Below are positions 1-64,000 of a stretch of DNA of 64,000 bases, piece after piece; positions within the stretch are counted from its first letter, which is position 1, and every line of letters starts with the position of its first letter. The notes beneath the pieces were generated by a model, which did not search any database, was not told the origin of the DNA, and saw only the letters and a list, made by a program, of their open reading frames with translations. The position numbers and the translations under genes are program-made. The stretch covers positions 62,001-126,000 of IMG/VR virus record IMGVR_UViG_3300028862_000012, one strand, 5' to 3'.

Positions 1-451
1 AATTAGTACAATTCCTAAATGCATAATATAAGTAGTTAAATCCATCAAAGTTTTTTCCACCACCAAAATTAATTATTTTAGTAACAAGTAACCTATTTGA
101 ATCAACATCTGAAAAACTCCATCCAGTACAAGTTCCTGTAATACTTATATTATATGTACCTGCATTAGTATAAGTATGAACCCTATTAGCATCATTATAA
201 GCCGTAATAGAAGAGATACTATTATCACCCCAATCTACTGTGCAACTATAAACACATATCGGATTTTCTGATAACGGCAAAGTTACACTATCACCTGCAC
301 TAACTACCCATTGAGTTATAAAAGGACTGTTTTCATTTGCTTCATCTAAAGGAGATTCATTGTTATCTAAATAACTTATATTATCAACTTCAAAAAATCT
401 TGTATAGCCTTTTAATAAAAGTAGTCTTTTCTTAAAAAAGAAATTATTCAT
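1..451 (-). CDS. PKD-like/BspA-type repeat protein, N-terminal part only (runs off the window edge); likely tail fibre or receptor-binding protein
   Basis: Not in the ORF track. Hand translation from ATG at 451: MNNFFFKKR...FITQWVVSAGDSVTLPL...CTVDWGDNSISSITAYNDANRVHTYTNAGTYNISITGTC...FNYLYNAFRNCTN. DWGD...HTY..AGTY is the PKD signature, and AFRNCTN resembles the start of BspA-type repeats. Confidence 0.7.
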   Translation of the reverse strand, partial: MNNFFFKKRLLLLKGYTRFFEVDNISYLDNNESPLDEANENSPFITQWVVSAGDSVTLPLSENPICVYSCTVDWGDNSISSITAYNDANRVHTYTNAGTYNISITGTCTGWSFSDVDSNRLLVTKIINFGGGKNFDGFNYLYYAFRNCTN

Positions 452-472
452 ACTTTATGTTCCTAATATTAT

Positions 473-1471
473 TTATGTTCCTAACACTGTGTAACCAACA
501 TTCCAATTTATTCCATCAGAACACCATCCTATCAAATTAAAACGTAAAGTACCTATAGGAGAACTTACGTTATTTATCCATTTCCAAGTACTCGGAAAAT
601 AAACTAATTTATTAAGATCATTGTAAATTGTTATATCAAACCAATTTTCTTTATTTACTCTAAAATTAATAGTAGCTAAAGTAAATGTAGTAGTTGCGGT
701 TAAAGTAACTGACTCTTTCACATTAAGCTTTATTTCATAATCAGCAGAGACATTTCCTATAGTAGTAAATGGAACACAAACATCATGTACATGATTTTCT
801 CGTGCAACTAAATTAGAGCTTCCCGCATTTGATAATCCTAGATCAGAAGCGTTTTGTGCAAAAGCTATAAAAGAAACAGGTAAAAATCCTAAATCTGAAG
901 TAAGTATTCCTTTATTTCCATAAGTACCTGAACCACCTACTTGTGTCATACTTGATGAAGGATATTTTGAGTTAATAGAGTTATTTAAATTTATAATAGC
1001 TGTATTTAATGCATCTGTATTGTCTGCTATAGCATTAGTCAATGTATCAAATATATTTAATGTTTTAACAGAATAATCAAAACTAACTAATACCCCACTT
1101 GAGTAAACCCCCCGTGCAAGTACTATATCCTTAGCTAGCAAGTAAGATTCAGAAACAGGAATTATATCTACATAATTATTTACTTGATTAAGCCAAGTTA
1201 ATCTCATAATTATATAATTACTTTCTTCACTTATAGCTAATGTAGCATTAGTGGTCGTTTGACAACGAATAGTTACATTTTCAGCCGGATCTGAAATAAC
1301 TACAACAGTAGGTGCTAATGAACACAAAACATCACTTATTCGAGTTAGTATCCCACCTTTATAGATTCCTTCAGAAATTAAATTATGTAATATAGTATTG
1401 AAACTTGCGCTACTTGCCGCATTTTCATAACAAAATGTATTTATCTGTGTTCCTGTATTTACTGATCCCAT
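473..1471 (-). CDS. Baseplate/tail-fibre-associated structural protein
   Basis: 332-aa ORF in the baseplate operon with its own TAACTATTA element and an AAGGA SD. Beta-rich N-terminus and a short coiled segment. Function inferred from position. Confidence 0.45.
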   Translation of the reverse strand: MGSVNTGTQINTFCYENAASSASFNTILHNLISEGIYKGGILTRISDVLCSLAPTVVVISDPAENVTIRCQTTTNATLAISEESNYIIMRLTWLNQVNNYVDIIPVSESYLLAKDIVLARGVYSSGVLVSFDYSVKTLNIFDTLTNAIADNTDALNTAIINLNNSINSKYPSSSMTQVGGSGTYGNKGILTSDLGFLPVSFIAFAQNASDLGLSNAGSSNLVARENHVHDVCVPFTTIGNVSADYEIKLNVKESVTLTATTTFTLATINFRVNKENWFDITIYNDLNKLVYFPSTWKWINNVSSPIGTLRFNLIGWCSDGINWNVGYTVLGT

Positions 1472-1504
1472 ACAAAAGTTCCTTTTATAATTACATTATA
1501 ATAG

Positions 1505-3229
1505 TTAGTTAAATCGTCTACTTCTATCAACACGTAAGAAAGGAGTATTATCAAAACGCTTTCCAATATCCAGACTATCTAAGTTAATTCCCGGTGCGCG
1601 AATTAAAAATTGTAATGAAACATGCTGGTCTAAATCCTGCATTTCTATATAAGGAAAAGTAGCATTTAATAAAAGTTTATTAGTGGCATAAACATCTGTA
1701 TAAATATTTACTTCTTTTAATTTAACATTATCATCTATTTGATAGTCTATCCAAATATGTGTAGGAGTTGAAGAATATATATAGTCATTACGAGAGCTAA
1801 AAGAAGAGTTACAATTAGTTATAGTATAAATCGTTTCAAAATATAAAACTCCTGTACTATAGACTATAGTACTATTTGTTAAATAAGGAGATATAATATG
1901 TCCATTACTATCATCCGATGCAGTATAGGTAGTTCCATCTATATCAAAACTTAATTTTAACGTTCCTTCTTTAATAACAGTATAACCTGTTTCATAGGTT
2001 AAATGATCAGTTATTTCTCCAATAACAGGATTTTTAGAGGTATAATTAAATAAATTTAGAGTAAAATTTCCAGTAGTATATTCAATTGTTCCACTTAAAA
2101 ATAAGTTATCTTTATTATATAAGCTCCCTGTTCCATCATCAATAAAAGTAACTTTACTACCATCTGAAAAAGATAAAGTTCCGCTTACTTTTGACTCTAC
2201 AATATTTTTAGTATTTAACGTAGAGCTATATGTTGTTATTATTCCAATATTTTTAAATATCTTACTCCCAATACGAGATTTAAATAGTCCCAAAATCATT
2301 ATAAACTCTTCATAATATAAAATTTCTTCAATAGTTACTGCATACAAACCTAACTCTGTTTCTGTACCATCTTCATATTCAACTATTCCTGTTATCATCA
2401 AGTCTTCAAATATATTATCATAAAAATCATACGTTGCTATATTCATGCTTAAATCAGGAATAAAATTAGTTGTCCCATTTCTAAAATCTATAGGAAAAGT
2501 TAAATTACAACCATAATGAGGAATATCAGTAACCTTCTTACAATAATTTCCATTATTTTTTAAATAGTCTAAATACTTTTTTTGAAATAAATATTTAACT
2601 CCTCTTACCTCTTCATAATTAATTAAGTTATATTCTAGTGCTAAATGCTTTGTAAGTTTCTCTATACTTTTATCAAGATAGTAAACTTCATCTCCGTCTA
2701 CGCCGTATAAATCAGAATCCAGAGTTGGAGTTTTTTGTAATAGATTTACTGATGTAGTTTTATCAGGTATAAACCAATAAAAAGGAGTAGTAAAATCATA
2801 GTAGTTATCTATTTTTCTACAAATAGCATCTTTATCTAAAAGTCTTAATAATTTAGAACTAGCACTACTAAAATACATCAAATAAACATATCCAGTCATT
2901 TCCAATGATTTAAATATAAAATCGAATGAAGAATAAACAGTTTTATTTATTATTAACCAAGGAATAGCTCTAAAAACTTTTTTAACAAAATCTAAATCAT
3001 TACTAATACTTAAATCTATTGTATATCCTAACATGTCTTGAGCCAAAGCACATATTTCTTCAGATGTTAAAGTATCTATATTAAACATATCTTGCTTTAA
3101 AAATTTTTCTTCATGCTCTACCCATATTTCAGAACTTATAGCTTCAATAAATTGAGTCCAAAAACTATTTTTAATACTTGGATGTAATCGTTTAGTAAGA
3201 TTATTAGTAAGTAATTCTTCTGTCATCAT
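1505..3229 (-). CDS. Baseplate wedge protein (T4 gp7-like / tail protein I-like N-terminus)
   Basis: 574 aa, directly after the gp6-like gene. Contains two DD-G-x-G...G-x-I-x-Y-x-TG beta modules typical of myovirus baseplate proteins. Confidence 0.55.
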   Translation of the reverse strand: MMTEELLTNNLTKRLHPSIKNSFWTQFIEAISSEIWVEHEEKFLKQDMFNIDTLTSEEICALAQDMLGYTIDLSISNDLDFVKKVFRAIPWLIINKTVYSSFDFIFKSLEMTGYVYLMYFSSASSKLLRLLDKDAICRKIDNYYDFTTPFYWFIPDKTTSVNLLQKTPTLDSDLYGVDGDEVYYLDKSIEKLTKHLALEYNLINYEEVRGVKYLFQKKYLDYLKNNGNYCKKVTDIPHYGCNLTFPIDFRNGTTNFIPDLSMNIATYDFYDNIFEDLMITGIVEYEDGTETELGLYAVTIEEILYYEEFIMILGLFKSRIGSKIFKNIGIITTYSSTLNTKNIVESKVSGTLSFSDGSKVTFIDDGTGSLYNKDNLFLSGTIEYTTGNFTLNLFNYTSKNPVIGEITDHLTYETGYTVIKEGTLKLSFDIDGTTYTASDDSNGHIISPYLTNSTIVYSTGVLYFETIYTITNCNSSFSSRNDYIYSSTPTHIWIDYQIDDNVKLKEVNIYTDVYATNKLLLNATFPYIEMQDLDQHVSLQFLIRAPGINLDSLDIGKRFDNTPFLRVDRSRRFN

Positions 3230-3233
3230 TTAT

Positions 3234-4982
3234 TTAAACTCCTGTATAATACAAACAATTTACATCACTATCAAAATAATTTATTATTTGTGCCCTACTT
3301 GTAAGTATTATATTTTCAGTATCAGCCACATTAAACTCAAAATAAAGACTATACTCACCATAGGGCTTATTTAAACCTGAATTAACTTTAAATTGTCCTG
3401 TTCCTGCTGCTAAATCAACAGCACTACCAGTAGTATCATAGCCATTTAAGCCAGTTATACTTCCATTAGAATTTACTTTTGCAATTTGTTTATATGAAGC
3501 ATCATCTTTATGCTTTATTAAAACTTTACAGACTGAATAATTAATTGGAACCATTGTTACAGTAAAGCTTCCAATATAAGTACTATCAAAAACAAAAGAC
3601 TGTAGTATAAGCACTTGTATATCTGCATATCTAACTCCACTCAAATTATCTATTAATGAATAAACATCAGAGCCATACAGATTTTGTTTAAATTCAAAAT
3701 TATCAATAATATAAGTTTCCTTCAATGTTTCTATAATTAAAGAATTCATATAATTAAGTGTCTTGCTTTTATCACTTATATAAGCAGTTACATAAAACTT
3801 TAAATTTATTAATTTCAAGTCCATATAAGATAAAATATCTGTAGGAGGTTTTTTTTGATAAATATCTTCTACTAACTGTGTTTTTTGAGAGGTAGTTAAA
3901 TCAGTTCCAGAATCATTAGCGGCAGTTATATAAACACAATTTTCTTCACCTGAAATGAATGTCCAAGGATCACGATTATTATCTATGTTTGTTTCATAGC
4001 TTCCCCAAACATTTGCTTTTTTTATATAGCTAAAACTATTTATAATTGTTTTATAGTCCTCAGAAGTTCCAGCGCGTTTACCTGCTTGATAAAATTTTGG
4101 AGATAAATCTCTTAGTTTATCTATATCAATTTCATCAGTTCCCCCTGAAATTTCAGAAGTATTTGTTACATATAGATCTACTAATTCACTACTTACATTA
4201 TAAATATTACTATCTATAGTATCTATTAAATTTGTAGAATATAAATTACCATTTAAACCAAGTGTTTCTACATACTGAATATAAACAATATCACCTGCTA
4301 TTAATTGTTTTCCAAATATTCCATCGCCAAATTTTATTTTTATACCTGTCATGTCAGGTAAAGAATCTATATAAAAACAATAAGCATCACTACTTGCATC
4401 ATAAATTGAGTCAACTGGTTTGGCTTGTATATTATTTACATAAATAAACAGAACAGTATTTTCTATACTATTATTGTTTAAAGGAATAGTTTCAAATTTC
4501 GATCCAGAAGCAGTGTAAGTATAAGATTTATAAATTCCTTGCATAACACTTACATCACAAAATAAAGCAGAAGTTGTATATAAAGTATCTTCTATACATA
4601 TATATTTTGTATCTTTATAACTAAAAGTTGTAAATAAGGGAATTGGAATATTTTTAGTAGGATACTCATAAGGAGTAGCTATATTAAAATCTTTAGAAAT
4701 GGAAACTCTACAAGTTCCTTTAGCTCCTATTTTTCTAGGAATTGCATAGTTATGAAAATAACTTTGAGTTACCAAGCTACTCATGTTTCGTGCTAACTTC
4801 CATTTATTTTCACGAGTTAAATACTCATCATATAACATTTCATATGCAAGCTCTGTAGCAATATCTTCCAATAATAAAACATTAGTTCCATATGAAGTCA
4901 TGTCCATATGATCTGCTTTTGTTTTTAGTGTATTATATAATCTATTAAAAATAGCGGTATAGTTAAAACTTGCTGTGCTCAT
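3234..4982 (-). CDS. Baseplate wedge subunit, T4 gp6-like / baseplate J
   Basis: Motifs IKFGDGIFGK..GD.V.IQYVETLGLNGN and SGGTDEIDIDKLR...YQAGKRAGTSEDYKTII match the gp6/baseplate-J pattern. Confidence 0.85.
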   Translation of the reverse strand: MSTASFNYTAIFNRLYNTLKTKADHMDMTSYGTNVLLLEDIATELAYEMLYDEYLTRENKWKLARNMSSLVTQSYFHNYAIPRKIGAKGTCRVSISKDFNIATPYEYPTKNIPIPLFTTFSYKDTKYICIEDTLYTTSALFCDVSVMQGIYKSYTYTASGSKFETIPLNNNSIENTVLFIYVNNIQAKPVDSIYDASSDAYCFYIDSLPDMTGIKIKFGDGIFGKQLIAGDIVYIQYVETLGLNGNLYSTNLIDTIDSNIYNVSSELVDLYVTNTSEISGGTDEIDIDKLRDLSPKFYQAGKRAGTSEDYKTIINSFSYIKKANVWGSYETNIDNNRDPWTFISGEENCVYITAANDSGTDLTTSQKTQLVEDIYQKKPPTDILSYMDLKLINLKFYVTAYISDKSKTLNYMNSLIIETLKETYIIDNFEFKQNLYGSDVYSLIDNLSGVRYADIQVLILQSFVFDSTYIGSFTVTMVPINYSVCKVLIKHKDDASYKQIAKVNSNGSITGLNGYDTTGSAVDLAAGTGQFKVNSGLNKPYGEYSLYFEFNVADTENIILTSRAQIINYFDSDVNCLYYTGV

Positions 4983-4991
4983 ACTTTATTC

Positions 4992-5378
4992 CTATGATCC
5001 TAAATTATTTACAGAATCGTCATAATTAAAAATTGTTTTAAATAATGGTACATAACCTATTAATTTAATTTTCCATTTTCTATTAGCATAATCAGGAGTA
5101 ACACTTAAACTTACTGGTTCTATAGTAGGATAAAAATCATTTTTTAATCCATCCTGAATTGCTCTTTTAAAACTTATTGCATTATCATCTGATAGTTGCT
5201 TTCCTAAATATTGTAAGATAGTTCCACCAGAAGTACTTTTAATACGACTAAATTTTGGGCTTACAATCCATTTAGTGAATGATTGCTTTAGAGCTTCAGA
5301 ATCATATATTTTTTTTACTTGCCCTTGTGAATCTTTTTCACCATACATGTCCAAATCAAAAACAACGTGTTCTACCAT
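4992..5378 (-). CDS. Baseplate wedge protein, gp25/GPW-like
   Basis: 128 aa between the gp5-like and gp6-like genes. DSEALKQS..W...PK..R....GG pattern and a C-terminal beta hairpin fit the gp25 family. Confidence 0.6.
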   Translation of the reverse strand: MVEHVVFDLDMYGEKDSQGQVKKIYDSEALKQSFTKWIVSPKFSRIKSTSGGTILQYLGKQLSDDNAISFKRAIQDGLKNDFYPTIEPVSLSVTPDYANRKWKIKLIGYVPLFKTIFNYDDSVNNLGS

Positions 5379-5397
5379 AATACAATAGTTATGTTTT

Positions 5398-5754
5398 TTA
5401 ATTTTTTTGAATTGTATACTTTTTAGAACTTGAAATATTAATACTTACAGGAAGTGAAGGATAAGGCTGTAATGAGCCATTTCCTACTATAGGTGTTGTT
5501 GTTAGAGCTGCAACAACTGAAGTCCAAAAGCTTGTTAATATACTCTGTAATTCTGTATGACTTACCACATCTAAAGTGCAATACTTTACTAAATGAGCTA
5601 TAATTTGTGTTGAATCTTCTTCCCATACAGTTTTAATTAAATTTTTAGATTTTATTTTTTCTTCATCTGAAATATTTAAAGCATCAATTTTATCACAAGT
5701 AACTTTAGCTATAGCATCCCCTAATTCATTTCCTGTTTCTGATATTCCTGCCAT
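5398..5754 (-). CDS. Hypothetical baseplate-operon protein
   Basis: Start moved from the track's 5781 to the ATG at 5754 (MAGISETG), which follows an AAGGAG SD. Confidence 0.55.
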   Translation of the reverse strand: MAGISETGNELGDAIAKVTCDKIDALNISDEEKIKSKNLIKTVWEEDSTQIIAHLVKYCTLDVVSHTELQSILTSFWTSVVAALTTTPIVGNGSLQPYPSLPVSINISSSKKYTIQKN

Positions 5755-5770
5755 AATATAGACTGCTCCT

Positions 5771-6472
5771 TTATGTTCCACTTATTGTATTACCAGTATG
5801 TAAAGTACCAGTAAAAGGATCAACTACCAGCGCACAAAATCCGCCTGTTCCTGTAGGAGCACAAGATCCATTAACTTCTAGTGATCCTCCAGTTACATTA
5901 ACTTTTAATCCATTAAGAGTTATACTTACTGAACTTTTTACTATTGCTTTTCCATCAGAAGGGAGTTCTATGCTTGATTTACTATTATAAACTTTTATTG
6001 CTTTATTAACAGTATTTGCAAATAAGTTCCCGTCTTTATCATGAAATACATAAGTTCCATCTTTATAAATTGTACCTCTTTCAGAGGTATTATTATTAAA
6101 AAAATCTAAACTTCCTTCAGAGTATAAATAAAAATCTAAATATTGATATTCCTTATTGGATACTTCTGATATACTTCCTAATGCTGTTGTTATAATATCA
6201 AAGTCAAAAAAAGATTTTCTATTAAAATAATCTAAGTAATATCTACGTTTCCAAATATCATCAATTAAACACCAAACTATTGTATCTTTTTTTGGGGTCT
6301 GCTTTTTCATTTCATCACCATTGGTTCCGAAAAAAGGCTCAAACCAAGGCAAATCATCATCTTTTAATTGCTTATCATATAATTCAGGTAATATACGTAT
6401 TTGTATTTTTCCTAACTTATCAGGATCATCTATATTAGATACTTTTCCTCTATATAATTTAAGTTGTATCAT
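5771..6472 (-). CDS. Baseplate central spike, gp5/gpV-like (OB-fold plus beta-helix, no lysozyme domain)
   Basis: N-terminal YRGKVSNIDDPDKLGKIQIRI is the Gp5 OB-fold signature. The C-terminus has a Cys/His-bearing tip (CAPTGTGGFCAL..DPFTGTLH). Confidence 0.8.
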   Translation of the reverse strand: MIQLKLYRGKVSNIDDPDKLGKIQIRILPELYDKQLKDDDLPWFEPFFGTNGDEMKKQTPKKDTIVWCLIDDIWKRRYYLDYFNRKSFFDFDIITTALGSISEVSNKEYQYLDFYLYSEGSLDFFNNNTSERGTIYKDGTYVFHDKDGNLFANTVNKAIKVYNSKSSIELPSDGKAIVKSSVSITLNGLKVNVTGGSLEVNGSCAPTGTGGFCALVVDPFTGTLHTGNTISGT

Positions 6473-6481
6473 TATAACCGC

Positions 6482-7672
6482 CTAACTTAAAAGTTTATCT
6501 TTCATATTAAAAGCAGAAGAATTAAGCTTTTTCATTGTTTTACGTGATATAACAAGTTTTGTATCAGCAGTATTCTTTTGTCCATTCCAAGTATGAAAAC
6601 TACGCTCTATCAAATACTCTCCAGAATAATTTAAACTTGCAGTAGTTTTATCACTACTAGTACTATCATAAATAGTTATATTTACATTTACTCCTGCTGT
6701 AAGTAATGGATTAAGCGGTAGTGTTATAAGAAAACGCTCAAGCGCAAAAGTATTCCTCATACTTTGAATTTTTATTCCTTTATTTATTTCTTTTAGCCCT
6801 GCTGTTTCTGTATCATCTAATAATTCAAGTACTCCTGTTATATTTTCTTTATCTCCAATAATAGGTAAATCACCATAACTTTCTGAAGGATAATCTGTTA
6901 TATAATCCTCTTCCAAATTAATTGTATTATCATCACCTAAATTAAATATTTTTCTATGACGCTTATCATATGTATATTCTGCTCCTGTTCTAAATCGAGA
7001 AATATTAGTAAAGGAATAAGGACTAATGTTAGCTAAATTACCATCACTATATTTTAATTCATATTTAGCGTTATCATTCATCATTGCTATATAATTTCTA
7101 AAATGAAAAGTATTATTATTATCTATAAAACAATAAAAAGGAGTATCTTTAGAATTATTAGAATAAGCAACAGGTAGTAAATAATTTTCTATAAAATCAA
7201 AATCATAAACATTAGGCTGAAAATATTTATCAGTACTTCCACTATCATTTATAACTATATGCTTATCATCAAAATAAGTACCTTGAATTATTTTTTTAAT
7301 AATTTTACTAATCATTTCATTGTAACTTTTTACTTTTCTACTCTGATTTAATTTATAAAAATGAACTAATTTTATATCTATAATTCCATTTACTTTTCCA
7401 GTAGATAAAGTTGACTTTAATTGATCTGAATCTATACAATAAGCATTAGTTATAAAATTATCTTTATATCCAAAAGATAATTCTATTTTTTGACCTTCAA
7501 CACTCAATAGATACTCTTGATATAAACCATCTGAATCATTAAAATATAAAGTACATTTAGGAAAAATAGAATAGATAGAATCACTCATTACAAATGATAT
7601 ATTTATAGGAGAAATTTCAATTACTTTATCATTCAATTTAAAATCTATTTCATAAATATCATTGAATACCAT
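6482..7672 (-). CDS. Baseplate hub protein (gp27/gpD-like)
   Basis: 396 aa upstream of the spike. Motifs FYCFIDNNNTFHF and SGEYLIERSFHTW resemble the hub family. Confidence 0.55.
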   Translation of the reverse strand: MVFNDIYEIDFKLNDKVIEISPINISFVMSDSIYSIFPKCTLYFNDSDGLYQEYLLSVEGQKIELSFGYKDNFITNAYCIDSDQLKSTLSTGKVNGIIDIKLVHFYKLNQSRKVKSYNEMISKIIKKIIQGTYFDDKHIVINDSGSTDKYFQPNVYDFDFIENYLLPVAYSNNSKDTPFYCFIDNNNTFHFRNYIAMMNDNAKYELKYSDGNLANISPYSFTNISRFRTGAEYTYDKRHRKIFNLGDDNTINLEEDYITDYPSESYGDLPIIGDKENITGVLELLDDTETAGLKEINKGIKIQSMRNTFALERFLITLPLNPLLTAGVNVNITIYDSTSSDKTTASLNYSGEYLIERSFHTWNGQKNTADTKLVISRKTMKKLNSSAFNMKDKLLS

Positions 7673-8037
7673 TATTTACTCACAATATTTTTTATATAAA
7701 AAGAATCAAAATCTTTCTTATCAGGTAAATTTAATGTAGTACCTATATCTTCCTTTGATAAAGAAAGTCTATTATTAAGCCATAATGTTAATTCATCATA
7801 TAAAAAGAAGTCTTTATAAAGATCATAAATTAAAATATCTAATCGATATACATCTCCTTGTCGTAAGCGCTCTTCATATACTTTTTCTGTATAATCAAAT
7901 TCTTCTATTTTAAAAGTACAAATATCAGGATAAAAATTACCTTCAGAGTCTGCTTGATCTGAGTCTTGCATAAATAAATATCTACTTGATGTGCTATTAG
8001 GATTTGAATTATTAGACACTTGTAGTACTTCCTCCAT
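7672..8037 (-). CDS. gp53/LysM-like baseplate wedge protein
   Basis: YRLDILIYDLY...LWLNN...DIGTTLNLPD follows the LysM-like gp53/tail X pattern, and the position is canonical. Confidence 0.5.
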   Translation of the reverse strand: MEEVLQVSNNSNPNSTSSRYLFMQDSDQADSEGNFYPDICTFKIEEFDYTEKVYEERLRQGDVYRLDILIYDLYKDFFLYDELTLWLNNRLSLSKEDIGTTLNLPDKKDFDSFYIKNIVSK

Positions 8038-8692
8038 TAGGAATTTCAGTTAGATTATCTATCATTTGAGTATTAGCAATATCAATAGTCTGAAACTCTA
8101 ATCGTAAGGAACCTTGCACAGGATATCCGTTTGAATCTACTGCCATAGAATAAGTAGGCTCAGCACTTGTTATAATAACACTAGATAAATAAATAAAGTT
8201 TCCAATGCGTAAAGATAAATTGCCTTTACTGGTAAGATGACCCCATACTCCATTTATTATTCCAGACGTTTCACCAAGCTCTTGTTTAAGTGCATCACGT
8301 ATAGTAGGGCCGGGAGCTTGTAAGGTATAAGCATCTTTACTACGAGTAGGAACTACTAATTTTAATACTTCACTCATTGGTTTTATTACATCTTCTTTAC
8401 CTGAAGTTCTCATATAAAAAATAGATTCAGTAGAAAAAGATATTGGATCAGTTTTTTCCCATACTTGAAATCCTGCCACTGAAACTACACCTGATCCTAA
8501 TTTCTGTAAAAAATCAATATTGGATAAAGTACTTATTAATGGATTTGACTCTGAACGCATTAGCTGTCTAAAACTTGAAGATATTTTTAAAGATATTTCT
8601 TCTGTATTTATAATTGTAGCATTAGAAGGTACTAATGTACCTGCAAGTCGAAGTTCTATTATATTTCCGCGAGGAATTTTCATTATGCTCAT
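8012..8692 (-). CDS. Tail tube initiator-like baseplate protein
   Basis: Lies immediately after the tape measure gene. C-terminal LRIGNFIYLSSVIITS..PTY.....GYPVQGSLRLEF resembles tube-fold proteins. Confidence 0.45.
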   Translation of the reverse strand: MSIMKIPRGNIIELRLAGTLVPSNATIINTEEISLKISSSFRQLMRSESNPLISTLSNIDFLQKLGSGVVSVAGFQVWEKTDPISFSTESIFYMRTSGKEDVIKPMSEVLKLVVPTRSKDAYTLQAPGPTIRDALKQELGETSGIINGVWGHLTSKGNLSLRIGNFIYLSSVIITSAEPTYSMAVDSNGYPVQGSLRLEFQTIDIANTQMIDNLTEIPNGGSTTSV

Positions 8693-8694
8693 AC

Positions 8695-11055
8695 TTACAC
8701 CTTAAAAATATCTAAGTTAATTTCATTACCAGAAGAAGGAGCTACTATAATTTTTGAACTACTAATTATTGCCTCTCGTATCTCATCTAATTTTTCAAGT
8801 ATTCTATCAATACTAATAGTTGATTTACTATTATTATTTATATTTGTAGAACTTAAATCTTTCTTTGTTGCATAAACATTATCATCAGGAGATATACGAA
8901 CAAAACTTCCATCAGAACGAACAATACCATCATTTATACTTGCTTTAGCTCCACTTGCTGCTTCTCGTTCTTTTTGTTTATCTGTAACATAGCTGGTAAA
9001 ATTAGAAGTTAAATCAGCTTTCTTTTTATCATTAAATAATGACCCTATTAAATCTCCTATGTTAATTTTACCTGAAAATATAAATCCAAATATATTAGAT
9101 AAAAAACTAAAACTATCTTGTATTGGAGTTAAAATATATTTATTAAATAAATCGGGAACAGTTGTGGTAACTTTATTAAATATATCTCCTATAAATTTTC
9201 CTAATGGAGTAAATAAAACAGTCTCAGCCCATTTAGCTACATTCTTTATACCGCCCCAAGCCCGTGTGAAAAATCCACCCAAAGGAGATAATACATAAGT
9301 CGATATCCAAGTACCTATGCTTAAAAAAGCATTACTAATTCCTGATATAGCACGAGTGAAAAACTTTCCAACAGGAACTATCATGTTATTAAATAAAAAT
9401 GACCCTATTAAACCACCCATTTTTACTATATTTTTAATTACTACTTTATATAAAAATAATCCTACTTTTTTTCCAATTCCTTTTATTCCTTCAATCATTT
9501 CACCAATCATAAAAAATTTATAAAACCATTTCCCAGCATTTACAATAAAATTCCCAATAGGTGATATTATATGATCATATATAAAACTTCCAATAAATGA
9601 AAAGAACTTTCCTATAGGGGTTATTATCCACTTATAAGCAAAGCCACCTATAGCATCTAAAGCTTTGGCAATACGCTCTCCACCAATAAAACCAATTATT
9701 CCACCTACTACAGCACCAATTAAACCACCTAAGACTGTACCTACTACTGGAACAAAACTTCCTACTCCTGCACCAATAAGTGCCCATTTTCCCATATTTT
9801 TAAATGCGCCTTTTATTCCCTTATCTGCTCCTCCTAAAAATCCTCCAATAAATCCACTTATTTTAGAGGTCTTCCAGCCTGCAAGCATTCCTTTTATCCC
9901 GTCTATTACCATCATAATAAGACCAGAGATAATCATAGCCTTAGGGCCAGCTTTTCCTAAAAAGTTAGCAAATTCTTTACCAAATAAAGAAGGAAACTTT
10001 TTAGCAAGCAAGTTACCTATATTTTGAAATAGGTTTCCTTTAAATATAACTTCAAAAAGTTTACCAAAAAATCCACCAATTAACGGAAGTAGTTTTTTAC
10101 CTAAGTCTTTTAATCCACCACCAAAGGCAGTACTTAAAAGATTTGAAAAAAATCCACCTTTTTTTTCTTCATCATTTTTTCCTTTTTTTCCTTTTATTAA
10201 ATGATATAATAACAAACTACCCATATCTCCAATTTTAGCAACATCTTTAAGAGTAGGCTTTGTTTTAACTATTTTTTTTGCTTCTGGATCTGGCAGTAAA
10301 TTATTAATTGCTTCTGGAACAAAGGAATGACTTTGACTTGGTTCATCATCAAAATCATCAGGAATTTCTTTCTTTCTAAAAGGTGACCTGCTTGAAGATC
10401 TGTAAGAATCTTTTTTAGAACTGCCTTTCTTTCTATTTTTTATAGCCCCACCGATTTTTTCACCTATATCTATACCAAAACTATCTTCAACGGCAGTAGT
10501 AACTAAACTTAATGGCCCTAATAATGCTCCAGTAAAACCATCTTTATTCTTTTTTACTTGAGAGCCAATGGCTCCCATTACTCCCTTACCACCTGCAAGG
10601 ATGCCCTTTGCTACTGGATTAAGTAAACCTATAACTCCTTTAGTTTCCCACAAGTATTTTCGTGTTTGCTTTTTATCTATTTTTTCTAATCGCTTATCAT
10701 ATATATTTTCTTTCTTTTCAAGTTTTTTTATTTGTTTATTTATCTTTTCTATACTTAAACGTGCCTCAGCAGAGTTAGAAATTTCTAATTCTTTTTTAAA
10801 TAATTTTACTTCATCATTAAGCTCTTTAATTTTCTGATCTGCATTTTTTTTATTAATTATTGTAGCAACTTTCTTCTTATCAGATAAATCCTTTTCAACT
10901 CGGCGTTCAGCTTCTTCCATACGTTTTATACTTTTTTCAGCATCTAATCCAGACTTTCTAATCATTTTAGTAAAAGCGTCTAACCTTTCAGCTAATAGCT
11001 CATTAGTCTGTTCTTGAGTAACTTGATTCTTTTTTAATACTGGAATAAGTGCCAT
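8695..11055 (-). CDS. Tape measure protein
   Basis: 786 aa. Charged coiled-coil N-terminus, Gly-rich hydrophobic core (GAGVGSFVPVVGTVLGGLIGAVVGGIIG), about 11-residue aromatic/Pro repeats, first gene of the baseplate run. Confidence 0.75.
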   Translation of the reverse strand: MALIPVLKKNQVTQEQTNELLAERLDAFTKMIRKSGLDAEKSIKRMEEAERRVEKDLSDKKKVATIINKKNADQKIKELNDEVKLFKKELEISNSAEARLSIEKINKQIKKLEKKENIYDKRLEKIDKKQTRKYLWETKGVIGLLNPVAKGILAGGKGVMGAIGSQVKKNKDGFTGALLGPLSLVTTAVEDSFGIDIGEKIGGAIKNRKKGSSKKDSYRSSSRSPFRKKEIPDDFDDEPSQSHSFVPEAINNLLPDPEAKKIVKTKPTLKDVAKIGDMGSLLLYHLIKGKKGKNDEEKKGGFFSNLLSTAFGGGLKDLGKKLLPLIGGFFGKLFEVIFKGNLFQNIGNLLAKKFPSLFGKEFANFLGKAGPKAMIISGLIMMVIDGIKGMLAGWKTSKISGFIGGFLGGADKGIKGAFKNMGKWALIGAGVGSFVPVVGTVLGGLIGAVVGGIIGFIGGERIAKALDAIGGFAYKWIITPIGKFFSFIGSFIYDHIISPIGNFIVNAGKWFYKFFMIGEMIEGIKGIGKKVGLFLYKVVIKNIVKMGGLIGSFLFNNMIVPVGKFFTRAISGISNAFLSIGTWISTYVLSPLGGFFTRAWGGIKNVAKWAETVLFTPLGKFIGDIFNKVTTTVPDLFNKYILTPIQDSFSFLSNIFGFIFSGKINIGDLIGSLFNDKKKADLTSNFTSYVTDKQKEREAASGAKASINDGIVRSDGSFVRISPDDNVYATKKDLSSTNINNNSKSTISIDRILEKLDEIREAIISSSKIIVAPSSGNEINLDIFKV

Positions 11056-11086
11056 AGAATATAAAATCCTTTAAATATAAAACTAT

Positions 11087-11500
11087 TTATTTTTCTTTAG
11101 CTTTTTCTTTATCATTCTTTGCTTGTAAAATTTCTTTAGCTTTTTCTACTTTATCAACAATAGACTTATCTATATTTTTTCCATTTCTATTGATGAAAAA
11201 TTGTAAAGCTTTTATAGCTCCTGATAAATCATCGTGATTCTTCTCAGCTTCGCTCGCGATTTTTTGTGCAGAACTGTCTTTGAAAAAACCCTCTCCCGGT
11301 TTCCATCCCTTATCTTTTTCTGCATCCTGAATAAATTTTTCATCTTCCTGAAATTTATTCATATGAGACTCTAATAAAGTGGAAACATACTTTTTGTTAG
11401 TTAATTCTGAAAGAATGTTTAAATTAATATTTATAGTTTCAACTATTCTTTTAGCTTCTGATTTGCATACTTCTAATTCAACTTCTTCTAATACTGTCAT
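11087..11500 (-). CDS. Hypothetical protein, candidate internal head protein
   Basis: 137 aa, preceded by TAACTATTA (11521-11529). N-terminal VLEE/LSE/LLES motifs. Confidence 0.55.
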   Translation of the reverse strand: MTVLEEVELEVCKSEAKRIVETININLNILSELTNKKYVSTLLESHMNKFQEDEKFIQDAEKDKGWKPGEGFFKDSSAQKIASEAEKNHDDLSGAIKALQFFINRNGKNIDKSIVDKVEKAKEILQAKNDKEKAKEK

Positions 11501-11641
11501 ACTTACCTACTTACTTACTCTAATAGTTAGTAAATTGATAATAGAAAAATTTATTTATTAAATATTAAAAGACAGATATACCATGAAGAAAACTTTGAGA
11601 TTGAATTTTTTTAAAAAAAAGATGTGCCAAAATTTATTTTA

Positions 11642-13864
11642 TCATCCGGTATCACTATAACAGATATTAAGAGATAATAATGGCCCCCCTATATTTAATA
11701 AAGGCGGTGGGTTTGATTTTGTAATTATAGAATTTTTTTTAGTTATATTAGTATTATTTATATTTTTAGAAACTTTGTGTAAATTACAAGTTTTAGTATT
11801 AAAAAATTTATCTTTGATATGATTATTATTAATAAAAGTATGTAATTTCATTAAACTTATGTATTTATCTGAAATAATAGAATTATAAATTTTATTAAAA
11901 TTTAAATTAATCATTCGAGTATTAGTACTATACATAAAATATAAACTAACAATATCTTTTAAATTTATAGAATTAACATAATTAGTTATAAACTTGGTAT
12001 AGTGAATAACCTTATTATCGAGTATTTTATTAAAATAAATATCATTAGTATAGAAATTTGAGATATCAAGATTATTATGATTAGTAATATTTTTAATGTT
12101 TTTATAATTAGTGCAATAAGTAGAAATAATAAACTTTCTAAAATCAATTCCATTAGTATTTAAATTATGAAAAATTCTAGTTCGAGAAATTTCAGTATAG
12201 CTTGATTGAATATGTTTAATATATTCATTATCTGAATTATATTGTTGTTTAAAGTTTAAAACGCTTTTAATAGTAGCTTGTTTCATAAAAACAGAAGCTA
12301 TATCTTTAAACTCTTTAGATACATAGAAAGCATCAAAGACAGTAATATAGGGTATATGATAATTTTTACAAAACTTTAATATTTCAATGCTATAATAATA
12401 ATCAATTTCTTCATCTATATACCAATTAGATTTCCATAAGAAATTCTTAATAGGTAAAAAGAAACTTTCAATAGAAGAAATTAAATAATCAACAGAGATA
12501 TTAATATTGCCTTTATAAGTGTTAGCATAATCTAAATATTTGTAATAAAGTTTATAATCATGTTTGTGTAATTTAGTATTAGTTTTAATACTTTTTAGAA
12601 AATTAGATTTTCTTATATTTTGTAAATATCTATAACTTGTTTTTGCTAATTCTTCTTTATCGAATTCAGTAGTGAATTTATAACATAGACTATCATGATA
12701 AGGTTTTTTAGCAGTATATCGATCATTGGCTGTATTATATAATCCTAATTCAACTAATTCTTTTTCAATTTTATACTTAAAAGTATTGATATCTGTATTT
12801 ACTGCTGTAATAATAATAGGCTTCAATACAGTATATAAATAGTCAAAAAGTATTTGATCTTGAATATCAAACTTTTTTAATAAATATTTAATAAACTCTT
12901 TGACTGGATGTTTAATATCATCAAAAGTTTTACCTGTATTTATTATATACAATTTATTAATCTTACTTGCAGTCTGATCTAATTCAATCATGTTTTCTGA
13001 TTTAATTATAAGTTCTCGATTTTGTTTACTCATATGAGTTATTTCTGAATATAATCGTCCATGGGAGACAGCATGAGTTATATCATTAACATTTTCATAG
13101 CTTCGAGTATAGTATTTTAGATTATGAGTAAGAGGGAAATTTTTATTATAATTGTTTATATTATCAACGTGCTTATCATGAATAATTTCGTATTTTTCAT
13201 TTTTTGTTTTAATCATACTAACGGGACTATCTAAGCAAGAACTAAATATTTTTTTATAAAAATCACTATACTCTTTAGTACCAAACATAGCGACTATTGA
13301 AATTTTATACAGGCTATCGATTGACTTAATAAAGTCAGCATTCCATTGCTCTAATGGATTTATAGTAACTTGAGACAATACCTTAGTTCCGTCAGGTAGT
13401 AATCCACCTATTTCTAGATTAATTATGTGAAGAAATTGAAGCATATCTTGAGCTATAGTAAAGTTTGCAAAATTATAAATTTCATACTTATGAAATAAAT
13501 TAATATAATATTCTGGTTCTACTACTTTTGTTTGTAGATAATTTGCATCTTTCGGGCGCGGAACATAAATAGAAAATTTATCTTCATCAGTTACTGTGTA
13601 ATTTTTAACTCGTTCAGGATTAGTATGAAATGTTTCAATAATCTTTTTTTTACTATCTAATTGCATTTTAGCTAATACTATTAATAAAGCCATAGAAGTA
13701 ATGCTTTCATTAACGTTTTTTAGAGTAGCAATACTTCTATCATTATTTGCTTTATTAAATAATTTTACCATATAGGGTATATTTGAATTAAATACCTTAT
13801 AGGGTAAAGAGGATTGTAATAGTTCAGGGGTCAATTGATCCCTGTTATATTGAGACATTCGCAT
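11642..13864 (-). CDS. Divergent family-A DNA polymerase / T7-RNAP superfamily (TV-Pol-like) protein
   Basis: Motifs in the expected order: HGRLYSEITHMSKQNR, MIELDQTAS (motif A Asp) and EEID....ILKFCKNYHIPYITVFDAFYV (motif C Asp). Low-complexity Asn/Ile/Lys-rich C-terminus. Confidence 0.6.
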   Translation of the reverse strand: MRMSQYNRDQLTPELLQSSLPYKVFNSNIPYMVKLFNKANNDRSIATLKNVNESITSMALLIVLAKMQLDSKKKIIETFHTNPERVKNYTVTDEDKFSIYVPRPKDANYLQTKVVEPEYYINLFHKYEIYNFANFTIAQDMLQFLHIINLEIGGLLPDGTKVLSQVTINPLEQWNADFIKSIDSLYKISIVAMFGTKEYSDFYKKIFSSCLDSPVSMIKTKNEKYEIIHDKHVDNINNYNKNFPLTHNLKYYTRSYENVNDITHAVSHGRLYSEITHMSKQNRELIIKSENMIELDQTASKINKLYIINTGKTFDDIKHPVKEFIKYLLKKFDIQDQILFDYLYTVLKPIIITAVNTDINTFKYKIEKELVELGLYNTANDRYTAKKPYHDSLCYKFTTEFDKEELAKTSYRYLQNIRKSNFLKSIKTNTKLHKHDYKLYYKYLDYANTYKGNINISVDYLISSIESFFLPIKNFLWKSNWYIDEEIDYYYSIEILKFCKNYHIPYITVFDAFYVSKEFKDIASVFMKQATIKSVLNFKQQYNSDNEYIKHIQSSYTEISRTRIFHNLNTNGIDFRKFIISTYCTNYKNIKNITNHNNLDISNFYTNDIYFNKILDNKVIHYTKFITNYVNSINLKDIVSLYFMYSTNTRMINLNFNKIYNSIISDKYISLMKLHTFINNNHIKDKFFNTKTCNLHKVSKNINNTNITKKNSIITKSNPPPLLNIGGPLLSLNICYSDTG

Positions 13865-13870
13865 ATAAAA

Positions 13871-14326
13871 TTACAGACTTATCTTTGTATAATTCTTTTC
13901 TGTTTTGATATCTGTATTAAATGGATATATCCGAACAATTGAAGTATTGTGTTCAGGATAGAATACCTTAATACTGCTACTGTCGATTATAGTTAAAAAC
14001 TCACTTGCTTTGTCTGTTTTAAACAATAAAAGAATATCATTTATTTCTGATTCAGAAATTGTTGTTATAAACAGTTCGGAATGCTTTGAATAAACTCCAA
14101 TTAAATGATTAGTAAAATCAATAAATTCCAAACCTTTTGGAAAAACTTTAATATTAAACTTTACTTTAATATAATTATTATTCTTTGTAATTCCTACTGT
14201 TAGGGTCTTTCCTACTGCCTTTACAATTTTAGCAATATCTTTTTCAATAGCTGATTCATCGATCATTTCAAAAACTGCATAAAAACAATGAGGGTTACGA
14301 AAGGGGATAATCTTTTTTGAATCCAT
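13871..14326 (-). CDS. Hypothetical protein
   Basis: 151-aa ORF with an AAGGA SD. Confidence 0.6.
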   Translation of the reverse strand: MDSKKIIPFRNPHCFYAVFEMIDESAIEKDIAKIVKAVGKTLTVGITKNNNYIKVKFNIKVFPKGLEFIDFTNHLIGVYSKHSELFITTISESEINDILLLFKTDKASEFLTIIDSSSIKVFYPEHNTSIVRIYPFNTDIKTEKNYTKISL

Positions 14327-14338
14327 ATAATTTCCTTT

Positions 14339-14779
14339 TTATATTTTGAATATATTATGTTGTATTTTAGAAACTTTGTCAATAACTGAACTAAATAAAT
14401 CAGTCTTTTTTTCATCTTTTTTCATTGCATCTTTATAAAAGGAATATTTTTCTAAATCTTCTTCAATATTTTCTAATAAATGTATTTCGTTTTCTTCAAC
14501 CATTATTATAAATTGCTTAAAGCTTTTAGTATACTCTTGTATATTAGTAACTTTTGGAGCTAATTCAGCAATATATTGTGGAACATCATATCTATCTACT
14601 AATTCAGAGTTATTGACATCATTGATAGAAATAGAATAGTATTGTTCTGATATTGGTTTACAAATCAATATATAGATATTTGAATCATGTTTAATGGTTA
14701 GTTCCAAAGCTGGAGATTTGTCTTTTTTGCTATTTCTTTCTAAAGCTAGTAATAAAGCTTTATTTTTATTTTTTGCCAT
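14339..14779 (-). CDS. Hypothetical protein
   Basis: 146-aa ORF. The ATG lies 4 nt after a TAACTATAG element. Confidence 0.6.
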   Translation of the reverse strand: MAKNKNKALLLALERNSKKDKSPALELTIKHDSNIYILICKPISEQYYSISINDVNNSELVDRYDVPQYIAELAPKVTNIQEYTKSFKQFIIMVEENEIHLLENIEEDLEKYSFYKDAMKKDEKKTDLFSSVIDKVSKIQHNIFKI

Positions 14780-14833
14780 ACACCTATAGTTAGATTTACA
14801 GAATTTATCTAACTATCATAAAATGAGGATTAT

Positions 14834-15493
14834 ATGACAGTAAAAAAGTTTTTATTTATTTTGTTGTTTTCTTGTATTCCGATTGGTATTGGAATAAGCA
14901 GTATGTATCATGCTAATAGTATTACCTATAAAACAGGTGCAGTATGTAACTATCCTATGACTTATAAAGACTATTGTTTAGAAAAAATGTTTAAGAAAGG
15001 AATTCCTTCTGAAATTGACTTGTATGTATTAGATGTATGTATACAAGAAAAAGTAAATCCTTTTGAAATGCTATCTATATTAAATAACGAAAATCCTGAA
15101 CAAGACCCTTTTGTTGATAGTCCTAACTATGGATTTGAAAAGATATATAATAAAAAATTAAAAAAATATTATAAAGTAAAAACTCTTTTATCTACTGATT
15201 CTGGATTATTTCAACTAAACTCAAAACCTATGACTTATTTTATTGAAACCTTTTGGGTAAAGTGTAATGAAACAGAAACTTTTAATGTACATAATTATAA
15301 ACATAATACTCGTATGGCAGTTCGTATTTACAAGAGTTTAAGAAACTCAGTAGCTTTTAAAAATTCTGGATGGTATTATCCAGTCATGTGTTATAATGCA
15401 GGATATGGAAAAGTTATTAATAAAAAAGTTTCTAAAAAAACTTCTATTGACTATGTAAATAAGTTTAAAGAAAACATGAAAAAATATGAATAA
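14834..15493 (+). CDS. Lytic transglycosylase (SLT domain) with N-terminal hydrophobic anchor; candidate endolysin
   Basis: ILNNENP (catalytic Glu), DSGLFQLNS and YNAGYG are the SLT motifs. N-terminal KKFLFILLFSCIPIGIGI. Confidence 0.8.
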   Translation: MTVKKFLFILLFSCIPIGIGISSMYHANSITYKTGAVCNYPMTYKDYCLEKMFKKGIPSEIDLYVLDVCIQEKVNPFEMLSILNNENPEQDPFVDSPNYGFEKIYNKKLKKYYKVKTLLSTDSGLFQLNSKPMTYFIETFWVKCNETETFNVHNYKHNTRMAVRIYKSLRNSVAFKNSGWYYPVMCYNAGYGKVINKKVSKKTSIDYVNKFKENMKKYE

Positions 15494-15503
15494 CTTTAGA
15501 TAA

Positions 15504-15532
15504 TTGACATACTGTAAACTTTTCTCTATAAT
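15504..15532 (+). promoter_or_regulatory. sigma70-type promoter
   Basis: Perfect TTGACA-N17-TATAAT upstream of the clamp gene. Confidence 0.85.
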
Positions 15533-15566
15533 GACTTTAGTATAAAAATATACTAAAGGGAAATAT

Positions 15567-16652
15567 ATGAAAATTTTTACAAAATCTTTTACAGACAACA
15601 AAGCATTGATTAACTACTGCAGAACTAATAATTCTGAAATTTCAGAAGGAATGTATTTCAACTTTACTGACTCAAAAATCAGTATTAAAAATACTATTAC
15701 TAAGTATTTTATTAACTTTCCATTTGAGTTTAAACTTGAGGGTAATGAGGAACTTCCAAAGAACTTTCTTATCAATTCAGAACAGTTTTTAGGAATAATT
15801 TCAGGAATTAGTGAAATTGAATATAAAGATGATTCATTTTTCTTTGAAAAGAATATTTTTAAAATTAGAGTAAATAATACTATTGTATTTCCTTCCAATG
15901 AAATTGAAGATAACTATGAAAATAGTTTTAAAATGACACAGAAGTTTATTAGTTTACTTACTAAAGCAACAACTGTTTTTTATGCAGACAAGCCAGAAGA
16001 TAAATATAAAACTGCTTATTTTGATAAGGGCTACATCTATAGCTTAAATAATTATCGTGGATATATTGTTAAAGCATCTGATGAAGAAATAAATATTAAG
16101 CTTGACTTTCATACTACTTTGATTGACTTAATTAAATGTATTAATGATAAAGATTTTACTATCTTTTATGATTCAAATAAAAGTAGTAGAAAGATAGTTA
16201 CTGAATCAGGGCTGACTATTTATACTCCTGTAAATCGTTGCATAATTCCTGACTTTGGAACAAAGATTTTTGAGTTTGTAAACAATGATCATAAGACTTT
16301 AGTAAATCGAGATAAAGTTTTAAGCACATTAAGTACTCTAAAAAATTTATTTGATTCAAAAGATTTGGAAAAGAAAGTTTCTTTATCAGTTAATGAAAAA
16401 GAAATGATTTTTGAATTAAAGGATACAGTTAATCCTTACATTAAACTGGTAATGGAAAGTGTAGAAAATACTGAGAAATGTACAAAGATTATTGATTATG
16501 AAAATTTAGTAAAAGTAATTAAGCTTATTGATGGAGAAAATATTGAATTAAAACTTTCTGATGAAATTCCCCTACTTATTGTAAAGACTACTTTAGAAAA
16601 TATTTTTGAAGTCTCTGTTTTAAGTATCCCTCGAATTGTGGCAAAAGTATAA
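15567..16652 (+). CDS. DNA sliding clamp, bacterial beta-clamp (DnaN)-like
   Basis: 361 aa, the size of a three-domain beta clamp. Repeated beta-alpha-beta pattern (FLINSEQFLGIISGI; LVNRDKVLSTLSTLKNLF; IIDYENLVKVIKLIDGENIEL). Confidence 0.6.
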   Translation: MKIFTKSFTDNKALINYCRTNNSEISEGMYFNFTDSKISIKNTITKYFINFPFEFKLEGNEELPKNFLINSEQFLGIISGISEIEYKDDSFFFEKNIFKIRVNNTIVFPSNEIEDNYENSFKMTQKFISLLTKATTVFYADKPEDKYKTAYFDKGYIYSLNNYRGYIVKASDEEINIKLDFHTTLIDLIKCINDKDFTIFYDSNKSSRKIVTESGLTIYTPVNRCIIPDFGTKIFEFVNNDHKTLVNRDKVLSTLSTLKNLFDSKDLEKKVSLSVNEKEMIFELKDTVNPYIKLVMESVENTEKCTKIIDYENLVKVIKLIDGENIELKLSDEIPLLIVKTTLENIFEVSVLSIPRIVAKV

Positions 16653-16716
16653 AAAATAACTATCATAGTATGATTGTGTAACAATTAAAAACGATAATTA
16701 AAAGGGAAACGTAAAC

Positions 16717-17244
16717 ATGGAAAATTTTACAGAAGAGTTGTACAAAAAAGAGTTAACAAAAAAGCTTCATAACTTTGCATCTAAACTACCTATCTTTGAT
16801 TTAGACGTAAAAGTAGCAGGGAATTACATTTATTATTCTTCATTAGTATGCAATCTCATTGGAAAGAAACTTGAGATTGATTATAGCTTAACAGAAAAAA
16901 TGAATGTGCGCCGATTGAAAGAAATTTTAATTGATTTCTTCCCCGTACTTTATGGTTATGAAGAAAAAGAAAAGTCTGTTGATGATCTTTTAAAAGGTGA
17001 GATTTCAGAAGAAACAATTTTGAGTAAAAGCATTGTCAAGCGAGATATGTATCAGGTAGAACGAAAGCTTGATCCCTATAATGAAATTATTGTTCGTAAT
17101 CTTGATACTAATGAACTTGAAATGTACAAGATGGAATGTCCTTTAGTATTTTTCTTATCAGATATGTTTAGAGATAAGGATTTAGCATCAGCTACTTTTA
17201 AGGATAAAGCAAAGTTTATTAAAATTTTGGAACAAAGAGCATAA
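16717..17244 (+). CDS. Hypothetical protein
   Basis: 175-aa ORF followed by a terminator. Confidence 0.6.
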   Translation: MENFTEELYKKELTKKLHNFASKLPIFDLDVKVAGNYIYYSSLVCNLIGKKLEIDYSLTEKMNVRRLKEILIDFFPVLYGYEEKEKSVDDLLKGEISEETILSKSIVKRDMYQVERKLDPYNEIIVRNLDTNELEMYKMECPLVFFLSDMFRDKDLASATFKDKAKFIKILEQRA

Positions 17245-17247
17245 TAG

Positions 17248-17281
17248 AAAAAGAGCCTTGCTGTATGTAAGGCTCTTTTTT
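17248..17281 (+). terminator. Intrinsic terminator (possibly bidirectional)
   Basis: AAAAAGAGCCTT-loop-AAGGCTCTTTTTT. Confidence 0.85.
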
Positions 17282-17307
17282 AATAAAAAGTTTTTATTAA
17301 GGTACAT

Positions 17308-18567
17308 ATGTCTAAAAAAGAATGGATCATAAAAAATTTATATGAAAATAATATGGATAAGCAAATAGTTTATTCCATGTTTGATGATTATAAAAAAGAA
17401 TTTGGTAGTGATATATTACAAGATAGTTTTCGTCGGTTAGTCTGCCATATATATGAAACTGTTTCTGATACTGTTGATCTAAAAGATTTTACAGAAGAGT
17501 CAGTTATGAAACTTGAAGCATCTAAGCAAAAGCTTCAAGATTTAAATAACCAAGTTCGTAAAACAAACCGAGAGCAGTTTAGAATTTATAATAATGTAGA
17601 GGAAATGTATACAGAATTATCTTCTGTATTAGAAAATATTGATTTAACTAAATTTAAGATTAAAGAGCATAAAGATACTTCAAAAAAAGTATTAATAGCT
17701 CAGTTTAGTGATACTCATATGAATCGAATAATTGAGCGATCAGAGAGTAATGGAAATTGTTATGATTTTATTATTGCAAGCAAACGATTAAAAAAATATG
17801 TAAGTAAATTAATTCAAGTTGGTAAAGATAATAAAATTACTATTATGCATATCTTTCAAACCGGGGATCTATTAACGTCGAATCGTCGTCTGAGTGAACA
17901 AACGCAACAATGCTGTTCACTCATTTCAGCCTCTGTGCTTGCTACTTATTTATTTGAGCAAGCTATTATTGAACTATCTAAGTATTTTAATATTACAATT
18001 TCAAGTGTAGTAGGTAATGAAAGTAGATTAGATGATTTTATGGAAACTACTACTTTAATGCAAACACAAAATTATGACTATCTTATTTTCAATAACTTGA
18101 GAATGCTGTTTAGTAAAACACCAATTAAGTTTAATGATGATAAAAATATATCAATGCAAGTAGTTAAAGTAACTGATAATTTTAATGCTCTTATTTTACA
18201 TGGACATCAATTACATATGCCTAATCCTGATAAAGATATAGCAAAGCTGTTACAAACTTTTTCCTATAATGGTGTAAAAATTTCAGGTATTTTTTATGGA
18301 CATTATCACACTCCAAGCGGAAGTAGTATTTTTAATCGAAGCGGTAGTATGTGTGGATCAGATGGATATAGTACAGAACTAGGATTCTTAACTCGTGCAT
18401 CACAAAATTATTATATTGTCAATGCTGATGGAAGTTTAGATACTACTATTGTCGATTTACAGAATACAGACACTATAGAAGGTTATGATATTAAAAATGA
18501 GTTGGAACGTTATAATGTAAAAAACAGTAGTTACAATAATATTGTTACTATAAAAAATTTAGTTTAA
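17308..18567 (+). CDS. Calcineurin-like metallophosphoesterase / nuclease
   Basis: Motifs FSDTH, TGDL, VGNE, LHGH and GHYH in the canonical order. Confidence 0.85.
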   Translation: MSKKEWIIKNLYENNMDKQIVYSMFDDYKKEFGSDILQDSFRRLVCHIYETVSDTVDLKDFTEESVMKLEASKQKLQDLNNQVRKTNREQFRIYNNVEEMYTELSSVLENIDLTKFKIKEHKDTSKKVLIAQFSDTHMNRIIERSESNGNCYDFIIASKRLKKYVSKLIQVGKDNKITIMHIFQTGDLLTSNRRLSEQTQQCCSLISASVLATYLFEQAIIELSKYFNITISSVVGNESRLDDFMETTTLMQTQNYDYLIFNNLRMLFSKTPIKFNDDKNISMQVVKVTDNFNALILHGHQLHMPNPDKDIAKLLQTFSYNGVKISGIFYGHYHTPSGSSIFNRSGSMCGSDGYSTELGFLTRASQNYYIVNADGSLDTTIVDLQNTDTIEGYDIKNELERYNVKNSSYNNIVTIKNLV

Positions 18568-18576
18568 GGAGCTAAA

Positions 18577-18921
18577 ATGATTTTGTTTATTAGAAATGAA
18601 AATAATGATACTATAATTGATATAGAAATCTATAAGGCAAAAGAAGATAATTATGAATATGTAGAGGTATCTAGTGTAGTTGATATTCTGCATTATACTG
18701 ATTTTCTATTAGATAAAATAGAAAAAGGATTAGATAAAGATGAAATTGCTTCATCTTTTTATTTCTTTCAAGAAATACGAGGATGGTTCTATGAAGTTTA
18801 TCTAAAAAATGGTAAAAATATTTATTCAGATGAATTATTAGATGATGTTATAAAAGAAATAAAAAACTTAATGCTATCATTATGTGATGAGTATTCAGGT
18901 TTATATTATATGGAGGACTAA
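18577..18921 (+). CDS. Hypothetical protein
   Basis: 114-aa ORF with an AAGGAG SD. Confidence 0.6.
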   Translation: MILFIRNENNDTIIDIEIYKAKEDNYEYVEVSSVVDILHYTDFLLDKIEKGLDKDEIASSFYFFQEIRGWFYEVYLKNGKNIYSDELLDDVIKEIKNLMLSLCDEYSGLYYMED

Positions 18922-18922
18922 A

Positions 18923-19630
18923 ATGCAAATTTTAACGGGAAAAATAGGTACTGGAAAGACAATTGGCTTAATTGAGTTAGCTCATAAGAATAATGGAATA
19001 CTGGTAGTGTGGAATAATGATCAAGGTCATCTAATGAAGGATAATTTAAAATGTTTATCCTCATACTATAATGATATTACTTTTGAAAATATTCCAGTTA
19101 TAACATATAATGAATTAATTAATAAAAAGCTAAGTGGTAAGAATAAAGATGATGCTAAATATTATATAGATCGCATTGAATTATTTTTAGAAATGTTTAA
19201 AGTTTCTGGTTTTAGTTGCGATGGCGAGAATGTAATTATCAGGGAAAAGACTTTTTCTGAACCTAATAATATTTATTCAAATCATCTGCTTATTAAAGCT
19301 AACTATTACATACAAGAGGTACCTATTATGATTGGCAAAATTATTGATTTCTGTAAAAGTAAGATTGTTGTAGAGATTAGCATTATTGTATTTGCTATTG
19401 TTTCTTCAATTTTAATTATTGGTGGTGTTTCAGAAGGACAGCTTGCAGGTGTAGTCGAAGCAGTAATTGGTGTTATTGGCGCGATTGCTACTCTCATCAA
19501 GCTTATTGGATCTTTGACAGTAAAAGACGTAGCTGATAGTATTAATAGTGCTACAAAGACTGTAGCTACTGATGCTAAAGAAGCGGTAGATACCGTTGCC
19601 TCTGCTGTTGCCTCTGCTGTAAAGAAGTAA
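18923..19630 (+). CDS. Small P-loop protein reading in frame into a downstream membrane protein
   Basis: GGAGG SD and ATG at 18923. Walker A GKIGTGKT. No stop before the in-frame ATG at 19328. Confidence 0.6.
   Translation: MQILTGKIGTGKTIGLIELAHKNNGILVVWNNDQGHLMKDNLKCLSSYYNDITFENIPVITYNELINKKLSGKNKDDAKYYIDRIELFLEMFKVSGFSCDGENVIIREKTFSEPNNIYSNHLLIKANYYIQEVPIMIGKIIDFCKSKIVVEISIIVFAIVSSILIIGGVSEGQLAGVVEAVIGVIGAIATLIKLIGSLTVKDVADSINSATKTVATDAKEAVDTVASAVASAVKK
19328..19630 (+). CDS. Two-TM membrane protein, holin-like, with its own start
   Basis: TAACTATTA at 19300-19308, then a GAGG SD, then ATG 19328. Two hydrophobic helices, an Ala/Val/Thr-rich amphipathic tail and a KK end. Confidence 0.55.
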   Translation: MIGKIIDFCKSKIVVEISIIVFAIVSSILIIGGVSEGQLAGVVEAVIGVIGAIATLIKLIGSLTVKDVADSINSATKTVATDAKEAVDTVASAVASAVKK

Positions 19631-19696
19631 GCAAAGTTTACCTCTTCTATCATTAAATAATTAATAGAAGAGGTAAAATAATAGAAGGAAGGTAAT

Positions 19697-19945
19697 ATGA
19701 CAGATACAGATATTATGAATTACTTAAACAAGTGCTATCAAAATCATACATTTAATATCATAAATAGATTAGAAGTAGTTAATTTTAATAATAAGAAAGA
19801 AGTTCTTATTGATAATAAAGAAACACATATCTGGTTTCAGCAGATGATGAATACAGAACTAATGAATAAAAATTTAGTGTTATCTGCTGATGAAGCATTA
19901 TTAGAAGAAATTTCAAATAAAGTTGTAAGTTATCTAACAAAATAA
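19697..19945 (+). CDS. Hypothetical protein
   Basis: 82-aa ORF with an AAGGAAGG SD. Confidence 0.55.
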   Translation: MTDTDIMNYLNKCYQNHTFNIINRLEVVNFNNKKEVLIDNKETHIWFQQMMNTELMNKNLVLSADEALLEEISNKVVSYLTK

Positions 19946-19968
19946 TTTTATAAAAGGATTATTAAAAC

Positions 19969-20706
19969 ATGGGAAATGGGAAAGCATATGCCAATCGAAA
20001 ACAAGAATCAGAACGTCCAGAGGCAGATTTTTATAGTACACCAAAATCAATAACACAATTAATTTGTGATACAAAAGAGTTTTCTAAATATAAAACAATA
20101 TATGAACCTATGTCTGGAGAGAATGCTATAGCAAAAGTTCTTATAGAAAATGGCCATGAAGTTATTACTGATGATATTAGAACTACAAAAAAGGATTTTC
20201 TTAAATGTAATGAAAAAGTGGATTATATATGTACAAATCCAGCTTTCAGCATCTTTACTGAAACAGTAGAAAAATGTCATGAAATTACTAATTATGGGTT
20301 TACATTATTAGGTAAGACTAATTTTTTTGCGGCTCATAGTAGAACCAAAATGAATCTATGGAGAAATCTTAAACATGTTTATATTTTTGATCGCATGATT
20401 GACTATCGTACCCCTTATAGGGAAGATGGATGCTTCTTTTTAGGTAATTTAGTAACGTGTTGGATGTGTTTTGATAAATCATGGCATGAACCTTATTGGA
20501 ATACATCAATTATGGACGTGCAAAAATGGGCTACTTTAGGAAGTTATGATAATTATATCAAAAAAGAATATTACAAAGTTCATAATAAATGTCCTGTTTG
20601 TAATACAGAATTAAAGTTCAAGCAGAAGCAGAAAGATTTTCCCGATTTACAAAGCATTAACTGTAGTACTTGTAACTGGGAAGGAATAGTAGATAAATTA
20701 ATTTAG
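19969..20706 (+). CDS. DNA amino-methyltransferase with C-terminal zinc ribbon
   Basis: DFYSTP (motif X), YEPMSGENAI (motif I) and TNPAF (NPPF-like motif IV). CPVC...CSTC at the C-terminus. Confidence 0.75.
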   Translation: MGNGKAYANRKQESERPEADFYSTPKSITQLICDTKEFSKYKTIYEPMSGENAIAKVLIENGHEVITDDIRTTKKDFLKCNEKVDYICTNPAFSIFTETVEKCHEITNYGFTLLGKTNFFAAHSRTKMNLWRNLKHVYIFDRMIDYRTPYREDGCFFLGNLVTCWMCFDKSWHEPYWNTSIMDVQKWATLGSYDNYIKKEYYKVHNKCPVCNTELKFKQKQKDFPDLQSINCSTCNWEGIVDKLI

Positions 20707-20714
20707 GAGAGTAT

Positions 20715-21026
20715 ATGAGCAAACGTAAAAGTATTGGGTTATTTAAACTCATAATGGGTAAGTATAATTATAGTGAAGTACAGCCAAATAAACCGTGGCC
20801 TAGACCAGAAGAGCAAACTTATAGTAAAGAATGTTATGACTTTTATCCTGCTTGTATTGATAGCTTAATAGTCTTAGTAAATTCATTAGGAGCAAATGAT
20901 TTAAAATGTGGAATAATCAATTTGTTAGAATTAGAAAAAGATGAGCCTTATAAATATGTTACTTCTAATGTGACCAAGTTTTTAAGTAAGACTGCTAATA
21001 GTGTTATTCAAGAGATTATAAAGTAA
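20715..21026 (+). CDS. Hypothetical protein
   Basis: 103-aa ORF with an AGGAG SD. Confidence 0.55.
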   Translation: MSKRKSIGLFKLIMGKYNYSEVQPNKPWPRPEEQTYSKECYDFYPACIDSLIVLVNSLGANDLKCGIINLLELEKDEPYKYVTSNVTKFLSKTANSVIQEIIK

Positions 21027-21080
21027 AATATAAATAATTATATTTTAGTTAAATGAATTAAAGTAAAATAAGGAAATAAT

Positions 21081-21542
21081 ATGAAAGAGAAAATTGCTTA
21101 TTTAATTGGCTCTGTAAATAATGGAAAGATTATTCTTGATGAAGATACTGCTGTTCTTTATGCTAGATCAACTAATCAAGCAATCAATGAATTAAAATTA
21201 GTGGATTATAAAGTAGAAGTTTATCAGGGTACTTGTATATTTTATAATATACATACGCATGAATACAAATTTCAAAAGTATGAATTTAATAATGTTGATA
21301 GATTAAGTAAGTCATATTTTGATGCAAGTTGTGGGAAATATGATCTACGAATTTTTATATGTGTAGATATTAAAGTTGTTAGAAAAAACATACAAAAGGT
21401 ACTTGACTTTTTACTAACACTTAATATAGAAAAGATAAACTGTTTTCTATATTGCCGACAAGGACAGGACTATACAACATCACTTTGTAAAGAATATTCA
21501 GAAGAGTATTTAAATAAACTAAGTCAGTTAGTAATTGAATAA
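21081..21542 (+). CDS. Hypothetical protein
   Basis: 153-aa ORF with an AAGGA SD. Confidence 0.55.
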   Translation: MKEKIAYLIGSVNNGKIILDEDTAVLYARSTNQAINELKLVDYKVEVYQGTCIFYNIHTHEYKFQKYEFNNVDRLSKSYFDASCGKYDLRIFICVDIKVVRKNIQKVLDFLLTLNIEKINCFLYCRQGQDYTTSLCKEYSEEYLNKLSQLVIE

Positions 21543-21580
21543 AGTTTGTAATTAGAATATGATAGATATAGGGAAAAAAT

Positions 21581-22378
21581 ATGAGTAAAATAATTGGTGT
21601 TTTATGGTCAGGTGGTTTAGATAGTACTTATTTAATTTATAAAAATTTGAGTGAAGGTAATACAGTATATGCTTACTATGTTGAATTAGAAAATAATGCA
21701 AATAAAGTTATTGAAGAAAAGAAAGCAATTGAAAAATTGCAAGTTTTATTTGAAAAATACTTTTATAATAAGTTTCTTTATAAGGGTATTTTAACTGAAG
21801 TAGGTATAAATGGTTATGATAATTGTTTAAGCTTTAAACAAATGCCTACATGGATTTATGCTCTACAGTGGATTGACTCACAAATAGATGAGGTACAGAT
21901 AGGATATATTCTAAATGACGATGCCCTTTCATGGCTTCCTGATATTCAAAATATTTATAATAGTTTTAATGCAATAAAAACAAAAGAAATACCGCTTACT
22001 TTTCCACTTATTAAAATTTCAAAACAACAGGAAAAAGAGGGGTTGCCAGCGGAATTTTATTCAAATATTTGGTATTGTGAAGATCCTATAAATGGAAAAC
22101 CTTGCGGAACTTGTCATAGTTGCTTGCGCTATAAGTTTAAAGGACTAGCATCATATGGTTCTGTTGAAGTACCTAAATATGATGACAGTATAAAAGCTAT
22201 AAGTAAAGGTACTTCTTTAGTAGTAAAAGAAGTAAATAGTGTAGACTGTATTTCAATAGATTTGAAAGCAGAGGAAAGCACTATTGATCCTTTAGATAAT
22301 ATTTTAAATAAAATAGAGGATATAAAGAAAGATATAAGTACTAGCTTAGTAATTGACATACTTACAGAAAAGTACTAA
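21581..22378 (+). CDS. QueC-like PP-loop ATPase (7-cyano-7-deazaguanine synthase-like)
   Basis: VLWSGGLDSTY PP-loop and a C-terminal WYC...PCGTCHSC zinc cluster. Confidence 0.7.
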   Translation: MSKIIGVLWSGGLDSTYLIYKNLSEGNTVYAYYVELENNANKVIEEKKAIEKLQVLFEKYFYNKFLYKGILTEVGINGYDNCLSFKQMPTWIYALQWIDSQIDEVQIGYILNDDALSWLPDIQNIYNSFNAIKTKEIPLTFPLIKISKQQEKEGLPAEFYSNIWYCEDPINGKPCGTCHSCLRYKFKGLASYGSVEVPKYDDSIKAISKGTSLVVKEVNSVDCISIDLKAEESTIDPLDNILNKIEDIKKDISTSLVIDILTEKY

Positions 22379-22381
22379 ACT
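22353..22381 (+). promoter_or_regulatory. Possible sigma70 promoter
   Basis: TTGACA-N17-TAAACT upstream of the nucleotidase gene. Confidence 0.45.
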
Positions 22382-22410
22382 CATACAAAATATGATAAAT
22401 AGGAAAAAAG

Positions 22411-22995
22411 ATGAATACGATTATTATTGATATGGATTGTGTAACAAATGATTTTGTACCTTTCTTTTGTGAGATAGCCTATACAAAGTTTAAAATGAAC
22501 TTTGAAGGTGATGTGTATGCTAACTATAACCTAACTAGTTGTATGGTAGGTACAAACAATCAGAAGCAAAAAGTACTAGCTGATATATTCAGTATGCCTT
22601 ACTTTTGGCAAAATTTGCCTGTAATGAAAGATAGTTATGATACTTTAATGAAGTTATCTAATAAAGGTTATCAGCTAGACATTGCTTCAATGACTCCACC
22701 TAAAGCAGATATTAAAATTAAAGATATGGTTAAACGAGAAAAGTATAAGTGGCTTGATCGAGTATATCCTACTATAAATTTTAATCATATATATCTTGAT
22801 GTACCAAAGCATACTTTATGTGGAACTTATATTATAGATGATAATCCTGCTAATATTTATGGAGAGACCTACCATTTTAAAGGCGAATATATCAAGTATA
22901 ACTATAAGTACAATGAATCTGCTAGATCAGATTATTCAGTTTCTAATTGGAAGCAGATTGATAATTTATTTAAAGAAATAGAAGGTAGAAAATGA
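22411..22995 (+). CDS. 5'(3')-deoxyribonucleotidase (HAD, NT5C-like)
   Basis: IIIDMDCVTNDF (DxD motif), FWQNLPVM and IIDDNP. Confidence 0.85.
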   Translation: MNTIIIDMDCVTNDFVPFFCEIAYTKFKMNFEGDVYANYNLTSCMVGTNNQKQKVLADIFSMPYFWQNLPVMKDSYDTLMKLSNKGYQLDIASMTPPKADIKIKDMVKREKYKWLDRVYPTINFNHIYLDVPKHTLCGTYIIDDNPANIYGETYHFKGEYIKYNYKYNESARSDYSVSNWKQIDNLFKEIEGRK

Positions 22996-23585
22996 TATTA
23001 GCAATATCAGGCGGTCGCCATGCAGGTAAAGATACTTTTTTTGATACAATAAAAGAAAGATATAAGTATAACTATAATTTTATTCAAAAAAAGTTTAGTT
23101 ATAATATGAAACTTTGTGCTTGTATTATATTTGGCTGGACAATGGAACAAATAGAAGATCAAACTTTTAAGGAAACTATTGATCCTATATATGGTATAAG
23201 TCCCAGAATGTTTTTAGATGACTTTGGAACTATCTATGGTCGTCAGCATCTATGTGAAGTATTTCCAGAGTTTAAAAGATTAGTTGGTGAGCGTATTTGG
23301 TCAATGGGAACAATACGTGATTGTGTAAAAGAAGCCACAAATAATAATATTGTTTGCATAACTGACTTTCGATATCCTGTAGAAGAAGTTGAATTAGAAA
23401 GCTGTAATCATGAAGTTATAGTTCTAAATATAGATCGTCCAGAGTTTCCTATTAATCCAAAATCTGCTGATAAATTAGTTCCATTATTGGAATGGAATTA
23501 TAAACTGATAAATAATAAAAGCTTAGAAGAATATAGAGATGATTGTATTTCTATGTTTGATAAAATTATGGAAGATAGAAAGTAA
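22992..23585 (+). CDS. Deoxynucleoside monophosphate kinase
   Basis: ISGGRHAGKDT P-loop, SPRMFL...GT..GR, IWS and ITDFRYPVE, as in phage dNMP kinases. Confidence 0.85.
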   Translation: MILAISGGRHAGKDTFFDTIKERYKYNYNFIQKKFSYNMKLCACIIFGWTMEQIEDQTFKETIDPIYGISPRMFLDDFGTIYGRQHLCEVFPEFKRLVGERIWSMGTIRDCVKEATNNNIVCITDFRYPVEEVELESCNHEVIVLNIDRPEFPINPKSADKLVPLLEWNYKLINNKSLEEYRDDCISMFDKIMEDRK

Positions 23586-23588
23586 TCT

Positions 23589-23798
23589 ATGGAATTGTAT
23601 TTAGTTATTGAAAATATATTAAAATTATATGATCATGACTTAATAGAAAAGGAATTAAATAAGTTAGAAGAAAGCAAGGTTATAAAGAAATGGGATTTTT
23701 ATACTTGTAATACATGGTTTATAAAATCAAGGGAATATGAAGTAACTGATATAAATGGAAAGAAAATAAATAGATTTGTTTATAAAAGAAGATGTTAA
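23589..23798 (+). CDS. Hypothetical protein
   Basis: 69-aa ORF tightly packed in the operon. Confidence 0.5.
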   Translation: MELYLVIENILKLYDHDLIEKELNKLEESKVIKKWDFYTCNTWFIKSREYEVTDINGKKINRFVYKRRC

Positions 23799-24281
23799 AT
23801 GTCAAAATTAGAAGAGCTAAATGAAGCGAAAGATCGATTGGAAACAGTAACTAATTTAGTGAATACTGGATTTAATATTAAGTTTTGTGGTTATAGATAT
23901 CCACATGGATTAATAGTAGAGTCATCAATATTAGGTAATCAGAATTATGAAGTATTAAAAGATTTAATAAATGAATTTAGTAAGAAAGTTACAAATATAA
24001 TGGAAGCTGAATATAATGAAGCAAGTACTAAATATCACACTTTAGATGAAACACCTGTAGAATTATTTCAAGATAGAGAAAAAAATTATATAGAAAATTA
24101 CATTATGCCTGAGTTAGCTAAAATGTTATCTATTAAACAAAGAATTTCTTTTTTAGAAGCTTTAGTAAAAGAAAAGAAAATAGACAGATTAGAGTATAAT
24201 GATAGTTTACATGAAAAGATGGAAGTAAAGATTTGGATTAATGGAAAAGAAGCTACAATTAAAAGGTACAAATTTAATTAA
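23799..24281 (+). CDS. Hypothetical protein
   Basis: 160-aa ORF abutting the previous stop codon. Confidence 0.55.
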   Translation: MSKLEELNEAKDRLETVTNLVNTGFNIKFCGYRYPHGLIVESSILGNQNYEVLKDLINEFSKKVTNIMEAEYNEASTKYHTLDETPVELFQDREKNYIENYIMPELAKMLSIKQRISFLEALVKEKKIDRLEYNDSLHEKMEVKIWINGKEATIKRYKFN

Positions 24282-24305
24282 GAGTTTGAAAAAGGATAAA
24301 AACAT

Positions 24306-26528
24306 ATGATACTTCATTCAGCAACTATGGAAGGATACAAGACTTATAAAGAGCGTACTGTTGTTAATTTTTCAACAGGATTAAATTTACTTTCTGGTCG
24401 TTCAGGTAAAGGTAAATCTTCTATATTTGATTTAATTAGTTTACATCTGCTTGATAAGTCAGAAGCAAGTTTGGAAGCTAATCTAAATTGGGACTCCAAT
24501 TATTTTTATACAGAAGTATGTTTTGAACATAATAATGATGAATATAAAAGTGTATTGGAATATACAAAATCTGATACAGCTAAAGTAGGTAAGTCTACCC
24601 GAAAGCTTTATAAGAATGACATGACTACACCTGTGGCTGAAAATGCAAGTGTAAAGGAAGTATTATCAGAGTTGCTTGATCCAATGACTACTGATGCTGG
24701 ATTGTTTTTTAAGCAGGATAGCCGACCGTTTTTGGATATAAATGATGGTGATAGACTTGCACTTATGCGTAAGATTCAGAAAGTTGATTTTGATAGCAAT
24801 ATCAAAGCTATTGATAACTATATTAAGCAGTTGAATGAAAAAGTAATTGAATTAGATAATAAGATTTATAGCTATGAAAATAAGAAATATGAGTTTAAAA
24901 CTATTTCAGAATTAGAATATTCCGAAGATCAGATTCAAATAATGGAAAAGGATTGTTCAATTCTTTTAAATGACATTACTAAAGTAAATGAATTAAAAAA
25001 GCAGAAAGAAGAATATCAGAAAAAAATTATTGAATTAAATGCAAGTATTACTAAAGCACAATCTGAAGTATCTAACACTAAAACTAAATTAGACAATAAA
25101 CAAAAAGAATTAGAAGCATATCAAGATACAGGTGTAAATGAGTCTTTGAATAAATTGGATTCTGAAATTTCTGTATTAAATTTGAAGGAAGTACAGGATG
25201 CTACTGAAAGCATTGTAGTATCTTTTAATTCAAATAAAGAAGCTATTGAAAAAAAGATAGAAGCACTTGTTAGTGACAAAACTAATTATCCTGTTACTCG
25301 ATTAGTTAAATATGATGAAACAAAAATAAATGAAATTATTACTAAATTGGCTGGTTTAAAAGCTGATAAACAGTCAGAAGAAAAACAACTTGCTTTTTGT
25401 AAGTCAGGTAATTGTCCTACTTGTGGACATTTATTTGAAACAAATGAAATAGAATTACATGAAAAGAAAATTAATGAGCTTACTTGGTCTATTGAAGATC
25501 AAAATACCGCACTTGCACAACTATATAAAGAAAAAGAAGAGCATGAAAATAAAGTAAAACAGAATGATGATAATAGAAATAAATGCTTATTGATTGATAA
25601 AGATATTTCTGTAGAAAAAGAAAAGTTGCTAAACTTTACTGATGAAAAATTGTCTGAATTAAAACAAGCAGAAGCAAGTAGAGTCGAAACACTAAAGAAG
25701 GATATTCAAACTGCTATTGAAGCAAAGAAAACAGAAAAAGGTTATATTACTTCTAACTTTGAAACAAAATGTAAATTGCTTGAAACAGAGGTAGACCGAT
25801 TTAAGGATATAAAAGACAGTAAAGAATTAGAAGTATCTAAATACTCCGATAACTTAAAAGAAATAATTACCAAGTTTAATGCTATTACTATTACCGATAT
25901 TTCTTCAACAGAAACACAATACTCTGATTTACAAACTAAAATTAATAATTACAAAAGTATAGTTGCGGTTAACAAGTCTAATACAGAACACAACAGGTTG
26001 TTGACTTTAGAAAAAGAAAACGATAGTATTGAACTTGAAAAATTACAAATGGAAAAAAATGAAATTATGATTGATAAACTTAATCATGAAAGTGCAAAAA
26101 CAATTTTGCAGAAAGATTTTCCAAACTATGTAATTGGTAAAGTAATTAAGTTTATTGAAGGTTCAATGAATAGGTTTATTGAGTCAATTTATAAACCATT
26201 AGATGTAGAGCTTGCTAATTCTAAAACAGGAATTCCTTTAATGTATGGAACAGGTAAACGAAAGATTCCTGCAAAGAGTGGTTTAAGTGGTGCAGAAAAA
26301 TGTATAGTTCAACTGTCATTTAATGATATCTTTAATAAGAAGAATAAGCTTGGTGTTATGCTGATAGATGAAAGCGATAGTGCTACTGATGAGTTAACTT
26401 CACAGAGTTTATTTGAAGTAATAGGAAATATGTTAAAGGAGTACAAACAGATTGTAGTAATAAGTCATAATAATAACATGAAAGATTATATGATTGCTAA
26501 TTATAATGCAAATATAATTAATTTATAA
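24306..26528 (+). CDS. SbcC/Rad50/T4 gp46-like recombination ATPase
   Basis: Walker A GRSGKGKS, long coiled coil, CPTCG zinc hook, signature LSGAE and Walker B MLIDE. Confidence 0.92.
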   Translation: MILHSATMEGYKTYKERTVVNFSTGLNLLSGRSGKGKSSIFDLISLHLLDKSEASLEANLNWDSNYFYTEVCFEHNNDEYKSVLEYTKSDTAKVGKSTRKLYKNDMTTPVAENASVKEVLSELLDPMTTDAGLFFKQDSRPFLDINDGDRLALMRKIQKVDFDSNIKAIDNYIKQLNEKVIELDNKIYSYENKKYEFKTISELEYSEDQIQIMEKDCSILLNDITKVNELKKQKEEYQKKIIELNASITKAQSEVSNTKTKLDNKQKELEAYQDTGVNESLNKLDSEISVLNLKEVQDATESIVVSFNSNKEAIEKKIEALVSDKTNYPVTRLVKYDETKINEIITKLAGLKADKQSEEKQLAFCKSGNCPTCGHLFETNEIELHEKKINELTWSIEDQNTALAQLYKEKEEHENKVKQNDDNRNKCLLIDKDISVEKEKLLNFTDEKLSELKQAEASRVETLKKDIQTAIEAKKTEKGYITSNFETKCKLLETEVDRFKDIKDSKELEVSKYSDNLKEIITKFNAITITDISSTETQYSDLQTKINNYKSIVAVNKSNTEHNRLLTLEKENDSIELEKLQMEKNEIMIDKLNHESAKTILQKDFPNYVIGKVIKFIEGSMNRFIESIYKPLDVELANSKTGIPLMYGTGKRKIPAKSGLSGAEKCIVQLSFNDIFNKKNKLGVMLIDESDSATDELTSQSLFEVIGNMLKEYKQIVVISHNNNMKDYMIANYNANIINL

Positions 26529-26543
26529 ACTAACTATTATAGT

Positions 26544-27956
26544 GTGCATAGCACATTTAATAACGCCATAGGCAAAGTAAAGGAAACAAGTATGGAAAAA
26601 GCAATGTCTCGAAAGGATCTGTTTAAAAAACTTAAAGCAGAAAAAGAAGAAGCAAACACCAATTTTCAGGGTTTTGAAAATCCTGAATATGTAGCACTAT
26701 CAGACGATGAATATCGTTTAATTAGGCTCATGGGAAATGAGTTGCAGTCAAAGGATCACTGTCCTACTGATGCACATTTATTCAAGACTATTTTTATTAA
26801 GGGTGATGATGGAAAGAAGATGAAAACTATTCTTAATCCAGACAGGGATCATCCATTTAATAAGATGGTATACTTTTTAGGTAAGGGTAAATGGATTGAT
26901 GATGAAAATACTGGAAAGAAAAAGAAAGTCTATGATCACGAGGGAAGCCCGTCTCTTGCTATCATGAATAGTAATTATCATGATGATGGCCCGTATCCTC
27001 AGTCATGGGACTCTCCGCAGAAGTATGTAGCTATTAATTGTATTGATCGTATGGATGATTGGTGTAAAACTAATAATCATACTAAGGTACTGATTCACAG
27101 TGTAAATGTTGATGGTGATAAAGTTTATCCTGAAATTGGAATTAAAAAGACCTTGTATGATATAATTTGGGAACAACTTTGTACCGAATATGAATTACAT
27201 TTTGAAGATTTTGATATTGCAGTAAAGCGTATTCCAACTTCAAAGGATAAGTCTAAAAAGCAGACTGTTTACTTTAAGGCTGTTCGTGCTGATCGTGCTG
27301 AAAAGGATTTGATTGAGTTTGGCAATAAGATTGGTGTTGACTATGCCTCTCGAATTGTAGCTGAAGGCGCTCCGACCGACGCTGAGTATGCATATGAACA
27401 GTATAACTTTGAAACAATGCCTTGCTTTCTGCCTACTTCTGCAAAACGTTTATATAATCACATTAAGAACTTTGTGAAGAAAGTTGATACAGAGTTTGGT
27501 TCCGATTATGTAGGCGATTTTACCGCTTATATTGAAAAAGAAGAAGCAGAGCGTAAGATTTTTTGGGCAGAGTATAAGAAAGCTCATGCAACAGAAGAAT
27601 CAGAAGATAAAGTAACTAAGCCAGCAAGCAAGGAAACTACTTCAAAAGAAACTACTGTTTCTAAGGAGTCTGTTCGCCGGTCTGTTGTGAAAAAGGAAGA
27701 GCCAAAGAAGGAAGAGCCAGCTTTTGATACTTCAGAGCTTGATCCTGAAATTTATACTGGTATTAGTAAAATGTCTGATGAAGATAAGGCACTGATTATT
27801 GGTGTAGATGAGGATTCAGGAGAGCTTAAATTCCGTGCTGACTGCCAGCTTGTAGAGTGTGCTAATAATAATGGCCCTGATGATGAAGAAGGCTGTCACT
27901 TTATGACTCCTTCTACTTATACTATTTGCCCATATTGTGCCGCCGAGTTTCAGTAA
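26544..27956 (+). CDS. Single-stranded DNA-binding protein, T4 gp32-like, with C-terminal zinc ribbon
   Basis: YRLIRLMG, YVAINCIDR and DFDIAVKR patterns. Acidic/Lys low-complexity linker and terminal CHF...CPYC. The start may be GTG 26544 or a later ATG. Confidence 0.65.
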   Translation: MHSTFNNAIGKVKETSMEKAMSRKDLFKKLKAEKEEANTNFQGFENPEYVALSDDEYRLIRLMGNELQSKDHCPTDAHLFKTIFIKGDDGKKMKTILNPDRDHPFNKMVYFLGKGKWIDDENTGKKKKVYDHEGSPSLAIMNSNYHDDGPYPQSWDSPQKYVAINCIDRMDDWCKTNNHTKVLIHSVNVDGDKVYPEIGIKKTLYDIIWEQLCTEYELHFEDFDIAVKRIPTSKDKSKKQTVYFKAVRADRAEKDLIEFGNKIGVDYASRIVAEGAPTDAEYAYEQYNFETMPCFLPTSAKRLYNHIKNFVKKVDTEFGSDYVGDFTAYIEKEEAERKIFWAEYKKAHATEESEDKVTKPASKETTSKETTVSKESVRRSVVKKEEPKKEEPAFDTSELDPEIYTGISKMSDEDKALIIGVDEDSGELKFRADCQLVECANNNGPDDEEGCHFMTPSTYTICPYCAAEFQ

Positions 27957-27975
27957 TTAAAAAATAATAGTTATT

Positions 27976-28011
27976 AAAAAAAGCAGAGTCAGCGATGATT
28001 CTGCTTTTTTT
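27976..28011 (+). terminator. Intrinsic terminator
   Basis: AAAAAAAGCAGAGTC-loop-GATTCTGCTTTTTTT. Confidence 0.85.
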
Positions 28012-28051
28012 ATAACTATTATATAAGATTATATTAAAGGAATATCTTTTT

Positions 28052-28510
28052 ATGGAAATAATTTTAGCAGAGGGTCAAGAAGTTGTAAGTAAAGAAGGAA
28101 AAGTTTATTTAACTGAAAAAGGTGATAAAATAGAAGAAAATATTTTTAATGATGATAAAGAAATACTTTCCACATTAAAAGAAAGAACTATTGCATTAGT
28201 TAAATATATAGAGCATCTTGTTAAAACGGGAATAGATATTCATAAAGTTAAGTATGAAGAAGACAAAGATTTTATAGATTTTTATTTTGTAGATGGTTAT
28301 GGTAATGATTTATGGGTTACTTATGCTTTTAAGAAAAGTAAAGCTTCAATTAAAGTTGATTACTATTATAAGCCCTATGATAGCTTGTCAGGTGGTTTAT
28401 GTAATGAAGCTGTTTCTTTAAGTACTGAAGATATAGGATGGGAATATATTTCAGATAAAGTTATAGACTATTTAGCAACCAGTATTTACAAACAAACAAA
28501 GAAGGTATAG
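28052..28510 (+). CDS. Hypothetical protein, candidate internal head protein
   Basis: Preceded by TAACTATTA. The N-terminal 27-aa motif is shared with the next gene. Confidence 0.6.
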   Translation: MEIILAEGQEVVSKEGKVYLTEKGDKIEENIFNDDKEILSTLKERTIALVKYIEHLVKTGIDIHKVKYEEDKDFIDFYFVDGYGNDLWVTYAFKKSKASIKVDYYYKPYDSLSGGLCNEAVSLSTEDIGWEYISDKVIDYLATSIYKQTKKV

Positions 28511-28513
28511 AGC

Positions 28514-29716
28514 ATGAGTAAGTTTAATGAAGGGCCGGGAGCAGGATATACAGTTAAAGTAGAAAAGTTTTATGGAAAGTTTGAAACAAGTATTAAACGT
28601 GTTTTCATAAATAAGCATCAGATTATAGCTGATATAGTTCAGACCTCTCATAATTTTGAGTTTGATGCTACTTGGTCAGGATATGATTGGTCAGGTGAAG
28701 AAAAAGATATTAAGGGTGAAGAGTTTAATTTAGAGTGTGCAGTAGAAATATTAACAGATAAATATAATATAAATGAGACTATTGATTTATTTATAGAATT
28801 ATTTAAGGATATGAATGTATATGATAATTTTACTGATTACTGTTTAAAGAATAGAATTGATATTAATAATCTCACTATAGAAGATATCATTGATCGATAC
28901 TTAGATATGAACCCTCACTTTCTATTAGAAAAAGATTTTAAAGATTTTGTTGAATATAATAGTAAAAATATTGATCTTGATTTAGTTCAATTAGTAGATT
29001 ACGAAGAGATGATTGGTGGTGGATATAGTCATGTAGACATGAAACAACTTTCTGCTGATGCTCATGATATGGAACGACAAGCTGACTACGAGTATGCAGT
29101 TATGTGGGGTAATGCCTTTTTACTTAAAAGTAAAAAATTAAATGATCTAGTAGATGACAGTTATAATGCTAAAGATAATTATGATGAATCTATTGAAATA
29201 GCTGAAGGTCAGGAACTTGTAGGTAATGATGGTAAGGTTTATTTATCAGAGAAAGGCGATATAATAAAGCAAGGAAAAGTAGTTAAAGAATATTTATCGA
29301 ATAACTATTCTGATGAAGAATTTTTGGTAGGATATTATACTTCAGGTGATAAATATTATAAGGAATATTTTAAGGATAAAAAGCATAGAGGATATAGCTA
29401 TAGTACAGACAGTGGTGGTGGTGGAATAGAATCTGATAATGATTTATATGCAGATATAGTTAGTACTGTCTTTTTTAGTAGTTATATGTCTAAAATAAAC
29501 TATAAAAAAACGGAAGGAACTATTTTAAAAAATAAAGAAGTAGCCATGTTCTATGATCCAAAGGGAAGCTGGAAAAAGTTTCAGATTTTTTCTTTAGATG
29601 ATGAACGATATCTGCATAACAAAGATATTCTGGATGTAGTAGAACTAGACTTAGACTTTAACTCTATTATGAAAACTTGTTATGCCTATTTAGATTCTAA
29701 AGGTGCAAAATATTAA
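28514..29716 (+). CDS. Acidic hypothetical protein, candidate internal head protein
   Basis: 400 aa. Starts MSKFNEG and carries an internal copy of the AEGQE.V...GKVYL.EKGD motif. Confidence 0.6.
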   Translation: MSKFNEGPGAGYTVKVEKFYGKFETSIKRVFINKHQIIADIVQTSHNFEFDATWSGYDWSGEEKDIKGEEFNLECAVEILTDKYNINETIDLFIELFKDMNVYDNFTDYCLKNRIDINNLTIEDIIDRYLDMNPHFLLEKDFKDFVEYNSKNIDLDLVQLVDYEEMIGGGYSHVDMKQLSADAHDMERQADYEYAVMWGNAFLLKSKKLNDLVDDSYNAKDNYDESIEIAEGQELVGNDGKVYLSEKGDIIKQGKVVKEYLSNNYSDEEFLVGYYTSGDKYYKEYFKDKKHRGYSYSTDSGGGGIESDNDLYADIVSTVFFSSYMSKINYKKTEGTILKNKEVAMFYDPKGSWKKFQIFSLDDERYLHNKDILDVVELDLDFNSIMKTCYAYLDSKGAKY

Positions 29717-29738
29717 AATAGATTAAAACTTTTATATA

Positions 29739-29764
29739 ATCCTGCCAGAAATGGCGGGATTTTT
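29739..29764 (+). terminator. Intrinsic terminator
   Basis: ATCCTGCCA-GAAA-TGGCGGGAT-TTTT. Confidence 0.8.
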
Positions 29765-29809
29765 CATTTATAACTATTAGAATATCTAAATATTAAAAGG
29801 AAACTATTT

Positions 29810-30031
29810 ATGCTGTATGATTTTAAGTGTTCTAAGTGTAAGCATATCACTATTCTAAATCAGTCAATAAAAGAAACATTGCCAAAGGTTGTACCTTGTG
29901 AAAAATGCAATGCTGATGCTTTGTATGATTGGAGCAAATTAAAAGATAATATTATTATTCCCGATAAGTTTAAGGCATTAGGTGATTATCAAAAAATAGA
30001 TTGGAATAAACATGATAAAGAAATCTGGTAA
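29810..30031 (+). CDS. FmdB-family zinc-ribbon protein
   Basis: MLYDFKCSKCKH...PCEKC. Confidence 0.7.
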   Translation: MLYDFKCSKCKHITILNQSIKETLPKVVPCEKCNADALYDWSKLKDNIIIPDKFKALGDYQKIDWNKHDKEIW

Positions 30032-30076
30032 AGTAAAAAGTATTTACAATATAACTATTACTTTATAGGAATTACT

Positions 30077-31975
30077 ATGACAAAAGAAGAACGTAATCTT
30101 AAAAAATTACAAAAGTATTTTAGAATATATAAAGATAAAGATAAGAATACTGTATCAATGGGTAAGGTTACTTATCCAAAAGATAAAGTAGATAAAGACG
30201 GACATATTAATATTGATGACATAACAATAAAACCTATTGAAATGCCGTCAGATGTTCGTAAAGCTTATAATTATTTTCGTTCAGATTACTTTAGTATTTC
30301 TCATAACAAAAAAGATAGATTTGATAGGTATCTTGATCTTGATTTTATGACAAAAAATGAAGGACTCATGGGTACTGCTTGTCAAATTTATGCTGACGAA
30401 ACAGTTCAGTGCGATGAACAAAATAGAGTTATTGTAATAAATGCTCGAAAAAAAGAGATAGAGAAAAATTTTTATGAATGGTTTAATGATGTAGGTTTTA
30501 CTAAAAATCTTTTACATGACATTGCATGGAATGTTACTTTATATGGTGATAGTTTTTTAATAAACTCAATTGATTTAAATAATGGTGGAGTAACAGAAGT
30601 AGTTCCTATTTCTGTTTATAATGTTTATGATCGTATGGAGTTCAATAGTGTAAAAATAAAAGAGTTTATGAAGAATAGTGGTTATATGTCAAACTTTGCC
30701 TCATTCTTAGGAAAAAATAACTCTTTTAAAGATTTATATAATATGATGACTAAAAGCGGACATGAAGATTATGCAAGTTCTTTTAAAAGTTATTTATTTG
30801 GATACAATATAAATGATGACTATATGTTACCTCCTTGGATGGTAACTCATTTTAGATTATATACTACTGATGATGTTTTTCATCCGTTTGGTATGCCTAT
30901 TTTTATTAAAAGTATAGCTCGATATAAAAGTTTCAAAACTACAGAGCTATTAATGGATATGGCTCGTGTTGCTACATTTCCTAAAGAAATTTATAAGATA
31001 GCAACAGTACCGGGAATGACATTAGTAGAAATATTTAATCGTGTTAATATGGTTCGTGAGCAGTTTTTAAATATAACTAAAGATACTCGCAATCCCGATG
31101 AACTTTCAGTAGGTGAACCTATATTTACTGTTGATGGTTTGTTTGAATATGAGCTTATTCAGACTGATATTGATATTGACAAGATATCTGATTATGAAAA
31201 AAAGCGCGAAGACTTAATTATAAGTACAGGAATTCCAGAAGGTTATCTTATTCTTTCTGATAGAAGCTCCTTTGGTCAATCTGGAAAGTCGTTAATTCAG
31301 CAATCAAAACTCTTTGGTAGACGTGTATATACAATTCAGACTGCAATGCTTGAAGAGATAAGTAATTTATATCGTGTTCATTTACTTATTTCAGGTCAAT
31401 ATGATTTGGAAGCTACTGATTTTGAATTATCTATGAACTTTCCAGTAACAGAAGAAACTGACGAAAAAATAGAAAGTCAAAAGAATTCATTAGAATTAGC
31501 TAGTGATCTTGTTGCTAAAATAACTGAATTAATGGGATTAGATGCTGATGAACACCTTCCATTAGATGTAATAAAAGATATTTATTCTAAGTATTCTTTC
31601 TTAGATGATAATCGCTTAGATGGTTGGATAAAGTCTATAGAAAAATCGAGAGTTGAAAAAGATAAACAAAGTACAGAAAGTAGCGATTCCAATGCAGAGT
31701 TTAATTTTGAAGAAAGAAAGTTAAAAGAAAAAAAGATTAGAGAAAAAATAAAAGAAAGAATGTTATCAGAAGATATGATACGAGAAACATTTTTTAATGT
31801 TAAAAAACAAAACTCTTATAATGAAGGAATTTATTCTGGTAGACATTTTTATACAAGTTGGAGCAGAGGTGATAGAATGTTTGAAGAAAGCTTAACTTTA
31901 TTGAAAAAAGATATGGTTTCAAGACGCTTAAAAGAAAGAAATATACAGAGTGATCAAAAGGAATTAGAGTTTTAA
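30077..31975 (+). CDS. Portal protein (T4 gp20-like)
   Basis: 632 aa at the head of the capsid module. IAWNVTLYGDSFL, LPPWMVTHFRL, PFGMPIFIKSI...LLMDMARVATFPKEIYKI and IISTGIPEGYL match gp20-type portals. Confidence 0.85.
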   Translation: MTKEERNLKKLQKYFRIYKDKDKNTVSMGKVTYPKDKVDKDGHINIDDITIKPIEMPSDVRKAYNYFRSDYFSISHNKKDRFDRYLDLDFMTKNEGLMGTACQIYADETVQCDEQNRVIVINARKKEIEKNFYEWFNDVGFTKNLLHDIAWNVTLYGDSFLINSIDLNNGGVTEVVPISVYNVYDRMEFNSVKIKEFMKNSGYMSNFASFLGKNNSFKDLYNMMTKSGHEDYASSFKSYLFGYNINDDYMLPPWMVTHFRLYTTDDVFHPFGMPIFIKSIARYKSFKTTELLMDMARVATFPKEIYKIATVPGMTLVEIFNRVNMVREQFLNITKDTRNPDELSVGEPIFTVDGLFEYELIQTDIDIDKISDYEKKREDLIISTGIPEGYLILSDRSSFGQSGKSLIQQSKLFGRRVYTIQTAMLEEISNLYRVHLLISGQYDLEATDFELSMNFPVTEETDEKIESQKNSLELASDLVAKITELMGLDADEHLPLDVIKDIYSKYSFLDDNRLDGWIKSIEKSRVEKDKQSTESSDSNAEFNFEERKLKEKKIREKIKERMLSEDMIRETFFNVKKQNSYNEGIYSGRHFYTSWSRGDRMFEESLTLLKKDMVSRRLKERNIQSDQKELEF

Positions 31976-31978
31976 TTA

Positions 31979-32007
31979 TTGACATAAAGATTAAAAAAAG
32001 GTATCAT
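31979..32007 (+). promoter_or_regulatory. sigma70-type promoter of the endonuclease-methyltransferase gene (leaderless geometry)
   Basis: TTGACA-N17-TATCAT. The ATG starts after a 5-nt gap and has no SD. Confidence 0.75.
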
Positions 32008-32012
32008 ATTTA

Positions 32013-34214
32013 ATGATTAAAAAAGGACAAACATTAAAATTATCTTTAGCTACTTTATCAAGGCATAAAAAGCGATATGAGGTTTTAGGTTATAATATAA
32101 ATAAGATTAAGGAAGATAATCCTAATATCCCACTAAATGATATTTACTTAGATATTCCTGCTGAGTTCATACACTCTTCTGGATCTGATTTACCTTTATA
32201 TATGATTTGTGATTTTTGTAATCAGGAATATGAAACTACTTGGAGAAAATATACTAAACTACCGCAAGGGAAGGATGCATGTAATTCTTGTAAAGAATTA
32301 AAAAGAACAAATACTTGTATAGAAAAATATGGAGTAACTAATGTTTTTCAAGAGTTTTCTGTTAAAGAAAAAAGTAAAATAACTTGTTTAGAAAAATATG
32401 GTGTTGAACATGCTATTCAAAATAAAGAAATAATGAATAAAGCAGAAAATAATAAAAAAGTATCTAATAAGAAAAAATATGGTGTTGAGAGTGTATTTAG
32501 CTTATCTTCAGTACAACAAAAATCAAAAGAAACTAATTTAGAAAGATATGGATGTGAATATTCCTGTCAAAATAAAGATATAATAGCTAAAAGATGTCTT
32601 ACAGTAAAAGAAAAATATTCTGATCCTGTTGAGATTAAGAAGGTTTCAGACAAGTTAAAAAATACTATGATGAAAAGATATGGATATACTTCTGCTTTAA
32701 AAAATCCTGAAATATTAGCTAAGAAAACACAAACTATGTTTGATTTATATGGAGAAATAGGCTCTGAAGCAAGAAAAGAATTAGAAGAAAAACGAAAACA
32801 ATCGAATATAGAAAAATATGGTGTAGAGTATCTGCTTCAAAATAAAGAACTTGGAGAAAAAGCAAAGGTAAATAGAAAAGCTTATCTTATGAAAGAGTAT
32901 GGAGTAACTAATAATCTTATTATACCAGAAGTAAAAGAAAAAATAAAGCAAAAGAATATAGAAAAATATGGTGTAGACAGTCCTTTTAAGCTTCCTACTT
33001 TTCAAGAAAAGATTAGACAAATAAATATATTAAAATATGGCACTCCCTATCCTATGCAAAATTCAGAAGTGCGAAGAAAAGTATTTAAGCATAAAGGAAA
33101 GTCAGTACCTGAGTCTAAGTTTGAAGAGATGTTAAAAAATAGAGGCTTTATTTATAAATATGAACTTAATACAAATGGAAAATGCTTTGATTTTACTATT
33201 TATAATATAGATATGACAATAAATACAATTGTAGAAATTGATGGCGAATATAATCATGGACTAAAAAATGATTCAGATGGTTTTCATGTTCATGGAGAAA
33301 AAGATTGTGAACGATTTCAAAAAGTCCCAGATGGAGTTAAATATATAGTATGTAATTCCCTTAACATAGAAGAAGGTTTTTCACAGTTATGCTCAAACTT
33401 TGATGTCAATTATAGTGCTTGGATAAAAGAAATAATTGATGCATGTAATGTTGATTTTCCATATCCTGAATATTCTATTGAGCGTATGAAAAAAGAATAT
33501 AATAAATTAGCTGTTGCAGATTATAAACATAATTCATATGTAGGTCAGTCTATTATTAAGAATTTTCATAAATCAATTTATATTGCTCATGTATCTAATA
33601 AACCGTCCCCAGTTGAAGCTTGGAAGAATTCAGAGTTATTAAAAAAATGTATTGAAAATAGATTTATTTATGCAAACACACTAAGTTCTCAATCTATAGC
33701 TGATGGATTTAATGTTTGTAAAATAGCACCAAAAGTTTCTGTGTTTAGAGCTATTCTAGCGCGCGAGCTAATATTAAAATATTTAAATCAATATGACACA
33801 ATTTTTGATCCTTTTTCTGGATTTAGCGGTCGTATGTTAGGAACAACTTGTTTAAATAAAAAATATATTGGACAAGATATAAACAATACTTTTGTAAAAG
33901 AAAGTAATGAAATCATTAATTTTTTAAACTTAAATGCAAGTGTTTTAGAAAAAGATATTTTTGAAAGCTATGGAGAATATGACTGTTTATTTACTTGTTC
34001 TCCTTATAATTTAAAAGAAACATGGAATAACAGTAATCAAAAAAATCTAAGTTGCGATGAATGGATTGATATATGTTTATCTCATTTTAAATGTAAGTCA
34101 TATTTATTTGTAGTTGATGAAACTATTAAGTATAAAGATTACATTGTAGAGGAAATAAAAAATACAAGCCATTTTGGAAGAAATATAGAAAAAGTTATTC
34201 TTATAAGAAAATAA
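32013..34214 (+). CDS. Homing-endonuclease-like protein (Zn domain, EKYGV repeats, Vsr/DUF559-type PD-(D/E)xK nuclease) fused to a DNA amino-methyltransferase
   Basis: CDFC...CNSC, about 8 xxEKYGVx repeats, KSVPE...FDF...IVEIDGEYNHG nuclease, then IFDPFSGFSGRMLG (motif I) and LFTCSPY (motif IV variant). Confidence 0.75.
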   Translation: MIKKGQTLKLSLATLSRHKKRYEVLGYNINKIKEDNPNIPLNDIYLDIPAEFIHSSGSDLPLYMICDFCNQEYETTWRKYTKLPQGKDACNSCKELKRTNTCIEKYGVTNVFQEFSVKEKSKITCLEKYGVEHAIQNKEIMNKAENNKKVSNKKKYGVESVFSLSSVQQKSKETNLERYGCEYSCQNKDIIAKRCLTVKEKYSDPVEIKKVSDKLKNTMMKRYGYTSALKNPEILAKKTQTMFDLYGEIGSEARKELEEKRKQSNIEKYGVEYLLQNKELGEKAKVNRKAYLMKEYGVTNNLIIPEVKEKIKQKNIEKYGVDSPFKLPTFQEKIRQINILKYGTPYPMQNSEVRRKVFKHKGKSVPESKFEEMLKNRGFIYKYELNTNGKCFDFTIYNIDMTINTIVEIDGEYNHGLKNDSDGFHVHGEKDCERFQKVPDGVKYIVCNSLNIEEGFSQLCSNFDVNYSAWIKEIIDACNVDFPYPEYSIERMKKEYNKLAVADYKHNSYVGQSIIKNFHKSIYIAHVSNKPSPVEAWKNSELLKKCIENRFIYANTLSSQSIADGFNVCKIAPKVSVFRAILARELILKYLNQYDTIFDPFSGFSGRMLGTTCLNKKYIGQDINNTFVKESNEIINFLNLNASVLEKDIFESYGEYDCLFTCSPYNLKETWNNSNQKNLSCDEWIDICLSHFKCKSYLFVVDETIKYKDYIVEEIKNTSHFGRNIEKVILIRK

Positions 34215-34253
34215 TTTATTAAAATTTAACTAACTATTATATTAAGTATAACT

Positions 34254-35972
34254 ATGTATATAAAAGGCATATCAATGAGACAGAAATTAGTTGAAAAATT
34301 TAATAGAGACTGGAAAGAAACTAAATTAAAGCCTGTTTTTTTTCCTCTCACTGAATCTACTAAATTAGTAGAGGGAATAAACGGAGATAAATATAATTGT
34401 TTAAGTTGTTATCTTATTCCTATATGGAAGCTTGATGAAGAAAATCTAAATGGAAGGAAATATTCCCGATCTTTAGCGGAAAAAATTGTTAAAGAAAATA
34501 AAGTTACTGTATCATTAGATAGTCATCCAGAAGACGATAATTATGTTCCAGTAATTGCAGATGTTATAGCAATCGGAAAAGATCCTGTTATTAAAGATGG
34601 AATACTTTGGGCTTATGCTTATTTTGTATCAGAGGAAGTTGATAAGAAAGTCCATAGAATGCTTGATTTAGGGTTTCCTTTACAACAGTCTTCTTCTGGC
34701 CTAGGTGAAGTAGATTATAATAATGTAGTTATAACAGAAACTTATGACCTTGAACGATATTTTGACTTTTTGGTTCAGGATAGTAGCTATCAAGTTTATA
34801 CTACAAAAGAGAATGAAATAATAACAGATAAACCTCAGAAAATGGAAAGTACAGATATAAAAGAAAGTATAAAAGAAAGTATAGAGGAAAAAATTATTGA
34901 ACCGGTTCTTGAAAAATTAGAGGAATCTAAAAAAGAATATTTAAAAGAAAATGTAACTATTAGTAATATAGGTAAATCTATAAATATAAAGGAAAAAACT
35001 ATGGCAGAAAATAAAAGTTTAAGACTTAATGTAAAGAGTCTTATACGTGAGGCAAAGGCTAAAGAGGATCTTTCTGAAAAAAATATCTTGTTAAAAGAAG
35101 CTTTTGGTGCAATTAAGAACGAGTCTGGCTTTGAGGATATGAAGAAAGATATTGTTTTACTGTTAAAGGAAACAGATTTAAGTATTTCTAATCTTGCAAA
35201 GAAAGGTAAAACTGTTGACTCTGTTACTTCAAAGTACAATGAGTCTGCTAAGGAAGCAGTGGCTTTAAAAGCAGAACGTGAAATTTTTGTTGGTAAGATT
35301 CAAGAGTCTGCTAATAAGCTTAAACAGGTTTCTGCTACTGCTAAAGATCTTGCTAAAAAGTTTAAGGAAGCATCTACTAAGTTTAAAGAAAACTCTGACA
35401 AGAATAAAGATGCTTTTAATAAGTTAAAAGAGTCTGCTATAGCTAATGCTAAACTTATAGAGTCTAATGCTAAACTTGTAGAAAAATCTATTATAGCATT
35501 AGACCTTATTAAAGAGCGCTACAATACTTTAGAATTCCGTAATGAAGCACTTGCTCGTAAGGTAGAACAGCTTATTAATGAAAATAATAAGAAAGATCGT
35601 GAGATTCGTCGAATGTCTCGTCAGAATGAAGCACAGGAACCTCGTAGTCGTTCAGTTAGAGAATCAGTAAATGAAGATTCTTATAATACTGAAATGCCTG
35701 ATGAATATAAGCAGACTGAAGAAGTAACTCGCTATTATGAAGATACTGTTCGTCGAAAACCCTATTTAGCTCGTTTCAAAGAAAAGATATTGAATAGTAA
35801 AACTGTACAAGATGCAATGTATCGGGTTTTGCAGATTGACGGTGATGATTTTGATGAAAAAGCTGGGAAACATAATTCCATTAACGAGAGCATTGAAAAG
35901 ATCGATGATGGAAGAGAAGTAAAACAGTCAATGGGTTCAAGTCTCTTAGGAAAGCGCCCCGGCTGGAACTAA
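34254..35972 (+). CDS. Prohead protease (gp21-like) fused to a coiled-coil scaffold (gp22-like)
   Basis: ENLNGRKYS, LDSHP (catalytic His) and QSSSGLGEV (catalytic Ser region), followed by a long K/E coiled coil. Confidence 0.8.
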   Translation: MYIKGISMRQKLVEKFNRDWKETKLKPVFFPLTESTKLVEGINGDKYNCLSCYLIPIWKLDEENLNGRKYSRSLAEKIVKENKVTVSLDSHPEDDNYVPVIADVIAIGKDPVIKDGILWAYAYFVSEEVDKKVHRMLDLGFPLQQSSSGLGEVDYNNVVITETYDLERYFDFLVQDSSYQVYTTKENEIITDKPQKMESTDIKESIKESIEEKIIEPVLEKLEESKKEYLKENVTISNIGKSINIKEKTMAENKSLRLNVKSLIREAKAKEDLSEKNILLKEAFGAIKNESGFEDMKKDIVLLLKETDLSISNLAKKGKTVDSVTSKYNESAKEAVALKAEREIFVGKIQESANKLKQVSATAKDLAKKFKEASTKFKENSDKNKDAFNKLKESAIANAKLIESNAKLVEKSIIALDLIKERYNTLEFRNEALARKVEQLINENNKKDREIRRMSRQNEAQEPRSRSVRESVNEDSYNTEMPDEYKQTEEVTRYYEDTVRRKPYLARFKEKILNSKTVQDAMYRVLQIDGDDFDEKAGKHNSINESIEKIDDGREVKQSMGSSLLGKRPGWN

Positions 35973-36001
35973 TAATAAAAGGTTAATAAAAGGAAAAAAT
36001 A

Positions 36002-36619
36002 ATGGATAATCTTTATTCTTTAAAAAATACAAATGGCGTAAGTTGGGGTGCAGTTCACACTGTTGTTTCTGCTGATATAGCACAAGTAGAAGCAGTTGCA
36101 GAGGTAATAAAACTTACTATAGCTACTGGTTGTTCTGCTAATGGTAATATTACTGTTTCGTTGCGTGGTGCTACTCCTGTTACTATTGCAGTAACTACTA
36201 CTGCTGATTTGGCTACAGAAGTAGCTACATTGGTACAGGCTGGATCATTTACTGGATGGACTCCCACTGTTAATAGTGCGGAGGTTACTTTCACTGCAAC
36301 AGTAGCTGGTTTAAAAACGGGAGCTAATGCCTTAGTGGTTAATAGCACTGGTGTTACTGGGACCTTTACTGTTGTTACTGCTGGTTCTAATGAAGTAGTT
36401 AACACTATGAAGTTTGTTACTACTTTGTCTAATATCGATTTGGCAGTTTCTTGTCAGATTTATACTTCTACCGGCGCTCTTAGGTCATTTACTGGAACTG
36501 TGGTGGTTTCAAAAGATTCTAATGGACTTGAAGTTATTACTGTAAAAGATAATAGTACTGCTTCTTTGTCTGTTGGCGATGTAGTGCATCTTATAGTTAA
36601 TAAGGTTCACCTGTATTAA
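36002..36619 (+). CDS. Head decoration protein (Ig-like/beta-rich)
   Basis: 205 aa, Thr/Val/Ala-rich beta protein between the scaffold and MCP, with the codon usage of a highly expressed gene. Confidence 0.5.
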   Translation: MDNLYSLKNTNGVSWGAVHTVVSADIAQVEAVAEVIKLTIATGCSANGNITVSLRGATPVTIAVTTTADLATEVATLVQAGSFTGWTPTVNSAEVTFTATVAGLKTGANALVVNSTGVTGTFTVVTAGSNEVVNTMKFVTTLSNIDLAVSCQIYTSTGALRSFTGTVVVSKDSNGLEVITVKDNSTASLSVGDVVHLIVNKVHLY

Positions 36620-36818
36620 GTAATCGGATGTTAGTAAAAATGTAAAACAATATTTTATATTTTTACTAACTATTATAATGAAAGAAAAAAGTATTTATTA
36701 AAAATGATTAATACTAATTTAATTGAAAATGATTAAATAAACTATTGCTGTATATGGCTATAAAAAACCTTTCAAAAAATATTTTAATTAAATTCTTTAA
36801 AAAGAAGAGGAAGTTTTT

Positions 36819-38315
36819 ATGGGTTTTGATAATGAGACTCGCAGACCGTTGCGGGAAATGCGCGGTCGTTCACTTAGAGAAAGTAATAAGCGTTTAAATG
36901 ATTCTGCTATTAGGGGTCAGTATGATGATTATACTCGTGAGCTTGATGAGAAGAATCAAAAGTTAGTAGAGTCTTGGTCACAGGAAGATGGTCTTGAACT
37001 TGATGGTGGTCGTTTACAGGCTATGGGTGAAAAGAAAGCTACTGCACTGGTTAATTTACTTGAAGAGACTAAACGTGGTTTTAAGAACTTACGTGAGTAT
37101 CAGACTAGCTCTTTAGGTGGTTTGTTACCGCAGGAAATTGTTAAGGCAGTTCGTTATGGATATCCTAACTCTGTAATGTTCGATCTTTTCGATGTTTGGC
37201 AGATGAGTTCCGTAAAGGATACCTTCTATAAGTTAACGACTAAGTATGGAAGTACTCAGCGTGGAGCTACGGAAGGTCAGATAATCTACGAGAAGTATAA
37301 CAATGGTGATTATCCATCAGAGTACGAGACTGATACTGTTACTGTTAGTACGGGTACTGCTCAGAGCGGTGATCTTACTTACGAAAATATTCGTGAGTAC
37401 CATGTTATGGTGTATCTCAACGGTGCATTGGTTGCTCGTGACGATGGTGCAGGAAAGCTTGTTTCTACTGATGAAAAGTTTACTTCTGGTACGCTTGTTT
37501 ATGCAACTGGTGTTTATAATTTAACGTTTGCTCAGTCTATTACTGCTGGTACTGATGTTGTTACTATTCGTTATGCTTCTAGTTCAGAACCGTTAGCTTA
37601 TAATCGTCAGGGAACTGCAATACTGGATCTTGAAGCATATGATTTCCGTGCAACGTTCTTTAGCCTTAATGCTATGTGGAATCAGATGACTGAAGAGATT
37701 TTGCAGTCTAAGCTCAAGATGAGCGCTCGTGAGAATTTACTCATGGGTATTGCTGATCTTATTAAAAAGTCATTAGACGAAATGGCTATTTTCTACGGAA
37801 AGGCCGCTTCTAAATGGGCTACTCCTGAAGAGTTTGATACCAACTGGTCTAATGCTGGTGCCGATAGTGATTACGCTAACGCGCAGTCTTTAATTGGTGC
37901 TATCGAAAATGCAAAAGCTAAAACGTATGAGGCTCTTGGTCGTGAAGCCCCGAAGACTAATATTCTTTGTGGTTCTCGTGCTTTCGTGTATGTACAGAAG
38001 CACAAGTTATTTACTCCTGATAACTCTATGCCCCGTATTGGTGTGTATAAGTTTGGAAACATTAATGGTCAGGACTTGTACAAGGCTCCTAACGATATTT
38101 GTGATAAGGACATGATGTACATGTTTGGTAAGGGCGATGACTCCATAAACGTGGACTCCCCGGTTTCGATCGGAATGTGGAAGATGGGTATTGAATCTCA
38201 AGAGATTCAGCATTCTAACTTTGTTAGTGAGAAGGGTATTGGTGTAATGGCTGACTTCCAGATCAATAACAAAAAGTTTGCTACCTCGTTGAAGCTCAAG
38301 AACTTAATCGCTTAG
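36819..38315 (+). CDS. Major capsid protein (T4 gp23-like, HK97 fold)
   Basis: 498 aa. Cleavable N-terminal leader, LLPQEIVKAVRYGYPNSVMFDLFDVWQM (gp23-like P..i..vr...p.....l..vqpm), higher GC, strong terminator downstream. Confidence 0.88.
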   Translation: MGFDNETRRPLREMRGRSLRESNKRLNDSAIRGQYDDYTRELDEKNQKLVESWSQEDGLELDGGRLQAMGEKKATALVNLLEETKRGFKNLREYQTSSLGGLLPQEIVKAVRYGYPNSVMFDLFDVWQMSSVKDTFYKLTTKYGSTQRGATEGQIIYEKYNNGDYPSEYETDTVTVSTGTAQSGDLTYENIREYHVMVYLNGALVARDDGAGKLVSTDEKFTSGTLVYATGVYNLTFAQSITAGTDVVTIRYASSSEPLAYNRQGTAILDLEAYDFRATFFSLNAMWNQMTEEILQSKLKMSARENLLMGIADLIKKSLDEMAIFYGKAASKWATPEEFDTNWSNAGADSDYANAQSLIGAIENAKAKTYEALGREAPKTNILCGSRAFVYVQKHKLFTPDNSMPRIGVYKFGNINGQDLYKAPNDICDKDMMYMFGKGDDSINVDSPVSIGMWKMGIESQEIQHSNFVSEKGIGVMADFQINNKKFATSLKLKNLIA

Positions 38316-38334
38316 ATTAATGAATTAATTAGCG

Positions 38335-38366
38335 AAGACCGTAGAGAAATCTACGGTCTTTTTTTT
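38335..38366 (+). terminator. Intrinsic terminator after MCP
   Basis: AAGACCGTAGA-GAAA-TCTACGGTCTT-TTTTT. Confidence 0.9.
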
Positions 38367-38370
38367 GTTA

Positions 38371-38399
38371 TTGACAACATTAGTAAATAAATATAGAAT
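38371..38399 (+). promoter_or_regulatory. sigma70-type promoter of the Hef-like endonuclease gene
   Basis: TTGACA-N17-TAGAAT. Confidence 0.75.
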
Positions 38400-38420
38400 A
38401 GTAAAAAAGGTATATAAAAA

Positions 38421-40184
38421 ATGATAGATTACAATCAAGTTGTAAATGTTAGTTTACATTCAATTTTAAATAAAAGAGTTTATTATGAAAAACAAGGATT
38501 TAATGTAGACAACTTAAAACTCAAAGTAAATGAATTAACATGCAGAACTTATACAAATAAAGATTATTCTAATGTATCTATTGAAATGCCTTTATGTAAA
38601 GTATTTCCATCAGCAAGTTCACAAATTAAAGTAAAAGTAGTATGTGATTATTGCCACACTGAATATGAAACTATGTATATGATAGTATTATCTCGTTCTG
38701 GTAAAAATTGTTGTAAAAATTGTATTCACGCTAAGTCTGCTGAAAGCTTAAAGAAAGAATTTGGTGTAACAAATGTGTCTCAATTAGACTCTATAAAGTT
38801 AAAGAAAAAAGAATTAAGCTTACAGAAGTTTGGAACAATAACCCCATTACAAAATAAAGAGATTAAAGAAAAAATAGTTAAAACAAACATAGAAAAATAT
38901 GGTGTTAAATATGCATCTATGCTAAAAGAAAAAGTAGATTATACTAAAGAAGCATGGAAAAATAAAACAGAAGAGGAACTATCTGACATAAGGTATAGAC
39001 GAGACAAAACTTGGTTATTAAATAGAGGATTTTTAGAAGAGACTTTAGCTCAGGCTGAAAAAGATAAAGTTTCCTTTACTGAAATTAAAAGAAACTTTAA
39101 TAGAAAAGTTAGTTATTCTACTTTAAGTAATTTTGCTATATCTCAAAACTTTTCTATACTCACTTCATTTGAAGAGTTTAAATCTTTTATTTATGAAAAA
39201 GGTAAGACAATCAGATTTAAGTGTAATACTTGTGATACTGAATTTTTTCAGTATATGAATTATGGATTTGTATCAGATGATAGTAGAATTGAATGTCCTA
39301 AATGTCCTTCTGCTATTGGAAGTCGCGAAGAAAATGAAGTTCTTGATTATATTAAATCTATTTATTTTAATGAAATTATTCATAGCTATAAATTAATTAA
39401 TAGAAAAGAAATAGATATAGTTATTCCAGAATTCAATTTAGGAATAGAATATAATGGATCATATTGGCATAATGATAAGTTTCGCGGAAAATATTATCAT
39501 ATAGAAAAATACAATTCAGCTAAAGAAGAAAAAATAGACCTTATTTTTATTAATGATTTTGAATGGAAGTATAAGCAGGATATAGTTAAATCAATTATAA
39601 AGAATAGATTAAAGATAGTCGATAAACGACTATATGCTCGTAAGGGAATTATTAGCTTAGTTGATTCATCTACTGCTAAAGAATTTTTCTATGTTAATCA
39701 TATTCAGGGTAGTAAAAGTATAAACTCTAAAATGATTTCTATTGGATTATACATAGATTCTGAACTTGTTTCTTTAGTAAGTTTTAATAAAACAAAGTAT
39801 AGAAAAGATTATGAATATGATTTAGTACGTTATGCAAATAAATTAGGCTATCAAGTTATAGGCGGGTTTAGTAAAATACTTTCGTTTTTTGAAAAAGCTT
39901 ATAAACCATCAAGTATAGTAACCTTTTCTGAAATACGGTTGTTTAAGTCCTCTGTTTATGAAAAAGCAGGGTTTACTTTAGACCATATTACCAGACCAAA
40001 TTACTTTTATACAAAAAATAATATATTTGCTGGTTCTCGTCAAAACTTTCAAAAAAGTAAGTTAAAGAAATTATTTGATGATTATACTGACTCTAAAACA
40101 GAAAGTGAAATGATGGCAGAACATAATTACGATAAAATTTGGGATTGCGGAGTACGAGTTTTTGTAAAAAAGTATCAAAAGTAA
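38421..40184 (+). CDS. Hef-like homing endonuclease (Zn domain, repeats, PD-(D/E)xK nuclease, C-terminal GNAT-like domain)
   Basis: GSREENEV...EIDIVIPEFNLGIEYNGSYWH, NHIQG, IGGFSKIL..F and YEKAGF...PNY form the Hef-like pattern of T4-like phages. Confidence 0.75.
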   Translation: MIDYNQVVNVSLHSILNKRVYYEKQGFNVDNLKLKVNELTCRTYTNKDYSNVSIEMPLCKVFPSASSQIKVKVVCDYCHTEYETMYMIVLSRSGKNCCKNCIHAKSAESLKKEFGVTNVSQLDSIKLKKKELSLQKFGTITPLQNKEIKEKIVKTNIEKYGVKYASMLKEKVDYTKEAWKNKTEEELSDIRYRRDKTWLLNRGFLEETLAQAEKDKVSFTEIKRNFNRKVSYSTLSNFAISQNFSILTSFEEFKSFIYEKGKTIRFKCNTCDTEFFQYMNYGFVSDDSRIECPKCPSAIGSREENEVLDYIKSIYFNEIIHSYKLINRKEIDIVIPEFNLGIEYNGSYWHNDKFRGKYYHIEKYNSAKEEKIDLIFINDFEWKYKQDIVKSIIKNRLKIVDKRLYARKGIISLVDSSTAKEFFYVNHIQGSKSINSKMISIGLYIDSELVSLVSFNKTKYRKDYEYDLVRYANKLGYQVIGGFSKILSFFEKAYKPSSIVTFSEIRLFKSSVYEKAGFTLDHITRPNYFYTKNNIFAGSRQNFQKSKLKKLFDDYTDSKTESEMMAEHNYDKIWDCGVRVFVKKYQK

Positions 40185-40206
40185 CTATTATATAAAGAGG
40201 AATAGT

Positions 40207-40387
40207 ATGGATGAAAATAAATCAGAAGATCTTTCTATGGCAGAGAACTATAAACAGAAAGAATTATTTGATGCAATAAGAAGCTTAGGATTTGATATAA
40301 CTTTTTTTTAAAGAAACATATCCTGATGAGCATAGTTTTTCTGAAGGATATATTACTTTAGATTTAGCATTACGCTATAATAACTAA
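40207..40387 (+). pseudogene. Small ORF broken at a T8 run
   Basis: TAACTATTA, GAGG SD and ATG 40207. Stop after 34 codons in ACT TTT TTT TAA. Removing one T extends the frame to TAA 40385-40387 (about 59 aa). Confidence 0.35.
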
Positions 40388-40454
40388 AAAATAATTCTGT
40401 AAATATATAACTATTATAATAGAAGTTAACTAACTTTATAAGGATATAATAATT

Positions 40455-40862
40455 ATGGTATTAACAGATTTAGCTAATGTAATTAATTTTGTTTACAATG
40501 ACGTTCGCTATGTGCATTTACATGCTATTGGTGATAAGTTTGATAGCTTGCATGGAATTGCAAAAGAATACTATGAACAGCTTCAAGATGATTATGATAC
40601 TATAGCTGAGAAAGCTCTTGAATTAGGTGAAGAAGTACTTGCTTTAAATAATTTAAATAATGATGATTGGACTATTCCACAAGGTAACTATCCTTTTCAT
40701 GAAGGAATTGAGTTTATGTATCATGATATAGACTATTTAATTGAAACATTAAGTTCCATTCGTGCTGATCCTAAATATGCTTGTTGTGGAAACTTACTTG
40801 ATCAAATTATAGACTATTGGTCTAAAGAAAATAACTTTAAGAATAAAGCTCGTTTAGCATAA
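40455..40862 (+). CDS. Dps/ferritin-like protein
   Basis: HLHAIGDKFDSLHGIAKEYYEQLQDDYDTIAEKALELG matches the Dps H..v.G..F..lH...e......D.iAEr...lG pattern. Confidence 0.75.
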   Translation: MVLTDLANVINFVYNDVRYVHLHAIGDKFDSLHGIAKEYYEQLQDDYDTIAEKALELGEEVLALNNLNNDDWTIPQGNYPFHEGIEFMYHDIDYLIETLSSIRADPKYACCGNLLDQIIDYWSKENNFKNKARLA

Positions 40863-40876
40863 TTAAAGGTCGCATT

Positions 40877-41632
40877 ATGGATTCTGAAGTTGTAGTCTCT
40901 GCTTCTGATATGAAGCTAATATACTCTTATGTAGGAGCTCCTTTTGTTAAAGTAGAGGAAGTTGAAATAACTGAAGAGGAAATAAAAGAATATGTAATAC
41001 GTCCTTGTTTACAAACCTATTTTAGCTATTTTCCAATATTTAATAAAGTAACAGTAGGTGTAAATAATTCATTAATAACTATGGACTATCCTAATGATAC
41101 AACATATGGAGTAGGTGGATATCAGGTAGTAAAATATATTAATCAATTGGGTGCTGGTATGAGTGGTATGATTCCAGTAGTCGGCGCGAATGTTTTTAAT
41201 ACTACGGCAATGATAAATGGAAATACTAATAGAGGCTATGGTACTCGTTATGGCTTTGGAACACAAATATCTAGTTTTGCTACAGAAAAATTAACTAATG
41301 ATGCATTTAGTAATAAGTTTCAAGTAAAGCATTTTCAAGATATTCAAAATAAACGTCAAGTAGAATTTTATTCTAATATGGCAGGAGTTATTGAAATAAA
41401 TTTTTGTGAGTTTAGCTATAATGTAGATGATGTTTATTTCCAACGAAAACAGGAATTTTTAAAATATACTGGAAGTAACTTATTATTATACATTGCGGGA
41501 TTGCGTGAGATGATAGTAGAAGATTTTCCTACTGGTTTTAATTTAGATAACTTGGTTGAAAAAGCAAATAAGATAATTGATAAAGTAGAAGAGCGTTGGG
41601 AAGGTAGTTCAAATGCCGTAGCATTACGATAG
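40877..41632 (+). CDS. Neck / head-tail adaptor protein (gp13-like)
   Basis: IYSYVGAPFVKVEEVEITEEEI..YV...LQTYF matches gp13-like N-termini (LG.P.i.vEl...Q). Confidence 0.6.
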   Translation: MDSEVVVSASDMKLIYSYVGAPFVKVEEVEITEEEIKEYVIRPCLQTYFSYFPIFNKVTVGVNNSLITMDYPNDTTYGVGGYQVVKYINQLGAGMSGMIPVVGANVFNTTAMINGNTNRGYGTRYGFGTQISSFATEKLTNDAFSNKFQVKHFQDIQNKRQVEFYSNMAGVIEINFCEFSYNVDDVYFQRKQEFLKYTGSNLLLYIAGLREMIVEDFPTGFNLDNLVEKANKIIDKVEERWEGSSNAVALR

Positions 41633-41655
41633 CTATTAAGTAGGATATATATATT

Positions 41656-42093
41656 ATGAAAAACTATTCTAATTTATCTTTTGAAGAAAGAAATATTGTA
41701 TTAAAAATTAATAGTATAGAAGATAGTTTTATTCTTTATTTTATACCAACTAGAGATAGACATGATATAGAGTTATATAAAGAATTATTAACAGAATGGT
41801 GTTTATCTTATAAATTATATAAATATCATTCAGATTTTGAATTATTAACTGACTTTAATATAGCTACTTGCTACTACTATTTTTATAGAGTTGTTTATAA
41901 TGCTCGTAAAAATATATTAGAATTTTTAGGAAATAGTATACAAGCCGACAAGCATTTTAGTATATGTAAGTTAGAAAATGATGATAGCATATTAGGTTAT
42001 AGTTATGTAAATGAAAAAACAAATGAAACATATATATCAAAGTTTGCTTATATTAAGTTAAATAATAAAAAGTATTTAGAGCAGAGGGAATAA
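41656..42093 (+). CDS. Hypothetical protein
   Basis: 145-aa ORF with an AGGA SD. Confidence 0.55.
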   Translation: MKNYSNLSFEERNIVLKINSIEDSFILYFIPTRDRHDIELYKELLTEWCLSYKLYKYHSDFELLTDFNIATCYYYFYRVVYNARKNILEFLGNSIQADKHFSICKLENDDSILGYSYVNEKTNETYISKFAYIKLNNKKYLEQRE

Positions 42094-42094
42094 A

Positions 42095-42844
42095 ATGCCA
42101 ACAATTATTCCTTATGGAGCTCTAAGTTTATATGATGTTATTCAGTTTACCTATAGAAGTGAAGTAGTTCGTAGTAGATTTTATAATATGGATAGAGATG
42201 TAATTCGTACACGAGTAATAATAAAAAAAATAAATAAATTATCAGTAGATCATTTAAATCAGCCAACAGTTAAATATGAAATATTTAGTTCAAGTTATCC
42301 TCAGTATAAACCATATAATTTGCATAAATTAAGGGAAGCTAAAAGAAAAGTTACAGAGGTTCATAAACAAAGAAAATATAAGCATACTTATAGTTTTGTG
42401 TTAGAATTAGAAGAATTAAAAATAAGCAGTTTCTATAGAACACGTACAGGAAGTCAGTTAAAATGGGTAGATCGGCCCCCTCAACGGGATATAAAAACTA
42501 TTTATAAAGATACCCGAGAAAAAATAATAAAACGGCATACTGATAGAAAGACTAAAAAAATAGATAAAGCAGAAGTAAAAAAAGATATTGAAATATTAAA
42601 AAAACACGCAAAGTATTTAGATGTTGGTGATTGGAATTCACAAGTAAAAGGAATTATGGGCGATTTCTATTATAGGGAAGCTCCTTTACTAAGAAAATAT
42701 GGAATGCTATATGGGAAATGTTGGTATACTGATTTACCTACTGGTATAAATTTACCTTTTATGAATAAACATGAATTATCAATTATATTTTATTTATTAA
42801 AAACTAAAAAAATAGAGAATGACAGTAAAGTAACTATTAGATAA
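42095..42844 (+). CDS. Basic hypothetical protein
   Basis: 249 aa, K/R-rich. Possibly nucleic-acid binding. Confidence 0.55.
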   Translation: MPTIIPYGALSLYDVIQFTYRSEVVRSRFYNMDRDVIRTRVIIKKINKLSVDHLNQPTVKYEIFSSSYPQYKPYNLHKLREAKRKVTEVHKQRKYKHTYSFVLELEELKISSFYRTRTGSQLKWVDRPPQRDIKTIYKDTREKIIKRHTDRKTKKIDKAEVKKDIEILKKHAKYLDVGDWNSQVKGIMGDFYYREAPLLRKYGMLYGKCWYTDLPTGINLPFMNKHELSIIFYLLKTKKIENDSKVTIR

Positions 42845-42856
42845 AGGGATAATTAT

Positions 42857-43141
42857 ATGGATGATAATATAGAATTGGATAGCATAGTTGATGATGTTGA
42901 AGCAGATATTTTTGATACAGAAGTAGTGCGGTTTGAATTAACTGATGATGTTTATATTGAAAGTGTTTTAGATTCTGATGAGTGGAATAGTTATTGTATT
43001 ACCGATGCGGGTGAGGAAATAGAAAAAAACTTTAATACAAATATTGATGAACCTATATATATTGGAAATAATATAACTATTAGTAAGGAAGATATGATAA
43101 AGTTTAATGATATTAAACAAGATTTTATTAAGGAATTATAA
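42857..43141 (+). CDS. Acidic hypothetical protein
   Basis: 94 aa, preceded by TAACTATTA (42831-42839). Confidence 0.55.
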   Translation: MDDNIELDSIVDDVEADIFDTEVVRFELTDDVYIESVLDSDEWNSYCITDAGEEIEKNFNTNIDEPIYIGNNITISKEDMIKFNDIKQDFIKEL

Positions 43142-43509
43142 TGATAACCCCATCTTTAAAAGTATCTTTTTATGGTGACGGAATAACAAAGTCTGATTTT
43201 ACTTATACTGTACCCATAGTTGAAAAAATAGAGTCATCATTTCAGATACGAGATACTATATCTAAAGAAATAGTATTAGATACTATTACTACTCCAGAAT
43301 TATTAGTTATAAGTGCAGAGACAGCTATAAACTTAGTTATTACTAATATTAGCAATGTTAGTATGGAAATAGGAGTTAGTGCAAACTTTCCCTTTATATT
43401 GCCACTTACTTCTGCTTTTATTGCTACATTAAAAACTTTAGTTTTAAGTACTACAAGTTTAACTTTAGTAGATGTTTCTGTTAGAGCCTATGGAAGTCAG
43501 ACTACTTAA
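43141..43509 (+). CDS. Beta-rich hypothetical (possibly structural) protein
   Basis: 122 aa, Thr/Ser/Ile-rich. Confidence 0.55.
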   Translation: MITPSLKVSFYGDGITKSDFTYTVPIVEKIESSFQIRDTISKEIVLDTITTPELLVISAETAINLVITNISNVSMEIGVSANFPFILPLTSAFIATLKTLVLSTTSLTLVDVSVRAYGSQTT

Positions 43510-43547
43510 TAGTAGTCTTAAAAAATAAATTATAAAAGGAAAATTTT

Positions 43548-43898
43548 ATGGAAAAGATTAGTTTTATTAAAAGAAATCATTATGATACTCCTCATATTAA
43601 TGAAAAAAAAGAACTTGATGAGAAAGATCAGTTTGATGAGGATATGAATGTAACTATGGATAAGCTTCGTCGTCGTGGTTCTCTATCTGGTTGGCAGAAA
43701 GCATTATATCGTTTTATAGTTGTTAAACTTGGTAATAATTACCTTGAAAAAGTTTGCAATTATATTTATGATTATTTAGCAGATCAGGATTTAGCTGAAA
43801 CTGCTTCTGATGAAGAGCTAGTTGAAATTGTCCAGATTGCTTTAATGGATTATGCAAAGGCATTTATTACTGGTGATAACTCTGGATTAGAAATATAA
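43548..43898 (+). CDS. Hypothetical protein, candidate internal head protein
   Basis: 116 aa with N-terminal HINE/ELDE motifs. Confidence 0.55.
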   Translation: MEKISFIKRNHYDTPHINEKKELDEKDQFDEDMNVTMDKLRRRGSLSGWQKALYRFIVVKLGNNYLEKVCNYIYDYLADQDLAETASDEELVEIVQIALMDYAKAFITGDNSGLEI

Positions 43899-43915
43899 TA
43901 AGGATTGGTATTAGC

Positions 43916-44551
43916 ATGACAAGAGCAGAATATTATAAATCTACTGGTAGATTTAATGAAAGTAGATTTAATGAATCAACCAGTGACTATGAATTTACTT
44001 TAATTTTTACTAATAATTCAGACGACTTTTCTGTAAAACTAGATAGACATAATTATAAAAATGTAAAAGAAATTCAAAAAGAAATGACTAAACAATCAGA
44101 ATTACATAATGGGAGTGACGATGTTTGGGTCGATGAAGTTATGTTAAATAAAGGGGTAAGTGAGTCCGATGAAGAAGTAGACTGGACTGATTTGATAAAA
44201 GACTTAGATCAAAAAATAATTAACTTAATTTTTGAGGAAGATGATATTGCTTTAAAAATATCTTTTTTAAAAGATTATCATGGAAGTAGACTTGAAGCAG
44301 ATGATATTTTAAAAGAATCAGATAAAATTAAAGTAATGAAGTTTGGTAATAATGCAGTTTATGATAGATACAATGAAAAATATCCCGAAGAGTTTGTTAA
44401 TGAAACTTTTGGTCTTAAATACCCTAGTTTATTGAAAGAACTAGAAAAATCTAATACAGAAAGTTATTTTGATAAAATTTCAGTTATTAGTGATATGGAT
44501 GCTAATGGTGAGTTTAGAAGTTTGGCTATTTATAGTATGTCTTTGGTATAG
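43916..44551 (+). CDS. Hypothetical protein, candidate internal head protein
   Basis: 211 aa with a duplicated RFNES-RFNES at the N-terminus. Confidence 0.55.
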   Translation: MTRAEYYKSTGRFNESRFNESTSDYEFTLIFTNNSDDFSVKLDRHNYKNVKEIQKEMTKQSELHNGSDDVWVDEVMLNKGVSESDEEVDWTDLIKDLDQKIINLIFEEDDIALKISFLKDYHGSRLEADDILKESDKIKVMKFGNNAVYDRYNEKYPEEFVNETFGLKYPSLLKELEKSNTESYFDKISVISDMDANGEFRSLAIYSMSLV

Positions 44552-44554
44552 AAT

Positions 44555-44866
44555 ATGAGTGATATAATTAATGAAGGTCGTTTTTTAATTAAATCACAAA
44601 TATTTTATGATGAAGACGGCGATGGTGTGTATGAGATACTTCCTGAAAATGGGGGTACTCGTTTAGCTTTTAAAGCTTCTGATGAACAAATGATTAAGTT
44701 TTTAAGAAGAGTAAAAGCAAAAGATAGTGATACAAGTCCTCGTAGTTTTAAAGGACAGACTTACAATACTATGTTAAATTCAATAAAACATGGATCTAAT
44801 AATTGTGTTTGGATATGGAGTAACTTTTATCCAAAAGCAAATAATATAAATGAAATATTGCAATAA
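44555..44866 (+). CDS. Hypothetical protein, candidate internal head protein
   Basis: 103 aa, starts MSDIINEG. Confidence 0.55.
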   Translation: MSDIINEGRFLIKSQIFYDEDGDGVYEILPENGGTRLAFKASDEQMIKFLRRVKAKDSDTSPRSFKGQTYNTMLNSIKHGSNNCVWIWSNFYPKANNINEILQ

Positions 44867-44924
44867 TATTTTATTTTTATTGTAACTATTAGTATATAGA
44901 TATAATCTATAAAGGAAATTTTTT

Positions 44925-45863
44925 ATGTCAAAGACTATTAACAAAGAAGTGTATACAGAAGCAGTGAAGATTTATCGTAAGGTTTATAAAAATAAGCCTT
45001 TGGATGAATCTGCTATTAAAAATATTATGGCTCGTATTGAGAGCAAACGTAATAAGAAACCCACAATGGATGAATCTATTGATAAGTTTCTTGAGGGGAA
45101 AAAGTTCTCTGCTCGTCAGTTCTTAAAAGAGTTTGAAGTGGCAGATGATTATGATCCGTCTAGTAATGGAGTGCCTGATTTTGCAGGTCAGAGTTCTAAT
45201 ACTCCTTTTGAAAATGCTCCCGAAGTTGGGAACGATGACTTTAAGGATGAACAGGCTATTCCTGAAACCAATCCTGATGTTGATACAGATATAAGTTCAC
45301 AGCTTATTGCAGAGCGAAAGAATAGAAAAAGTGAAGGATTTTATCGTAGAAATGAAGATGCAGAAACTAATGTAGATTCATTAATTAATGGTAATTATGT
45401 TACTCCTAATGAGTACGATTTTGTTGATGATTTTACCTATGATGAAGATATTGATAAAGCAATTGATGATCTAAATATTGTTGAAGGTGAGGAAGAAATT
45501 AGTTATGATACTCCCCTTACGTATAATGATTCTATTGATGCCCCTATTATCAATGAACCTATTTTTGATAATCCTATAGTTGATCCTATTATTGATGCTC
45601 CTTTTGTTGATCCGTATGCAGATTTAGATTATGAAGACTACATTATAACTGATGATTATCTTTTTGAGGATGCAGAAAAAGATGAGGATGAGGATGAGGA
45701 AGAAGGTAAGGGTGTAGTTGCTGAAGGTAAAAAGAAAACTGTAAAAGAAGATGATGAAGAAAAGAAAGATGATGAAAAAGATGCAGAAGATAAAGAAAAG
45801 AAAGATGCTAAAGACGACGATGAAAAAAAAGATGATAAGAAAGAAGAAAAGTGTAAAAAATAA
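44925..45863 (+). CDS. Highly acidic low-complexity protein, candidate prohead core protein
   Basis: 312 aa. LDES/MDES/FLKE motifs, (I/V)DxP repeats and a D/E/K-rich tail. Preceded by TAACTATTA, followed by a terminator. Confidence 0.6.
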   Translation: MSKTINKEVYTEAVKIYRKVYKNKPLDESAIKNIMARIESKRNKKPTMDESIDKFLEGKKFSARQFLKEFEVADDYDPSSNGVPDFAGQSSNTPFENAPEVGNDDFKDEQAIPETNPDVDTDISSQLIAERKNRKSEGFYRRNEDAETNVDSLINGNYVTPNEYDFVDDFTYDEDIDKAIDDLNIVEGEEEISYDTPLTYNDSIDAPIINEPIFDNPIVDPIIDAPFVDPYADLDYEDYIITDDYLFEDAEKDEDEDEEEGKGVVAEGKKKTVKEDDEEKKDDEKDAEDKEKKDAKDDDEKKDDKKEEKCKK

Positions 45864-45885
45864 TAATTAAAAATTTTTTTTATAT

Positions 45886-45912
45886 AAAGCCAGTAGCAAT
45901 ACTGGCTTTTTT
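45886..45912 (+). terminator. Intrinsic terminator
   Basis: AAAGCCAGTA-GCAA-TACTGGCTTTTTT. Confidence 0.85.
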
Positions 45913-45921
45913 AATTACTAA

Positions 45922-45950
45922 TTGACAAAGATTTATGTTTATGCTATTTT
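45922..45950 (+). promoter_or_regulatory. sigma70-type promoter
   Basis: TTGACA-N17-TATTTT with an extended TGn. Confidence 0.55.
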
Positions 45951-46523
45951 ATGATAAATAGGAATATAAAAATGGAAACACAGGAAATAGATGTAATTAA
46001 AAGTTATATGGAATTCATTGAACAAGCTTATGAAAAACGCCGCAAAAGTGTTAGTATATTAAATGAATTGGATCAAGTTACTCCAGAAAGGATAAACTTT
46101 TGTTTAGCCTCATTTACAGAAGTAAGTGATACCTTACTTTCTGAATATAGTAAGGAATTAGTCAGGTGCGAGGATTTTAAAAAAGAGTTTAATCACTGGA
46201 AAGATGAAAAGTTTTTACTTGCGCGGTCTAAGCTTCGAGCTGATATTGCAAAAAGTCAAGCACTATCTCAAAGGGAAATTGATGCACAGGCATATGTGGA
46301 CAATAAAGAAGAGTGGAAAAGGCAGGAAGATAAGCTTTTTTTCATGGAAGCAAAATGTGATTTATATAGACGATTACGAGAGAATTGGACTAATCAAAGT
46401 TTTATGCTAAAAGAAATTTCAGAAAATATGAAAGTAGAAATGCATACACTTAATGCAGATAGAATAGTAAATAAATCTGATGCTAAAGTTATAATACCAC
46501 TAAGAAGACAGTTAAAGAGCTGA
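45951..46523 (+). CDS. UvsY-like recombination mediator (tentative)
   Basis: All-helical. LSQREIDAQAYVDNKEEW...KCDLYRRLRENWTNQSFMLKEI resembles the UvsY-like helical pattern. Confidence 0.4.
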   Translation: MINRNIKMETQEIDVIKSYMEFIEQAYEKRRKSVSILNELDQVTPERINFCLASFTEVSDTLLSEYSKELVRCEDFKKEFNHWKDEKFLLARSKLRADIAKSQALSQREIDAQAYVDNKEEWKRQEDKLFFMEAKCDLYRRLRENWTNQSFMLKEISENMKVEMHTLNADRIVNKSDAKVIIPLRRQLKS

Positions 46524-46556
46524 TAATAGCCTTGCTAGTCTGATAACTATTAGTAT

Positions 46557-47126
46557 ATGGAAAGTTATCAGACTAGAATAAGCAGACATTTAAGACCATT
46601 AAAAAAACGTTTACATGATAATTATATGAATAGAATAGGGCTTGATCTAGAGTTATTTGCTTTATCTATTGAAAATAATAGTCATGATGATGAAGTAAAA
46701 ATTGATTTAACCAATACAAAAAAGATATTAGGATTTATAAAATATCCCGAAGATGAAATTCCTATTTCAAATAGTTATAACAATAACAATAATTCTATGA
46801 GTTTTCATATGTATGACATATTACCTATAGAGTTTTATTGTAAATGGGAAGATAAAATAAAAATAAGTGATATTATAATTCAAAAAATTATAATGCCTGA
46901 TGACAGTGTTAAAGCAATGATACTGCAAGTAGTTGATTTAATAGCTCGTGCAGATACCGATTTTATGTTTGCAAAATATATAGTAGCTCCTTATACTTTT
47001 AACTTAAAGAATACTTCACACATGGAAATAAAAAATGAAATAGAAAAGTACTTAAAAGAGCCAGTAATAGTAAATAGTACTATAGAGCTTACTGCAAATT
47101 TAACTCCTGAACCTGATGAATATTAA
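46557..47126 (+). CDS. Head closure / neck protein (gp14-like, tentative)
   Basis: TAACTATTA-N4-ATG. Beta-rich with a KIKISDIII...LQVVD...YIVAP pattern. Confidence 0.4.
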   Translation: MESYQTRISRHLRPLKKRLHDNYMNRIGLDLELFALSIENNSHDDEVKIDLTNTKKILGFIKYPEDEIPISNSYNNNNNSMSFHMYDILPIEFYCKWEDKIKISDIIIQKIIMPDDSVKAMILQVVDLIARADTDFMFAKYIVAPYTFNLKNTSHMEIKNEIEKYLKEPVIVNSTIELTANLTPEPDEY

Positions 47127-47221
47127 TATTACTAATTGATTAAACTCCTTAATTCTGTTACTATATTAACAGAATTATCTAACTATTATAATCCCACTAA
47201 ATTGGGAAAGGAAAATTAATT

Positions 47222-47437
47222 ATGGAAATTACAGTGTATAGTACAACAAGTTGTAATGTATGTAAAATGATTAAAAAGAAAATGATAGAAAAAAATATTA
47301 TTTTTACAGAGATTAATGATGAATCTAAAACTATAGCTTTAGGACAAAGTTTAGGAATTATGAGTGTTCCCATATTTGAAATTAATGGAATTATCTATAA
47401 TTCAACAGATGGAATTTCAAAATTAGGGTTAAAATGA
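47222..47437 (+). CDS. Glutaredoxin-like (NrdH-like) protein
   Basis: ITVYSTTSCNVCKMIK (CxxC) and MSVPIFEING. Confidence 0.85.
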   Translation: MEITVYSTTSCNVCKMIKKKMIEKNIIFTEINDESKTIALGQSLGIMSVPIFEINGIIYNSTDGISKLGLK

Positions 47438-47901
47438 ATTATATTCCTGAACAGGTAATATTAGGATTATTAGAAGTACCTAATGAAATTAGTTTGATTA
47501 TTCCTATTACTGGATGTAGTCTGCATTGTAATGGTTGTCATAGTCCTGAAATGCAAAATGAAAAAAATGGTGAAGAGCTTACTGAAGAAAAATTTATATC
47601 CTTATTATTTAATTATAAAAATAAAGCCTCTTGTATATGCTTTTTTAGTGGTGAGTTTAAAATATCTCATTTAATTACTAGAGCAAAGAATGAAGGATTT
47701 AAAACCGCTCTTTATTCAGGATTTACTAATATAAAGGATATTCCTTTTAATATATTACAAAATATAGATTATTTAAAATTAGGTGAATATAATGAATTAA
47801 AGGGTGGTCTTCAAGAAAAGACTACCAATCAAAGAATATACAAAATAGACAATGGCAACTATGAAGATATAACACAATTATTTTGGAGAAATAAATTATG
47901 A
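47434..47901 (+). CDS. nrdG: Anaerobic ribonucleotide reductase activating protein (radical SAM)
   Basis: GCSLHCNGCHS (CxxxCxxC), DYLKLGEY and TNQRIY. Adjacent to nrdD. Confidence 0.92.
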   Translation: MNYIPEQVILGLLEVPNEISLIIPITGCSLHCNGCHSPEMQNEKNGEELTEEKFISLLFNYKNKASCICFFSGEFKISHLITRAKNEGFKTALYSGFTNIKDIPFNILQNIDYLKLGEYNELKGGLQEKTTNQRIYKIDNGNYEDITQLFWRNKL

Positions 47902-50126
47902 TTAAATTATCACAAAAAGACTTAAAAGAAAAGAATGACTATGCAAAGAATTATATGAGTAACGGTAACGCCGCTTCTAAATCTGAAGTAGATCCTAATG
48001 CTAATGTAAGTACAAAAAGTGTTGCAACATTAGATAATGAAATGTTTAAGGATATTAAAGTTCAAGTTAATAGATATGCTTTAGGAGAAAAGATAGCAGA
48101 ATTATTTGGAGAAGAAACAAAAGCAGAGTATTATCGACAATTAGAGTCTCATGAAATTTATAGTCATGATGAATCAGCTACTTATTGTAAACCTTATTGC
48201 GTGGCAATAGATCTTTATCCCTTTATTAATAATGGTAATAAGATGATAGGTGGCTCAAGCAAAGCTCCAACTAATTTACAATCCTTTTGTGGTAGCTATG
48301 TTAATTTAATATTTTTAATTGCTTCACAATTTGCTGGTGCTGTGGCTGATGTTTCTTTTTTGACTTATTTTGATTATTTTGCTAGAAAAGATTTTGGAGA
48401 TGATTATTTAAAAACTCATACTAAGCAGATAGAGCGGTACTTTAAGCAGGTAATATATACCTTAAATGATCCTTCAGTTGGAAGGGGTAATCAAGCTGTA
48501 TTTTATAATACCTCAATTTTTGATGAAAATTATTTTAAAGGATTATTTTCAAATGTAATTTTTCCTGATTTTACTAATCCAAAATGGGAAACAGTAAAAG
48601 AGTTACAAGTATTTTTTATGCATTGGTTTAATAAAGAGCGAAACAGAGCTTTACTTACTTTTCCAGTTATGACTTTTGCGTACCAGACAGAAGCAGGTGA
48701 GTCAAAAGATTTAGAGTTTAAGAACTTTATGGCACAGGAAATGTCGGAAGGTAATAGTTTCTTTATTTATCATTCTGATGATATTGACAGTTTAAGTTCT
48801 TGCTGTTTTGATAAGAGTCAAGAAATCATGTTCAGAATTTCTGAAAATTCTGAAACTATTGAAATGAACTTTCAGGATGCCTATGAAAAGTATACTGATT
48901 CTATTTATATTTATTTTAATAATTATTGGAAAAAGGCTAAAGTAGTAAAAATCGATAGAAATAATAAAAAAATGTTTATGATAACTACTGAAGCTGAAAA
49001 AAAGATTATAGTTACCGAAGATCATTTAAATCCTACAGAGTTTGGAGATGTAGAAACAAAATTTTTGATGTTAAGTGATAAACTAAAAACAGATTCAGGA
49101 TATGAAGAAATTGTTTTAATAAAAGAGATTAATAATTACAAAGAAGATTACGTGTATTGTCTTGAAATGGAGGACAAAGAGAATCCTTACTTTACACTTC
49201 CTAATGGGATAATTACTCATAATTGTCGTTTACGCAATGCTATTGAAAAAGATGTATTTGCTTATACTTTAGGTGGTACTGGAATTTCTACAGGTTCAAA
49301 AAAAGTATTTACTTTAAATATAAATCGTATGGTTCAAGATAATCATAATGTAGTAGAAGAAGTTAAAAAATTACATAAATATCTTTTTGCCTATGATGCT
49401 ATTCTTCGAGAGATGCAAGCTAAAGGAATGTTACCTGTTTATGATGCTGGTTTTATTTCGTTAGACAAACAATATTTAACTATTGGAATTAATGGAGTAG
49501 TAGAAGCGGCTGAATTTTTGGGATATGAAATATCTAATAATAAAGAGTATAAAGATTGGCTTATTGGATTATTAAGTTCTATTAAAGATGCTAATAAACA
49601 AGCATCTGATGAGCTTTCTTTCTATTCTAATTATAAAATAGCAATAAATTCTGAATTTGTGCCAGCAGAAAATTTGGGAGCAAAGAATGCTCAATGGGAT
49701 AAAAAAGCAGGATATGTTGTACCTAGAGATTGCTATAATTCTTACCTTTATATTGTTGAGGATGATGCACTCGATTTCGTTGATAAGTTTTATCTACATG
49801 GAAAAGAAGTAACTCAATTTCTTGATGGTGGCAGTGCCTATCATATGAATATTAAGGAAATTCCTACAAAAGAAACTTGGTTAAAAATTATTGATATTGG
49901 AAATAAGTCTGGTTGTAATTATTGGACTTATAATTGTTTAACTACCTGTTGTGAAAATCCTGAATGTGGTTATATTGATAAAAATACAACACATAAATGT
50001 GCAAAGTGTGGATCAGAGGATATATCTTGGGCAACAAGAGTTATTGGATATTTAAAAAAAATTAAAAGTTTTAGTGAAGCTAGACAGGCAGAAGCAAGTC
50101 TTAGATATTTACATAAATTAAATTGA
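47898..50126 (+). CDS. nrdD: Class III (anaerobic) ribonucleotide reductase containing an intein
   Basis: IYSHDE, SSC|CRL active-site loop, EFVPAENLG, zinc CENPECG...CAKCG and glycyl-radical TRVIGY. Confidence 0.93.
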   Translation: MIKLSQKDLKEKNDYAKNYMSNGNAASKSEVDPNANVSTKSVATLDNEMFKDIKVQVNRYALGEKIAELFGEETKAEYYRQLESHEIYSHDESATYCKPYCVAIDLYPFINNGNKMIGGSSKAPTNLQSFCGSYVNLIFLIASQFAGAVADVSFLTYFDYFARKDFGDDYLKTHTKQIERYFKQVIYTLNDPSVGRGNQAVFYNTSIFDENYFKGLFSNVIFPDFTNPKWETVKELQVFFMHWFNKERNRALLTFPVMTFAYQTEAGESKDLEFKNFMAQEMSEGNSFFIYHSDDIDSLSSCCFDKSQEIMFRISENSETIEMNFQDAYEKYTDSIYIYFNNYWKKAKVVKIDRNNKKMFMITTEAEKKIIVTEDHLNPTEFGDVETKFLMLSDKLKTDSGYEEIVLIKEINNYKEDYVYCLEMEDKENPYFTLPNGIITHNCRLRNAIEKDVFAYTLGGTGISTGSKKVFTLNINRMVQDNHNVVEEVKKLHKYLFAYDAILREMQAKGMLPVYDAGFISLDKQYLTIGINGVVEAAEFLGYEISNNKEYKDWLIGLLSSIKDANKQASDELSFYSNYKIAINSEFVPAENLGAKNAQWDKKAGYVVPRDCYNSYLYIVEDDALDFVDKFYLHGKEVTQFLDGGSAYHMNIKEIPTKETWLKIIDIGNKSGCNYWTYNCLTTCCENPECGYIDKNTTHKCAKCGSEDISWATRVIGYLKKIKSFSEARQAEASLRYLHKLN
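48804..49223 (+). mobile_element. 140-aa mini-intein in NrdD
   Basis: Begins CFD (C1), block B VTEDH, block F DYVYCLEM, ends THN followed by Cys+1. Too short for a homing endonuclease. Confidence 0.92.
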
Positions 50127-50165
50127 TATTCCTGCTGAGAGTATAACTAAAAACATTTTATATTC

Positions 50166-50197
50166 AAGGACTAGCCTTAATTGGTTAGTCCTTTTTT
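50166..50197 (+). terminator. Intrinsic terminator
   Basis: AAGGACTAGCC-loop-GGTTAGTCCTTTTTT. Confidence 0.85.
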
Positions 50198-50230
50198 ATT
50201 TTCTAACTATTATAATGTGAGGAAATAAAA

Positions 50231-50593
50231 ATGGGTACTAAAATTAAAGAATTTTTAAAGAAATATGGTGCATATATAATAACTGGTTTAGTTGGATTTT
50301 TTTCAGCTATAATTTATGTATTTTTCTTATCTAAAGAAAAAAATACTAAGCAGGTAATAAATAATACTGTTTCTGTTGAAAAGGCAAAAGATGTTATTAG
50401 TAGTGCTGAAAAAGTTATAGCCGAAGCACCTAAAGTAATTGATGATGCAAAGGCTCAAGTTAAAGAATCAGATGAAATAAGCAAAGTATCTGAACAGAAA
50501 ATAACTACGATAGAAAAAACAGTTGAAACAATAGATAGTAATATTGCTAAAAGAAATGAACAGGAAAAAGACTTGTTCAAGGAAGTGAAATAA
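50231..50593 (+). CDS. Single-TM coiled-coil protein, i-spanin-like
   Basis: N-terminal TM (YIITGLVGFFSAIIYVFFL) followed by a long amphipathic helix. Preceded by TAACTATTA. Confidence 0.5.
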   Translation: MGTKIKEFLKKYGAYIITGLVGFFSAIIYVFFLSKEKNTKQVINNTVSVEKAKDVISSAEKVIAEAPKVIDDAKAQVKESDEISKVSEQKITTIEKTVETIDSNIAKRNEQEKDLFKEVK

Positions 50594-51117
50594 TGAAGAA
50601 AATATTTATATTACTATTTATACTTAGTAGTTTTTCTATATTTTCTCAATCAATAGATAATCTTATTATACCTTCAGATTACGCAACTTTAAAAGCAAAG
50701 TATATAGAACTTGCTACTATGTATATAGATACAAAGAAGGATTTAAATACTACCTTAGCAAGTTTAAAAGATACAAAAGATCAATTAAAAATTGCTATTA
50801 CAAATAGTGATGAGTCTAATAAAACAATAACTACTATTATTGAAAAATATAATGAAAGTATTGGTTCAAATACTGATTTAGTAAAGTCTAGTAATGAACT
50901 TATAGAGCAATTAGAAAAATCTACAAAAATTATAAAATCAAATACCTATGACTTTTTTAGATTTGGTGTAGGAATGGAATACAGCTATAGTATTGCAGAT
51001 AATATAAATAAGTATTCTATATCTGGAAGTTGTTTAGTTGCTAATAAATTTTTTATATCAACAAAAGTATCTTATCCTATTGAAATTGGAATAGGTGCCG
51101 GATTTTATATTAATTAA
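50593..51117 (+). CDS. Secreted coiled-coil protein with four C-terminal amphipathic beta strands (outer-membrane anchor-like)
   Basis: Signal peptide MKKIFILLFILSSFSIFS, a coiled coil, then FRFGVGMEYSY / YSISGSCLV / FFISTKVSY / IGIGAGFYIN. Confidence 0.5.
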   Translation: MKKIFILLFILSSFSIFSQSIDNLIIPSDYATLKAKYIELATMYIDTKKDLNTTLASLKDTKDQLKIAITNSDESNKTITTIIEKYNESIGSNTDLVKSSNELIEQLEKSTKIIKSNTYDFFRFGVGMEYSYSIADNINKYSISGSCLVANKFFISTKVSYPIEIGIGAGFYIN

Positions 51118-51144
51118 AGGAATTATTTATTAAAGGACTTTATA

Positions 51145-52014
51145 TTGAAGTATGCAAAAACAAATCTTTCAGATTCAGAAAGAATATCAAATTCTAATTA
51201 TTACAAACAAGATACCAATGTAAGAAACTATCGAAATATTATTTATTACATAGAAATAGAGCTAGAGAAGTATTTAGCAAAGCTTTTAACAAAAAATCAA
51301 TTAGATAGAATTATCTGGTCAAGTTCTGATTTTGCATTGCGTAAGCGTGGAGGTAATGCACAAGAGGATGTAACAAATACTTTGGATCTTCCTTTTGTTA
51401 GCTACAAATTAACAGATGTAAATACAGATACACAGCGTCAATTATTTAACAACTATATGAATGTTAATGGCGTTTACTTATCAGATGCAGAAGTAATGGT
51501 AAAGACTGCACCAATGCATTTAGAGTATGAAGTAGTATTTTGGTGTAATCGAGATGAAGAGCTTGTGTATGCTACTCATAATTTTTTATTTGATATGAGT
51601 AATGAAACTTTAATTCATCCAAGTATTCCTTTAGAAACAGGTAAAAGTATAGTACTTCCTGCCTTTATTTCTTTTTCTGGAAGTTATAATGATGTATATA
51701 GTCAGTCTGATTATATAATTAGCAACAAAATTCGCACATTGTCTATGACTTTCTCTATAGATACTTATATTTTAAAAGAAGTAGGAAATACTTTAAATTC
51801 TGAAGGAATAGGCTCATTTGGTAGCATTAATATTCCATTAGTTAAAACAGTTATATTTGATTTTTTTAATAGTAAAAATATTAATACAGAAGCAATAAAA
51901 AATGGAGATATAAATATATATGATTCAGAAATGGAAATACTTTTGCGAGATTATTTTTCTGATGATGAAGAAATATTTCAAGAATTAAAGCCACCTGTAG
52001 TTGCTCCTACTTAA
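51145..52014 (+). CDS. Tail terminator / sheath stabiliser (gp15-like)
   Basis: LPFVSYKLTD...TAPMHLEYEVVFW...TLSMTFSIDTYI. Directly upstream of the sheath gene. Confidence 0.65.
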   Translation: MKYAKTNLSDSERISNSNYYKQDTNVRNYRNIIYYIEIELEKYLAKLLTKNQLDRIIWSSSDFALRKRGGNAQEDVTNTLDLPFVSYKLTDVNTDTQRQLFNNYMNVNGVYLSDAEVMVKTAPMHLEYEVVFWCNRDEELVYATHNFLFDMSNETLIHPSIPLETGKSIVLPAFISFSGSYNDVYSQSDYIISNKIRTLSMTFSIDTYILKEVGNTLNSEGIGSFGSINIPLVKTVIFDFFNSKNINTEAIKNGDINIYDSEMEILLRDYFSDDEEIFQELKPPVVAPT

Positions 52015-52089
52015 TAATATCTTATAAAAAAAGTAACTATTATAATACGAAGATATAAAATTTTTGATTAAGTTATAGGATGGAAAATA

Positions 52090-53907
52090 ATGGATAATTG
52101 GAGAATTCAAACTTTTTTTGAGGATAAATCAACAGTTGTAAAACCGACTACTTCTGCATTGGGTTTTACTGTTATAAAAGCCCCAAAGGGTACAGACTAT
52201 ATGTATTTTGATGTAGGACAAGCAGGATCAATTATTGATTGCTGTGGTTATCCTGCTTACAGTAACGGTGTTCAGGATGCAATAGACTATAATAAAAAAG
52301 CTCCATTATATGTAAATGCACCTTCTACTAATGGAAAATTTGGTGGTGTATTTGTAACAAAGACAGGTACTATCCCTTTTTATTCAGGTTATAGTAGTTG
52401 GGATACTTTTGATTTAAAGCTTATTCCTCAAAGCATGAATGCAGGTACAGGTGATGCTTCTAAAGTATTGTTTAATGTTACTTTAACTAATTTTGCTAAG
52501 TACAATGCAAGAAGTTTAACAATTTCTATAAACGGAACTCCTGATACTTTAGTATTTGATACTTCTGTTGCAGGAATTGAAACTATTACTGGTAGTCTTT
52601 GCACTGCTGTATTAACTAAATCAACGGGTGCTTTAGCAATTACATTTACTACTGCTCCTGCAATACTTGCTGTAGTGACTGTTGATTATACAATAAATAT
52701 TAATGATGATTGTTATTTTGTTTTAAGAAATTATAGTAAGTGTGTAGATGATATTGCTGTAAAAGTTTTAGGAAAGACTAATGGATTATTTAGTATTGCT
52801 GTTTATAAGAAAGATAAAAATAATGATTTTTCTGAAATAACAAACTCTCCTTTTGAAGTTTCCTTAAATCCTAAAGGAACAAATGCTAACGGTAAAAATA
52901 TCTATGTAGAGAATGTTTTCAAAGAAAGTAAATATCTTAAAGCACTTGATACTGAAACTGCATTTAGTACTTTTGCAGATGATACTGCTTTAGTAAATCT
53001 TGCTGGTGGTTCTCGTGGAGATACGGTAACAAATGCGGTAATTGCATCTTCTTATCTAGCTCTTACTGATAAAAATAAATATCCTGTTAAAGTTTTCTTT
53101 GATGGAAATGCAGACGCTACAATTGCTACGGCTTTTGAAACGCTACGCAATGGTATATTTAATCGTTCTCGTTTTATACTGACTACTCCTGATAGTACAG
53201 AAACTGAATTGATTTCAGGTGCGGCAACTTCGCGTTATAATTTAAGTAATCGTGGTATTTATGTTTATTGTTTAACTTGGGGAACACATGTAGATAGTTA
53301 TTATGGCAATGATTTTAATTGTTCAAATGTTGGTTTAATTGCAGGTCGTCATGCAGATAGTATAAATAAAAAACATGGTGGTATTGGCCCTATGTGGTAC
53401 GATGAAAATGAAGTTGGTGGACAACTAGGCTCTGCAATTACTAGCTTAAATCAAAGTGTTACTGAAATTAATTCTAAAGCATTAGATACACTAAGACTTA
53501 ATCCTGTTAAATGGGATATATCTGCTGGAGCGATGATAGTATCAGACAGAACAACCTTAATTACTGATGGTGACTACAGTTATATTGGCCCTTCTGGTTT
53601 AGCTGACTATATAGCTTTTAATATAGAAAAATTAGTATTACCTAACCAGCTTGGAAAGCTGAATGATATGTTCCATCGTAATAGTGTTAAGGCAAACGCA
53701 GAAACAATATTAAAAACTGTTTCTGATTTACTGTATGACTATTATGTAAAGTGTGATGAGGAAAATAATAATAGTGAAATACTTAATGCTAAAAAGTTTG
53801 TATTAACTGTAGGTGTTCAGTATACTCCACAATCTGAAATGATAGATTTTATATTTATCAATAGTTCAATTGGTGTTGATATAAAAGAAGTAGTTAACAA
53901 AGGATAA
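52090..53907 (+). CDS. Tail sheath protein (gp18-like)
   Basis: 605 aa. C-terminal LRLNPV...GAMIVSDRT, LGKLND...R and YVKCDEENNNSEI...FVLTVGVQYT. Confidence 0.9.
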   Translation: MDNWRIQTFFEDKSTVVKPTTSALGFTVIKAPKGTDYMYFDVGQAGSIIDCCGYPAYSNGVQDAIDYNKKAPLYVNAPSTNGKFGGVFVTKTGTIPFYSGYSSWDTFDLKLIPQSMNAGTGDASKVLFNVTLTNFAKYNARSLTISINGTPDTLVFDTSVAGIETITGSLCTAVLTKSTGALAITFTTAPAILAVVTVDYTININDDCYFVLRNYSKCVDDIAVKVLGKTNGLFSIAVYKKDKNNDFSEITNSPFEVSLNPKGTNANGKNIYVENVFKESKYLKALDTETAFSTFADDTALVNLAGGSRGDTVTNAVIASSYLALTDKNKYPVKVFFDGNADATIATAFETLRNGIFNRSRFILTTPDSTETELISGAATSRYNLSNRGIYVYCLTWGTHVDSYYGNDFNCSNVGLIAGRHADSINKKHGGIGPMWYDENEVGGQLGSAITSLNQSVTEINSKALDTLRLNPVKWDISAGAMIVSDRTTLITDGDYSYIGPSGLADYIAFNIEKLVLPNQLGKLNDMFHRNSVKANAETILKTVSDLLYDYYVKCDEENNNSEILNAKKFVLTVGVQYTPQSEMIDFIFINSSIGVDIKEVVNKG

Positions 53908-53913
53908 TAGAGT

Positions 53914-54429
53914 ATGAGTTTAGAATTAGAGAGTTTGCTTTTAACAGGTGAGGATGCATTAAGTAATCATTTTATGGTTACTATCCCTGCCTTTCTTGGT
54001 GCCAATGAATCAATTTTAAGTTTAAACTTACGAGTACTTACTATATCAAATGTAGGCCGTGAGTTATCTACTTATGAAATAACTAAACGAGGTCGTAAGT
54101 CTACTCGTCCCGGTGGAATTGATGATACTGCAAAGGAATTTACTTTTACTTTTAGACCTGATAAAAAATTACGTACTTACAATAGTTTAATAGCATGGAC
54201 TAATGTAATTAAGCATGAACAATTAGGAACAATGGTAGTCGATCCTTTATATCGCGTTATTATTACTGTAACTCCTGTGGATACTGCAAATATTCCTTTA
54301 GGTGGCCCTACTTATTATGAAGGATGTTGGCCTAGTTCTATAGATGGAATAGAATATGATGAAGAAAACGGTGATCCTTTAAACGTTAGTGTCACTATGC
54401 AATACACTAATCGTATTGCTCCTGTTTAA
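53914..54429 (+). CDS. Tail tube protein (gp19-like)
   Basis: 171 aa after the sheath. FTFTFRPD...W...YEGCWPSSIDGIEYD...VSVTMQY. Confidence 0.85.
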   Translation: MSLELESLLLTGEDALSNHFMVTIPAFLGANESILSLNLRVLTISNVGRELSTYEITKRGRKSTRPGGIDDTAKEFTFTFRPDKKLRTYNSLIAWTNVIKHEQLGTMVVDPLYRVIITVTPVDTANIPLGGPTYYEGCWPSSIDGIEYDEENGDPLNVSVTMQYTNRIAPV

Positions 54430-54476
54430 GTTAATAGTTATTTTTTAAGCCTGTTTTAAAAAGTAACTATTATAAT

Positions 54477-55100
54477 ATGATAAAGTTAAATAGTTCAGAT
54501 ATACCCTTATTAGATGATTATCTAAAAAGCTATAATTTTCAATTAGATAATTTATACTATTTTGTAATTGAAGGCAATAGTAAAGATGATTTAAAATCAA
54601 TAGATTTTTTTGCTAAATCTCACTCTATTCCTATGGATACTTTAGAAGTTGAATCTTTTCCTTTTGGGAAAAAGTTTTATAAAGGTTATACACAGGTAGA
54701 AGATTTTGAAATAACTTTTTTACTACCTGATGCCTATACTACAGGCTCCGAAAATCCATTGATTTATTTTACTGAATGGTTAAATATTATTTATGATTAT
54801 AAAAATAAATGTTTTAAGGTGTTAGAGTCTGAAGAAGACAAATATAGAAATGCAAGACTAACACTACTTACTTACGATTACGATGTAAACTCACAAATGA
54901 GTACTGCTGAAGTTTTTATAGGCTCTGGTTTTTCAAAATCTTTTGAAATAGTATTACAGAATTTGATGCCTTTAGGATTTGATAATATTGAGGTAGATGA
55001 TGAAACAGGTGATCCTATGCAAGTGACTATGAAGTTTGCTTGTGAAGGTGTTACTTTATACTCTCCTTATGGAGAGGTTTTAAAGCCATCTGGACTTTAG
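54477..55100 (+). CDS. Tube-fold baseplate/tube-cap protein (gp48/gp54-like)
   Basis: FEITFL...FTEW...LMPLGFDNIEVDDETGDPMQVTMKF is paralogous to the tube C-terminus (YDEENGDPLNVSVTM). Confidence 0.65.
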   Translation: MIKLNSSDIPLLDDYLKSYNFQLDNLYYFVIEGNSKDDLKSIDFFAKSHSIPMDTLEVESFPFGKKFYKGYTQVEDFEITFLLPDAYTTGSENPLIYFTEWLNIIYDYKNKCFKVLESEEDKYRNARLTLLTYDYDVNSQMSTAEVFIGSGFSKSFEIVLQNLMPLGFDNIEVDDETGDPMQVTMKFACEGVTLYSPYGEVLKPSGL

Positions 55101-55103
55101 TAA

Positions 55104-55132
55104 TTGACATAAAATCTAAAATAAGATATATT
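55104..55132 (+). promoter_or_regulatory. sigma70-type promoter
   Basis: TTGACA-N17-TATATT upstream of the dUTPase gene. Confidence 0.7.
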
Positions 55133-55152
55133 TCTGTACAAAGGATTTTTAT

Positions 55153-55593
55153 ATGAAAAACAGCTTAAAATTAATATTATTGAATGAAACCGCGATTATT
55201 CCTACTTATGCCCACGAAACGGATGCAGGGATGGATTTATATGCTAATGAAGATTATGATCTATCTCCAAATGAGCATCATCTTATTGGGACAGGGATTG
55301 CTATAGATATTCCTGTAAATTATGAAATACAAATTCGGCCTCGTAGTGGTTTAGCTTATAAAAATGGAATTACTGTTCTAAACTCTCCCGGTACTATTGA
55401 TAGTGGCTATCGAAATGAGATTAAGGTTAATTTAGTAAATCATTCTCCTTATATTTACTCTATAAAAAAAGGTGATAGAATAGCTCAAATGGTGTATGCT
55501 CCTGTTTATCATATTGATAGCTTTGAATTAGTTACTTCTTTTGAAGGTGAGACAGAACGTAACTTAAATGGCTATGGAAGTAGCGGAAAATAA
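55153..55593 (+). CDS. dut: Trimeric dUTPase
   Basis: DAGMDL, QIRPRSGLA, PGTIDSGYR, RIAQMV and RNLNGYGSSG (motifs 1-5). Confidence 0.95.
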   Translation: MKNSLKLILLNETAIIPTYAHETDAGMDLYANEDYDLSPNEHHLIGTGIAIDIPVNYEIQIRPRSGLAYKNGITVLNSPGTIDSGYRNEIKVNLVNHSPYIYSIKKGDRIAQMVYAPVYHIDSFELVTSFEGETERNLNGYGSSGK

Positions 55594-56539
55594 TATGCAG
55601 ATAAAATACGACTATCTGTTAATAGATATATATAATATTTATTTTAGAGCTTCATGGATAGAGACAGAAAGAACAGTAAGTTATAATAAAGAAAAAATAG
55701 AAACATCTGGAATTTGCGGTTCAATTAAAATAATTGAACGCCTTATAAGTTTGTATCTAAAACAAGATGGTCATGTATACTTTTTATTTGATAATGCTAA
55801 ATCAAAATCATTAAGAAGAAAAGCTTTATGCCCAGAGTATAAAGAGGACAGACAAGTTTATTCATCTTCCTTTTATAAAGGTATAGATTATCTTGAAATA
55901 ATTTTAAAAAATTATAGAAATAATTCTACTATTATTCGTATCCCTTCTTTTGAAGCAGATGATCATATAAAACCTGTATTGAAAATGCTTAGTGAAGATA
56001 GCATGAAACTATTAATATCTAATGATATGGATTGGGCGCGATCAATTAGTAATACTGTTCACTGGTTAAAGAAAGAAAATAAGCAGGATATAATTGTTAC
56101 TCCAGAATCTTTTTATTCAGAATATAAGTTTGAACCAAGTACTAGTAATATATGTTTTTTTAAATCATTTTATGGAGATGCAAGTGATAACATCACTGCT
56201 TTAATGAAGCAACTTTCTTTTGATAGATTTTTAAAAGTAATTTGCGATTGCAGAGATATGTATGACTTTATAGAAAAGAGTAGTCAACGTAAGTTGGATT
56301 ATTTAGATGATGGATGGATAACTCGTATAAGTAAGGACAAAGATAAATTACTTATGAATTGGACATTGGTTTCTTTTGCAGACTTATCAGAGTTTGATAT
56401 TAAAGATAATTCAGTACAGTGTAAAGAAAATCTGGCTACATTGAAAATGTATTATTATGCTCTAGGATTATCTCAAGATATAGATTCAAGGCTTGCGTTA
56501 TCTGATAAAAACTCAATGGATGAAATTTTAGGATTATAA
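55568..56539 (+). CDS. 5'-3' exonuclease / RNase H (FEN family, T4 rnh-like)
   Basis: LLIDIYN, FLFD, YKEDR, FEADD, SNDMDW and GDASDNI. The true start is probably ATG 55595. Confidence 0.85.
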   Translation: MAMEVAENNMQIKYDYLLIDIYNIYFRASWIETERTVSYNKEKIETSGICGSIKIIERLISLYLKQDGHVYFLFDNAKSKSLRRKALCPEYKEDRQVYSSSFYKGIDYLEIILKNYRNNSTIIRIPSFEADDHIKPVLKMLSEDSMKLLISNDMDWARSISNTVHWLKKENKQDIIVTPESFYSEYKFEPSTSNICFFKSFYGDASDNITALMKQLSFDRFLKVICDCRDMYDFIEKSSQRKLDYLDDGWITRISKDKDKLLMNWTLVSFADLSEFDIKDNSVQCKENLATLKMYYYALGLSQDIDSRLALSDKNSMDEILGL

Positions 56540-56541
56540 CT

Positions 56542-57240
56542 ATGCTACTAAAAGATTTATATAATGTTGCCTTTGATACAAATACTACTGTTATAAAAAT
56601 AGTAAGTTTTAATAAAACAATTGATGCTAATATAGGTGTATACAATAATATGATGACAGTAAACTTAGCTCCATCAAATAGCAAAATTGATTGGTTGATT
56701 AATTTTACTTTTTTACTTAAAACATTTCCAATGTTTAGACATTTAAAGAAACCAAGCTATGCAAAGAAAGATAGTAAAGTTCGAGTTCATTCTGGATATT
56801 TGAATGAGTGGATGAAATATCGGGAATCTTTTTTTAATATAATTAGAGCTGATACTACCTTAATGATTGCTTTATCTAATGGATTAATTGTAACAGGGCG
56901 ATCTAAAGGTGGTGGAGAAAGTTCTATTATTGCACTTGATATAGTTCGTAATTTTAATGTAGATAAAGAAAAATGTTATGTATTGCAAGCAGAAGCACCT
57001 AAAATTGGGAATAAAGAATATGTTAAATCTGTGTACAAGTATATAAACAAAAAGCATATTTATCATGTATGTTATGGAAATGATATAGTAACAAAGATAG
57101 TTCCTTGGTATTATAATCCCGGTTTGTATCTTCACTTTGGTAAAGGAAAATATTGGCTAAGTATACAGGATCATGTAACAGGATGCTTTTATAGAAATAT
57201 TTTAGATAAATATATTACTGAATATGATAATAGTAATTGA
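56542..57240 (+). CDS. Class 3 lipase-like alpha/beta hydrolase
   Basis: RVHSGY, TGRSKGG (GxSxG), APKIGN, NDIVT and C-terminal DH give a Ser-Asp-His triad. Confidence 0.8.
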   Translation: MLLKDLYNVAFDTNTTVIKIVSFNKTIDANIGVYNNMMTVNLAPSNSKIDWLINFTFLLKTFPMFRHLKKPSYAKKDSKVRVHSGYLNEWMKYRESFFNIIRADTTLMIALSNGLIVTGRSKGGGESSIIALDIVRNFNVDKEKCYVLQAEAPKIGNKEYVKSVYKYINKKHIYHVCYGNDIVTKIVPWYYNPGLYLHFGKGKYWLSIQDHVTGCFYRNILDKYITEYDNSN

Positions 57241-57265
57241 TACATATTTGTTTTTATGGTAGTAT
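57237..57265 (+). promoter_or_regulatory. sigma70-type promoter (leaderless geometry)
   Basis: TTGATA-N17-TAGTAT with TGn. The helicase ATG follows after a 6-nt gap. Confidence 0.6.
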
Positions 57266-57271
57266 AGTTAT

Positions 57272-59191
57272 ATGTTAAAAATAAATTATAATAAAGAATT
57301 AGATGAAGTTTACATACAAGTCTATAATTCGATATATTTTAATGAAATACAGGAAGTATTTCGTCAATATGGTGTAAGTTATGATAAAGAGTTTAAAATA
57401 AATTACTGCAATCCTAAAAACTTTTTGGATATGCGGAAAGCACTTTCTGACATAGAACCATTTAGATTAATGAAAGAAGATGAAGATGCACTTAAAACTT
57501 ATCTAACTAAACCTGCTGATATAAAAGTATACAGAAAAGCATTACATCCTGATAATTGGAAATATAAACCTTTAGATGATTATCAGACTGATGCAGTAAA
57601 GTTTATGGTAACTCATGAGGCAGGTATAATTAACTTACCGTGTGGTAGTGGTAAAACATGGGTGTATGAAACAGGAATAGAAGAATTATTAAATGATAAT
57701 ACTATTGAAAAAATATTGATTATCAGTACTCGATCAAGCTTGTATAATTGGCAACGAGAGATATTAAAGTTTAGTAAAACCTTAAAAGAAACAGATATTC
57801 AAATTGTAGTAAATGAAGATAATCGAAAAGTATTTGAAATCTATGCAGATAAAAAAATACTTATAACTGATTATGATACTTACAAACTTATATCAGAGCA
57901 TTATACTGCTTTGGTAGATACGCCTAAAAAAGAATTAAAAAAGCTAAAAGAAGATAATAGTAAAAAGTTTAAGAAAATACGAATAAGCAAGGATATACGA
58001 AAGACTCGGGTAGACTTGACTCCTTGGAATCCTAACAATAAAGCTTGTATACTGTTAGATTAAATTCATAAAATAAAAAACGACTCTGCACGTTCTGCTC
58101 ATATAAAAGCTATAGCTCCTAGCTTTATTCGGCGTTATGGAGGAAGTGGAACACTACTACCTCGTGACTTCTTAGATAGCTTTAATCCGGCTCATTTTTT
58201 AAGTCCTTCTATTTATTTCAATTATGGAAAAACTAAATGGAAAGAAGATTTTTGCTTATGTGAGAATAAAAACAATAAGTATGCAGTAACTGGCTATGAT
58301 GAAGAAAAATTAGAGATATATAAAAATCGATTTAGTAGGTATGTTTTTTCTAAGACAGAAGAGGAGTGTTTTAAAGGAACTTTGCCAGAATATATTCCTA
58401 AGAAGATTTATATTCCCATGACTGATGAAATGAGAGAATTGTATGATAACATAACAGAACTTAAATTTAGAGAAATTGAAGAAAAAATAGGTTATCTAAA
58501 AGCTCAAAAGTGTATGAACGTATTCCCTTATTTAATACTTATGTTATCAGATGTAAGCTTAATTAAGAATGAAATAATTCAGGATGAGAATACAAAGATA
58601 TTTAAGTCATGGAGTATAAAGCGTAATCCAAAATTTGACATCATGAATTCAATTATTGAAGATCATTTTGAGGACGATGAAGATTGTAAAATAGCTATAG
58701 GCGGGTTTCATCCAAAAGTATTGGATATGATTGGAGATAGTTGTAAGTATAAATATATGGTGTTACATGGAGAAAATACAAAAGGTAGTAATAAAGATAA
58801 AGTGCGCGATGATGCTATAGAAGAGTTTAAACATAATAAAGATATTAAATTGCTCATTTTACAACCACAAATTTTTAGTGAAGCAATAAATATTACAGAA
58901 GCAAACGTACAAATAAATTGGGATTTTTCGTGGGAGTTTGATAAGAACTTTCAATTCAGTCGCCGGTTCTATCGTAAAGGACAAACTAAAAAGACATATC
59001 GATATGATTTAATTATTGATAAATCAGTGGAGATACTTCAGCAGAAAGTTTTGAATGACAGATTTCTATTAAATAATATTACTAATAATTTTGAAATGCT
59101 TTCAATGGAAGAATGGAAAGGATTAAAAAATGGTGATGAAAGTGTTATTGATTTATTAATAGAAAAGGTAAAAGAAAAGCAGGGCTTATGA
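57272..59191 (+). CDS. SNF2/SF2 helicase interrupted by a single in-frame TAA at 58061-58063
   Basis: Walker A PCGSGKT, then CILLD*IHKIKN. The same frame stays open through GSGT (motif III), EAINITEAN and QFSRRFYRKGQ (motif VI) to the stop at 59191. The track splits it into 57272-58063 and 58382-59191. Confidence 0.85.
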
Positions 59192-59439
59192 GTACAGATT
59201 TTTGTTGTCCTGATTGTAAATGGTGGCCTCCTGATAGTTATTACTATATTAAAGAAAAGCAAGTTATTGAATGTAGTAACAATATAAAACATAATGTATA
59301 TCCAAAGTATTTAGAAATTTATACTGATTGGAAAAATCGTAGATGTTATCGGAAAGTATTTAAATGTGGAAAATGTTTTAAAGAGTTTGAACAAAGTATA
59401 GTAGAGGAAAACATTATTGTAGAGGAAAAAGATGATTAA
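59188..59439 (+). CDS. Small Cys-rich protein
   Basis: CPDC...C...CGKC. Overlaps the helicase stop (ATGA). Confidence 0.55.
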   Translation: MSTDFCCPDCKWWPPDSYYYIKEKQVIECSNNIKHNVYPKYLEIYTDWKNRRCYRKVFKCGKCFKEFEQSIVEENIIVEEKDD

Positions 59440-60199
59440 AAATAATAGTATACACGAAGGTGATTGTTTAGATATATTGCCATTAATTGAAGATAAATCT
59501 ATAGATATGGTTTTGGCAGATTTGCCTTTTGAGACAACTCAGAACTTTTGGGATGTATTAATTGATTTACCTAAACTTTGGATTCAGTATGAACGAGTAA
59601 TAAAAGATAACGGAGCTATACTTTTATTTGCTCAAACACCTTTTGATAAAATACTTGGATGTAGTAACTTAAAATTATTAAAATATGAATGGATATGGGA
59701 AAAAAGCAAAGCTACTGGATTTTTAAATGCTAAAAAGTTTCCATTAAAAGCCCATGAGAATATTTTAGTGTTCTATAAGCATCCTCATATTTATAACCCT
59801 CAAATGACTAAAGGTACACCTTATAATAAAGGATTAATTAAAGCACAAAATGGGAACGGTAGCTATTCAAACTATAATGAAAAGGTAGGGAAGAATGATA
59901 CAGGAGATAGATTACCTCGCGATGTTATTTATTTTAAGACAGCAGAAACAGAGGGTAAACAGACTCATAGTACTCAAAAGCCTGTAGCTTTATTAGAGTA
60001 TTTTATAAAGACTTATACTAACGAAAACATGCTAGTATTAGATAATTGCGCCGGAAGTTTTAGTACAGGGGTAGCTTGTTGTAATACAAATAGAAATTAT
60101 ATCTTGATTGAAAAAGATCATGATATTTTTTGTAAAGGGAAAGCTCGATTAGAAAAAGTGTTGGAAGATAAGCAAAATAGCTTATTAACTATTTTATAA
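59432..60199 (+). CDS. DNA N6-A/N4-C methyltransferase (beta class)
   Basis: GDCLD, ADLPF (DPPY-like), HSTQKPVALLEYFIKTYT and VLDNCAGSFSTG. Confidence 0.9.
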   Translation: MIKNNSIHEGDCLDILPLIEDKSIDMVLADLPFETTQNFWDVLIDLPKLWIQYERVIKDNGAILLFAQTPFDKILGCSNLKLLKYEWIWEKSKATGFLNAKKFPLKAHENILVFYKHPHIYNPQMTKGTPYNKGLIKAQNGNGSYSNYNEKVGKNDTGDRLPRDVIYFKTAETEGKQTHSTQKPVALLEYFIKTYTNENMLVLDNCAGSFSTGVACCNTNRNYILIEKDHDIFCKGKARLEKVLEDKQNSLLTIL

Positions 60200-60209
60200 G
60201 GAAAAAATA

Positions 60210-60908
60210 ATGTGTTATATGGGTGGAAAAAATAGAATTAGAAAACAAATATCAGTGTTTCTTGAAAGCGTAAGAAAACCAGAACAAACATATTTTGAGC
60301 CGTTTGTTGGCGGTGCGTGGGTTTTGCAGGAAATGAGTGGGAAGCGTATTGCAAGTGATGGAAATAATGCGTTAATAACTATGTATAAGGCTTTACAATC
60401 AGGATGGATACCTCCTGATGAAATAACTTTAGAACAATATAACTATTATAAAAAAATAAAAAATGAACAAGATCCTATGACTGCTTTTGTTGGTTTTGGA
60501 TGTAGTCATAGTGGAAAATGGTTTAATGGATTTGCACATAGTAATACTAGAAATTATTGTTATAATGCAAAAAATAGTTTATTGAAACAATTAGAATATA
60601 TTAAAGATGTAGAGTTTATATACGGAGATTTTAAAGATCATGAACCAAGGGACTGTTTAATTTATTGTGATCCGCCTTACAAAGATACTACAAGCTATGG
60701 TTATTTTAAATCATTTAATTATGAATTATATTATGAGACTATTAAATTATGGAGCTATAATAATACTGTAATTGTTTCTGAATATAATATGCCAGAAGAT
60801 TTTGAGTGTGTTTTAGAAATAAATACTAAAACAGACATGAGAACAAAAAACTTAGTAGAACAATCTAGAGTTGAAAAATTATTTAGATATAAAAGAGGTA
60901 TTAAATGA
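60210..60908 (+). CDS. Dam/D12-class N6-adenine methyltransferase (alpha class)
   Basis: YMGGK, YFEPFVGG and IYCDPPY. Confidence 0.9.
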   Translation: MCYMGGKNRIRKQISVFLESVRKPEQTYFEPFVGGAWVLQEMSGKRIASDGNNALITMYKALQSGWIPPDEITLEQYNYYKKIKNEQDPMTAFVGFGCSHSGKWFNGFAHSNTRNYCYNAKNSLLKQLEYIKDVEFIYGDFKDHEPRDCLIYCDPPYKDTTSYGYFKSFNYELYYETIKLWSYNNTVIVSEYNMPEDFECVLEINTKTDMRTKNLVEQSRVEKLFRYKRGIK

Positions 60909-61252
60909 GTTTTACAGTAAATGGAATTGGTGCAATTATTATATTAGTTGCCTTAGGTATAGATATTTGCTATAATATCTATAAGTTTATTAATTGGATA
61001 ATTACGCAAAGTAAGTCATTGAATGATGATCCTTTATTTAGAGCTAATGTAGACTATGTTAATAAAATACGTGACTATATAAAGCATGAAGATGCTATCA
61101 TTGATATAGTGAGTTTTACTACTCAAGCTATTCCTTTATATGAAAAAGATTATCCAGAGTTAGTACAAGATAATTTAAGAATGCAAAGAATAAAAGAAAA
61201 CTTATATACACTTTCTGAAATAATAATGAGGGATAATACTGTATGCTTATAG
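60905..61252 (+). CDS. Membrane-anchored hypothetical protein
   Basis: N-terminal hydrophobic helix. Confidence 0.55.
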   Translation: MSFTVNGIGAIIILVALGIDICYNIYKFINWIITQSKSLNDDPLFRANVDYVNKIRDYIKHEDAIIDIVSFTTQAIPLYEKDYPELVQDNLRMQRIKENLYTLSEIIMRDNTVCL

Positions 61253-61548
61253 AAATAAAAGACTTTTGGTATGTAGAGACTTCTACTGTAGACGGAATTC
61301 GATTAGATGTTCGTGGATGGTGGCGTAATAAATATCCGGTAATTATTATAGAACGATTCAAAGCAAAGAATATTATTCTATCTGATTTTGATAATAGTGA
61401 AGCACTTCAAAAAGAGTTTGAGCGATTAGTAAAGCTGTTTAATGAATGGGAAGTGTTTTTAAATAAGCATCATGATATAAATAAAACAATTAGACAGGTA
61501 AATAAAGTTACTACTAAGCAAGTTAGTAATAAGGAAAGTAAAATATAA
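61243..61548 (+). CDS. Hypothetical protein
   Basis: 101-aa ORF ending before the convergent terminator. Confidence 0.55.
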   Translation: MLIEIKDFWYVETSTVDGIRLDVRGWWRNKYPVIIIERFKAKNIILSDFDNSEALQKEFERLVKLFNEWEVFLNKHHDINKTIRQVNKVTTKQVSNKESKI

Positions 61549-61549
61549 A

Positions 61550-61587
61550 AGTAGCTACTGAAACATTTAAACTTTTCAGTAGCTACT
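61550..61587. terminator. Hairpin between convergent genes (bidirectional terminator-like)
   Basis: AGTAGCTACTGAAA-loop-TTTCAGTAGCTACT, 14-bp stem. Confidence 0.7.
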
Positions 61588-61593
61588 AATTAA

Positions 61594-61956
61594 TTACTGA
61601 ATATCTACAGTAACTTCAGCTTTCTTTTCTTCTTCACTCAGGGGTACAAACAGAGTAAGTATACCTGCATCAAGCTTAGTAGTAAGCTTTGTAATATCAT
61701 ACTTTTCACTGATGGAACCTTTACGAGTAACATCCTTAATTGAAACAGTAATAATATTCTTTTTATACGTTACTTTAATGTCTTCTTTCTTCTTGCGCGG
61801 AACCTCAAATTCAATAGTAAGTCCCTCAGTATCTTCCTTAATTGTCATAGGATACTTTTCTTTAGTTTCAAAATGGGTAATTTCATAATTACCAAGCGAA
61901 TCAACTAAATAAGAAAAAAGGTCATCAAAATCAGAAACTCCAGTAAATCTGTTCAT
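61594..61956 (-). CDS. Small heat-shock protein (Hsp20/alpha-crystallin)
   Basis: YPMTIKE...IEFEVP.KKKEDIKVT...ITVS...ITKLTTKLDAGILTLFVP...VTVDIQ. Start set at ATG 61956 after a GGAG SD. Confidence 0.85.
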   Translation of the reverse strand: MNRFTGVSDFDDLFSYLVDSLGNYEITHFETKEKYPMTIKEDTEGLTIEFEVPRKKKEDIKVTYKKNIITVSIKDVTRKGSISEKYDITKLTTKLDAGILTLFVPLSEEEKKAEVTVDIQ

Positions 61957-62010
61957 ACATAGCTCCAAAAAATATTAAATTATGTCTACATACATAGACA
62001 CTAATATACA

Positions 62011-62027
62011 AGCAATAATCGTGCCAA
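62011..62027 (-). promoter_or_regulatory. sigma54 (-24/-12) promoter upstream of hsp20
   Basis: Minus strand reads TTGGCACG-ATTA-TTGCT, an exact match to TGGCACG-N4-TTGCW, about 55 nt upstream of the start. Confidence 0.8.
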
Positions 62028-62196
62028 CTTTACAATAGTATAATTATATTAAAATATGTATATATAATAGAAGAAACTTGACAAAAAGTATAGTATTTCA
62101 TGTGCTTTTTATTAGATAAAAATTTATATACTATATTTTGACACACTATGACTAAAAGATGCGTTATTTTGACACATCTATTTTATACTATTTATG

Positions 62197-62225
62197 TTGA
62201 CAACAGAGTAAATCAGTGATAAAGT
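62197..62225 (+). promoter_or_regulatory. sigma70-type promoter (leaderless geometry)
   Basis: TTGACA-N17-TAAAGT with TGn. ATG 62232 follows after a 6-nt gap. Confidence 0.65.
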
Positions 62226-62231
62226 TTAGTA

Positions 62232-62489
62232 ATGACTATTTTAATTACTACTTTTACTATTCGGAAAAAAGTATACGAAGTATATACAGGTGACTATATC
62301 CTGTTTAATGGTGCTTGTTATCAATTCTGTACAGGCAATAAACGAGCGTTAGGTTTTGAAGGATATCATAGTTACTATTCTATACCTTTAACAGCAAAAG
62401 TATTAAAATCTATTGACTTAAACTTATTACAGAAAGTTGAAATAGGACATAAAGAAGATAGATCATTACTTACTTATTATTATTTTTAG
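62232..62489 (+). CDS. Hypothetical protein
   Basis: 85-aa ORF. Confidence 0.6.
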   Translation: MTILITTFTIRKKVYEVYTGDYILFNGACYQFCTGNKRALGFEGYHSYYSIPLTAKVLKSIDLNLLQKVEIGHKEDRSLLTYYYF

Positions 62490-62515
62490 GAAATAGCTAT
62501 GAATGGAGAAATAAT

Positions 62516-63265
62516 ATGGTTATTATAATGTATGGACTTCCTGCCAGTGGTAAAACCACTATGGCTATGAAACTATTTGAAGAGTACTTCAATGAAAATG
62601 AAAAGAAATATGGGGATGATAAACAAAAAGTTGTCTATCTAAATGTAGATAAGCAGGATAAAAAAACCATTAGTAATACAACTAATTATGGCAGAAATGC
62701 TCGTACTATAGACATACTTATTGTAGATGGTTTTTTTAAATCAACTATTAATATAGCTGAAAAAGTATGGGATACAGGTAAGTATTTAAGTTTTGATATT
62801 AGAAATATTATCATAATTGAGTTTGATCAGAATATACAGGCTTGCTTATCAAATGATAAAAAGCGCAATAGAGACAATAAAGCCACTAATTCAATTACTG
62901 AAGGTATTGAACCTTTTAATATGGAAACTTTTAAAAGTACTTTCTTCAAAGATAGAATGTATTATTTGAAAGATGCACAGATCGAAGTTAAAAAACAAGA
63001 GGTAGTTAACTATGCTGATGTAGATATCTGTACTATATATTCTGACTGGAAGTATGGAAATGCTATAACAGACGATTTTGATGAACTTGATGAATGGCTT
63101 GAGAAAAACTATCCTACTCTTACTTTTTTGCAGTACAAGAAAATTTGCAAATTAATTCATACAGAAGAAGATTTTACTTCTGATTATTATGATGAGCATG
63201 ATACCCGTTCTATTCAGCGCAGTATAAAAATTTCTGATATATTGGAGATATTAAGTGGCTGTTAA
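62516..63265 (+). CDS. P-loop kinase-like protein (AAA_33 / polynucleotide-kinase-like)
   Basis: IMYGLPASGKTT, LIVDG and ACLSNDKKR. Confidence 0.7.
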   Translation: MVIIMYGLPASGKTTMAMKLFEEYFNENEKKYGDDKQKVVYLNVDKQDKKTISNTTNYGRNARTIDILIVDGFFKSTINIAEKVWDTGKYLSFDIRNIIIIEFDQNIQACLSNDKKRNRDNKATNSITEGIEPFNMETFKSTFFKDRMYYLKDAQIEVKKQEVVNYADVDICTIYSDWKYGNAITDDFDELDEWLEKNYPTLTFLQYKKICKLIHTEEDFTSDYYDEHDTRSIQRSIKISDILEILSGC

Positions 63266-63731
63266 ATCATGTTATAACTATGGCTATATTGATGAAAAAG
63301 ATTGTTATCATGTTTGTGGACATACTGTTAAGGGATACATAACTTACAGTCATGATCTTTTAATAAAGTCTCGACGAGTTCGTGGTATAAAGAATTCTGA
63401 GAGCGTAAATATTTTAGATCATAAATATATTGGTAAATCTTTTATTGATAGTGATAATAAAAAGAAAACAATAAAAGAAGTTTGGAAACACTTTGGATTT
63501 GGTGTTTACTATGTTGCTTTGTATGAAGATGAATTTAATTCACATGGAACCTTTGTATTGGAAAGTGAAGGAAATGCAATAGAAAAGTTATTTGATAATG
63601 GGCGCGGAAAGTATTATGAATTTAGAAGTAAAAGTAGTTTAAGTAACTTTGCTAATGTAGTGACAAGCTGGTATAAAGAAAACTTATATCAGCTTCCAAA
63701 AGATTTCAATGGAAAGATAAAAAGGATATAA
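63255..63731 (+). CDS. Hypothetical protein
   Basis: 158-aa ORF overlapping the previous stop. Confidence 0.55.
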   Translation: MAVKSCYNYGYIDEKDCYHVCGHTVKGYITYSHDLLIKSRRVRGIKNSESVNILDHKYIGKSFIDSDNKKKTIKEVWKHFGFGVYYVALYEDEFNSHGTFVLESEGNAIEKLFDNGRGKYYEFRSKSSLSNFANVVTSWYKENLYQLPKDFNGKIKRI

Positions 63732-63732
63732 T

Positions 63733-63978
63733 ATGTGGACAAAAGATAAGCCTATTGAATCTGGATTTTATTGGTTTTATGGTGATGTTTTTTGGGATCA
63801 ATTGCCTCATGATGAAGGTAGAAATCCATTTGAACCTAAGCTGGAATTAGTTCAGTTTAAAGTTATAAGAAATAATGATATATTATACATTTCCCACAAT
63901 ACTTTTTGTTATAATATGAAAGGTGTTTGGTGGGACGAAAAAATACAAGAACCAGAATTGCCAACAGGTATAATATGA
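63733..63978 (+). CDS. Hypothetical protein
   Basis: 81 aa, WTKDKP.ESGFYW motif common in small phage proteins. Confidence 0.55.
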   Translation: MWTKDKPIESGFYWFYGDVFWDQLPHDEGRNPFEPKLELVQFKVIRNNDILYISHNTFCYNMKGVWWDEKIQEPELPTGII

Positions 63979-64000
63979 GTTTACAAAACTATAGTAACTG

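What the first reader, a model, noticed from the sequence alone, without database searches (positions are those of the whole stretch)
1499..54472. Phage-specific TAACTATTA element marking a late-type regulon
Seen: about 20 copies, nearly all in short intergenic gaps on the coding strand. They lie 4-60 nt upstream of portal, protease, sheath, tube-cap, neck, spanin-like, lysin, SSB, glutaredoxin/nrd and Dps genes, and about 140 nt upstream of MCP, often just after a terminator and without a -35 box. A rough estimate at about 28% GC gives roughly 5 exact copies by chance over both strands, scattered mostly inside genes. Known: T4 late promoters are a -10-only TATAAATA read by gp55. Inference: this is the analogous late promoter with a different sequence, and it defines which hypothetical genes are late or virion genes.
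Basis: partly seen in the sequence, partly recalled or inferred. Interest (0 to 1): 0.65.

Follow-up and report, generated by a model that had tools for sequence, protein, structure and literature searches.

The report
Phage-specific minus-10-only promoter, TAACTATTA
A nine-base word repeated about 50 times in an uncultured 224-kb peat phage is very probably that phage's own promoter, which starts messages right at the ribosome site or the start codon, and a previously unnamed sigma-like protein encoded nearby is the likely reader.

Summary
TAACTATTA occurs 23 times in the window against 4.1 expected. It occurs 55 times in the whole 223,865-bp phage record. Of these, 44 lie in the 9% of the genome that is intergenic (2.6 expected from composition-matched shuffles), and 42 of the 44 point at the next gene. 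An unbiased k-mer scan of upstream regions ranks it first.

The core TAACTAT is the top upstream word in independent relatives with only about 35% sheath identity. It sits at five orthologous places in a 71%-MCP relative while the flanks diverge.

Three kinds of geometry place the start site 5 nt after the 9-mer: an ATG exactly 6 nt after TAACTAT, Shine-Dalgarno cores piling up from that same offset, and a tRNA starting 8 nt after the 9-mer. The box therefore spans -13 to -5, with AACTAT where a -10 hexamer sits. There is no -35 element.

The anatomy is T4-late-like, but the sequence differs and no gp55, gp45 or phage RNA polymerase was found. A 262-aa zinc-ribbon protein 8 kb left of the window folds like sigma domain 2; its best matches include T4 gp55. 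It is the candidate reader.

"Late" timing is untested. The regulon also includes homing endonucleases, TnpB, tRNAs and the nrd operon.

The parts
1499..1507 (-). TAACTATTA, 27 nt before ATG 1471 (332-aa gene 473-1471, tail/baseplate block)
5383..5391 (-). variant TAACTATTG, ATG 4 nt after it (leaderless 128-aa gene 4992-5378)
11521..11529 (-). TAACTATTA, 20 nt before ATG 11500 (137-aa gene, then the 786-aa gene)
14784..14792 (-). variant TAACTATAG, ATG 4 nt after it (leaderless 146-aa gene 14339-14779). Left half of a back-to-back pair in the 54-bp divergent gap.
14810..14818 (+). variant TAACTATCA, 15 nt before ATG 14834. Right half of the divergent pair.
16657..16665 (+). variant TAACTATCA, 51 nt before ATG 16717
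19300..19308 (+). TAACTATTA inside ORF 18884-19630, followed by AGAGG and an in-frame ATG at 19328. This is an internal promoter for a nested 100-aa membrane protein.
26531..26539 (+). TAACTATTA before the 454/470-aa gene (ATG 26592 with SD, or GTG 26544)
27965..27973 (-). Antisense copy just after stop 27956. It is the 5' arm of a 27-bp hairpin with the copy at 28013.
28013..28021 (+). TAACTATTA right after a bidirectional terminator, 30 nt before ATG 28052
29771..29779 (+). TAACTATTA after terminator 29738-29761, 30 nt before ATG 29810 (73-aa zinc-ribbon protein)
30052..30060 (+). TAACTATTA 16 nt before ATG 30077 (632-aa gene). Conserved before the orthologue in L031.
34231..34239 (+). TAACTATTA before the 565/572-aa gene. 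Conserved in L031.
34954..34962 (+). Internal TAACTATTA, then SD and an in-frame ATG at 35001 (nested 323-aa product). Conserved in L031.
36667..36675 (+). TAACTATTA 143 nt before the MCP-position gene 36819-38315. It is the longest conserved block of that spacer against L031.
40182..40190 (+). TAACTATTA overlapping the stop of the homing endonuclease gene, 16 nt before a 34-aa ORF. Conserved position in L031.
40408..40416 (+). TAACTATTA 38 nt before ATG 40455 (135-aa DNA-binding family protein)
42831..42839 (+). TAACTATTA in the last codons of the upstream gene, 17 nt before ATG 42857
43074..43082 (+). TAACTATTA inside the 94-aa gene, 58 nt before ATG 43141
44883..44891 (+). TAACTATTA 33 nt before ATG 44925 (312-aa gene)
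46544..46552 (+). TAACTATTA with ATG 4 nt after it (leaderless 189-aa gene 46557-47126)
47180..47188 (+). TAACTATTA 33 nt before the glutaredoxin-NrdG-NrdD operon (47222-50126)
50204..50212 (+). TAACTATTA after terminator 50166-50193, 18 nt before ATG 50231
52034..52042 (+). TAACTATTA 47 nt before the tail sheath gene 52090-53907
54432..54440 (-). Antisense copy just after stop 54429. It is the 5' arm of an 18-bp hairpin with the copy at 54464.
54464..54472 (+). TAACTATTA with ATG 4 nt after it (leaderless tail tube gene 54477-55100)
60440..60448 (+). Copy deep inside ORF 60210-60908 with no start after it. Probably one of the chance copies.

Best explanation
What it is. TAACTATTA is the core of a phage-specific promoter that has no -35 element. 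The clade-wide core is TAACTAT.

Geometry. The box occupies -13 to -5, so AACTAT sits where a bacterial -10 hexamer sits, with A at -11 and T at -7. The next four bases are AT-rich. Transcription starts at a purine 5 nt after the 9-mer.

Consequence. Messages begin directly at the Shine-Dalgarno sequence or at the AUG (leaderless), or 4 nt before a tRNA.

Extent. About 50 such promoters head short transcription units. These cover the head, tail and baseplate genes, and also tRNAs, the nrd operon, homing endonucleases and a TnpB.

How it is read (inferred). Host RNA polymerase core carrying a phage-encoded sigma reads the box through a sigma domain 2. The candidate is the 262-aa zinc-ribbon protein at genome 53297-54085, about 7.9-8.7 kb left of the window. 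Its gene has a sigma70-like promoter and a TAACTATTA in tandem.

Shown: enrichment, orientation, conservation, geometry, and the fold of the candidate.
Inferred: that RNA starts there, who reads it, and when.

My odds: DNA-level promoter about 0.8; read by this sigma-like protein about 0.45; expressed after the sigma70-type class about 0.55.
For: Enrichment.
- 23 copies against 4.1 expected in the window.
- 44 intergenic against 2.6 expected on composition-matched shuffles; none in excess in coding DNA.
- 42 of 44 co-oriented with the next gene.
- First in an unbiased 8-mer scan of -100..0 regions, p about 1e-19. The second class found is AGTAATTGACA-N17-TATAAT.
- The 9-mer is nearly invariant: one-mismatch variants show almost no intergenic excess.
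- No -35 information; T/G-A-W-T and then a purine follow the box (41 of 44).

Conservation.
- TTAACTAT is the top upstream word in G003, G004, L032, L033 and L034, which share 34-39% sheath identity and come from other metagenomes, with near-total strand bias.
- It is present in L044 and L045.
- Five orthologous copies are kept in L031 (MCP 71% identical) while the flanks diverge.

Start-site geometry.
- ATG lies exactly 6 nt after TAACTAT in 15 of 174 sites in this genome and 18 of 71 in relatives. Other offsets give at most 8 (this genome) or 6 (relatives).
- 26 of these open ORFs of 50 aa or more, the tail tube gene among them.
- Shine-Dalgarno cores never begin less than 4 nt after TAACTAT and pile up at 5-8 nt.
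- tRNA-Gly begins 8 nt after the 9-mer.
- Internal calibration: sigma70-type promoters of the same phage show TATAAT-N6-ATG. Relative G005 shows TGgTATAAT-N6-SD/ATG. The last T of TAACTAT therefore aligns with -7.

Promoter need.
- Copies follow terminators.
- Copies are the only signals in divergent gaps: genome 186511-/186521+ and window 14784-/14810+.

Reader.
- No multisubunit or T7-type polymerase was found.
- The AF2 model of the 262-aa protein has pLDDT 92.4.
- In an all-against-48,161-chain structure search, the three matches with Z of 8 or more are all sigma factors: ShbA Z 9.7; SigC Pribnow-box region Z 8.8 at 2.7 A over 88 residues; T4 gp55 Z 8.2 at 2.8 A over 93 residues.
- Foldseek's top rows are also sigma region 2, and the ESM Atlas gives the same lead.
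- Homologues of this protein (23-48% identical) sit on contigs that carry TAACTAT before genes: L113, L114 and L117.

T4 comparison. The T4 late promoter is described as an 8-bp box from -13, with an AT-rich melted segment, no -35, about 50 sites and either polarity (PMC2988020).
Against: - No RNA 5' end has been seen. The only sequencing runs holding this DNA are metagenomic DNA.
- The sigma assignment rests on a predicted fold with middling scores: Z 8-10 for a helical domain, Foldseek E 0.04-2.
- No sequence profile calls the protein a sigma. It has no Sigma70_r2 or r4 match, no gp55 PHROG match and no PDB sequence match beyond the zinc ribbon.
- Relative G005 has a homologue of the same protein (E 7e-73 to the family profile) but uses TGgTATAAT, not TAACTAT. 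Either specificity has drifted in the family, or this protein is not the specificity determinant.
- The regulon includes nucleotide-metabolism genes and tRNAs, which fits 'middle/continuous' as well as 'late'.
- Two copies face backwards into genes (27965-, 54432-).
Confidence: 0.72

Rival explanations
1. RNA-level element. The word is transcribed and acts in the mRNA, either as a translational enhancer or Shine-Dalgarno substitute, or as an endonuclease processing site that creates 5' ends at the Shine-Dalgarno sequence or the AUG.
For: - The motif lies at a fixed short distance before Shine-Dalgarno sequences or ATGs.
- In the ATG+4 class it occupies -13 to -5 of the start codon, where a Shine-Dalgarno sequence normally lies.
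- The relatives' TTAACTATA matches 8 of 9 bases of the T7 gene-10 'epsilon' enhancer TTAACTTTA (my own knowledge, Olins and Rangwala 1989; not tested here).
Against: - It needs two different spacing rules, motif-N6-ATG and motif-N6-SD. A start site explains both with one rule.
- Copies precede a tRNA by 8 nt and head the tRNA cluster.
- The MCP copy is 143 nt from the start codon and is conserved there.
- Copies follow terminators and are the only signals in divergent gaps, where a promoter is needed anyway.
- The same N6 geometry holds after bona fide -10 hexamers in this phage and in G005.
Confidence: 0.1
2. Register B. The real -10 is the TATAAT-like hexamer formed by the last two bases of the 9-mer plus the next four (TA-taat). 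It is read by host primary sigma. TAACTAT is then an upstream extension, like an extended -10, contacted by a phage factor. The start would lie about 11 nt after the 9-mer.
For: - TA-T/G-A-W-T after TAACTAT resembles TAnAAT; T at the last position occurs in 33 of 44 copies.
- Relatives read TAACTAT-ATAAAT-A, which contains the T4 word TATAAATA.
- G005 uses a true extended -10.
Against: - A start about 11 nt downstream would fall inside the 26 ORFs that begin 4 nt after the 9-mer, inside tRNA-Gly, and after the many Shine-Dalgarno cores that begin 3-6 nt after the 9-mer.
- Information content of those four bases is about 0.5 bit each, against 1.5-2.8 bits for the 9-mer.
- In G005 the hexamer itself, not a word upstream of it, sits N6 before the Shine-Dalgarno sequence or ATG.
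Confidence: 0.07
3. The promoter belongs to a phage-encoded RNA polymerase rather than a sigma factor, as with AR9 or phiKZ non-virion polymerases or a T7-like enzyme.
For: - AR9 late promoters are AACA-N6-T-A/G with the last base as +1, lack a -35, number about 118, and include internal and antisense ones (PMC5312081).
- Here the pattern is AACT-N7-T-R(+1), off by one base.
- This is a jumbo phage with an extremely invariant box.
Against: - No match to RNA_pol (T7 type), Rpb2_6 or Rpb1_2 in six frames. The T7-type model did not ring in any control genome, so that null is weak.
- No D-[FYWLIVM]-D-[GA]-D catalytic motif in any ORF of 150 aa or more.
- Ten of the largest unassigned proteins are polymerase A, helicase, ligase, SbcC, fibre, terminase and the like.
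- The phage carries about 25 good sigma70-type promoters, which phiKZ-like phages do not use.
Confidence: 0.06
4. A DNA site for something other than transcription initiation: an operator for a repressor or activator, a methylation or restriction-avoidance word, a homing or packaging site, or a host alternative-sigma promoter borrowed by the phage.
For: - Four inverted pairs exist: 27965/28013, 54432/54464, genome 53205/53269 and genome 186511/186521.
- Homing endonuclease and TnpB genes lie next to copies.
Against: - Most copies are single and strictly directional.
- The word is not a palindrome.
- Positions track gene starts at nucleotide precision.
- It is conserved across phages from many samples whose hosts are unknown and probably differ.
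Confidence: 0.04

Closest known systems
Phage T4 late promoters (TATAAATA) read by gp55 with gp33 and the gp45 clamp
   Same: - A short, tightly kept box starting at -13.
- An AT-rich segment down to the start.
- No -35 element.
- About 50 sites per genome, of either polarity, some tandem with earlier promoters, and driving homing endonuclease genes too (PMC2988020).
- Aligned at -13..-6, the relatives' TAACTATA shares T-13, A-12, A-8, T-7 and A-6 with TATAAATA.
- gp55 is the third-best structural match of the candidate sigma.
   Different: - The central triplet differs (ACT against TAA).
- No gp55 or gp45 homologue is found by profile.
- The candidate sigma is 262 aa with an N-terminal zinc ribbon and an extra C-terminal helical domain.
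- Many transcripts are leaderless.
- Coupling to replication is unknown.
Group-4 (ECF) sigma factors and their -10 recognition by domain sigma-2
   Same: - Residues 37-140 of the candidate superpose on sigma-2 of SigC, ShbA, SigW, sigmaE, BldN and CnrH (Z 7.3-9.7).
- The motif keeps the A at -11 and the T at -7.
   Different: - ECF promoters need a -35 read by sigma-4; here nothing is conserved at -35.
- No Pfam sigma model matches any of 77 family members.
AR9 / phiKZ non-virion RNA polymerase late promoters
   Same: A -35-less short consensus AAC(A/T)-N6/7-T-R(+1), with internal and antisense copies and tandem early-plus-late arrangements (PMC5312081).
   Different: - Spacing is off by one base.
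- No polymerase genes were found.
- The early class here is sigma70-like.
Leaderless expression from a -10 placed next to the ORF (Deinococcus-Thermus; Thermus phage middle/late genes)
   Same: A -10 element exactly N6 before the ATG, in both promoter classes of this phage. The pattern is described for Deinococcus-Thermus in the abstract of PMC12340547.
   Different: Here most genes still have strong Shine-Dalgarno sequences, and the box is not TATAAT. That phiYS40 late mRNAs are leaderless is my recollection and was not checked.

Membership tests
T4-type late transcription system | Short box at about -13 to -6, no -35 element, AT-rich segment to the start site | tested here: met
   Logo of 44 sites. 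Register from the N6-ATG, N6-SD and tRNA geometry. The start site itself is inferred, not mapped.
T4-type late transcription system | Consensus TATAAATA | tested here: not met
   The consensus is TAACTATTA here and TTAACTAT(A/T) in relatives.
T4-type late transcription system | gp55 homologue | tested here: inconclusive
   phrog_234 and phrog_12791 find nothing in six frames. BLASTP of the candidate against gp55 gives E 0.64. The fold matches gp55 at Z 8.2, 2.8 A over 93 residues.
T4-type late transcription system | gp45-type sliding clamp as activator | tested here: not met
   phrog_223 finds nothing in the genome. A clamp-loader-like protein exists (DNA_pol3_delta2).
T4-type late transcription system | Late timing and dependence on replication | not testable with these tools
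   No RNA run holds this phage.
Sigma-70 family (for the 262-aa candidate) | Sequence match to region 2 / region 4 models | tested here: not met
   PF04542 and PF04545 give no hit, and PF08281 gives no hit in this protein, in the six-frame searches. In a Pfam scan of 77 family members, none of the 25 families shown (of 31) is a sigma model; the hits shown are mostly zinc-ribbon families.
Sigma-70 family (for the 262-aa candidate) | Sigma-2 fold | tested here: met
   Model pLDDT 92.4. The only three chains with Z of 8 or more, out of 48,161, are sigma factors, and 8 of the top 10 are sigma factors. Foldseek's top rows are sigma region 2, probability up to 0.99. Scores are middling for a helical domain.
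Sigma-70 family (for the 262-aa candidate) | Binds core polymerase and directs initiation at TAACTAT | not testable with these tools
   Needs biochemistry. The only indirect support is co-occurrence of homologues and motif on L113, L114 and L117. G005 is a counter-example.
AR9/phiKZ nvRNAP late promoters | AACA-N6-T-R(+1) and split beta/beta' genes | tested here: not met
   The spacing is N7. No Rpb1 or Rpb2 match and no DxDGD motif.

The most novel reading that the evidence does not exclude
A so far unnamed family of zinc-ribbon sigma factors acts as the late or middle sigma of a clade of uncultured low-GC jumbo myoviruses. The family has about 120 clusters at 50% identity and always sits in a cassette with a Mor-like 140-aa protein and a 155-aa protein. 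It would read a -10-only TAACTAT box and launch messages that start at the Shine-Dalgarno sequence or the AUG itself. Specificity would have shifted to TGgTATAAT in one branch.
Probability: 0.4. Interest if true: 0.7.

Novelty: new variant of a known kind. Interest (0 to 1): 0.6.

Why it matters
1. It gives a ready operon map for a phage in which most genes have no recognisable relatives. About 50 units are marked, including nested in-frame genes and leaderless genes.

2. The start site can be read from sequence alone, because the same N6 rule holds for two promoter classes and across relatives.

3. It points to a testable new sigma family and its promoter. Such a pair could be tested as an orthogonal sigma and promoter, and it gives a handle on how -10 specificity evolves (TAACTAT against GTATAAT within one protein family).

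4. It shows mobile genes (homing endonucleases, TnpB) adopting the phage's private promoter.

Tried and rejected
RNA evidence.
- The one sequencing-run search found only two DNA metagenomes, peat and freshwater sediment.

Close cultured relatives.
- None by megablast or tblastn.

Literature.
- A search for the word itself gave only primers and unrelated hits.

Sigma, polymerase and clamp searches in six frames.
- Sigma70_r2 and r4, T7 RNAP, Rpb2_6, Rpb1_2, the two gp55 PHROGs and the gp45 PHROG all came back empty.
- The only hit was a 13.5-bit r4_2 match in a 558-aa open frame (about 553-aa protein).

Family scans.
- Pfam overviews of about 280 proteins and PHROG scans of 53 of this phage's proteins found no transcription factor. 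The A2 list was cut at 25 of 37 families.
- PDB sequence searches of the MCP-position protein, the 632-aa protein and the 572-aa protein gave nothing. 'Portal' and 'protease' stay unverified.

Candidate sigma.
- The word-index homologue search found only one relative. The exhaustive search was needed.

Z-genome idea.
- The adenylosuccinate synthetase hit a PHROG family (phrog_1211) whose description reads '2-aminooxy adenylosuccinate synthetase', which suggests a PurZ-type enzyme, but its nearest solved relatives are ordinary PurA. I dropped the idea.

Host.
- Relatives are binned in both a Woesearchaeota and a Patescibacteria MAG. I read this as binning by composition, not as host evidence.

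Not run: complex prediction, because no binding claim is made.

Full report
**Setting**

The window is bases 62001-126000 of a 223,865-bp IMG/VR virus record. The record has 29% G+C and CheckV estimates it 91% complete. No cultured phage is close. The only sequencing runs that hold the DNA are a peat metagenome and, in small part, a freshwater sediment metagenome. No RNA run holds it, so every statement about transcripts below is inference from sequence.

**The observation**

- TAACTATTA occurs 23 times in the window against 4.10 +/- 2.11 in dinucleotide shuffles.
- It occurs 55 times in the whole record.
- With a simple gene call (370 genes, 91% coding), 44 of the 55 lie in intergenic DNA.
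- Shuffling only that intergenic DNA gives 2.63 +/- 1.63. Coding DNA holds 11 copies against 12.5 expected.
- 42 of the 44 intergenic copies point towards the next gene.
- A blind 8-mer enrichment scan of all -100..0 regions puts TAACTATT first (40 upstream regions, p about 1e-19). AATTGACA ties TAAGGAGA for next place; the Shine-Dalgarno words follow.
- One-mismatch versions of the 9-mer show almost no intergenic excess, so the word is nearly invariant.
- A few variants that keep TAACTAT do sit in promoter-like places. In the window these are at 5383-, 14784-, 14810+ and 16657+.

**Two promoter classes**

The second enriched word belongs to a conventional class, (AG)TAATTGACA-N17-TATAAT. There are about 25 intergenic examples spread over the genome. 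In the window they precede the two homing endonuclease genes (31979 and 38371) and the sites at 15504, 45922 and 55104.

The TAACTATTA class has no information anywhere from -40 to -5 relative to the word. It is followed by T/G, A, A/T, T and then a purine in 41 of 44 copies. Some genes carry both classes in tandem, at genome 17318/17261, 53230/53269 and 196595/196547.

**Conservation**

- A 9.3-kb contig whose MCP-position protein is 71% identical (L031) keeps TAACTATTAT at five orthologous places. These are before the 622-aa and 593-aa genes, inside the 593-aa gene, about 147 nt before the MCP-position gene, and after the homing endonuclease gene. The surrounding spacers have diverged. In the MCP spacer the block CTAACTATTATA is the longest conserved run.
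- Contigs from other metagenomes share only 34-39% sheath identity (G003, G004, L032, L033, L034, L035, and L044/L045 from MAG bins). They again give TTAACTAT as the top upstream 7- or 8-mer, almost always on the coding strand: 11/1, 12/0, 6/0 and 9/0. Some of these contigs overlap each other, so they are not all independent.
- More distant sheath relatives lack it (G002, G005, L036-L043).

**Where the RNA should start**

Four independent patterns agree.

1. ATG lies exactly 6 nt after TAACTAT (4 nt after the 9-mer) in 15 of 174 sites in this genome and 18 of 71 in relatives. No other offset from 0 to 30 exceeds 8 in this genome or 6 in the relatives. 26 of these ATGs open ORFs of at least 50 aa with no Shine-Dalgarno sequence. 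In the window these are the tail tube gene (54477) and the genes at 46557, 14779 and 5378.
2. Where a Shine-Dalgarno sequence exists, its core never begins less than 4 nt after TAACTAT. It piles up at 5-8 nt in 21 of 58 cases.
3. tRNA-Gly begins 8 nt after the copy at genome 31176.
4. The same spacing follows true -10 hexamers. TATAAT-N6-ATG occurs at four sigma70-type promoters of this phage. TGgTATAAT-N6-SD or -ATG occurs in relative G005.

The last T of TAACTAT therefore corresponds to -7. The word spans -13 to -5, AACTAT stands in the place of the -10 hexamer with A at -11 and T at -7, and +1 is the purine 5 nt after the 9-mer.

The alternative register takes TA-taat as the -10, with a start about 11 nt downstream. 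That would put starts inside those ORFs, inside the tRNA and beyond many Shine-Dalgarno sequences, so I reject it.

**Need for a promoter at these places**

- Copies at 28013, 29771 and 50204 directly follow terminator hairpins.
- The 54-bp divergent gap at 14780-14833 holds only two back-to-back TAACTAT variants, one for each direction.
- The 66-bp divergent gap at genome 186507-186572 holds only two exact copies 1 bp apart. One heads a leaderless 156-aa gene and the other a gene with a weak terminase match.

**What is driven**

In the window, 17 copies fall between 26.5 and 54.5 kb, one per 1.6 kb. This block holds the MCP-position gene, sheath and tube. It also holds the glutaredoxin-NrdG-NrdD operon and a DNA-binding family protein.

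Elsewhere in the genome the word precedes:
- GIY-YIG and HNH homing endonuclease genes
- a TnpB transposase
- tRNAs
- a methyltransferase
- a gene with a weak large-terminase match

Two copies inside ORFs (19300 and 34954) are each followed by a Shine-Dalgarno sequence and an in-frame ATG. They would give nested C-terminal products of 100 aa and 323 aa. The second is conserved in L031.

The word therefore marks transcription units, not virion genes as such. Nothing here shows timing.

**Who reads it**

- No T7-type polymerase, beta or beta' domain was found, and no D-x-D-G-D motif in any ORF of 150 aa or more. The T7-type model rang in no control genome, so that particular null is weak.
- No Sigma70 region 2 or 4, no gp55 family and no gp45 family was found by profile.
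- I picked the 262-aa gene at genome 53297-54085 because it carries both promoter classes.
- The ESM Atlas put it near a viral cluster with Sigma70_r2 (score 0.92), and its structure rows were mostly sigma factors.
- The exhaustive sequence search found 120 cluster representatives, mostly 255-285 aa.
- With 77 of them aligned, AlphaFold2 gave pLDDT 92.4. The model has a CxxC...CxxC zinc ribbon, then helices 38-139, a loop, and helices 162-260.
- Aligned to 48,161 PDB representatives, only three chains reach Z of 8 or more, and all three are sigma factors. They are S. coelicolor ShbA (Z 9.7), the M. tuberculosis SigC Pribnow-box recognition region (Z 8.8, 2.7 A, 88 residues) and chain F of 7D7D (Z 8.2, 2.8 A, 93 residues). 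Chain F is T4 gp55.
- Pro-sigmaK, SigW, sigmaB, sigmaE region 2, BldN and CnrH follow. Foldseek's list is likewise dominated by sigma region 2, though with weak E-values.
- Sequence profiles see only the zinc ribbon.

The gene always lies in a cassette followed by a gene of about 140 aa and, wherever the contig extends far enough, a gene of about 155 aa. The first of these resembles Mor-family activators in Atlas models (TM 0.52-0.58). That is a lead only.

Contigs carrying homologues at 23-48% identity also carry TAACTAT before genes, with the N6 rule (L113, L114, L117).

Against a simple one-to-one link: G005 has a strong homologue (E 7e-73 to the family profile), but its upstream word is TGgTATAAT.

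**Comparison with known systems**

The T4 review describes the T4 late promoter as follows (PMC2988020):
- an 8-bp box beginning at -13
- an AT-rich melted segment
- no -35
- 50 sites, 32 of them perfect
- either polarity
- read by the minimal sigma gp55 with gp33 and the gp45 clamp

The anatomy here is the same. The sequence, the sigma (if it is one) and the absence of a gp45-type clamp differ.

AR9 late promoters, AACA-N6-T-A/G(+1), look similar on paper (PMC5312081). The spacing differs by one base, and no polymerase genes are present here.

I file the element as a new variant of a known kind.

**Unexplained**

The reverse copies at 27965 and 54432 pair with the forward copies at 28013 and 54464. 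They form 27-bp and 18-bp perfect stems (-30.9 and -14.3 kcal/mol, z -11 and -6). They may be antisense promoters, as known in T4 and AR9, or stem extensions of terminators. Relatives do not show them.

Noticed in passing
genome 53297-54085 (+), i.e. L003:17297-18082; about 7.9-8.7 kb left of the window start: A 262-aa zinc-ribbon protein whose residues 37-140 fold like sigma domain 2 (best matches ShbA, SigC and T4 gp55). The family has about 120 clusters and no Pfam or PHROG name. It is the candidate reader of the motif.
   Followed up: yes
L003:18082-18513 and L003:18519-18995 (genome 54082-54995): A 144-aa and a 159-aa gene follow the sigma-like gene; the ~140-aa gene does so in every relative looked at, and the ~155-aa gene wherever the contig reaches that far. 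The 144-aa protein resembles Mor-family transcription activators in ESM Atlas models (TM 0.52-0.58).
   Followed up: partly
window 15504, 31979, 38371, 45922, 55104; about 25 sites genome-wide: A second promoter class, (AG)TAATTGACA-N17-TATAAT, of host sigma70 type. Several have ATG exactly 6 nt after the -10 (genome 39701-, 127070+, 170472+, 207577-), so leaderless messages occur in both classes.
   Followed up: partly
window 27965-28021 and 54432-54472: A reverse and a forward motif copy form perfect 27-bp and 18-bp hairpins around a terminator or spacer (z -11 and -6). They could be antisense promoters or stem extensions.
   Followed up: partly
window 34954-35001 and 19300-19328: Motif copies inside ORFs, each followed by a Shine-Dalgarno sequence and an in-frame ATG. 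These are nested genes (323-aa and 100-aa products). The first is conserved in L031 and recalls protease/scaffold nesting.
   Followed up: partly
window 32013-34214 and 38421-40184: Two large homing-endonuclease-like genes sit inside the head gene block, each with its own sigma70-type promoter. The first is absent at the same place in relative L031.
   Followed up: partly
genome about 51890-53262 (L003): An IS605-type TnpB gene (51908-53080, minus strand) is flanked by an inverted repeat of about 33 nt containing TTGACAC..GGTCAA. It carries its own TAACTATTA (53205-). It appears inserted between the 160-aa gene and the sigma-like gene, which are adjacent in relatives.
   Followed up: partly
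window about 36752-36760 and L031 about 4700: The block CTGTATATG is conserved within the 143-nt leader of the MCP-position gene, about 55 nt before the start codon. Its role is unknown.
   Followed up: no
L002:10682-16269 (genome 28.7-34.3 kb, minus strand): A cluster of 10 tRNA genes. One call (L002 15931-16001) has a four-base 'aatt' anticodon loop reading and no assigned amino acid. TAACTATTA and sigma70-type promoters head the cluster.
   Followed up: no
L002:6863-9247 (minus strand): An adenylosuccinate synthetase gene is split by an intein with a LAGLIDADG domain. It matches phrog_1211 ('2-aminooxy adenylosuccinate synthetase'), which suggests a PurZ-type enzyme, but the nearest solved proteins are ordinary PurA. 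I make no claim of a Z-base genome.
   Followed up: partly
G005 (IMGVR_UViG_3300011005_000049, 133 kb, 41.5% G+C): This distant relative uses gtgGTATAAT-ATAAAT followed by a Shine-Dalgarno sequence or ATG at the same N6 spacing (11 intergenic copies). It still encodes a homologue of the zinc-ribbon sigma-like protein.
   Followed up: partly
L044-L046 (genome contigs): Relatives of this phage that carry the motif are binned in a 'Candidatus Woesearchaeota' MAG and a 'Patescibacteria' MAG. This is probably binning by low G+C. The host remains unknown.
   Followed up: no
region 124-180 kb of the genome (alignment A2): The Pfam overview lists an ART-PolyVal ADP-ribosyltransferase, PNKP/RNA ligase, NAPRTase and a second TnpB. 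An ADP-ribosyltransferase could modify host polymerase as T4 Alt/Mod do. It was not located or studied.
   Followed up: no

What the first reader, a model, noticed from the sequence alone, without database searches (positions are those of the whole stretch)
11642..13864. Orphan family-A / T7-RNAP-like polymerase, possibly the enzyme behind the TAACTATTA promoters or a replication initiator
Seen: GRLY (about 13049-13060) followed by xxxR...ELD-x-x-AS (about 12970-12985), and EEID...IL...IPYITVFDAFYV (about 12320-12400). Known: these correspond to the RGRxY/GRL element and catalytic motifs A and C of the right-hand superfamily containing family-A DNA polymerases, T7-like RNA polymerases and the divergent TV-Pol family. 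Both catalytic Asp are present, but motif C reads VFD instead of the usual VHD. There is no exonuclease domain and the C-terminal ~190 aa are low-complexity. Inference: a T4-like phage is not expected to carry this enzyme. Two hypotheses are (a) a primase or initiator acting near the AT-rich 11.5-12.3 kb region, and (b) a single-subunit RNAP recognising the 9-nt element, as T7-like mitochondrial RNAPs do with a nonanucleotide. No gp55-like sigma factor is visible in this window, though it may lie elsewhere.
Basis: partly seen in the sequence, partly recalled or inferred. Interest (0 to 1): 0.8.

Follow-up and report, generated by a model that had tools for sequence, protein, structure and literature searches.

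The report
Minimal family-A polymerase in jumbo phage
A peat-soil jumbo phage carries an intact gene for a stripped-down relative of DNA polymerase I and T7 RNA polymerase from a very rare family; it is probably an active polymerase, but the tools could not show whether it makes DNA or RNA.

Summary
They are not chance. The motif A and motif C aspartates, a Lys in a motif-B-like helix and an Arg are invariant across 20 homologues.

The family is tiny: 6 cluster representatives among 1.84 billion. Profile comparison links its core (residues 217-535) to divPolA2, a diverged phage PolA described in 2024 and never assayed (hhalign 98% probability, E 3.6e-14). AlphaFold models match divPolA2 proteins significantly. 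Among solved structures they match almost only family-A DNA polymerases, and each of those matches is weak.

There is no exonuclease domain. The N-terminal domain is family-specific and possibly winged-helix. The F in motif C is common in divPolA2.

Function is unresolved. Some motifs resemble single-subunit RNA polymerases. The motif-B Arg and Tyr, invariant in the seven T7-like RNAPs compared and near-invariant in the six phage PolAs, are missing. Relatives sit beside recombinases in integrative elements, as TV-Pol and CcPol primases do.

TAACTATTA is a real promoter-like element, conserved in a diverged relative. I saw no sigma factor, RNA polymerase or replicative DNA polymerase in the 70% of the genome inspected.

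My favoured reading, held weakly, is an accessory initiating polymerase. The RNA polymerase reading stays open.

The parts
11642..13864 (-). Intact 740-aa ORF (P0001): a minimal family-A-type polymerase remotely related to divPolA2.
   Evidence: ORF. Only 5 homologous cluster representatives in 1.84 billion. hhalign to divPolA2 gives E 3.6e-14. AF2 models. Foldseek.
13220..13864 (-). Family-specific N-terminal domain (residues 1-215), not alignable to the divPolA2 N-terminal domain. Residues ~107-168 (window 13361-13546) have a helix-helix-helix-beta-beta pattern compatible with a winged helix.
   Evidence: AF2 secondary structure and pLDDT 70-90. The hhalign match to divPolA2 starts only at residue 217. 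The nearest Atlas structures are RepA, DnaD_N, HTH_36 and MarR-type proteins at TM 0.32-0.42, which is a lead only.
13049..13060 (-). G269-R270-L271-Y272, a beta-hairpin carrying the conserved Arg. It corresponds to TGRLS in Pol I and DxRGRxY in T7-like RNA polymerases.
   Evidence: R270 and Y272 are invariant in the family. G and Y are nearly invariant across 20 sequences. The seven T7-like RNA polymerases compared read D[WFS]RGR[VLFY]Y.
13016..13027 (-). K280...R283, conserved basic residues between the hairpin and motif A.
   Evidence: Invariant in the family. R283 is invariant across 20 sequences that include divPolA2.
12956..12985 (-). Motif A: E294-L-D296-Q-T-A-S-K-I-N303. A beta-strand ends in the catalytic Asp. 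There is no Glu at the steric-gate position D+5.
   Evidence: E294, D296 and N303 are invariant. D296 is invariant across 20 sequences. Strand 292-296 is seen in both AF2 models. The pattern matches DGSC[SN]G[IL]Q of single-subunit RNA polymerases better than the D[AIG][SA][GS][LC][EQ]xR of the six phage PolAs compared.
12797..12835 (-). Motif-B-like (O-helix-like) segment Y344-x3-K348-x3-I352-x3-N356. The Lys is kept. The canonical Arg (K-4) and Tyr (K+8) are replaced by Tyr and Asn.
   Evidence: K348 is invariant across 20 sequences. Helix 337-356 appears in the AF2 model. divPolA2 has RxxxKx7[N/Y] at the aligned position. T7 RNA polymerase has RxxxKx7YG and T7 DNA polymerase RxxAKx7YG.
12500..12736 (-). 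Family-specific insertion in the fingers (about residues 377-455). It is absent from divPolA2 and modelled with low confidence.
   Evidence: The gap in the divPolA2 rows of alignment A4. pLDDT below 50 for core residues 158-203.
12320..12421 (-). Pre-motif-C helix (I483-D-E-E-I-D488) and motif C (I504-P-Y-I-T-V-F-D511-A-F-Y-V515). A beta-hairpin carries the second catalytic Asp.
   Evidence: D511, A512 and V515 are invariant. D511 is invariant across 20 sequences. hhalign aligns D511 with D654 (VHDE) of T7 DNA polymerase and D812 (IHDS) of T7 RNA polymerase. The hairpin at 508-516 appears in the AF2 models.
11924..12229 (-). C-terminal helical extension (residues 546-647), partly conserved within the family (for example NDIYFN and YVNS).
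   Evidence: Alignments. AF2 pLDDT 60-85.
11645..11923 (-). Asn/Ile/Lys-rich low-confidence tail (residues 648-740). It contains a short proline-containing P[LF] motif shared by 5 of 6 members, and a terminal Y-S-D-T (window 11648-11659) shared with the closest relative.
   Evidence: pLDDT below 50. C-terminal alignment blocks. A role as a docking motif is my inference only.
13871..14779 (-). Two small co-oriented upstream genes (151 aa and 146 aa), syntenic with the polymerase gene in the relative phage. Probably one transcription unit with it, and with no TAACTATTA upstream.
   Evidence: ORFs. Synteny: w146 matches a127 at 46% identity and w151 matches a149 at E 0.004. The same order is seen in L038. 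Motif positions.
11521..11529 (-). A TAACTATTA copy immediately downstream of the polymerase gene, 20 nt upstream of the next gene (11087-11500). It marks the start of the tail/baseplate gene run.
   Evidence: The same motif sits at the same relative position in the 35%-identical relative's contig (L001 position 3029).

Best explanation
The ORF encodes a probably active nucleotide polymerase of the family-A (Pol I / T7 RNA polymerase) superfamily, reduced to palm and fingers.

Shown:
- Both metal-binding Asp (D296, D511), the hairpin Arg (R270) and the O-helix Lys (K348) are conserved.
- No exonuclease domain was detected.
- The catalytic core is homologous to divPolA2, the diverged accessory PolA of barbaviruses, ICP1 and related phages.
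- This protein's family is separate and much rarer. It has its own N-terminal domain, a fingers insertion and a C-terminal extension.

Inferred:
- It is not the replicative polymerase. It most likely acts as an accessory polymerase that starts nucleic-acid synthesis at particular DNA sites, a primase-polymerase in the manner proposed for TV-Pol and shown for CcPol-MP.
- The N-terminal, possibly winged-helix, domain would supply DNA binding.
- The conserved C-terminal peptide may dock it to a partner.
- It appears to be expressed apart from the TAACTATTA-driven genes.

Whether the product is DNA or RNA is not decided by the sequence.
For: Fold and family:
- hhalign of the family against divPolA2: 98.2% probability, E 3.6e-14, 249 columns.
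- Foldseek of the full model against BFVD: six divPolA2-type proteins at E 1.5e-5 to 7e-4, probability 1.0.
- Core model (pLDDT 77.8, pTM 0.73) against PDB: 49 of the top 50 are family-A DNA polymerases, best KlenTaq at E 0.045 and probability 0.87.
- hhalign places D511 on D654 of T7 DNA polymerase and D812 of T7 RNA polymerase. For divPolA2, all three motifs are collinear with T7 DNA polymerase.

Likely activity:
- Catalytic and nucleic-acid-contacting residues are invariant across 20 sequences of 15-39% identity.
- The gene is kept in the same position in a phage whose proteins are only 35-46% identical.

Accessory or initiator role:
- Relatives lie beside a tyrosine integrase (P0003), and beside a serine recombinase plus SSB (P0004). 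This is the context described for TV-Pol (PMC2579912) and for PolA-SSB primases (PMC10061031).
- The N-terminal domain is nearest to RepA, DnaD_N and HTH_36 models.
- The genome has its own DnaB-type helicase, a helicase-loader-like ATPase and a clamp loader. This suggests a separate processive replicase, although none has been seen yet.
- Yutin et al. likewise judged divPolA2 not to be the replicase (PMC11348598).
Against: - No biochemical data exist for this family or for divPolA2.
- The canonical O-helix Arg and Tyr are missing (Y344, N356), so catalysis may be unusual or weak.
- In this phage the gene is next to no helicase, SSB or recombinase. It heads a tail and baseplate gene run.
- The winged-helix and Rep resemblance has TM below 0.5.
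- Every match to a solved structure has E above 0.04.
- Membership in TV-Pol was not tested with TV-Pol sequences.
- The motif A and GRxY signatures look more like RNA polymerases than DNA polymerases.
- No canonical primase or replicative polymerase has been seen in this genome, so 'accessory' is an assumption.
Confidence: 0.4

Rival explanations
1. It is a minimal single-subunit DNA-dependent RNA polymerase. Host RNA polymerase would transcribe it early, and it would then transcribe the many genes preceded by TAACTATTA. This would replace the gp55-type late system of T4-like phages.
For: - GR[LI]Y and D-x-[TS]-[AS]-S-x-[IL]-N match the single-subunit RNA polymerase signatures DxRGRxY and DGSC[SN]G[IL]Q better than the phage PolA signatures do.
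- There is no conserved Glu steric gate at D+5.
- TAACTATTA occurs 23 times against 4.1 expected, mostly upstream of co-oriented genes. It is conserved at the same position in a 35-46% diverged relative that also has the polymerase.
- The T4 late motif TATAAATA is not enriched: 32 against 29.5 expected.
- The polymerase operon itself has no TAACTATTA upstream.
- No gp55 or sigma factor, and no other RNA polymerase, was seen in 70% of the genome.
Against: - The motif-B Arg and Tyr (R627 and Y639 in T7) are invariant in the seven T7-like RNA polymerases compared and are absent here.
- The HSxD element before motif C reads Q/E-x-I-D.
- There is no Pfam RNA_pol hit.
- No RNA polymerase is in the top 50 PDB matches of the core model.
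- No homologue of the T7 N-terminal promoter-binding domain or specificity loop was found.
- Family members occur in an ordinary-looking Spirochaetales prophage and in recombinase-linked elements that lack the motif.
- The phage has a clamp loader, so a clamp-dependent gp55/gp33-type late system remains plausible. Small divergent sigma-like proteins would easily have been missed.
- 30% of the genome is unseen.
Confidence: 0.2
2. It is a primer-dependent accessory DNA polymerase for repair, gap filling or lesion bypass, possibly tethered to a sliding clamp through its C-terminal peptide.
For: - The top matches to solved structures are all DNA polymerases.
- Many divPolA2 relatives keep a Glu at the steric-gate position, as DNA polymerases do.
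- A clamp loader is encoded.
- A short proline-containing motif lies near the C-terminus in 5 of 6 members.
- Yutin et al. list repair as one option (PMC11348598).
Against: - This family itself lacks the steric-gate Glu and the O-helix Arg and Tyr that matter for dNTP binding and fidelity.
- The clamp-binding idea is untested pattern matching.
- The gene is not next to any repair gene.
Confidence: 0.15
3. It is a decayed or co-opted polymerase-like protein without polymerase activity. It might be a DNA-binding regulator or a structural or ejected protein encoded at the head of the tail module.
For: - His to Phe in motif C in this protein, and loss of the O-helix Arg and Tyr in the family.
- Position next to tape-measure-like and baseplate genes.
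- Low GC (0.21) and a GC skew unlike the other minus-strand genes.
- Rice 2023 describes RRM-only 'Pol' remnants that have lost their catalytic Asp (PMC10061031).
Against: - Both catalytic Asp and the Lys are invariant over very divergent sequences.
- F or Y at the motif C His position is widespread in divPolA2.
- A promoter-like TAACTATTA separates the gene from the tail genes.
Confidence: 0.1

Closest known systems
divPolA2 (Yutin et al. 2024, Virol J 21:200, PMC11348598). Examples: Vibrio phage 1.063.O AUR84708, Rheinheimera Barba phages, Aeromonas phage 4L372D, Vibrio phage ICP1.
   Same: The palm and fingers core is homologous (hhalign E 3.6e-14; Foldseek E 1.5e-5). Both share GGRxY, K..R, the motif A Asp, DP(Y), the motif B Lys with Asn or Tyr at +8, and [HFY]D in motif C. 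Neither has an exonuclease domain or a recognisable thumb. Both are phage-encoded and biochemically uncharacterised.
   Different: Identity is only 15-19% over the core. The N-terminal domains do not align. This family is about 300 aa longer, with an 80-aa fingers insertion and a 200-aa C-terminal extension. It has YxxxK where divPolA2 has RxxxK. It lacks the steric-gate Glu kept by many divPolA2 proteins. It is extremely rare (6 cluster representatives), whereas divPolA2 occurs in 266 phage records.
TV-Pol family (Iyer, Abhiman & Aravind 2008, PMC2579912), including CcPol of SCCmec (the CcPol-MP primase; Bebel 2020, as summarised in Rice 2023, PMC10061031).
   Same: Both are minimal family-A catalytic cores without a nuclease domain. 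Both have a beta-hairpin Arg and two catalytic Asp. Some members have an extra N-terminal helical domain. Both occur in phages and in elements next to resolvase or integrase genes (P0003, P0004).
   Different: The RxxxK of the TV-Pol fingers reads YxxxK here. No D5-type helicase neighbour or fusion was seen. No adjacent OB-fold partner followed by a helicase was seen, unlike CcPol-MP. I made no direct sequence or profile comparison with TV-Pol members.
T7-like and mitochondrial single-subunit RNA polymerases (Pfam PF00940).
   Same: Same superfamily. They share GRxY after the hairpin Arg, the S-x-[IL]-[QN] pattern after the motif A Asp, and HD in motif C of the relatives. Weak structural matches to mitochondrial and T7 RNA polymerases appear for the full model.
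   Different: Here the hairpin Arg and motif A are 26 residues apart, against 112 in T7. The motif-B Arg and Tyr are missing. There is no HSxD. No N-terminal promoter-binding domain or specificity loop was detected. There is no Pfam hit. The core is about half the size.
Bacterial and phage DNA polymerase I (KlenTaq, Klenow, apicoplast Pol, T7 gp5).
   Same: These are the best matches among solved structures for palm and fingers. Motif C, and for divPolA2 also motifs A and B, are collinear with T7 gp5.
   Different: Here there is no 3'-5' exonuclease domain, no thumb homologue, no DYSQIELR-type motif A with a steric-gate Glu, no RxxxKxxxFxxxYG, and HDA or FDA in place of HDE. Each structural E-value is above 0.04.

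Membership tests
Family-A polymerase superfamily (Pol I / T7 RNAP / TV-Pol) | Motif A: a catalytic Asp at the end of a beta-strand. | tested here: met
   D296 is invariant in 20 sequences. It lies at the end of strand 292-296 in both AF2 models.
Family-A polymerase superfamily (Pol I / T7 RNAP / TV-Pol) | Motif C: a second catalytic Asp in a beta-hairpin ([HF]D). | tested here: met
   D511 is invariant. hhalign aligns it to D654 of T7 DNA polymerase and D812 of T7 RNA polymerase. The hairpin at 508-516 is seen.
Family-A polymerase superfamily (Pol I / T7 RNAP / TV-Pol) | Motif B / O-helix: RxxxKxxx[FM]xxxY. | tested here: inconclusive
   K348 is invariant, but the Arg is replaced by Y344 and the Tyr by N356. 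divPolA2 has RxxxKx7[N/Y].
Family-A polymerase superfamily (Pol I / T7 RNAP / TV-Pol) | Palm and fingers fold similar to solved family-A structures. | tested here: inconclusive
   49 of the top 50 PDB matches are family-A DNA polymerases. The best is E 0.045, probability 0.87, TM 0.32. None is significant alone. I could not read model coordinates, so the Asp-Asp distance was not measured.
divPolA2 | Detectable sequence homology of the catalytic core to divPolA2 proteins. | tested here: met
   hhalign 98.2% probability, E 3.6e-14. Foldseek against BFVD gives E 1.5e-5 to 7e-4.
divPolA2 | The divPolA2 N-terminal globular domain and an overall length of about 430-555 aa. | tested here: not met
   The profile alignment starts at query residue 217 and divPolA2 residue 164, so the N-terminal domains are not aligned. 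Members of this family are 499-740 aa with extra insertions.
divPolA2 | Encoded in addition to a regular replicative DNA polymerase. | tested here: inconclusive
   No PolA, PolB or PolC was found in contig 62-219 kb. 30% of the genome is unseen. A clamp loader and a DnaB-type helicase are present.
TV-Pol | A beta-hairpin Arg plus two catalytic Asp in a minimal core without a nuclease domain. | tested here: met
   R270, D296 and D511. No exonuclease domain hit.
TV-Pol | [quoted passage not shown] | tested here: not met
   YxxxK in 5 of 6 members. P0005 has R at K-3.
TV-Pol | Linkage to a D5-like helicase or to resolvase, integrase or transposase genes. | tested here: inconclusive
   Not in this phage. 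Relatives P0003 and P0004 lie next to an integrase and to a serine recombinase plus SSB.
TV-Pol | Profile-level sequence similarity to bona fide TV-Pol members. | not tested
T7-like single-subunit RNA polymerase (PF00940) | Match to Pfam RNA_pol, or a profile match to T7-like RNA polymerases. | tested here: not met
   No Pfam hit for any member. hhalign to a 7-member RNA polymerase profile gives E 0.14-0.23, over the motif C region only.
T7-like single-subunit RNA polymerase (PF00940) | Motif B Arg, Lys and Tyr (R627, K631, Y639) and His784. | tested here: not met
   Only the Lys is present. Asn replaces the Tyr, and Q/E-x-I-D replaces HSxD.
T7-like single-subunit RNA polymerase (PF00940) | T/DxxGR-x-Y motif, and the motif A pattern DxSxSGxQ. 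| tested here: inconclusive
   GR[LI]Y and D-x-[TAS]-[AS]-S-x-[IL]-N resemble them, but the leading T/D and the Gly are absent.
T7-like single-subunit RNA polymerase (PF00940) | Promoter-specific RNA synthesis. | not testable with these tools
   This needs biochemistry or 5'-end RNA mapping. No RNA run was listed for this phage.
PolA-SSB (CcPol-MP type) primase | An operon of Pol, a small OB-fold SSB and a helicase, next to a large serine recombinase. | tested here: not met
   The window neighbours are 146-, 151- and 137-aa proteins with no SSB or OB-fold hit and no helicase. In L007 the SSB and the recombinase are convergent with the Pol gene, not in an operon with it.

The most novel reading that the evidence does not exclude
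The protein, and by extension divPolA2-like proteins, is a new and much reduced class of single-subunit RNA polymerase. In this T4-like jumbo phage it would read a 9-nt promoter (TAACTATTA) and take over the role of the gp55 late system. An Asn would replace the Tyr that every known single-subunit RNA polymerase uses at the nucleotide-selection position.
Probability: 0.17. Interest if true: 0.9.

Novelty: new variant of a known kind. Interest (0 to 1): 0.6.

Why it matters
Family-A polymerases reduced to palm and fingers (TV-Pol, CcPol, divPolA1 and divPolA2) are turning up as accessory enzymes of phages and mobile elements. Only CcPol has been assayed.

This protein defines a further lineage, about 600-740 aa long and very rare. 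It keeps the catalytic residues but changes the O-helix Arg and Tyr, which normally bind and select the incoming nucleotide. It is therefore a natural test of what those positions are needed for.

It sits in a 224-kb T4-like phage with two unusual features. A strongly over-represented 9-nt promoter-like element replaces the usual T4 late motif. No sigma factor, RNA polymerase or replicative DNA polymerase has yet been recognised in 70% of the genome.

If the enzyme proved to be the RNA polymerase for that element, it would be the smallest single-subunit RNA polymerase known and a useful tool enzyme. If it is a primase-polymerase, it would carry the CcPol-type priming mechanism beyond Bacillota islands into large lytic phages.

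Tried and rejected
- Direct sequence searches found nothing. Pfam, PHROGs, PDB phmmer and hmmsearch, and tblastn against 50,697 phage records gave no match for the protein or its family profile.
- The word-indexed 5.8-billion-protein search returned only the protein itself and one relative, even with a profile.
- Degenerate-pattern scans added only a second contig of the same relative phage. This covers viral, metagenome and genome collections. The 6-sequence alignment was too divergent to seed a scan.
- Foldseek of the full-length model against PDB gave no significant match. A core-only model built on a deeper alignment improved the ranking but not the significance.
- hhalign against small home-made T7-like RNA polymerase and phage PolA profiles gave only weak local matches, E 0.003-0.23. 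It cannot rank RNA polymerase against DNA polymerase affinity.
- The gp55 candidate suggested by T4 gene order, the 175-aa ORF upstream of the gp47-like gene at 16717-17244, had no hit in PHROGs, in tblastn or in the Atlas.
- I tried to fetch more of the genome, or relatives, through an extended promoter 15-mer. It returned mostly unrelated contigs. The loci with several TAACTATTA copies (L102, L060) share no tblastx similarity with the window.
- Transcript 5'-end mapping was not possible, because no RNA run was listed.
- I rejected the idea that the 'AT-rich 11.5-12.3 kb region' is an origin. It is the coding 3' end of the gene plus a 140-bp spacer carrying a TAACTATTA copy.
- I rejected the idea that the gene is a recent mobile insertion in this phage. 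The three-gene block and both flanks are syntenic in a relative with 35-46% protein identity.


Full report
THE OBSERVATION

Window 11642-13864 (-) is a single intact ORF of 740 aa.
- G269-R-L-Y272 lies at 13049-13060.
- I293-E-L-D296-Q-T-A-S300 lies at about 12965-12988.
- Y482-IDEEIDYYY...IPYITVFD511AFYV515 lies at 12320-12421.

Pfam, PHROGs, PDB sequence search and tblastn against 50,697 phage records all find nothing, so the description 'orphan' is understandable.

The window is contig positions 62,004-126,003 of a 223,865-bp viral contig from a peat metagenome (IMG/VR UViG_3300028862_000012). Overall G+C is about 28%. The contig is a very distant T4-like myovirus. It has a gp6-like baseplate wedge, tail sheath and tube, SbcCD-like gp46/47, NrdD/G, a dNMP kinase and several methyltransferases.

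THE FAMILY

An exhaustive phmmer search of 1.84 billion cluster representatives returned six proteins: the query and five others.
- P0002: 37% identity, E 8.6e-91.
- P0003: E 1.8e-38.
- P0004: E 4.8e-11.
- P0005: E 6.3e-9.
- P0006: E 4.9e-4.

In their alignment the invariant residues are R270, Y272, K280, R283, E294, D296, N303, G311, F469, D511, A512 and V515. All five relatives read IHDA at motif C. Only the query has F in place of H.

P0002 comes from a related phage. Its contigs L001 and L038 show the same gene order as the window: a 146-aa gene, a ~150-aa gene, the polymerase, then a tape-measure-like gene. On the other side of L038 they show the same divergent SLT-like, 361-aa and 175-aa genes. 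Neighbour identities are 40-46%. The gene is therefore a stable component of this phage lineage and not a recent insertion.

The other members lie elsewhere.
- P0003 is next to a tyrosine-integrase-like gene.
- P0004 is next to a serine recombinase and an SSB.
- P0005 is in a prophage of a Spirochaetales MAG, between the HNH/terminase block and the prophage end.

LINK TO KNOWN POLYMERASES

A full-length AlphaFold2 model (pLDDT 66, with the core at 70-90) gave no significant PDB match. Its top 11 matches were nevertheless all family-A DNA polymerases, followed by mitochondrial and T7 RNA polymerases.

Against predicted viral structures it matched a set of ~430-aa phage proteins at E 1.5e-5 to 7e-4 and probability 1.0. 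They include Aeromonas phages 4L372D and 2L372X, and Rheinheimera phage Barba31A, annotated 'DNA polymerase'. These are the divPolA2 proteins of Yutin et al. 2024 (PMC11348598). The authors describe a diverged PolA with an apparently active palm, no homologous thumb, no exonuclease, an N-terminal domain of unknown affinity and a variable gene neighbourhood. They suggest either a repair DNA polymerase or an RNA polymerase.

I collected 11 divPolA2 proteins from annotated phages, including two alternative forms in Vibrio phage ICP1. Profile-profile comparison with the query family gave 98.2% probability, E 3.6e-14, over 249 columns. Query residues 217-535 align to divPolA2 residues 164-428. The N-terminal domains do not align.

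In a joint 20-sequence core alignment, R283, D296, P320, K348 and D511 are invariant. F or Y at the motif C His position is common among divPolA2 proteins.

A core-only model built on that alignment was better (pLDDT 77.8, pTM 0.73). Against PDB, 49 of its top 50 matches were family-A DNA polymerases: KlenTaq, apicoplast Pol, Pol theta, Bst and Klenow. The best was E 0.045, probability 0.87, TM about 0.3. Each match is individually non-significant, and none was an RNA polymerase.

hhalign against small profiles that I built from seven T7-like RNA polymerases and six phage PolAs gave weak matches that nevertheless fall at the expected motifs. D511 aligns to D654 (VHDE) of T7 DNA polymerase and to D812 (IHDS) of T7 RNA polymerase. 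For divPolA2, motifs A, B and C are collinear with T7 gp5 at E 0.003.

I conclude, with about 0.85-0.9 confidence, that the protein is a member of the family-A superfamily and a remote relative of divPolA2. That topology is a strand ending in D296, then the helical fingers, then a hairpin with D511 at its turn.

ANATOMY

- Residues 1-215: a family-specific domain. Its helix-helix-helix-beta-beta segment (107-168) and its nearest Atlas structures (IncFII RepA, DnaD_N, HTH_36, MarR; TM 0.32-0.42) hint at a winged helix. This is only a lead.
- Residues 225-545: palm and fingers, with an ~80-residue family-specific insertion.
- Residues 546-647: a helical extension conserved within the family.
- Residues 648-740: an Asn/Ile/Lys-rich, low-confidence tail. 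A short P[LF]-containing motif is shared by five of six members, and the terminal YSDT is shared with P0002.

DNA OR RNA?

The motifs point in different directions.
- Like RNA polymerases: GR[LI]Y, compared with DxRGRxY. The phage PolAs read [TS]x[RG]R-x-[TRK]H.
- Like RNA polymerases: motif A reads D-x-[TAS]-[AS]-S-x-[IL]-N, compared with DGSC[SN]G[IL]Q. There is no Glu at the steric-gate position, although many divPolA2 proteins keep one.
- Unlike both: the O-helix keeps only the Lys. The Arg becomes Tyr, and the Tyr (Y639 in T7 RNA polymerase, Y526 in T7 DNA polymerase) becomes Asn.
- Unlike both: the residue after HD is Ala, neither the Glu of DNA polymerases nor the Ser/Asp of RNA polymerases.
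- The structure matches favour DNA polymerases.

No decision is possible from sequence.

THE TAACTATTA ELEMENT

The element occurs 23 times against 4.1 expected, and none of 100 shuffles reached that number. Nineteen copies are on the + strand. Fourteen of these lie within 60 nt upstream of the next co-oriented ORF, including the sheath, tube-like and many unannotated genes. The other five lie inside ORFs or further upstream. Two of the four minus-strand copies precede minus-strand genes.

Only weak extra conservation flanks it: no T at -1, then [T/G]A.T downstream. There is no -35-like element.

One copy lies just downstream of the polymerase gene, and the relative's contig has the same 9-mer at the same place. 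The T4 late motif TATAAATA is not enriched, at 32 against 29.5 expected. The polymerase operon has no copy upstream.

The element is therefore very likely a phage-specific promoter of single-element type. This architecture fits a gp55-type factor as well as it fits a mitochondrial- or T7-type enzyme. Transcript ends could not be examined, because no RNA run was listed.

THE REST OF THE GENOME

Using the remaining look-ups I walked from the window's right end to contig position 219,142. Together with the window this covers 70% of the genome.

Present:
- a DnaB-type helicase
- an IstB/DnaC-like ATPase
- an NAD-dependent ligase
- a 5'-3' exonuclease/RNase H
- a gp44-like clamp loader
- RNA ligases
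- ThyX
- a SAM lyase

Not seen: any sigma or gp55-like factor, any single- or multi-subunit RNA polymerase, any PolA, PolB or PolC replicase, or a DnaG primase.

The search has clear limits. Beyond the window it relied on precomputed Pfam hits and on PHROGs scans of 28 selected ORFs. Small divergent proteins such as gp55 and gp33 would be easy to miss. Contig positions 1-62 kb and 219-224 kb were not seen. The clamp loader suggests a clamp and a processive replicase exist somewhere, and it keeps a clamp-dependent late-transcription system plausible.

INTERPRETATION

The best-supported statement is that this is a probably active, minimal family-A polymerase of a new and very rare lineage related to divPolA2. 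For its role I weakly favour (about 0.4) an accessory, site-directed initiating polymerase of the TV-Pol/CcPol kind. The reasons are:
- the contexts of the non-phage relatives;
- the precedent of CcPol-MP (PMC10061031; TV-Pol in PMC2579912);
- the DNA-polymerase-like structure matches;
- the possible Rep-like DNA-binding domain.

The other readings, with my estimates:
- RNA polymerase for TAACTATTA: about 0.2. The failure to find a sigma factor and the RNA-polymerase-like motifs keep it alive. The missing motif-B Arg and Tyr and the distribution of the family weigh against it.
- Primer-dependent repair DNA polymerase: about 0.15.
- Inactive derivative: about 0.1.

NOVELTY

The general kind is known: diverged minimal PolA in phages and mobile elements, that is divPolA2 and TV-Pol. 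This lineage differs in its domain architecture and in its O-helix residues. I rate it a new variant of a known kind and of moderate to high interest, mainly because the whole group lacks any assigned activity and because of the unresolved link to the unusual promoter element.

Noticed in passing
window, 23 sites (for example 52034-52042, 54464-54472, 11521-11529 on the minus strand); L001:3029-3037: TAACTATTA is over-represented 5.6-fold (23 against 4.1 expected). Most copies lie just upstream of co-oriented genes. One copy is conserved in position in a relative phage with 35-46% protein identity. The T4 late motif TATAAATA is not enriched (32 against 29.5). It is probably the phage's own single-element promoter.
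   Followed up: partly
window 26531-26546, 46544-46559, 54464-54479: In three cases a start codon (GTG at 26544, ATG at 46557, ATG at 54477) follows the motif after exactly 4 nt. If these starts are real, the mRNAs would be leaderless or nearly so, which constrains where transcription can begin relative to the motif.
   Followed up: no
window 47898-50126 (+): The anaerobic ribonucleotide reductase NrdD carries a weak intein-splicing-domain match at residues 399-442, just before the main NRDD match. It may be intein-containing. NrdG-like 47434-47901 lies upstream.
   Followed up: no
window 57272-58063 and 58382-59191 (+): Two adjacent ORFs match consecutive parts of the same DNA helicase family (phrog_62 positions 691-829 and 920-1129), with a 320-bp gap between them. 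This may be a split or interrupted helicase gene.
   Followed up: no
window 38421-40184 and 32013-34214 (+): There are two DUF7487 / homing-endonuclease-like proteins (phrog_3339 at E 1.6e-101). The second is fused to an N6/N4 DNA methylase domain. Several further methyltransferases are nearby (19969-20706, 59432-60199, 60210-60908).
   Followed up: no
window 11000-14000: The polymerase gene region has the lowest G+C in the window (0.21 at 12-13 kb) and a slightly positive GC skew, unlike the other minus-strand genes (-0.1 to -0.39). The minimum of the cumulative GC skew falls at about 11-12 kb, roughly 3 kb before the switch of coding strand at 14.8 kb.
   Followed up: no
P0001 residues ~715-740 (window 11645-11720) and the C-termini of P0002-P0006: Five of six family members share a short proline-containing P[LF] motif near the C-terminus (PPPLL, FLPF, EYPL, QPLPL, DPPL). 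P0001 and P0002 also share a terminal YSDT after an unconserved linker. This could be a docking peptide, for example for a clamp. That is speculation only.
   Followed up: no
L164:10680-13557 (contig about 171.2-174.1 kb) and L161:12071-13276: Outside the window the phage encodes proteins with weak Csf1 and Csf3 (type IV CRISPR-Cas) Pfam hits. It also encodes a PAPS-reductase-like protein, a TnpB/Cas12f-like IS605 OrfB, a 743-aa ART-PolyVal protein and a SAM lyase.
   Followed up: no
L012:6001-7305 compared with L021:247-1914 (Vibrio phage ICP1 isolates): ICP1 isolates carry alternative divPolA2 forms at the same locus. One is 434 aa. The other is the 555-aa gp100, which comes with gp98, gp99 and gp101. 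The locus is a few kb from the CRISPR-Cas region. Variation of this sort in ICP1 is usually associated with accessory or conflict genes.
   Followed up: no
L008:11842-15736 (Spirochaetales MAG prophage): The family member P0005 sits on the opposite strand to its neighbours, near the end of a prophage. It lies next to a 644-aa FG-GAP-repeat protein and a 281-aa C-terminal RecQ fragment, so the prophage may have inserted into recQ.
   Followed up: no
window 8695-11055 (-): A 786-aa protein downstream of the polymerase has a coiled-coil N-terminus and long Gly-rich hydrophobic repeats. It is 40% identical to its counterpart in the relative phage and is probably the tape measure or an ejection protein.
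   Followed up: no

What the first reader, a model, noticed from the sequence alone, without database searches (positions are those of the whole stretch)
32013..34214. Homing-endonuclease-like gene fused to a DNA methyltransferase, inserted between portal and protease
Seen in one 733-aa ORF: Zn-binding N-domain, about 8 EKYGV repeats, a Vsr/DUF559-type nuclease (SxxE...FDF...EIDGEYNH), a helical linker and a SAM-dependent amino-MTase (FDPFSGFSG; FTCSPY). It has its own sigma70 promoter inside a late gene cluster, typical of a selfish insertion. Inference: a self-protecting mobile nuclease that cuts unmethylated competitor alleles or co-infecting phage DNA while methylating its own genome, i.e. 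a single-chain restriction-modification-like homing element.
Basis: partly seen in the sequence, partly recalled or inferred. Interest (0 to 1): 0.65.

Follow-up and report, generated by a model that had tools for sequence, protein, structure and literature searches.

The report
Mobile phage nuclease fused to methyltransferase
A peat jumbo phage carries, between its portal and prohead-protease genes, an inserted selfish gene whose single protein joins a DNA-reading repeat array, a homing-type nuclease and a DNA methyltransferase; it belongs to a large family that nobody has studied, known only from uncultivated phages.

Summary
The ORF is real: 32013..34214, 733 aa. It has four parts. (1) A CxxC..CxxC zinc ribbon and 11 KYG repeats (DUF7487), not about 8. 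(2) A Vsr/EDxHD-type nuclease whose best structural match is the homing endonuclease I-Bth0305I. (3) A helical region that resembles a target-recognition domain. (4) An amino-methyltransferase core with motif I DPFSGFSGR and motif IV CSPY.

A relative with about 70% identity in the flanking genes has the portal and protease genes adjacent with no insert. The gene is therefore a roughly 2.25-kb insertion that carries its own promoter-like element.

The fusion is not a one-off. More than 4000 relatives exist, all in uncultivated phages, in varied genomic contexts. The methyltransferase module is the constant part and also occurs alone. This nuclease subfamily was found with the methyltransferase module, or with a decayed remnant of it, in 137 of the 150 best representatives. 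One remnant form has an intact methyltransferase two genes downstream; two others have none within 5 kb.

The mobile nuclease-methyltransferase fusion is well supported. The "self-protecting" mechanism is plausible, has mixed circumstantial support and is untested. No published description was found.

The parts
31976..34225 (+). Inserted segment of about 2.25 kb: the ORF plus 37 nt upstream and about 12 nt downstream
   Evidence: The empty site in L002/L008 joins the portal stop codon directly to the conserved spacer TTAACTATTAT..AAAAGG..ATGAGA.
31979..32007 (+). Sigma-70-like promoter-like element, TTGACA-17-TATCAT (11 of 12)
   Evidence: It lies inside the insert. Its -10 element ends 6 nt before the ATG, so a transcript from it would be nearly leaderless. 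Function is untested.
32013..34214 (+). 733-aa ORF (P0001), stop codon included
32208..32291 (+). Zinc ribbon, aa 66-93 (CxxC..CxxC)
   Evidence: C69 and C90 are nearly invariant in the alignment.
32292..33077 (+). Eleven KYG repeats (DUF7487), aa 94-355; presumed sequence-reading DNA-binding array
   Evidence: The number of repeats varies among relatives. Similar arrays occur in annotated phage homing endonucleases (phrog_12131, phrog_3339). Related repeated DUF723/CapR modules are proposed, from prediction, to be DNA-binding modules of such genes (bioRxiv 10.1101/2023.03.23.533998).
33078..33422 (+). Vsr/EDxHD-type PD-(D/E)xK nuclease domain, aa 356-470
   Evidence: The best Foldseek match of the domain model is 3r3p, I-Bth0305I (E 4.9e-3, prob 1.0, TM 0.52/0.63), followed by 3hrl, a DUF559 protein. 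15 of 22 relatives match Pfam MTES_1575 and 8 of 22 match Vsr. The acidic and His residues are invariant.
33423..33782 (+). Conserved helical region, aa 471-590; resembles a target-recognition domain plus motif X
   Evidence: Helices in the AF2 model. PADLOC Type II methyltransferase profile PDLC03353 aligns to aa 477-631, profile positions 104-246 of 260. The region is retained even in forms with a remnant methyltransferase.
33783..34211 (+). SAM-dependent amino-methyltransferase Rossmann core, aa 591-733 (motif I at aa 598-607, motif IV at aa 659-665)
   Evidence: AF2 pLDDT 91.4. VIA-align: METTL5 Z 15.7, Trm14 15.1, Trm11 14.8, TGS1 14.3. Pfam N6_N4_Mtase scores 27.3 bits on the C-terminal half against a cut-off of 26.7, and 56 of 68 relatives match it.
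30077..31975 (+). Upstream flank: T4 gp20-like portal gene
   Evidence: Ortholog at 68-70% identity in L002.
34275..35972 (+). Downstream flank: prohead protease/scaffold-like gene (true start at 34275)

Best explanation
This is a free-standing, mobile (homing-type) endonuclease gene that has inserted precisely into the spacer between the portal and prohead-protease genes of a 224-kb peat phage. Its product is one polypeptide with three working parts.

The N-terminal zinc ribbon and the 11 KYG repeats read a long DNA site. This is inferred. The Vsr/EDxHD-type nuclease cuts genomes that lack the gene near that site, so that recombinational repair copies the gene in. The nuclease fold and residues are shown; the cutting is inferred. 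The C-terminal amino-methyltransferase is a permuted relative of Type II N4/N6 DNA methyltransferases. It probably modifies a short motif that the conserved nuclease domain needs. DNA of the carrier phage would therefore be packaged already methylated and would resist cutting, while an unmethylated co-infecting relative would be cut. This coupling is inferred.

The gene belongs to a very large uncharacterised family of uncultivated-phage proteins. In that family the methyltransferase module is the constant part, and the nuclease and repeat modules have been gained or lost many times.
For: Presence or absence at one syntenic site. L002/L008 have portal and protease orthologs 39 nt apart with no insert, and the spacer is conserved up to the insert edge.

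Relatives sit in unrelated contexts: after the major capsid gene, beside dnaB, between gyrB and an intein-bearing gyrA-like gene, and in clusters of similar genes.

The nuclease's closest structure is a proven homing endonuclease. Its catalytic signature is kept in nearly all of 150 representatives.

Methyltransferase motifs I and IV are invariant across 22 fused relatives and are found by pattern in nearly all of the 233 modules of every architecture.

The two-domain AF2 model has pTM 0.85, which points to a fixed nuclease-methyltransferase unit.

The association is asymmetric. Of the 150 best representatives of the nuclease profile, 126 carry the methyltransferase module and 11 carry a decayed remnant of it. 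In contrast, 66 of the 233 methyltransferase modules collected stand alone.

One remnant form has an intact methyltransferase of the same family two genes downstream.

A sigma-70-like promoter-like element lies inside the insert, which would fit early expression.
Against: No activity has been measured. Only one independent empty-site lineage was found; L002 and L008 are 99.9% identical.

Two remnant-methyltransferase forms with an intact nuclease signature have no methyltransferase of this family within 5 kb, so strict dependence is not shown.

The methyltransferase's recognition-like region is conserved while the repeat arrays vary. The methyltransferase therefore cannot be reading the same long site as the array.

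Its nearest solved folds are RNA m2G/m6A methyltransferases, so the DNA target rests on profile matches and on the fused partners.

Motif IV starts with Cys, which no paper in the searched library mentions.

The phage also has two ordinary orphan methyltransferases.

The promoter's -10 element overlaps the likely ribosome-binding site.
Confidence: 0.45

Rival explanations
1. Homing endonuclease with a methyltransferase as independent cargo. The nuclease and repeats make the gene mobile. The methyltransferase is an ordinary anti-restriction orphan methyltransferase that benefits the phage and travels with the gene, and it plays no part in controlling the nuclease.
For: The methyltransferase module is common as a free-standing protein of about 268 aa, and also occurs fused to repeats without a nuclease. 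Architectures interleave on the methyltransferase tree, with at least 36 changes. Remnant-methyltransferase forms keep the nuclease signature, and two of them have no methyltransferase within 5 kb. The phage already carries two other orphan methyltransferases.
Against: Cargo does not need a translational fusion, yet the fusion is kept in 126 of 150 nuclease representatives down to about 40% identity. The nuclease subfamily was hardly ever found without at least a remnant of the module. The model predicts a fixed two-domain unit.
Confidence: 0.25
2. Phage-borne single-chain restriction-modification enzyme that works like a Type IIG enzyme. It degrades unmethylated host or competitor DNA at many sites and protects the phage genome. 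Its spread reflects ordinary gene flow, not homing.
For: The domain order (PD-(D/E)xK nuclease, helical region, then a methyltransferase with motifs I to VIII in linear order) resembles BpuSI, which appears among the Foldseek matches (3s1s). The nuclease-to-methyltransferase association is asymmetric.
Against: The long, variable repeat array shared with annotated homing endonucleases implies rare long sites. The insertion into an intergenic spacer of a conserved structural module is precise. There is no C-terminal recognition domain, and the BpuSI match is weak (TM 0.34/0.16).
Confidence: 0.12
3. Domesticated or decaying element. The nuclease no longer cuts, and the protein acts as a site-targeted methyltransferase or a DNA-binding regulator in the late gene cluster.
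For: Homing genes often decay after they become fixed. Forms with repeats and a methyltransferase but no nuclease exist.
Against: All putative catalytic residues of the nuclease are intact here and in nearly all relatives. The gene is not fixed.
Confidence: 0.08
4. Vsr-type repair nickase coupled to its methyltransferase, by analogy with Vsr-Dcm. The nuclease would nick mismatches caused by deamination at methylated sites.
For: Vsr-like fold. Vsr genes are classically linked to methyltransferase genes (established knowledge).
Against: The methyltransferase is an amino-methyltransferase, not a C5 enzyme, so no T:G mismatch problem arises. The Vsr zinc site (the FVDGCFWHxH pattern, cited from memory) is not present in the sequence. 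The repeat array and the presence/absence polymorphism fit mobility rather than repair.
Confidence: 0.05

Closest known systems
EDxHD / Vsr-like homing endonucleases (I-Bth0305I, PDB 3r3p; Hef-type phage enzymes; PMC3239194)
   Same: Vsr-like PD-(D/E)xK catalytic fold. Conserved set of acidic and His residues. An N-terminal modular DNA-binding region precedes a C-terminal nuclease. Phage-borne and mobile.
   Different: I-Bth0305I is encoded in an intron, uses NUMOD motifs and has no methyltransferase. Here the gene is free-standing, uses a zinc ribbon plus 11 DUF7487 repeats, and continues into a methyltransferase module of about 265 aa. The sequence profile found no PDB relative.
Free-standing phage homing genes with repeated zinc-finger DNA-binding arrays (T5orf172 genes with CapR/DUF723/DUF4379; bioRxiv 10.1101/2023.03.23.533998)
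   Same: Repeated, exchangeable DNA-binding modules in front of a nuclease. Location at boundaries between conserved phage genes. DUF723 and CapR hits occur among family members.
   Different: The nuclease is of a different class (Vsr-like, not T5orf172/GIY-YIG-like). That paper does not mention a methyltransferase anywhere.
Type IIG/IIC single-chain restriction-modification enzymes (BpuSI 3s1s, MmeI)
   Same: One chain carries a PD-(D/E)xK nuclease, a helical connector and an amino-methyltransferase with motifs I to VIII in linear order. The logic of cutting unmethylated DNA while marking one's own DNA could be shared.
   Different: There is no C-terminal target-recognition domain; site reading is presumably done by an N-terminal repeat array. 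The gene is encoded by a phage inside a structural gene cluster. Similarity is at fold level only and is weak.
Type II N4/N6 DNA methyltransferases, Pfam PF01555 (beta class)
   Same: The region before and including motif I aligns to these profiles. Motif IV is of the xPPY type.
   Different: Motif IV lies after motif I instead of before it, a circular permutation relative to the beta class. The first residue of motif IV is Cys (Ser in a few relatives). The core is minimal, about 140 aa.
Vsr-Dcm pair of E. coli
   Same: A Vsr-fold nuclease genetically tied to a DNA methyltransferase.
   Different: Vsr-Dcm is two proteins, a C5 methyltransferase and a mismatch nickase with a repair role. None of these features is seen here.

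Membership tests
EDxHD / Vsr-like homing endonucleases | Vsr-like PD-(D/E)xK catalytic fold | tested here: met
   The best Foldseek match of the isolated domain model is 3r3p (prob 1.0, E 4.9e-3, TM 0.52/0.63), followed by the DUF559 protein 3hrl. 15 of 22 relatives match MTES_1575 and 8 of 22 match Vsr in Pfam. The model's pLDDT is only 74.7.
EDxHD / Vsr-like homing endonucleases | Conserved composite catalytic set (Glu, Asp, His, Asp) | tested here: inconclusive
   E367, D393, D410, H415 and D431 are invariant or nearly so in 22 relatives and 150 representatives. Residue-by-residue equivalence to I-Bth0305I D196, H213 and D222 was not checked by superposition.
EDxHD / Vsr-like homing endonucleases | Mobility: present or absent at the same site in related genomes | tested here: met
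   Empty site in L002/L008. This is one independent lineage only.
EDxHD / Vsr-like homing endonucleases | Site-specific cleavage of the allele that lacks the gene | not testable with these tools
   Needs an enzyme assay on the L002-type junction.
Type II N4/N6 DNA amino-methyltransferases (PF01555) | Score above Pfam's curated cut-off | tested here: inconclusive
   The whole protein scores 24.6 bits, below 26.7. The C-terminal half alone scores 27.3 bits, above 26.7, and 56 of 68 relatives match, best E 7.6e-11. Only the part of the profile around motif I aligns.
Type II N4/N6 DNA amino-methyltransferases (PF01555) | SAM-binding motif I and an acidic residue after strand 2 | tested here: met
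   DPFSGFSGR and D622 are invariant. Variants DP[FC]xG[FY]SGR occur in the free-standing forms.
Type II N4/N6 DNA amino-methyltransferases (PF01555) | Catalytic motif IV (D/N/S)PP(Y/F) | tested here: inconclusive
   CSPY here, CPPY in most relatives and SPPY in a few. The Pro-Tyr pair is invariant. Cys at the first position is found in no paper of the searched library.
Type II N4/N6 DNA amino-methyltransferases (PF01555) | Beta-class motif order (IV to VIII before X and I to III) | tested here: not met
   Motif IV (aa 659-665) follows motif I (aa 598-607); read directly from the sequence. This is a permuted relative, not a beta-class member.
Type IIG single-chain restriction-modification enzymes | Nuclease and methyltransferase in one chain sharing a C-terminal target-recognition domain | tested here: not met
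   The protein ends with the last strands of the Rossmann core. No C-terminal domain is present.
Type IIG single-chain restriction-modification enzymes | Methylation blocks the enzyme's own cleavage | not testable with these tools
   Needs biochemistry.
Vsr mismatch endonuclease | C5-methyltransferase partner and Vsr zinc site | tested here: not met
   The partner is an amino-methyltransferase. No C5 methyltransferase is found in the genome. The sequence reads DGEYNHG where Vsr has its Cys/His cluster (the Vsr pattern is cited from memory).

The most novel reading that the evidence does not exclude
Homing guided by an epigenetic mark. In this family a homing-type nuclease depends on a fused or neighbouring methyltransferase, so that carrier genomes arrive in a co-infected cell already methylated and immune, while unmethylated relatives are cut and converted. 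The conserved nuclease-methyltransferase core would supply the cutting and the immunity, and the freely exchangeable KYG repeat array would set the address. The forms with repeats and a methyltransferase but no nuclease could then be immunity-only derivatives.
Probability: 0.35. Interest if true: 0.8.

Novelty: new variant of a known kind. Interest (0 to 1): 0.62.

Why it matters
Homing endonucleases and restriction-modification systems are the two classic selfish nuclease strategies. They are normally treated as separate: one gains immunity through a changed target sequence, the other through methylation. A large natural family that welds a homing-type nuclease to a methyltransferase would link them, and would make the question "can methylation serve as homing immunity?" directly testable. 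The family also offers a compact nuclease-methyltransferase core with a modular repeat array whose DNA-reading rules are unknown. It appears to be confined to uncultivated phages: only Lak megaphages and one uncultured phage match among 50,697 GenBank phage records. Its methyltransferase module may account for some methylation marks seen in environmental phage DNA.

Tried and rejected
- Megablast of the 6-kb locus against GenBank phages gave only a 53-bp chance-size hit.
- NCBIfam gave nothing.
- PHROGs and Pfam did not name the flanking genes, even at E = 1.
- A profile of the nuclease domain against PDB sequences gave no hit. The fold had to be shown by structure prediction.
- Foldseek and VIA-align on the two-domain model were dominated by the methyltransferase and said nothing about the nuclease.
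- Scans of viral contigs and metagenome contigs for more relatives of the flanking genes returned only the window's own phage and one other lineage. The empty-site evidence therefore rests on one lineage.
- Sequencing runs: the only holder is the peat sample that is probably the source, and it is kept as contigs. Laying it showed no variant without the insert and no RNA evidence.
- Paper searches for DUF7487, for 'CPPY' with methyltransferase, and for a free-standing homing endonuclease with a methyltransferase domain found nothing.
- Source names for eight clusters: none are recorded.
- Whole-record search of the long contigs that carry remnant-methyltransferase forms was not possible because the records are not held. 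Whether those genomes have a methyltransferase elsewhere is unknown.
- A Type IIG reading was considered and not adopted as membership, because there is no C-terminal recognition domain.
- A Vsr-Dcm-type repair reading was rejected, because the partner is an amino-methyltransferase.
- No other genetic code was used. No spliced model was involved.
Full report
**1. What is there**

The window is bases 62001-126000 of a 223,865-bp virus record with about 27% G+C, estimated 91% complete. The only sequencing run that holds it is a peat metagenome.

The ORF at 32013..34214 (+) is open for 733 codons.
- A four-cysteine zinc ribbon lies at aa 66-93.
- The KYG-type repeats number 11, not about 8, with a 23-27 aa period. 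Pfam DUF7487 scores E 1.4e-40.
- The nuclease-like motifs are S364..E367, FDF at 392-394 and EIDGEYNH at 408-415.
- The methyltransferase motifs are FDPFSGFSGR at 598-607 and FTCSPY at 660-665.

**2. The domains**

An AlphaFold2 model of aa 355-733, built on 68 relatives, is confident: pLDDT 91.4 and pTM 0.85. The high pTM for a two-domain model suggests the domains form one fixed unit.

*Nuclease.* The nuclease part modelled alone has pLDDT 74.7. Its best Foldseek match in the PDB is the catalytic domain of the homing endonuclease I-Bth0305I (3r3p; prob 1.0, E 4.9e-3, TM 0.52/0.63). The next match is the DUF559 protein NGO0050, and further PD-(D/E)xK nucleases follow. At sequence level, 15 of 22 relatives match Pfam MTES_1575 and 8 of 22 match Vsr. 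P0001 itself does not match, and a profile search of PDB sequences found nothing. E367, D393, D410, H415, D420, D431 and R434 are invariant among 22 relatives and are kept in nearly all of 150 distant representatives. I-Bth0305I is the founder of the 'EDxHD' family, whose members are Vsr-like and carry an N-terminal modular DNA-binding region (PMC3239194).

*Methyltransferase.* The core (aa 500-733) superposes best on exocyclic-amine methyltransferases that have an xPP(Y/F) motif. These are METTL5 (Z 15.7), Trm14 (15.1), Trm11 (14.8), an RsmD-like protein (14.5) and TGS1 (14.3). All of these act on RNA. The sequence profiles that match, however, are DNA enzymes.
- Pfam N6_N4_Mtase scores 27.3 bits on the C-terminal half against a cut-off of 26.7, and 56 of 68 relatives match it.
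- A PADLOC Type II methyltransferase profile aligns across aa 477-631, which is profile positions 104-246 of 260.
- A cytosine-N4 DNA methyltransferase is the only weak PDB sequence hit.

The so-called helical linker (aa 471-590) is therefore homologous to the middle part of small Type II methyltransferases, the region that resembles a target-recognition domain plus motif X. The motif order is I before IV, so the module is a circular permutation relative to the beta class. Motif IV is CPPY in most relatives, CSPY here and SPPY in a few. From established knowledge, a Ser or Cys start is closer to N4-cytosine enzymes (SPPY) than to N6-adenine enzymes (D/NPPY). That is a lead, not a result.

**3. 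It is an insertion**

The upstream 632-aa protein resembles T4 gp20-type portals (Atlas 0.97; TM 0.63-0.65). The downstream protein resembles S77/S80 prohead proteases, on weaker evidence (0.92).

A related phage contig, L002, carries the portal ortholog at 68-70% identity. Only 39 nt further on it carries the ortholog of the downstream gene at 46% identity. The same contig was seen at 99.9% identity in a second sample as L008. The 733-aa gene is absent from both.

The spacer in front of the downstream gene is conserved between the two phages: TTAACTATTAT ... AAAAGG ... ATGAGA. This places the insert at about 31976..34225, which is the ORF plus 37 nt upstream and about 12 nt downstream. It also shows that the downstream gene starts at 34275.

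The 37 nt brought in with the gene contain TTGACA-17-TATCAT. This pattern occurs only twice in the 64 kb, against 0.48 expected. Promoter-like matches in general are not enriched in the region: 18 were found against 21 expected. The -10 element overlaps the probable ribosome-binding site AAAGG, so function is uncertain.

Only one independent empty-site lineage could be found.

**4. It belongs to a large, unstudied family**

The word search found more than 4282 relatives of the whole protein, with top identities of 44-58%. Almost all have no source name.

The C-terminal part of about 375 aa aligns colinearly and is highly conserved. The N-terminal zinc ribbon and repeats vary greatly in number.

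Relatives lie in unrelated contexts.
- One follows a gp23-type capsid gene (L004).
- One lies beside dnaB (L006).
- One lies in a cluster of DUF7487/DUF723 genes (L005).
- One lies between gyrB and an intein-bearing gyrA-like gene (L015).

The second such gene in the window (38421..40184) shares only the N-terminal module and matches PHROGs annotated 'homing endonuclease' over its full length. Repeated zinc-finger modules of the DUF723/CapR kind have been proposed, from prediction, as the DNA-binding parts of free-standing phage homing genes (bioRxiv 10.1101/2023.03.23.533998).

Among 50,697 GenBank phage records, only Lak megaphages (methyltransferase part, 38-43% identity) and one uncultured phage match. 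No paper in the searched library mentions DUF7487 or such a fusion.

**5. How the modules travel together**

The methyltransferase module (aa 470-733) also exists in three other forms: as a free-standing protein of about 268 aa, as nuclease plus methyltransferase without repeats (about 390 aa), and as repeats or DUF723 plus methyltransferase without a nuclease. On a tree of the module the four architectures interleave. At least 36 changes are needed, and well-supported branches alone force 7-13 changes per class. Some short forms may be truncated gene calls.

The reverse search used the nuclease profile against 1.84 billion representatives and gave 1143 hits. The best 150 break down as follows.
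- 126 carry the methyltransferase module.
- 11 carry a tail of about 150 aa that is a decayed remnant of the module. The helical part and strands 1-2 remain recognisable, motif I is lost, and the protein ends before motif IV.
- Most of the remaining 13 look like truncated ORFs.

The remnant forms keep the nuclease signature and are complete genes inside contigs.

In one remnant form (L009/L010) an intact free-standing methyltransferase of the same family (304 aa, E 1e-83) lies two genes downstream. In two others with 5-kb flanks (L014, L015) none is nearby. The rest of those genomes could not be searched.

**6. Interpretation**

The following is shown. The gene is a composite of a repeat array, a Vsr/EDxHD-fold nuclease and a Type II-like amino-methyltransferase, all with intact signatures. 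It is present in one phage and absent at the same site in a relative. It belongs to a family scattered over many contexts.

The following is inferred. The array reads a long site. The nuclease cuts genomes that lack the gene, and repair copies the gene in. This is the standard homing mechanism of free-standing phage endonucleases.

The role of the methyltransferase is the open point. Three observations favour functional coupling.
- The nuclease is almost never found without the module, while the module is often found alone. This is the pattern of restriction enzymes and their methyltransferases.
- The translational fusion is conserved across deep divergence.
- The model predicts a fixed two-domain unit.

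A workable scheme follows from this. The conserved methyltransferase marks a short motif that the equally conserved nuclease domain needs at the cut site, while the variable array sets the address. Carrier DNA is packaged methylated, and an unmethylated co-infecting relative is cut.

Three observations count against strict coupling: the two remnant forms with no nearby methyltransferase, the many independent rearrangements of the modules, and the two ordinary orphan methyltransferases elsewhere in this phage. The main rival reading is that the methyltransferase is simply useful anti-restriction cargo.

My probabilities are about 0.8 that this is a mobile homing-type nuclease with an active fused methyltransferase, and about 0.45 for the full statement including methylation-based immunity.

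**7. Novelty and score**

Each domain is of a known kind, and single-chain nuclease-methyltransferases (Type IIG) are known. The new elements are a homing-type gene that carries the methyltransferase, the repeat array as its address module, the permuted CPPY methyltransferase, and the family-wide asymmetry between nuclease and methyltransferase. I rate it a new variant of a known kind, with interest 0.62.

Noticed in passing
window 38421..40184 (+), with upstream 38330..38420: A second homing-endonuclease-like gene (587 aa; phrog_3339 E 1.6e-101; DUF7487 repeats; a different Vsr-like motif, EID..EYNGxxWH; no methyltransferase) lies directly after the putative capsid gene. A strong hairpin plus T-run terminator and a TTGACA-17-TAGAAT promoter-like element precede it. 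Unlike the 733-aa gene, it is present at the same place in the relative L002 (644 aa, 40% identity).
   Followed up: partly
window 59432..60199 and 60210..60908 (+): Two adjacent ordinary orphan DNA methyltransferase genes: N6_N4_Mtase (E 4e-26) and a Dam-like MethyltransfD12. The phage therefore has at least three methyltransferase genes. No C5 methyltransferase was found.
   Followed up: partly
L009 2705..6136 (also L010): An operon-like trio: repeats plus nuclease with a remnant methyltransferase tail (506 aa), an unknown 338-aa ORF that overlaps it by 20 nt, then an intact free-standing methyltransferase of the same family (304 aa). This looks like a split version of the fusion.
   Followed up: partly
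L015 5001..9942: A remnant-methyltransferase member sits between gyrB and a gyrA/topoIV-like gene that itself carries an intein with an HNH domain. Two selfish elements sit at one locus.
   Followed up: no
L005 1863..8801: Four adjacent genes with DUF7487 or DUF723 repeat arrays (358, 319, 624 and 299 aa) lie in one phage contig, with further methyltransferase genes 3-5 kb away. This is a hotspot for such elements.
   Followed up: no
window 31968..31978 and 34214..34228: Imperfect 8-bp direct repeat at the two edges of the insert (TTTAATTA and TTTAACTA). The empty site reads TTTTTAATTAAC. In DNA with 27% G+C this may be chance.
   Followed up: partly
window 34254..34275: The longest ORF of the downstream gene starts at 34254. 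Comparison with L002 shows the conserved start is the ATG at 34275 (MRQKLVEKF), which is preceded by AAAAGG.
   Followed up: yes
window 30077..31975: The last 100 residues or so of the portal, next to the insertion, are much less conserved against L002 (35-47% identity) than its middle (80-88%). This could be an intrinsically variable tail, or divergence linked to the endonuclease target.
   Followed up: partly
window 36819..38315: The 498-aa gene (71% identity to L002; only phrog_1014 of unknown function) lies in the one region of raised G+C (0.377 against about 0.28). It is probably the major capsid protein, but sequence profiles do not name it.
   Followed up: no
window about 14800 and 15504..15532: Gene orientation and GC skew switch sign near 12-15 kb. 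The only other perfect TTGACA-N17-TATAAT promoter-like site in the window lies there, facing the rightward genes.
   Followed up: no
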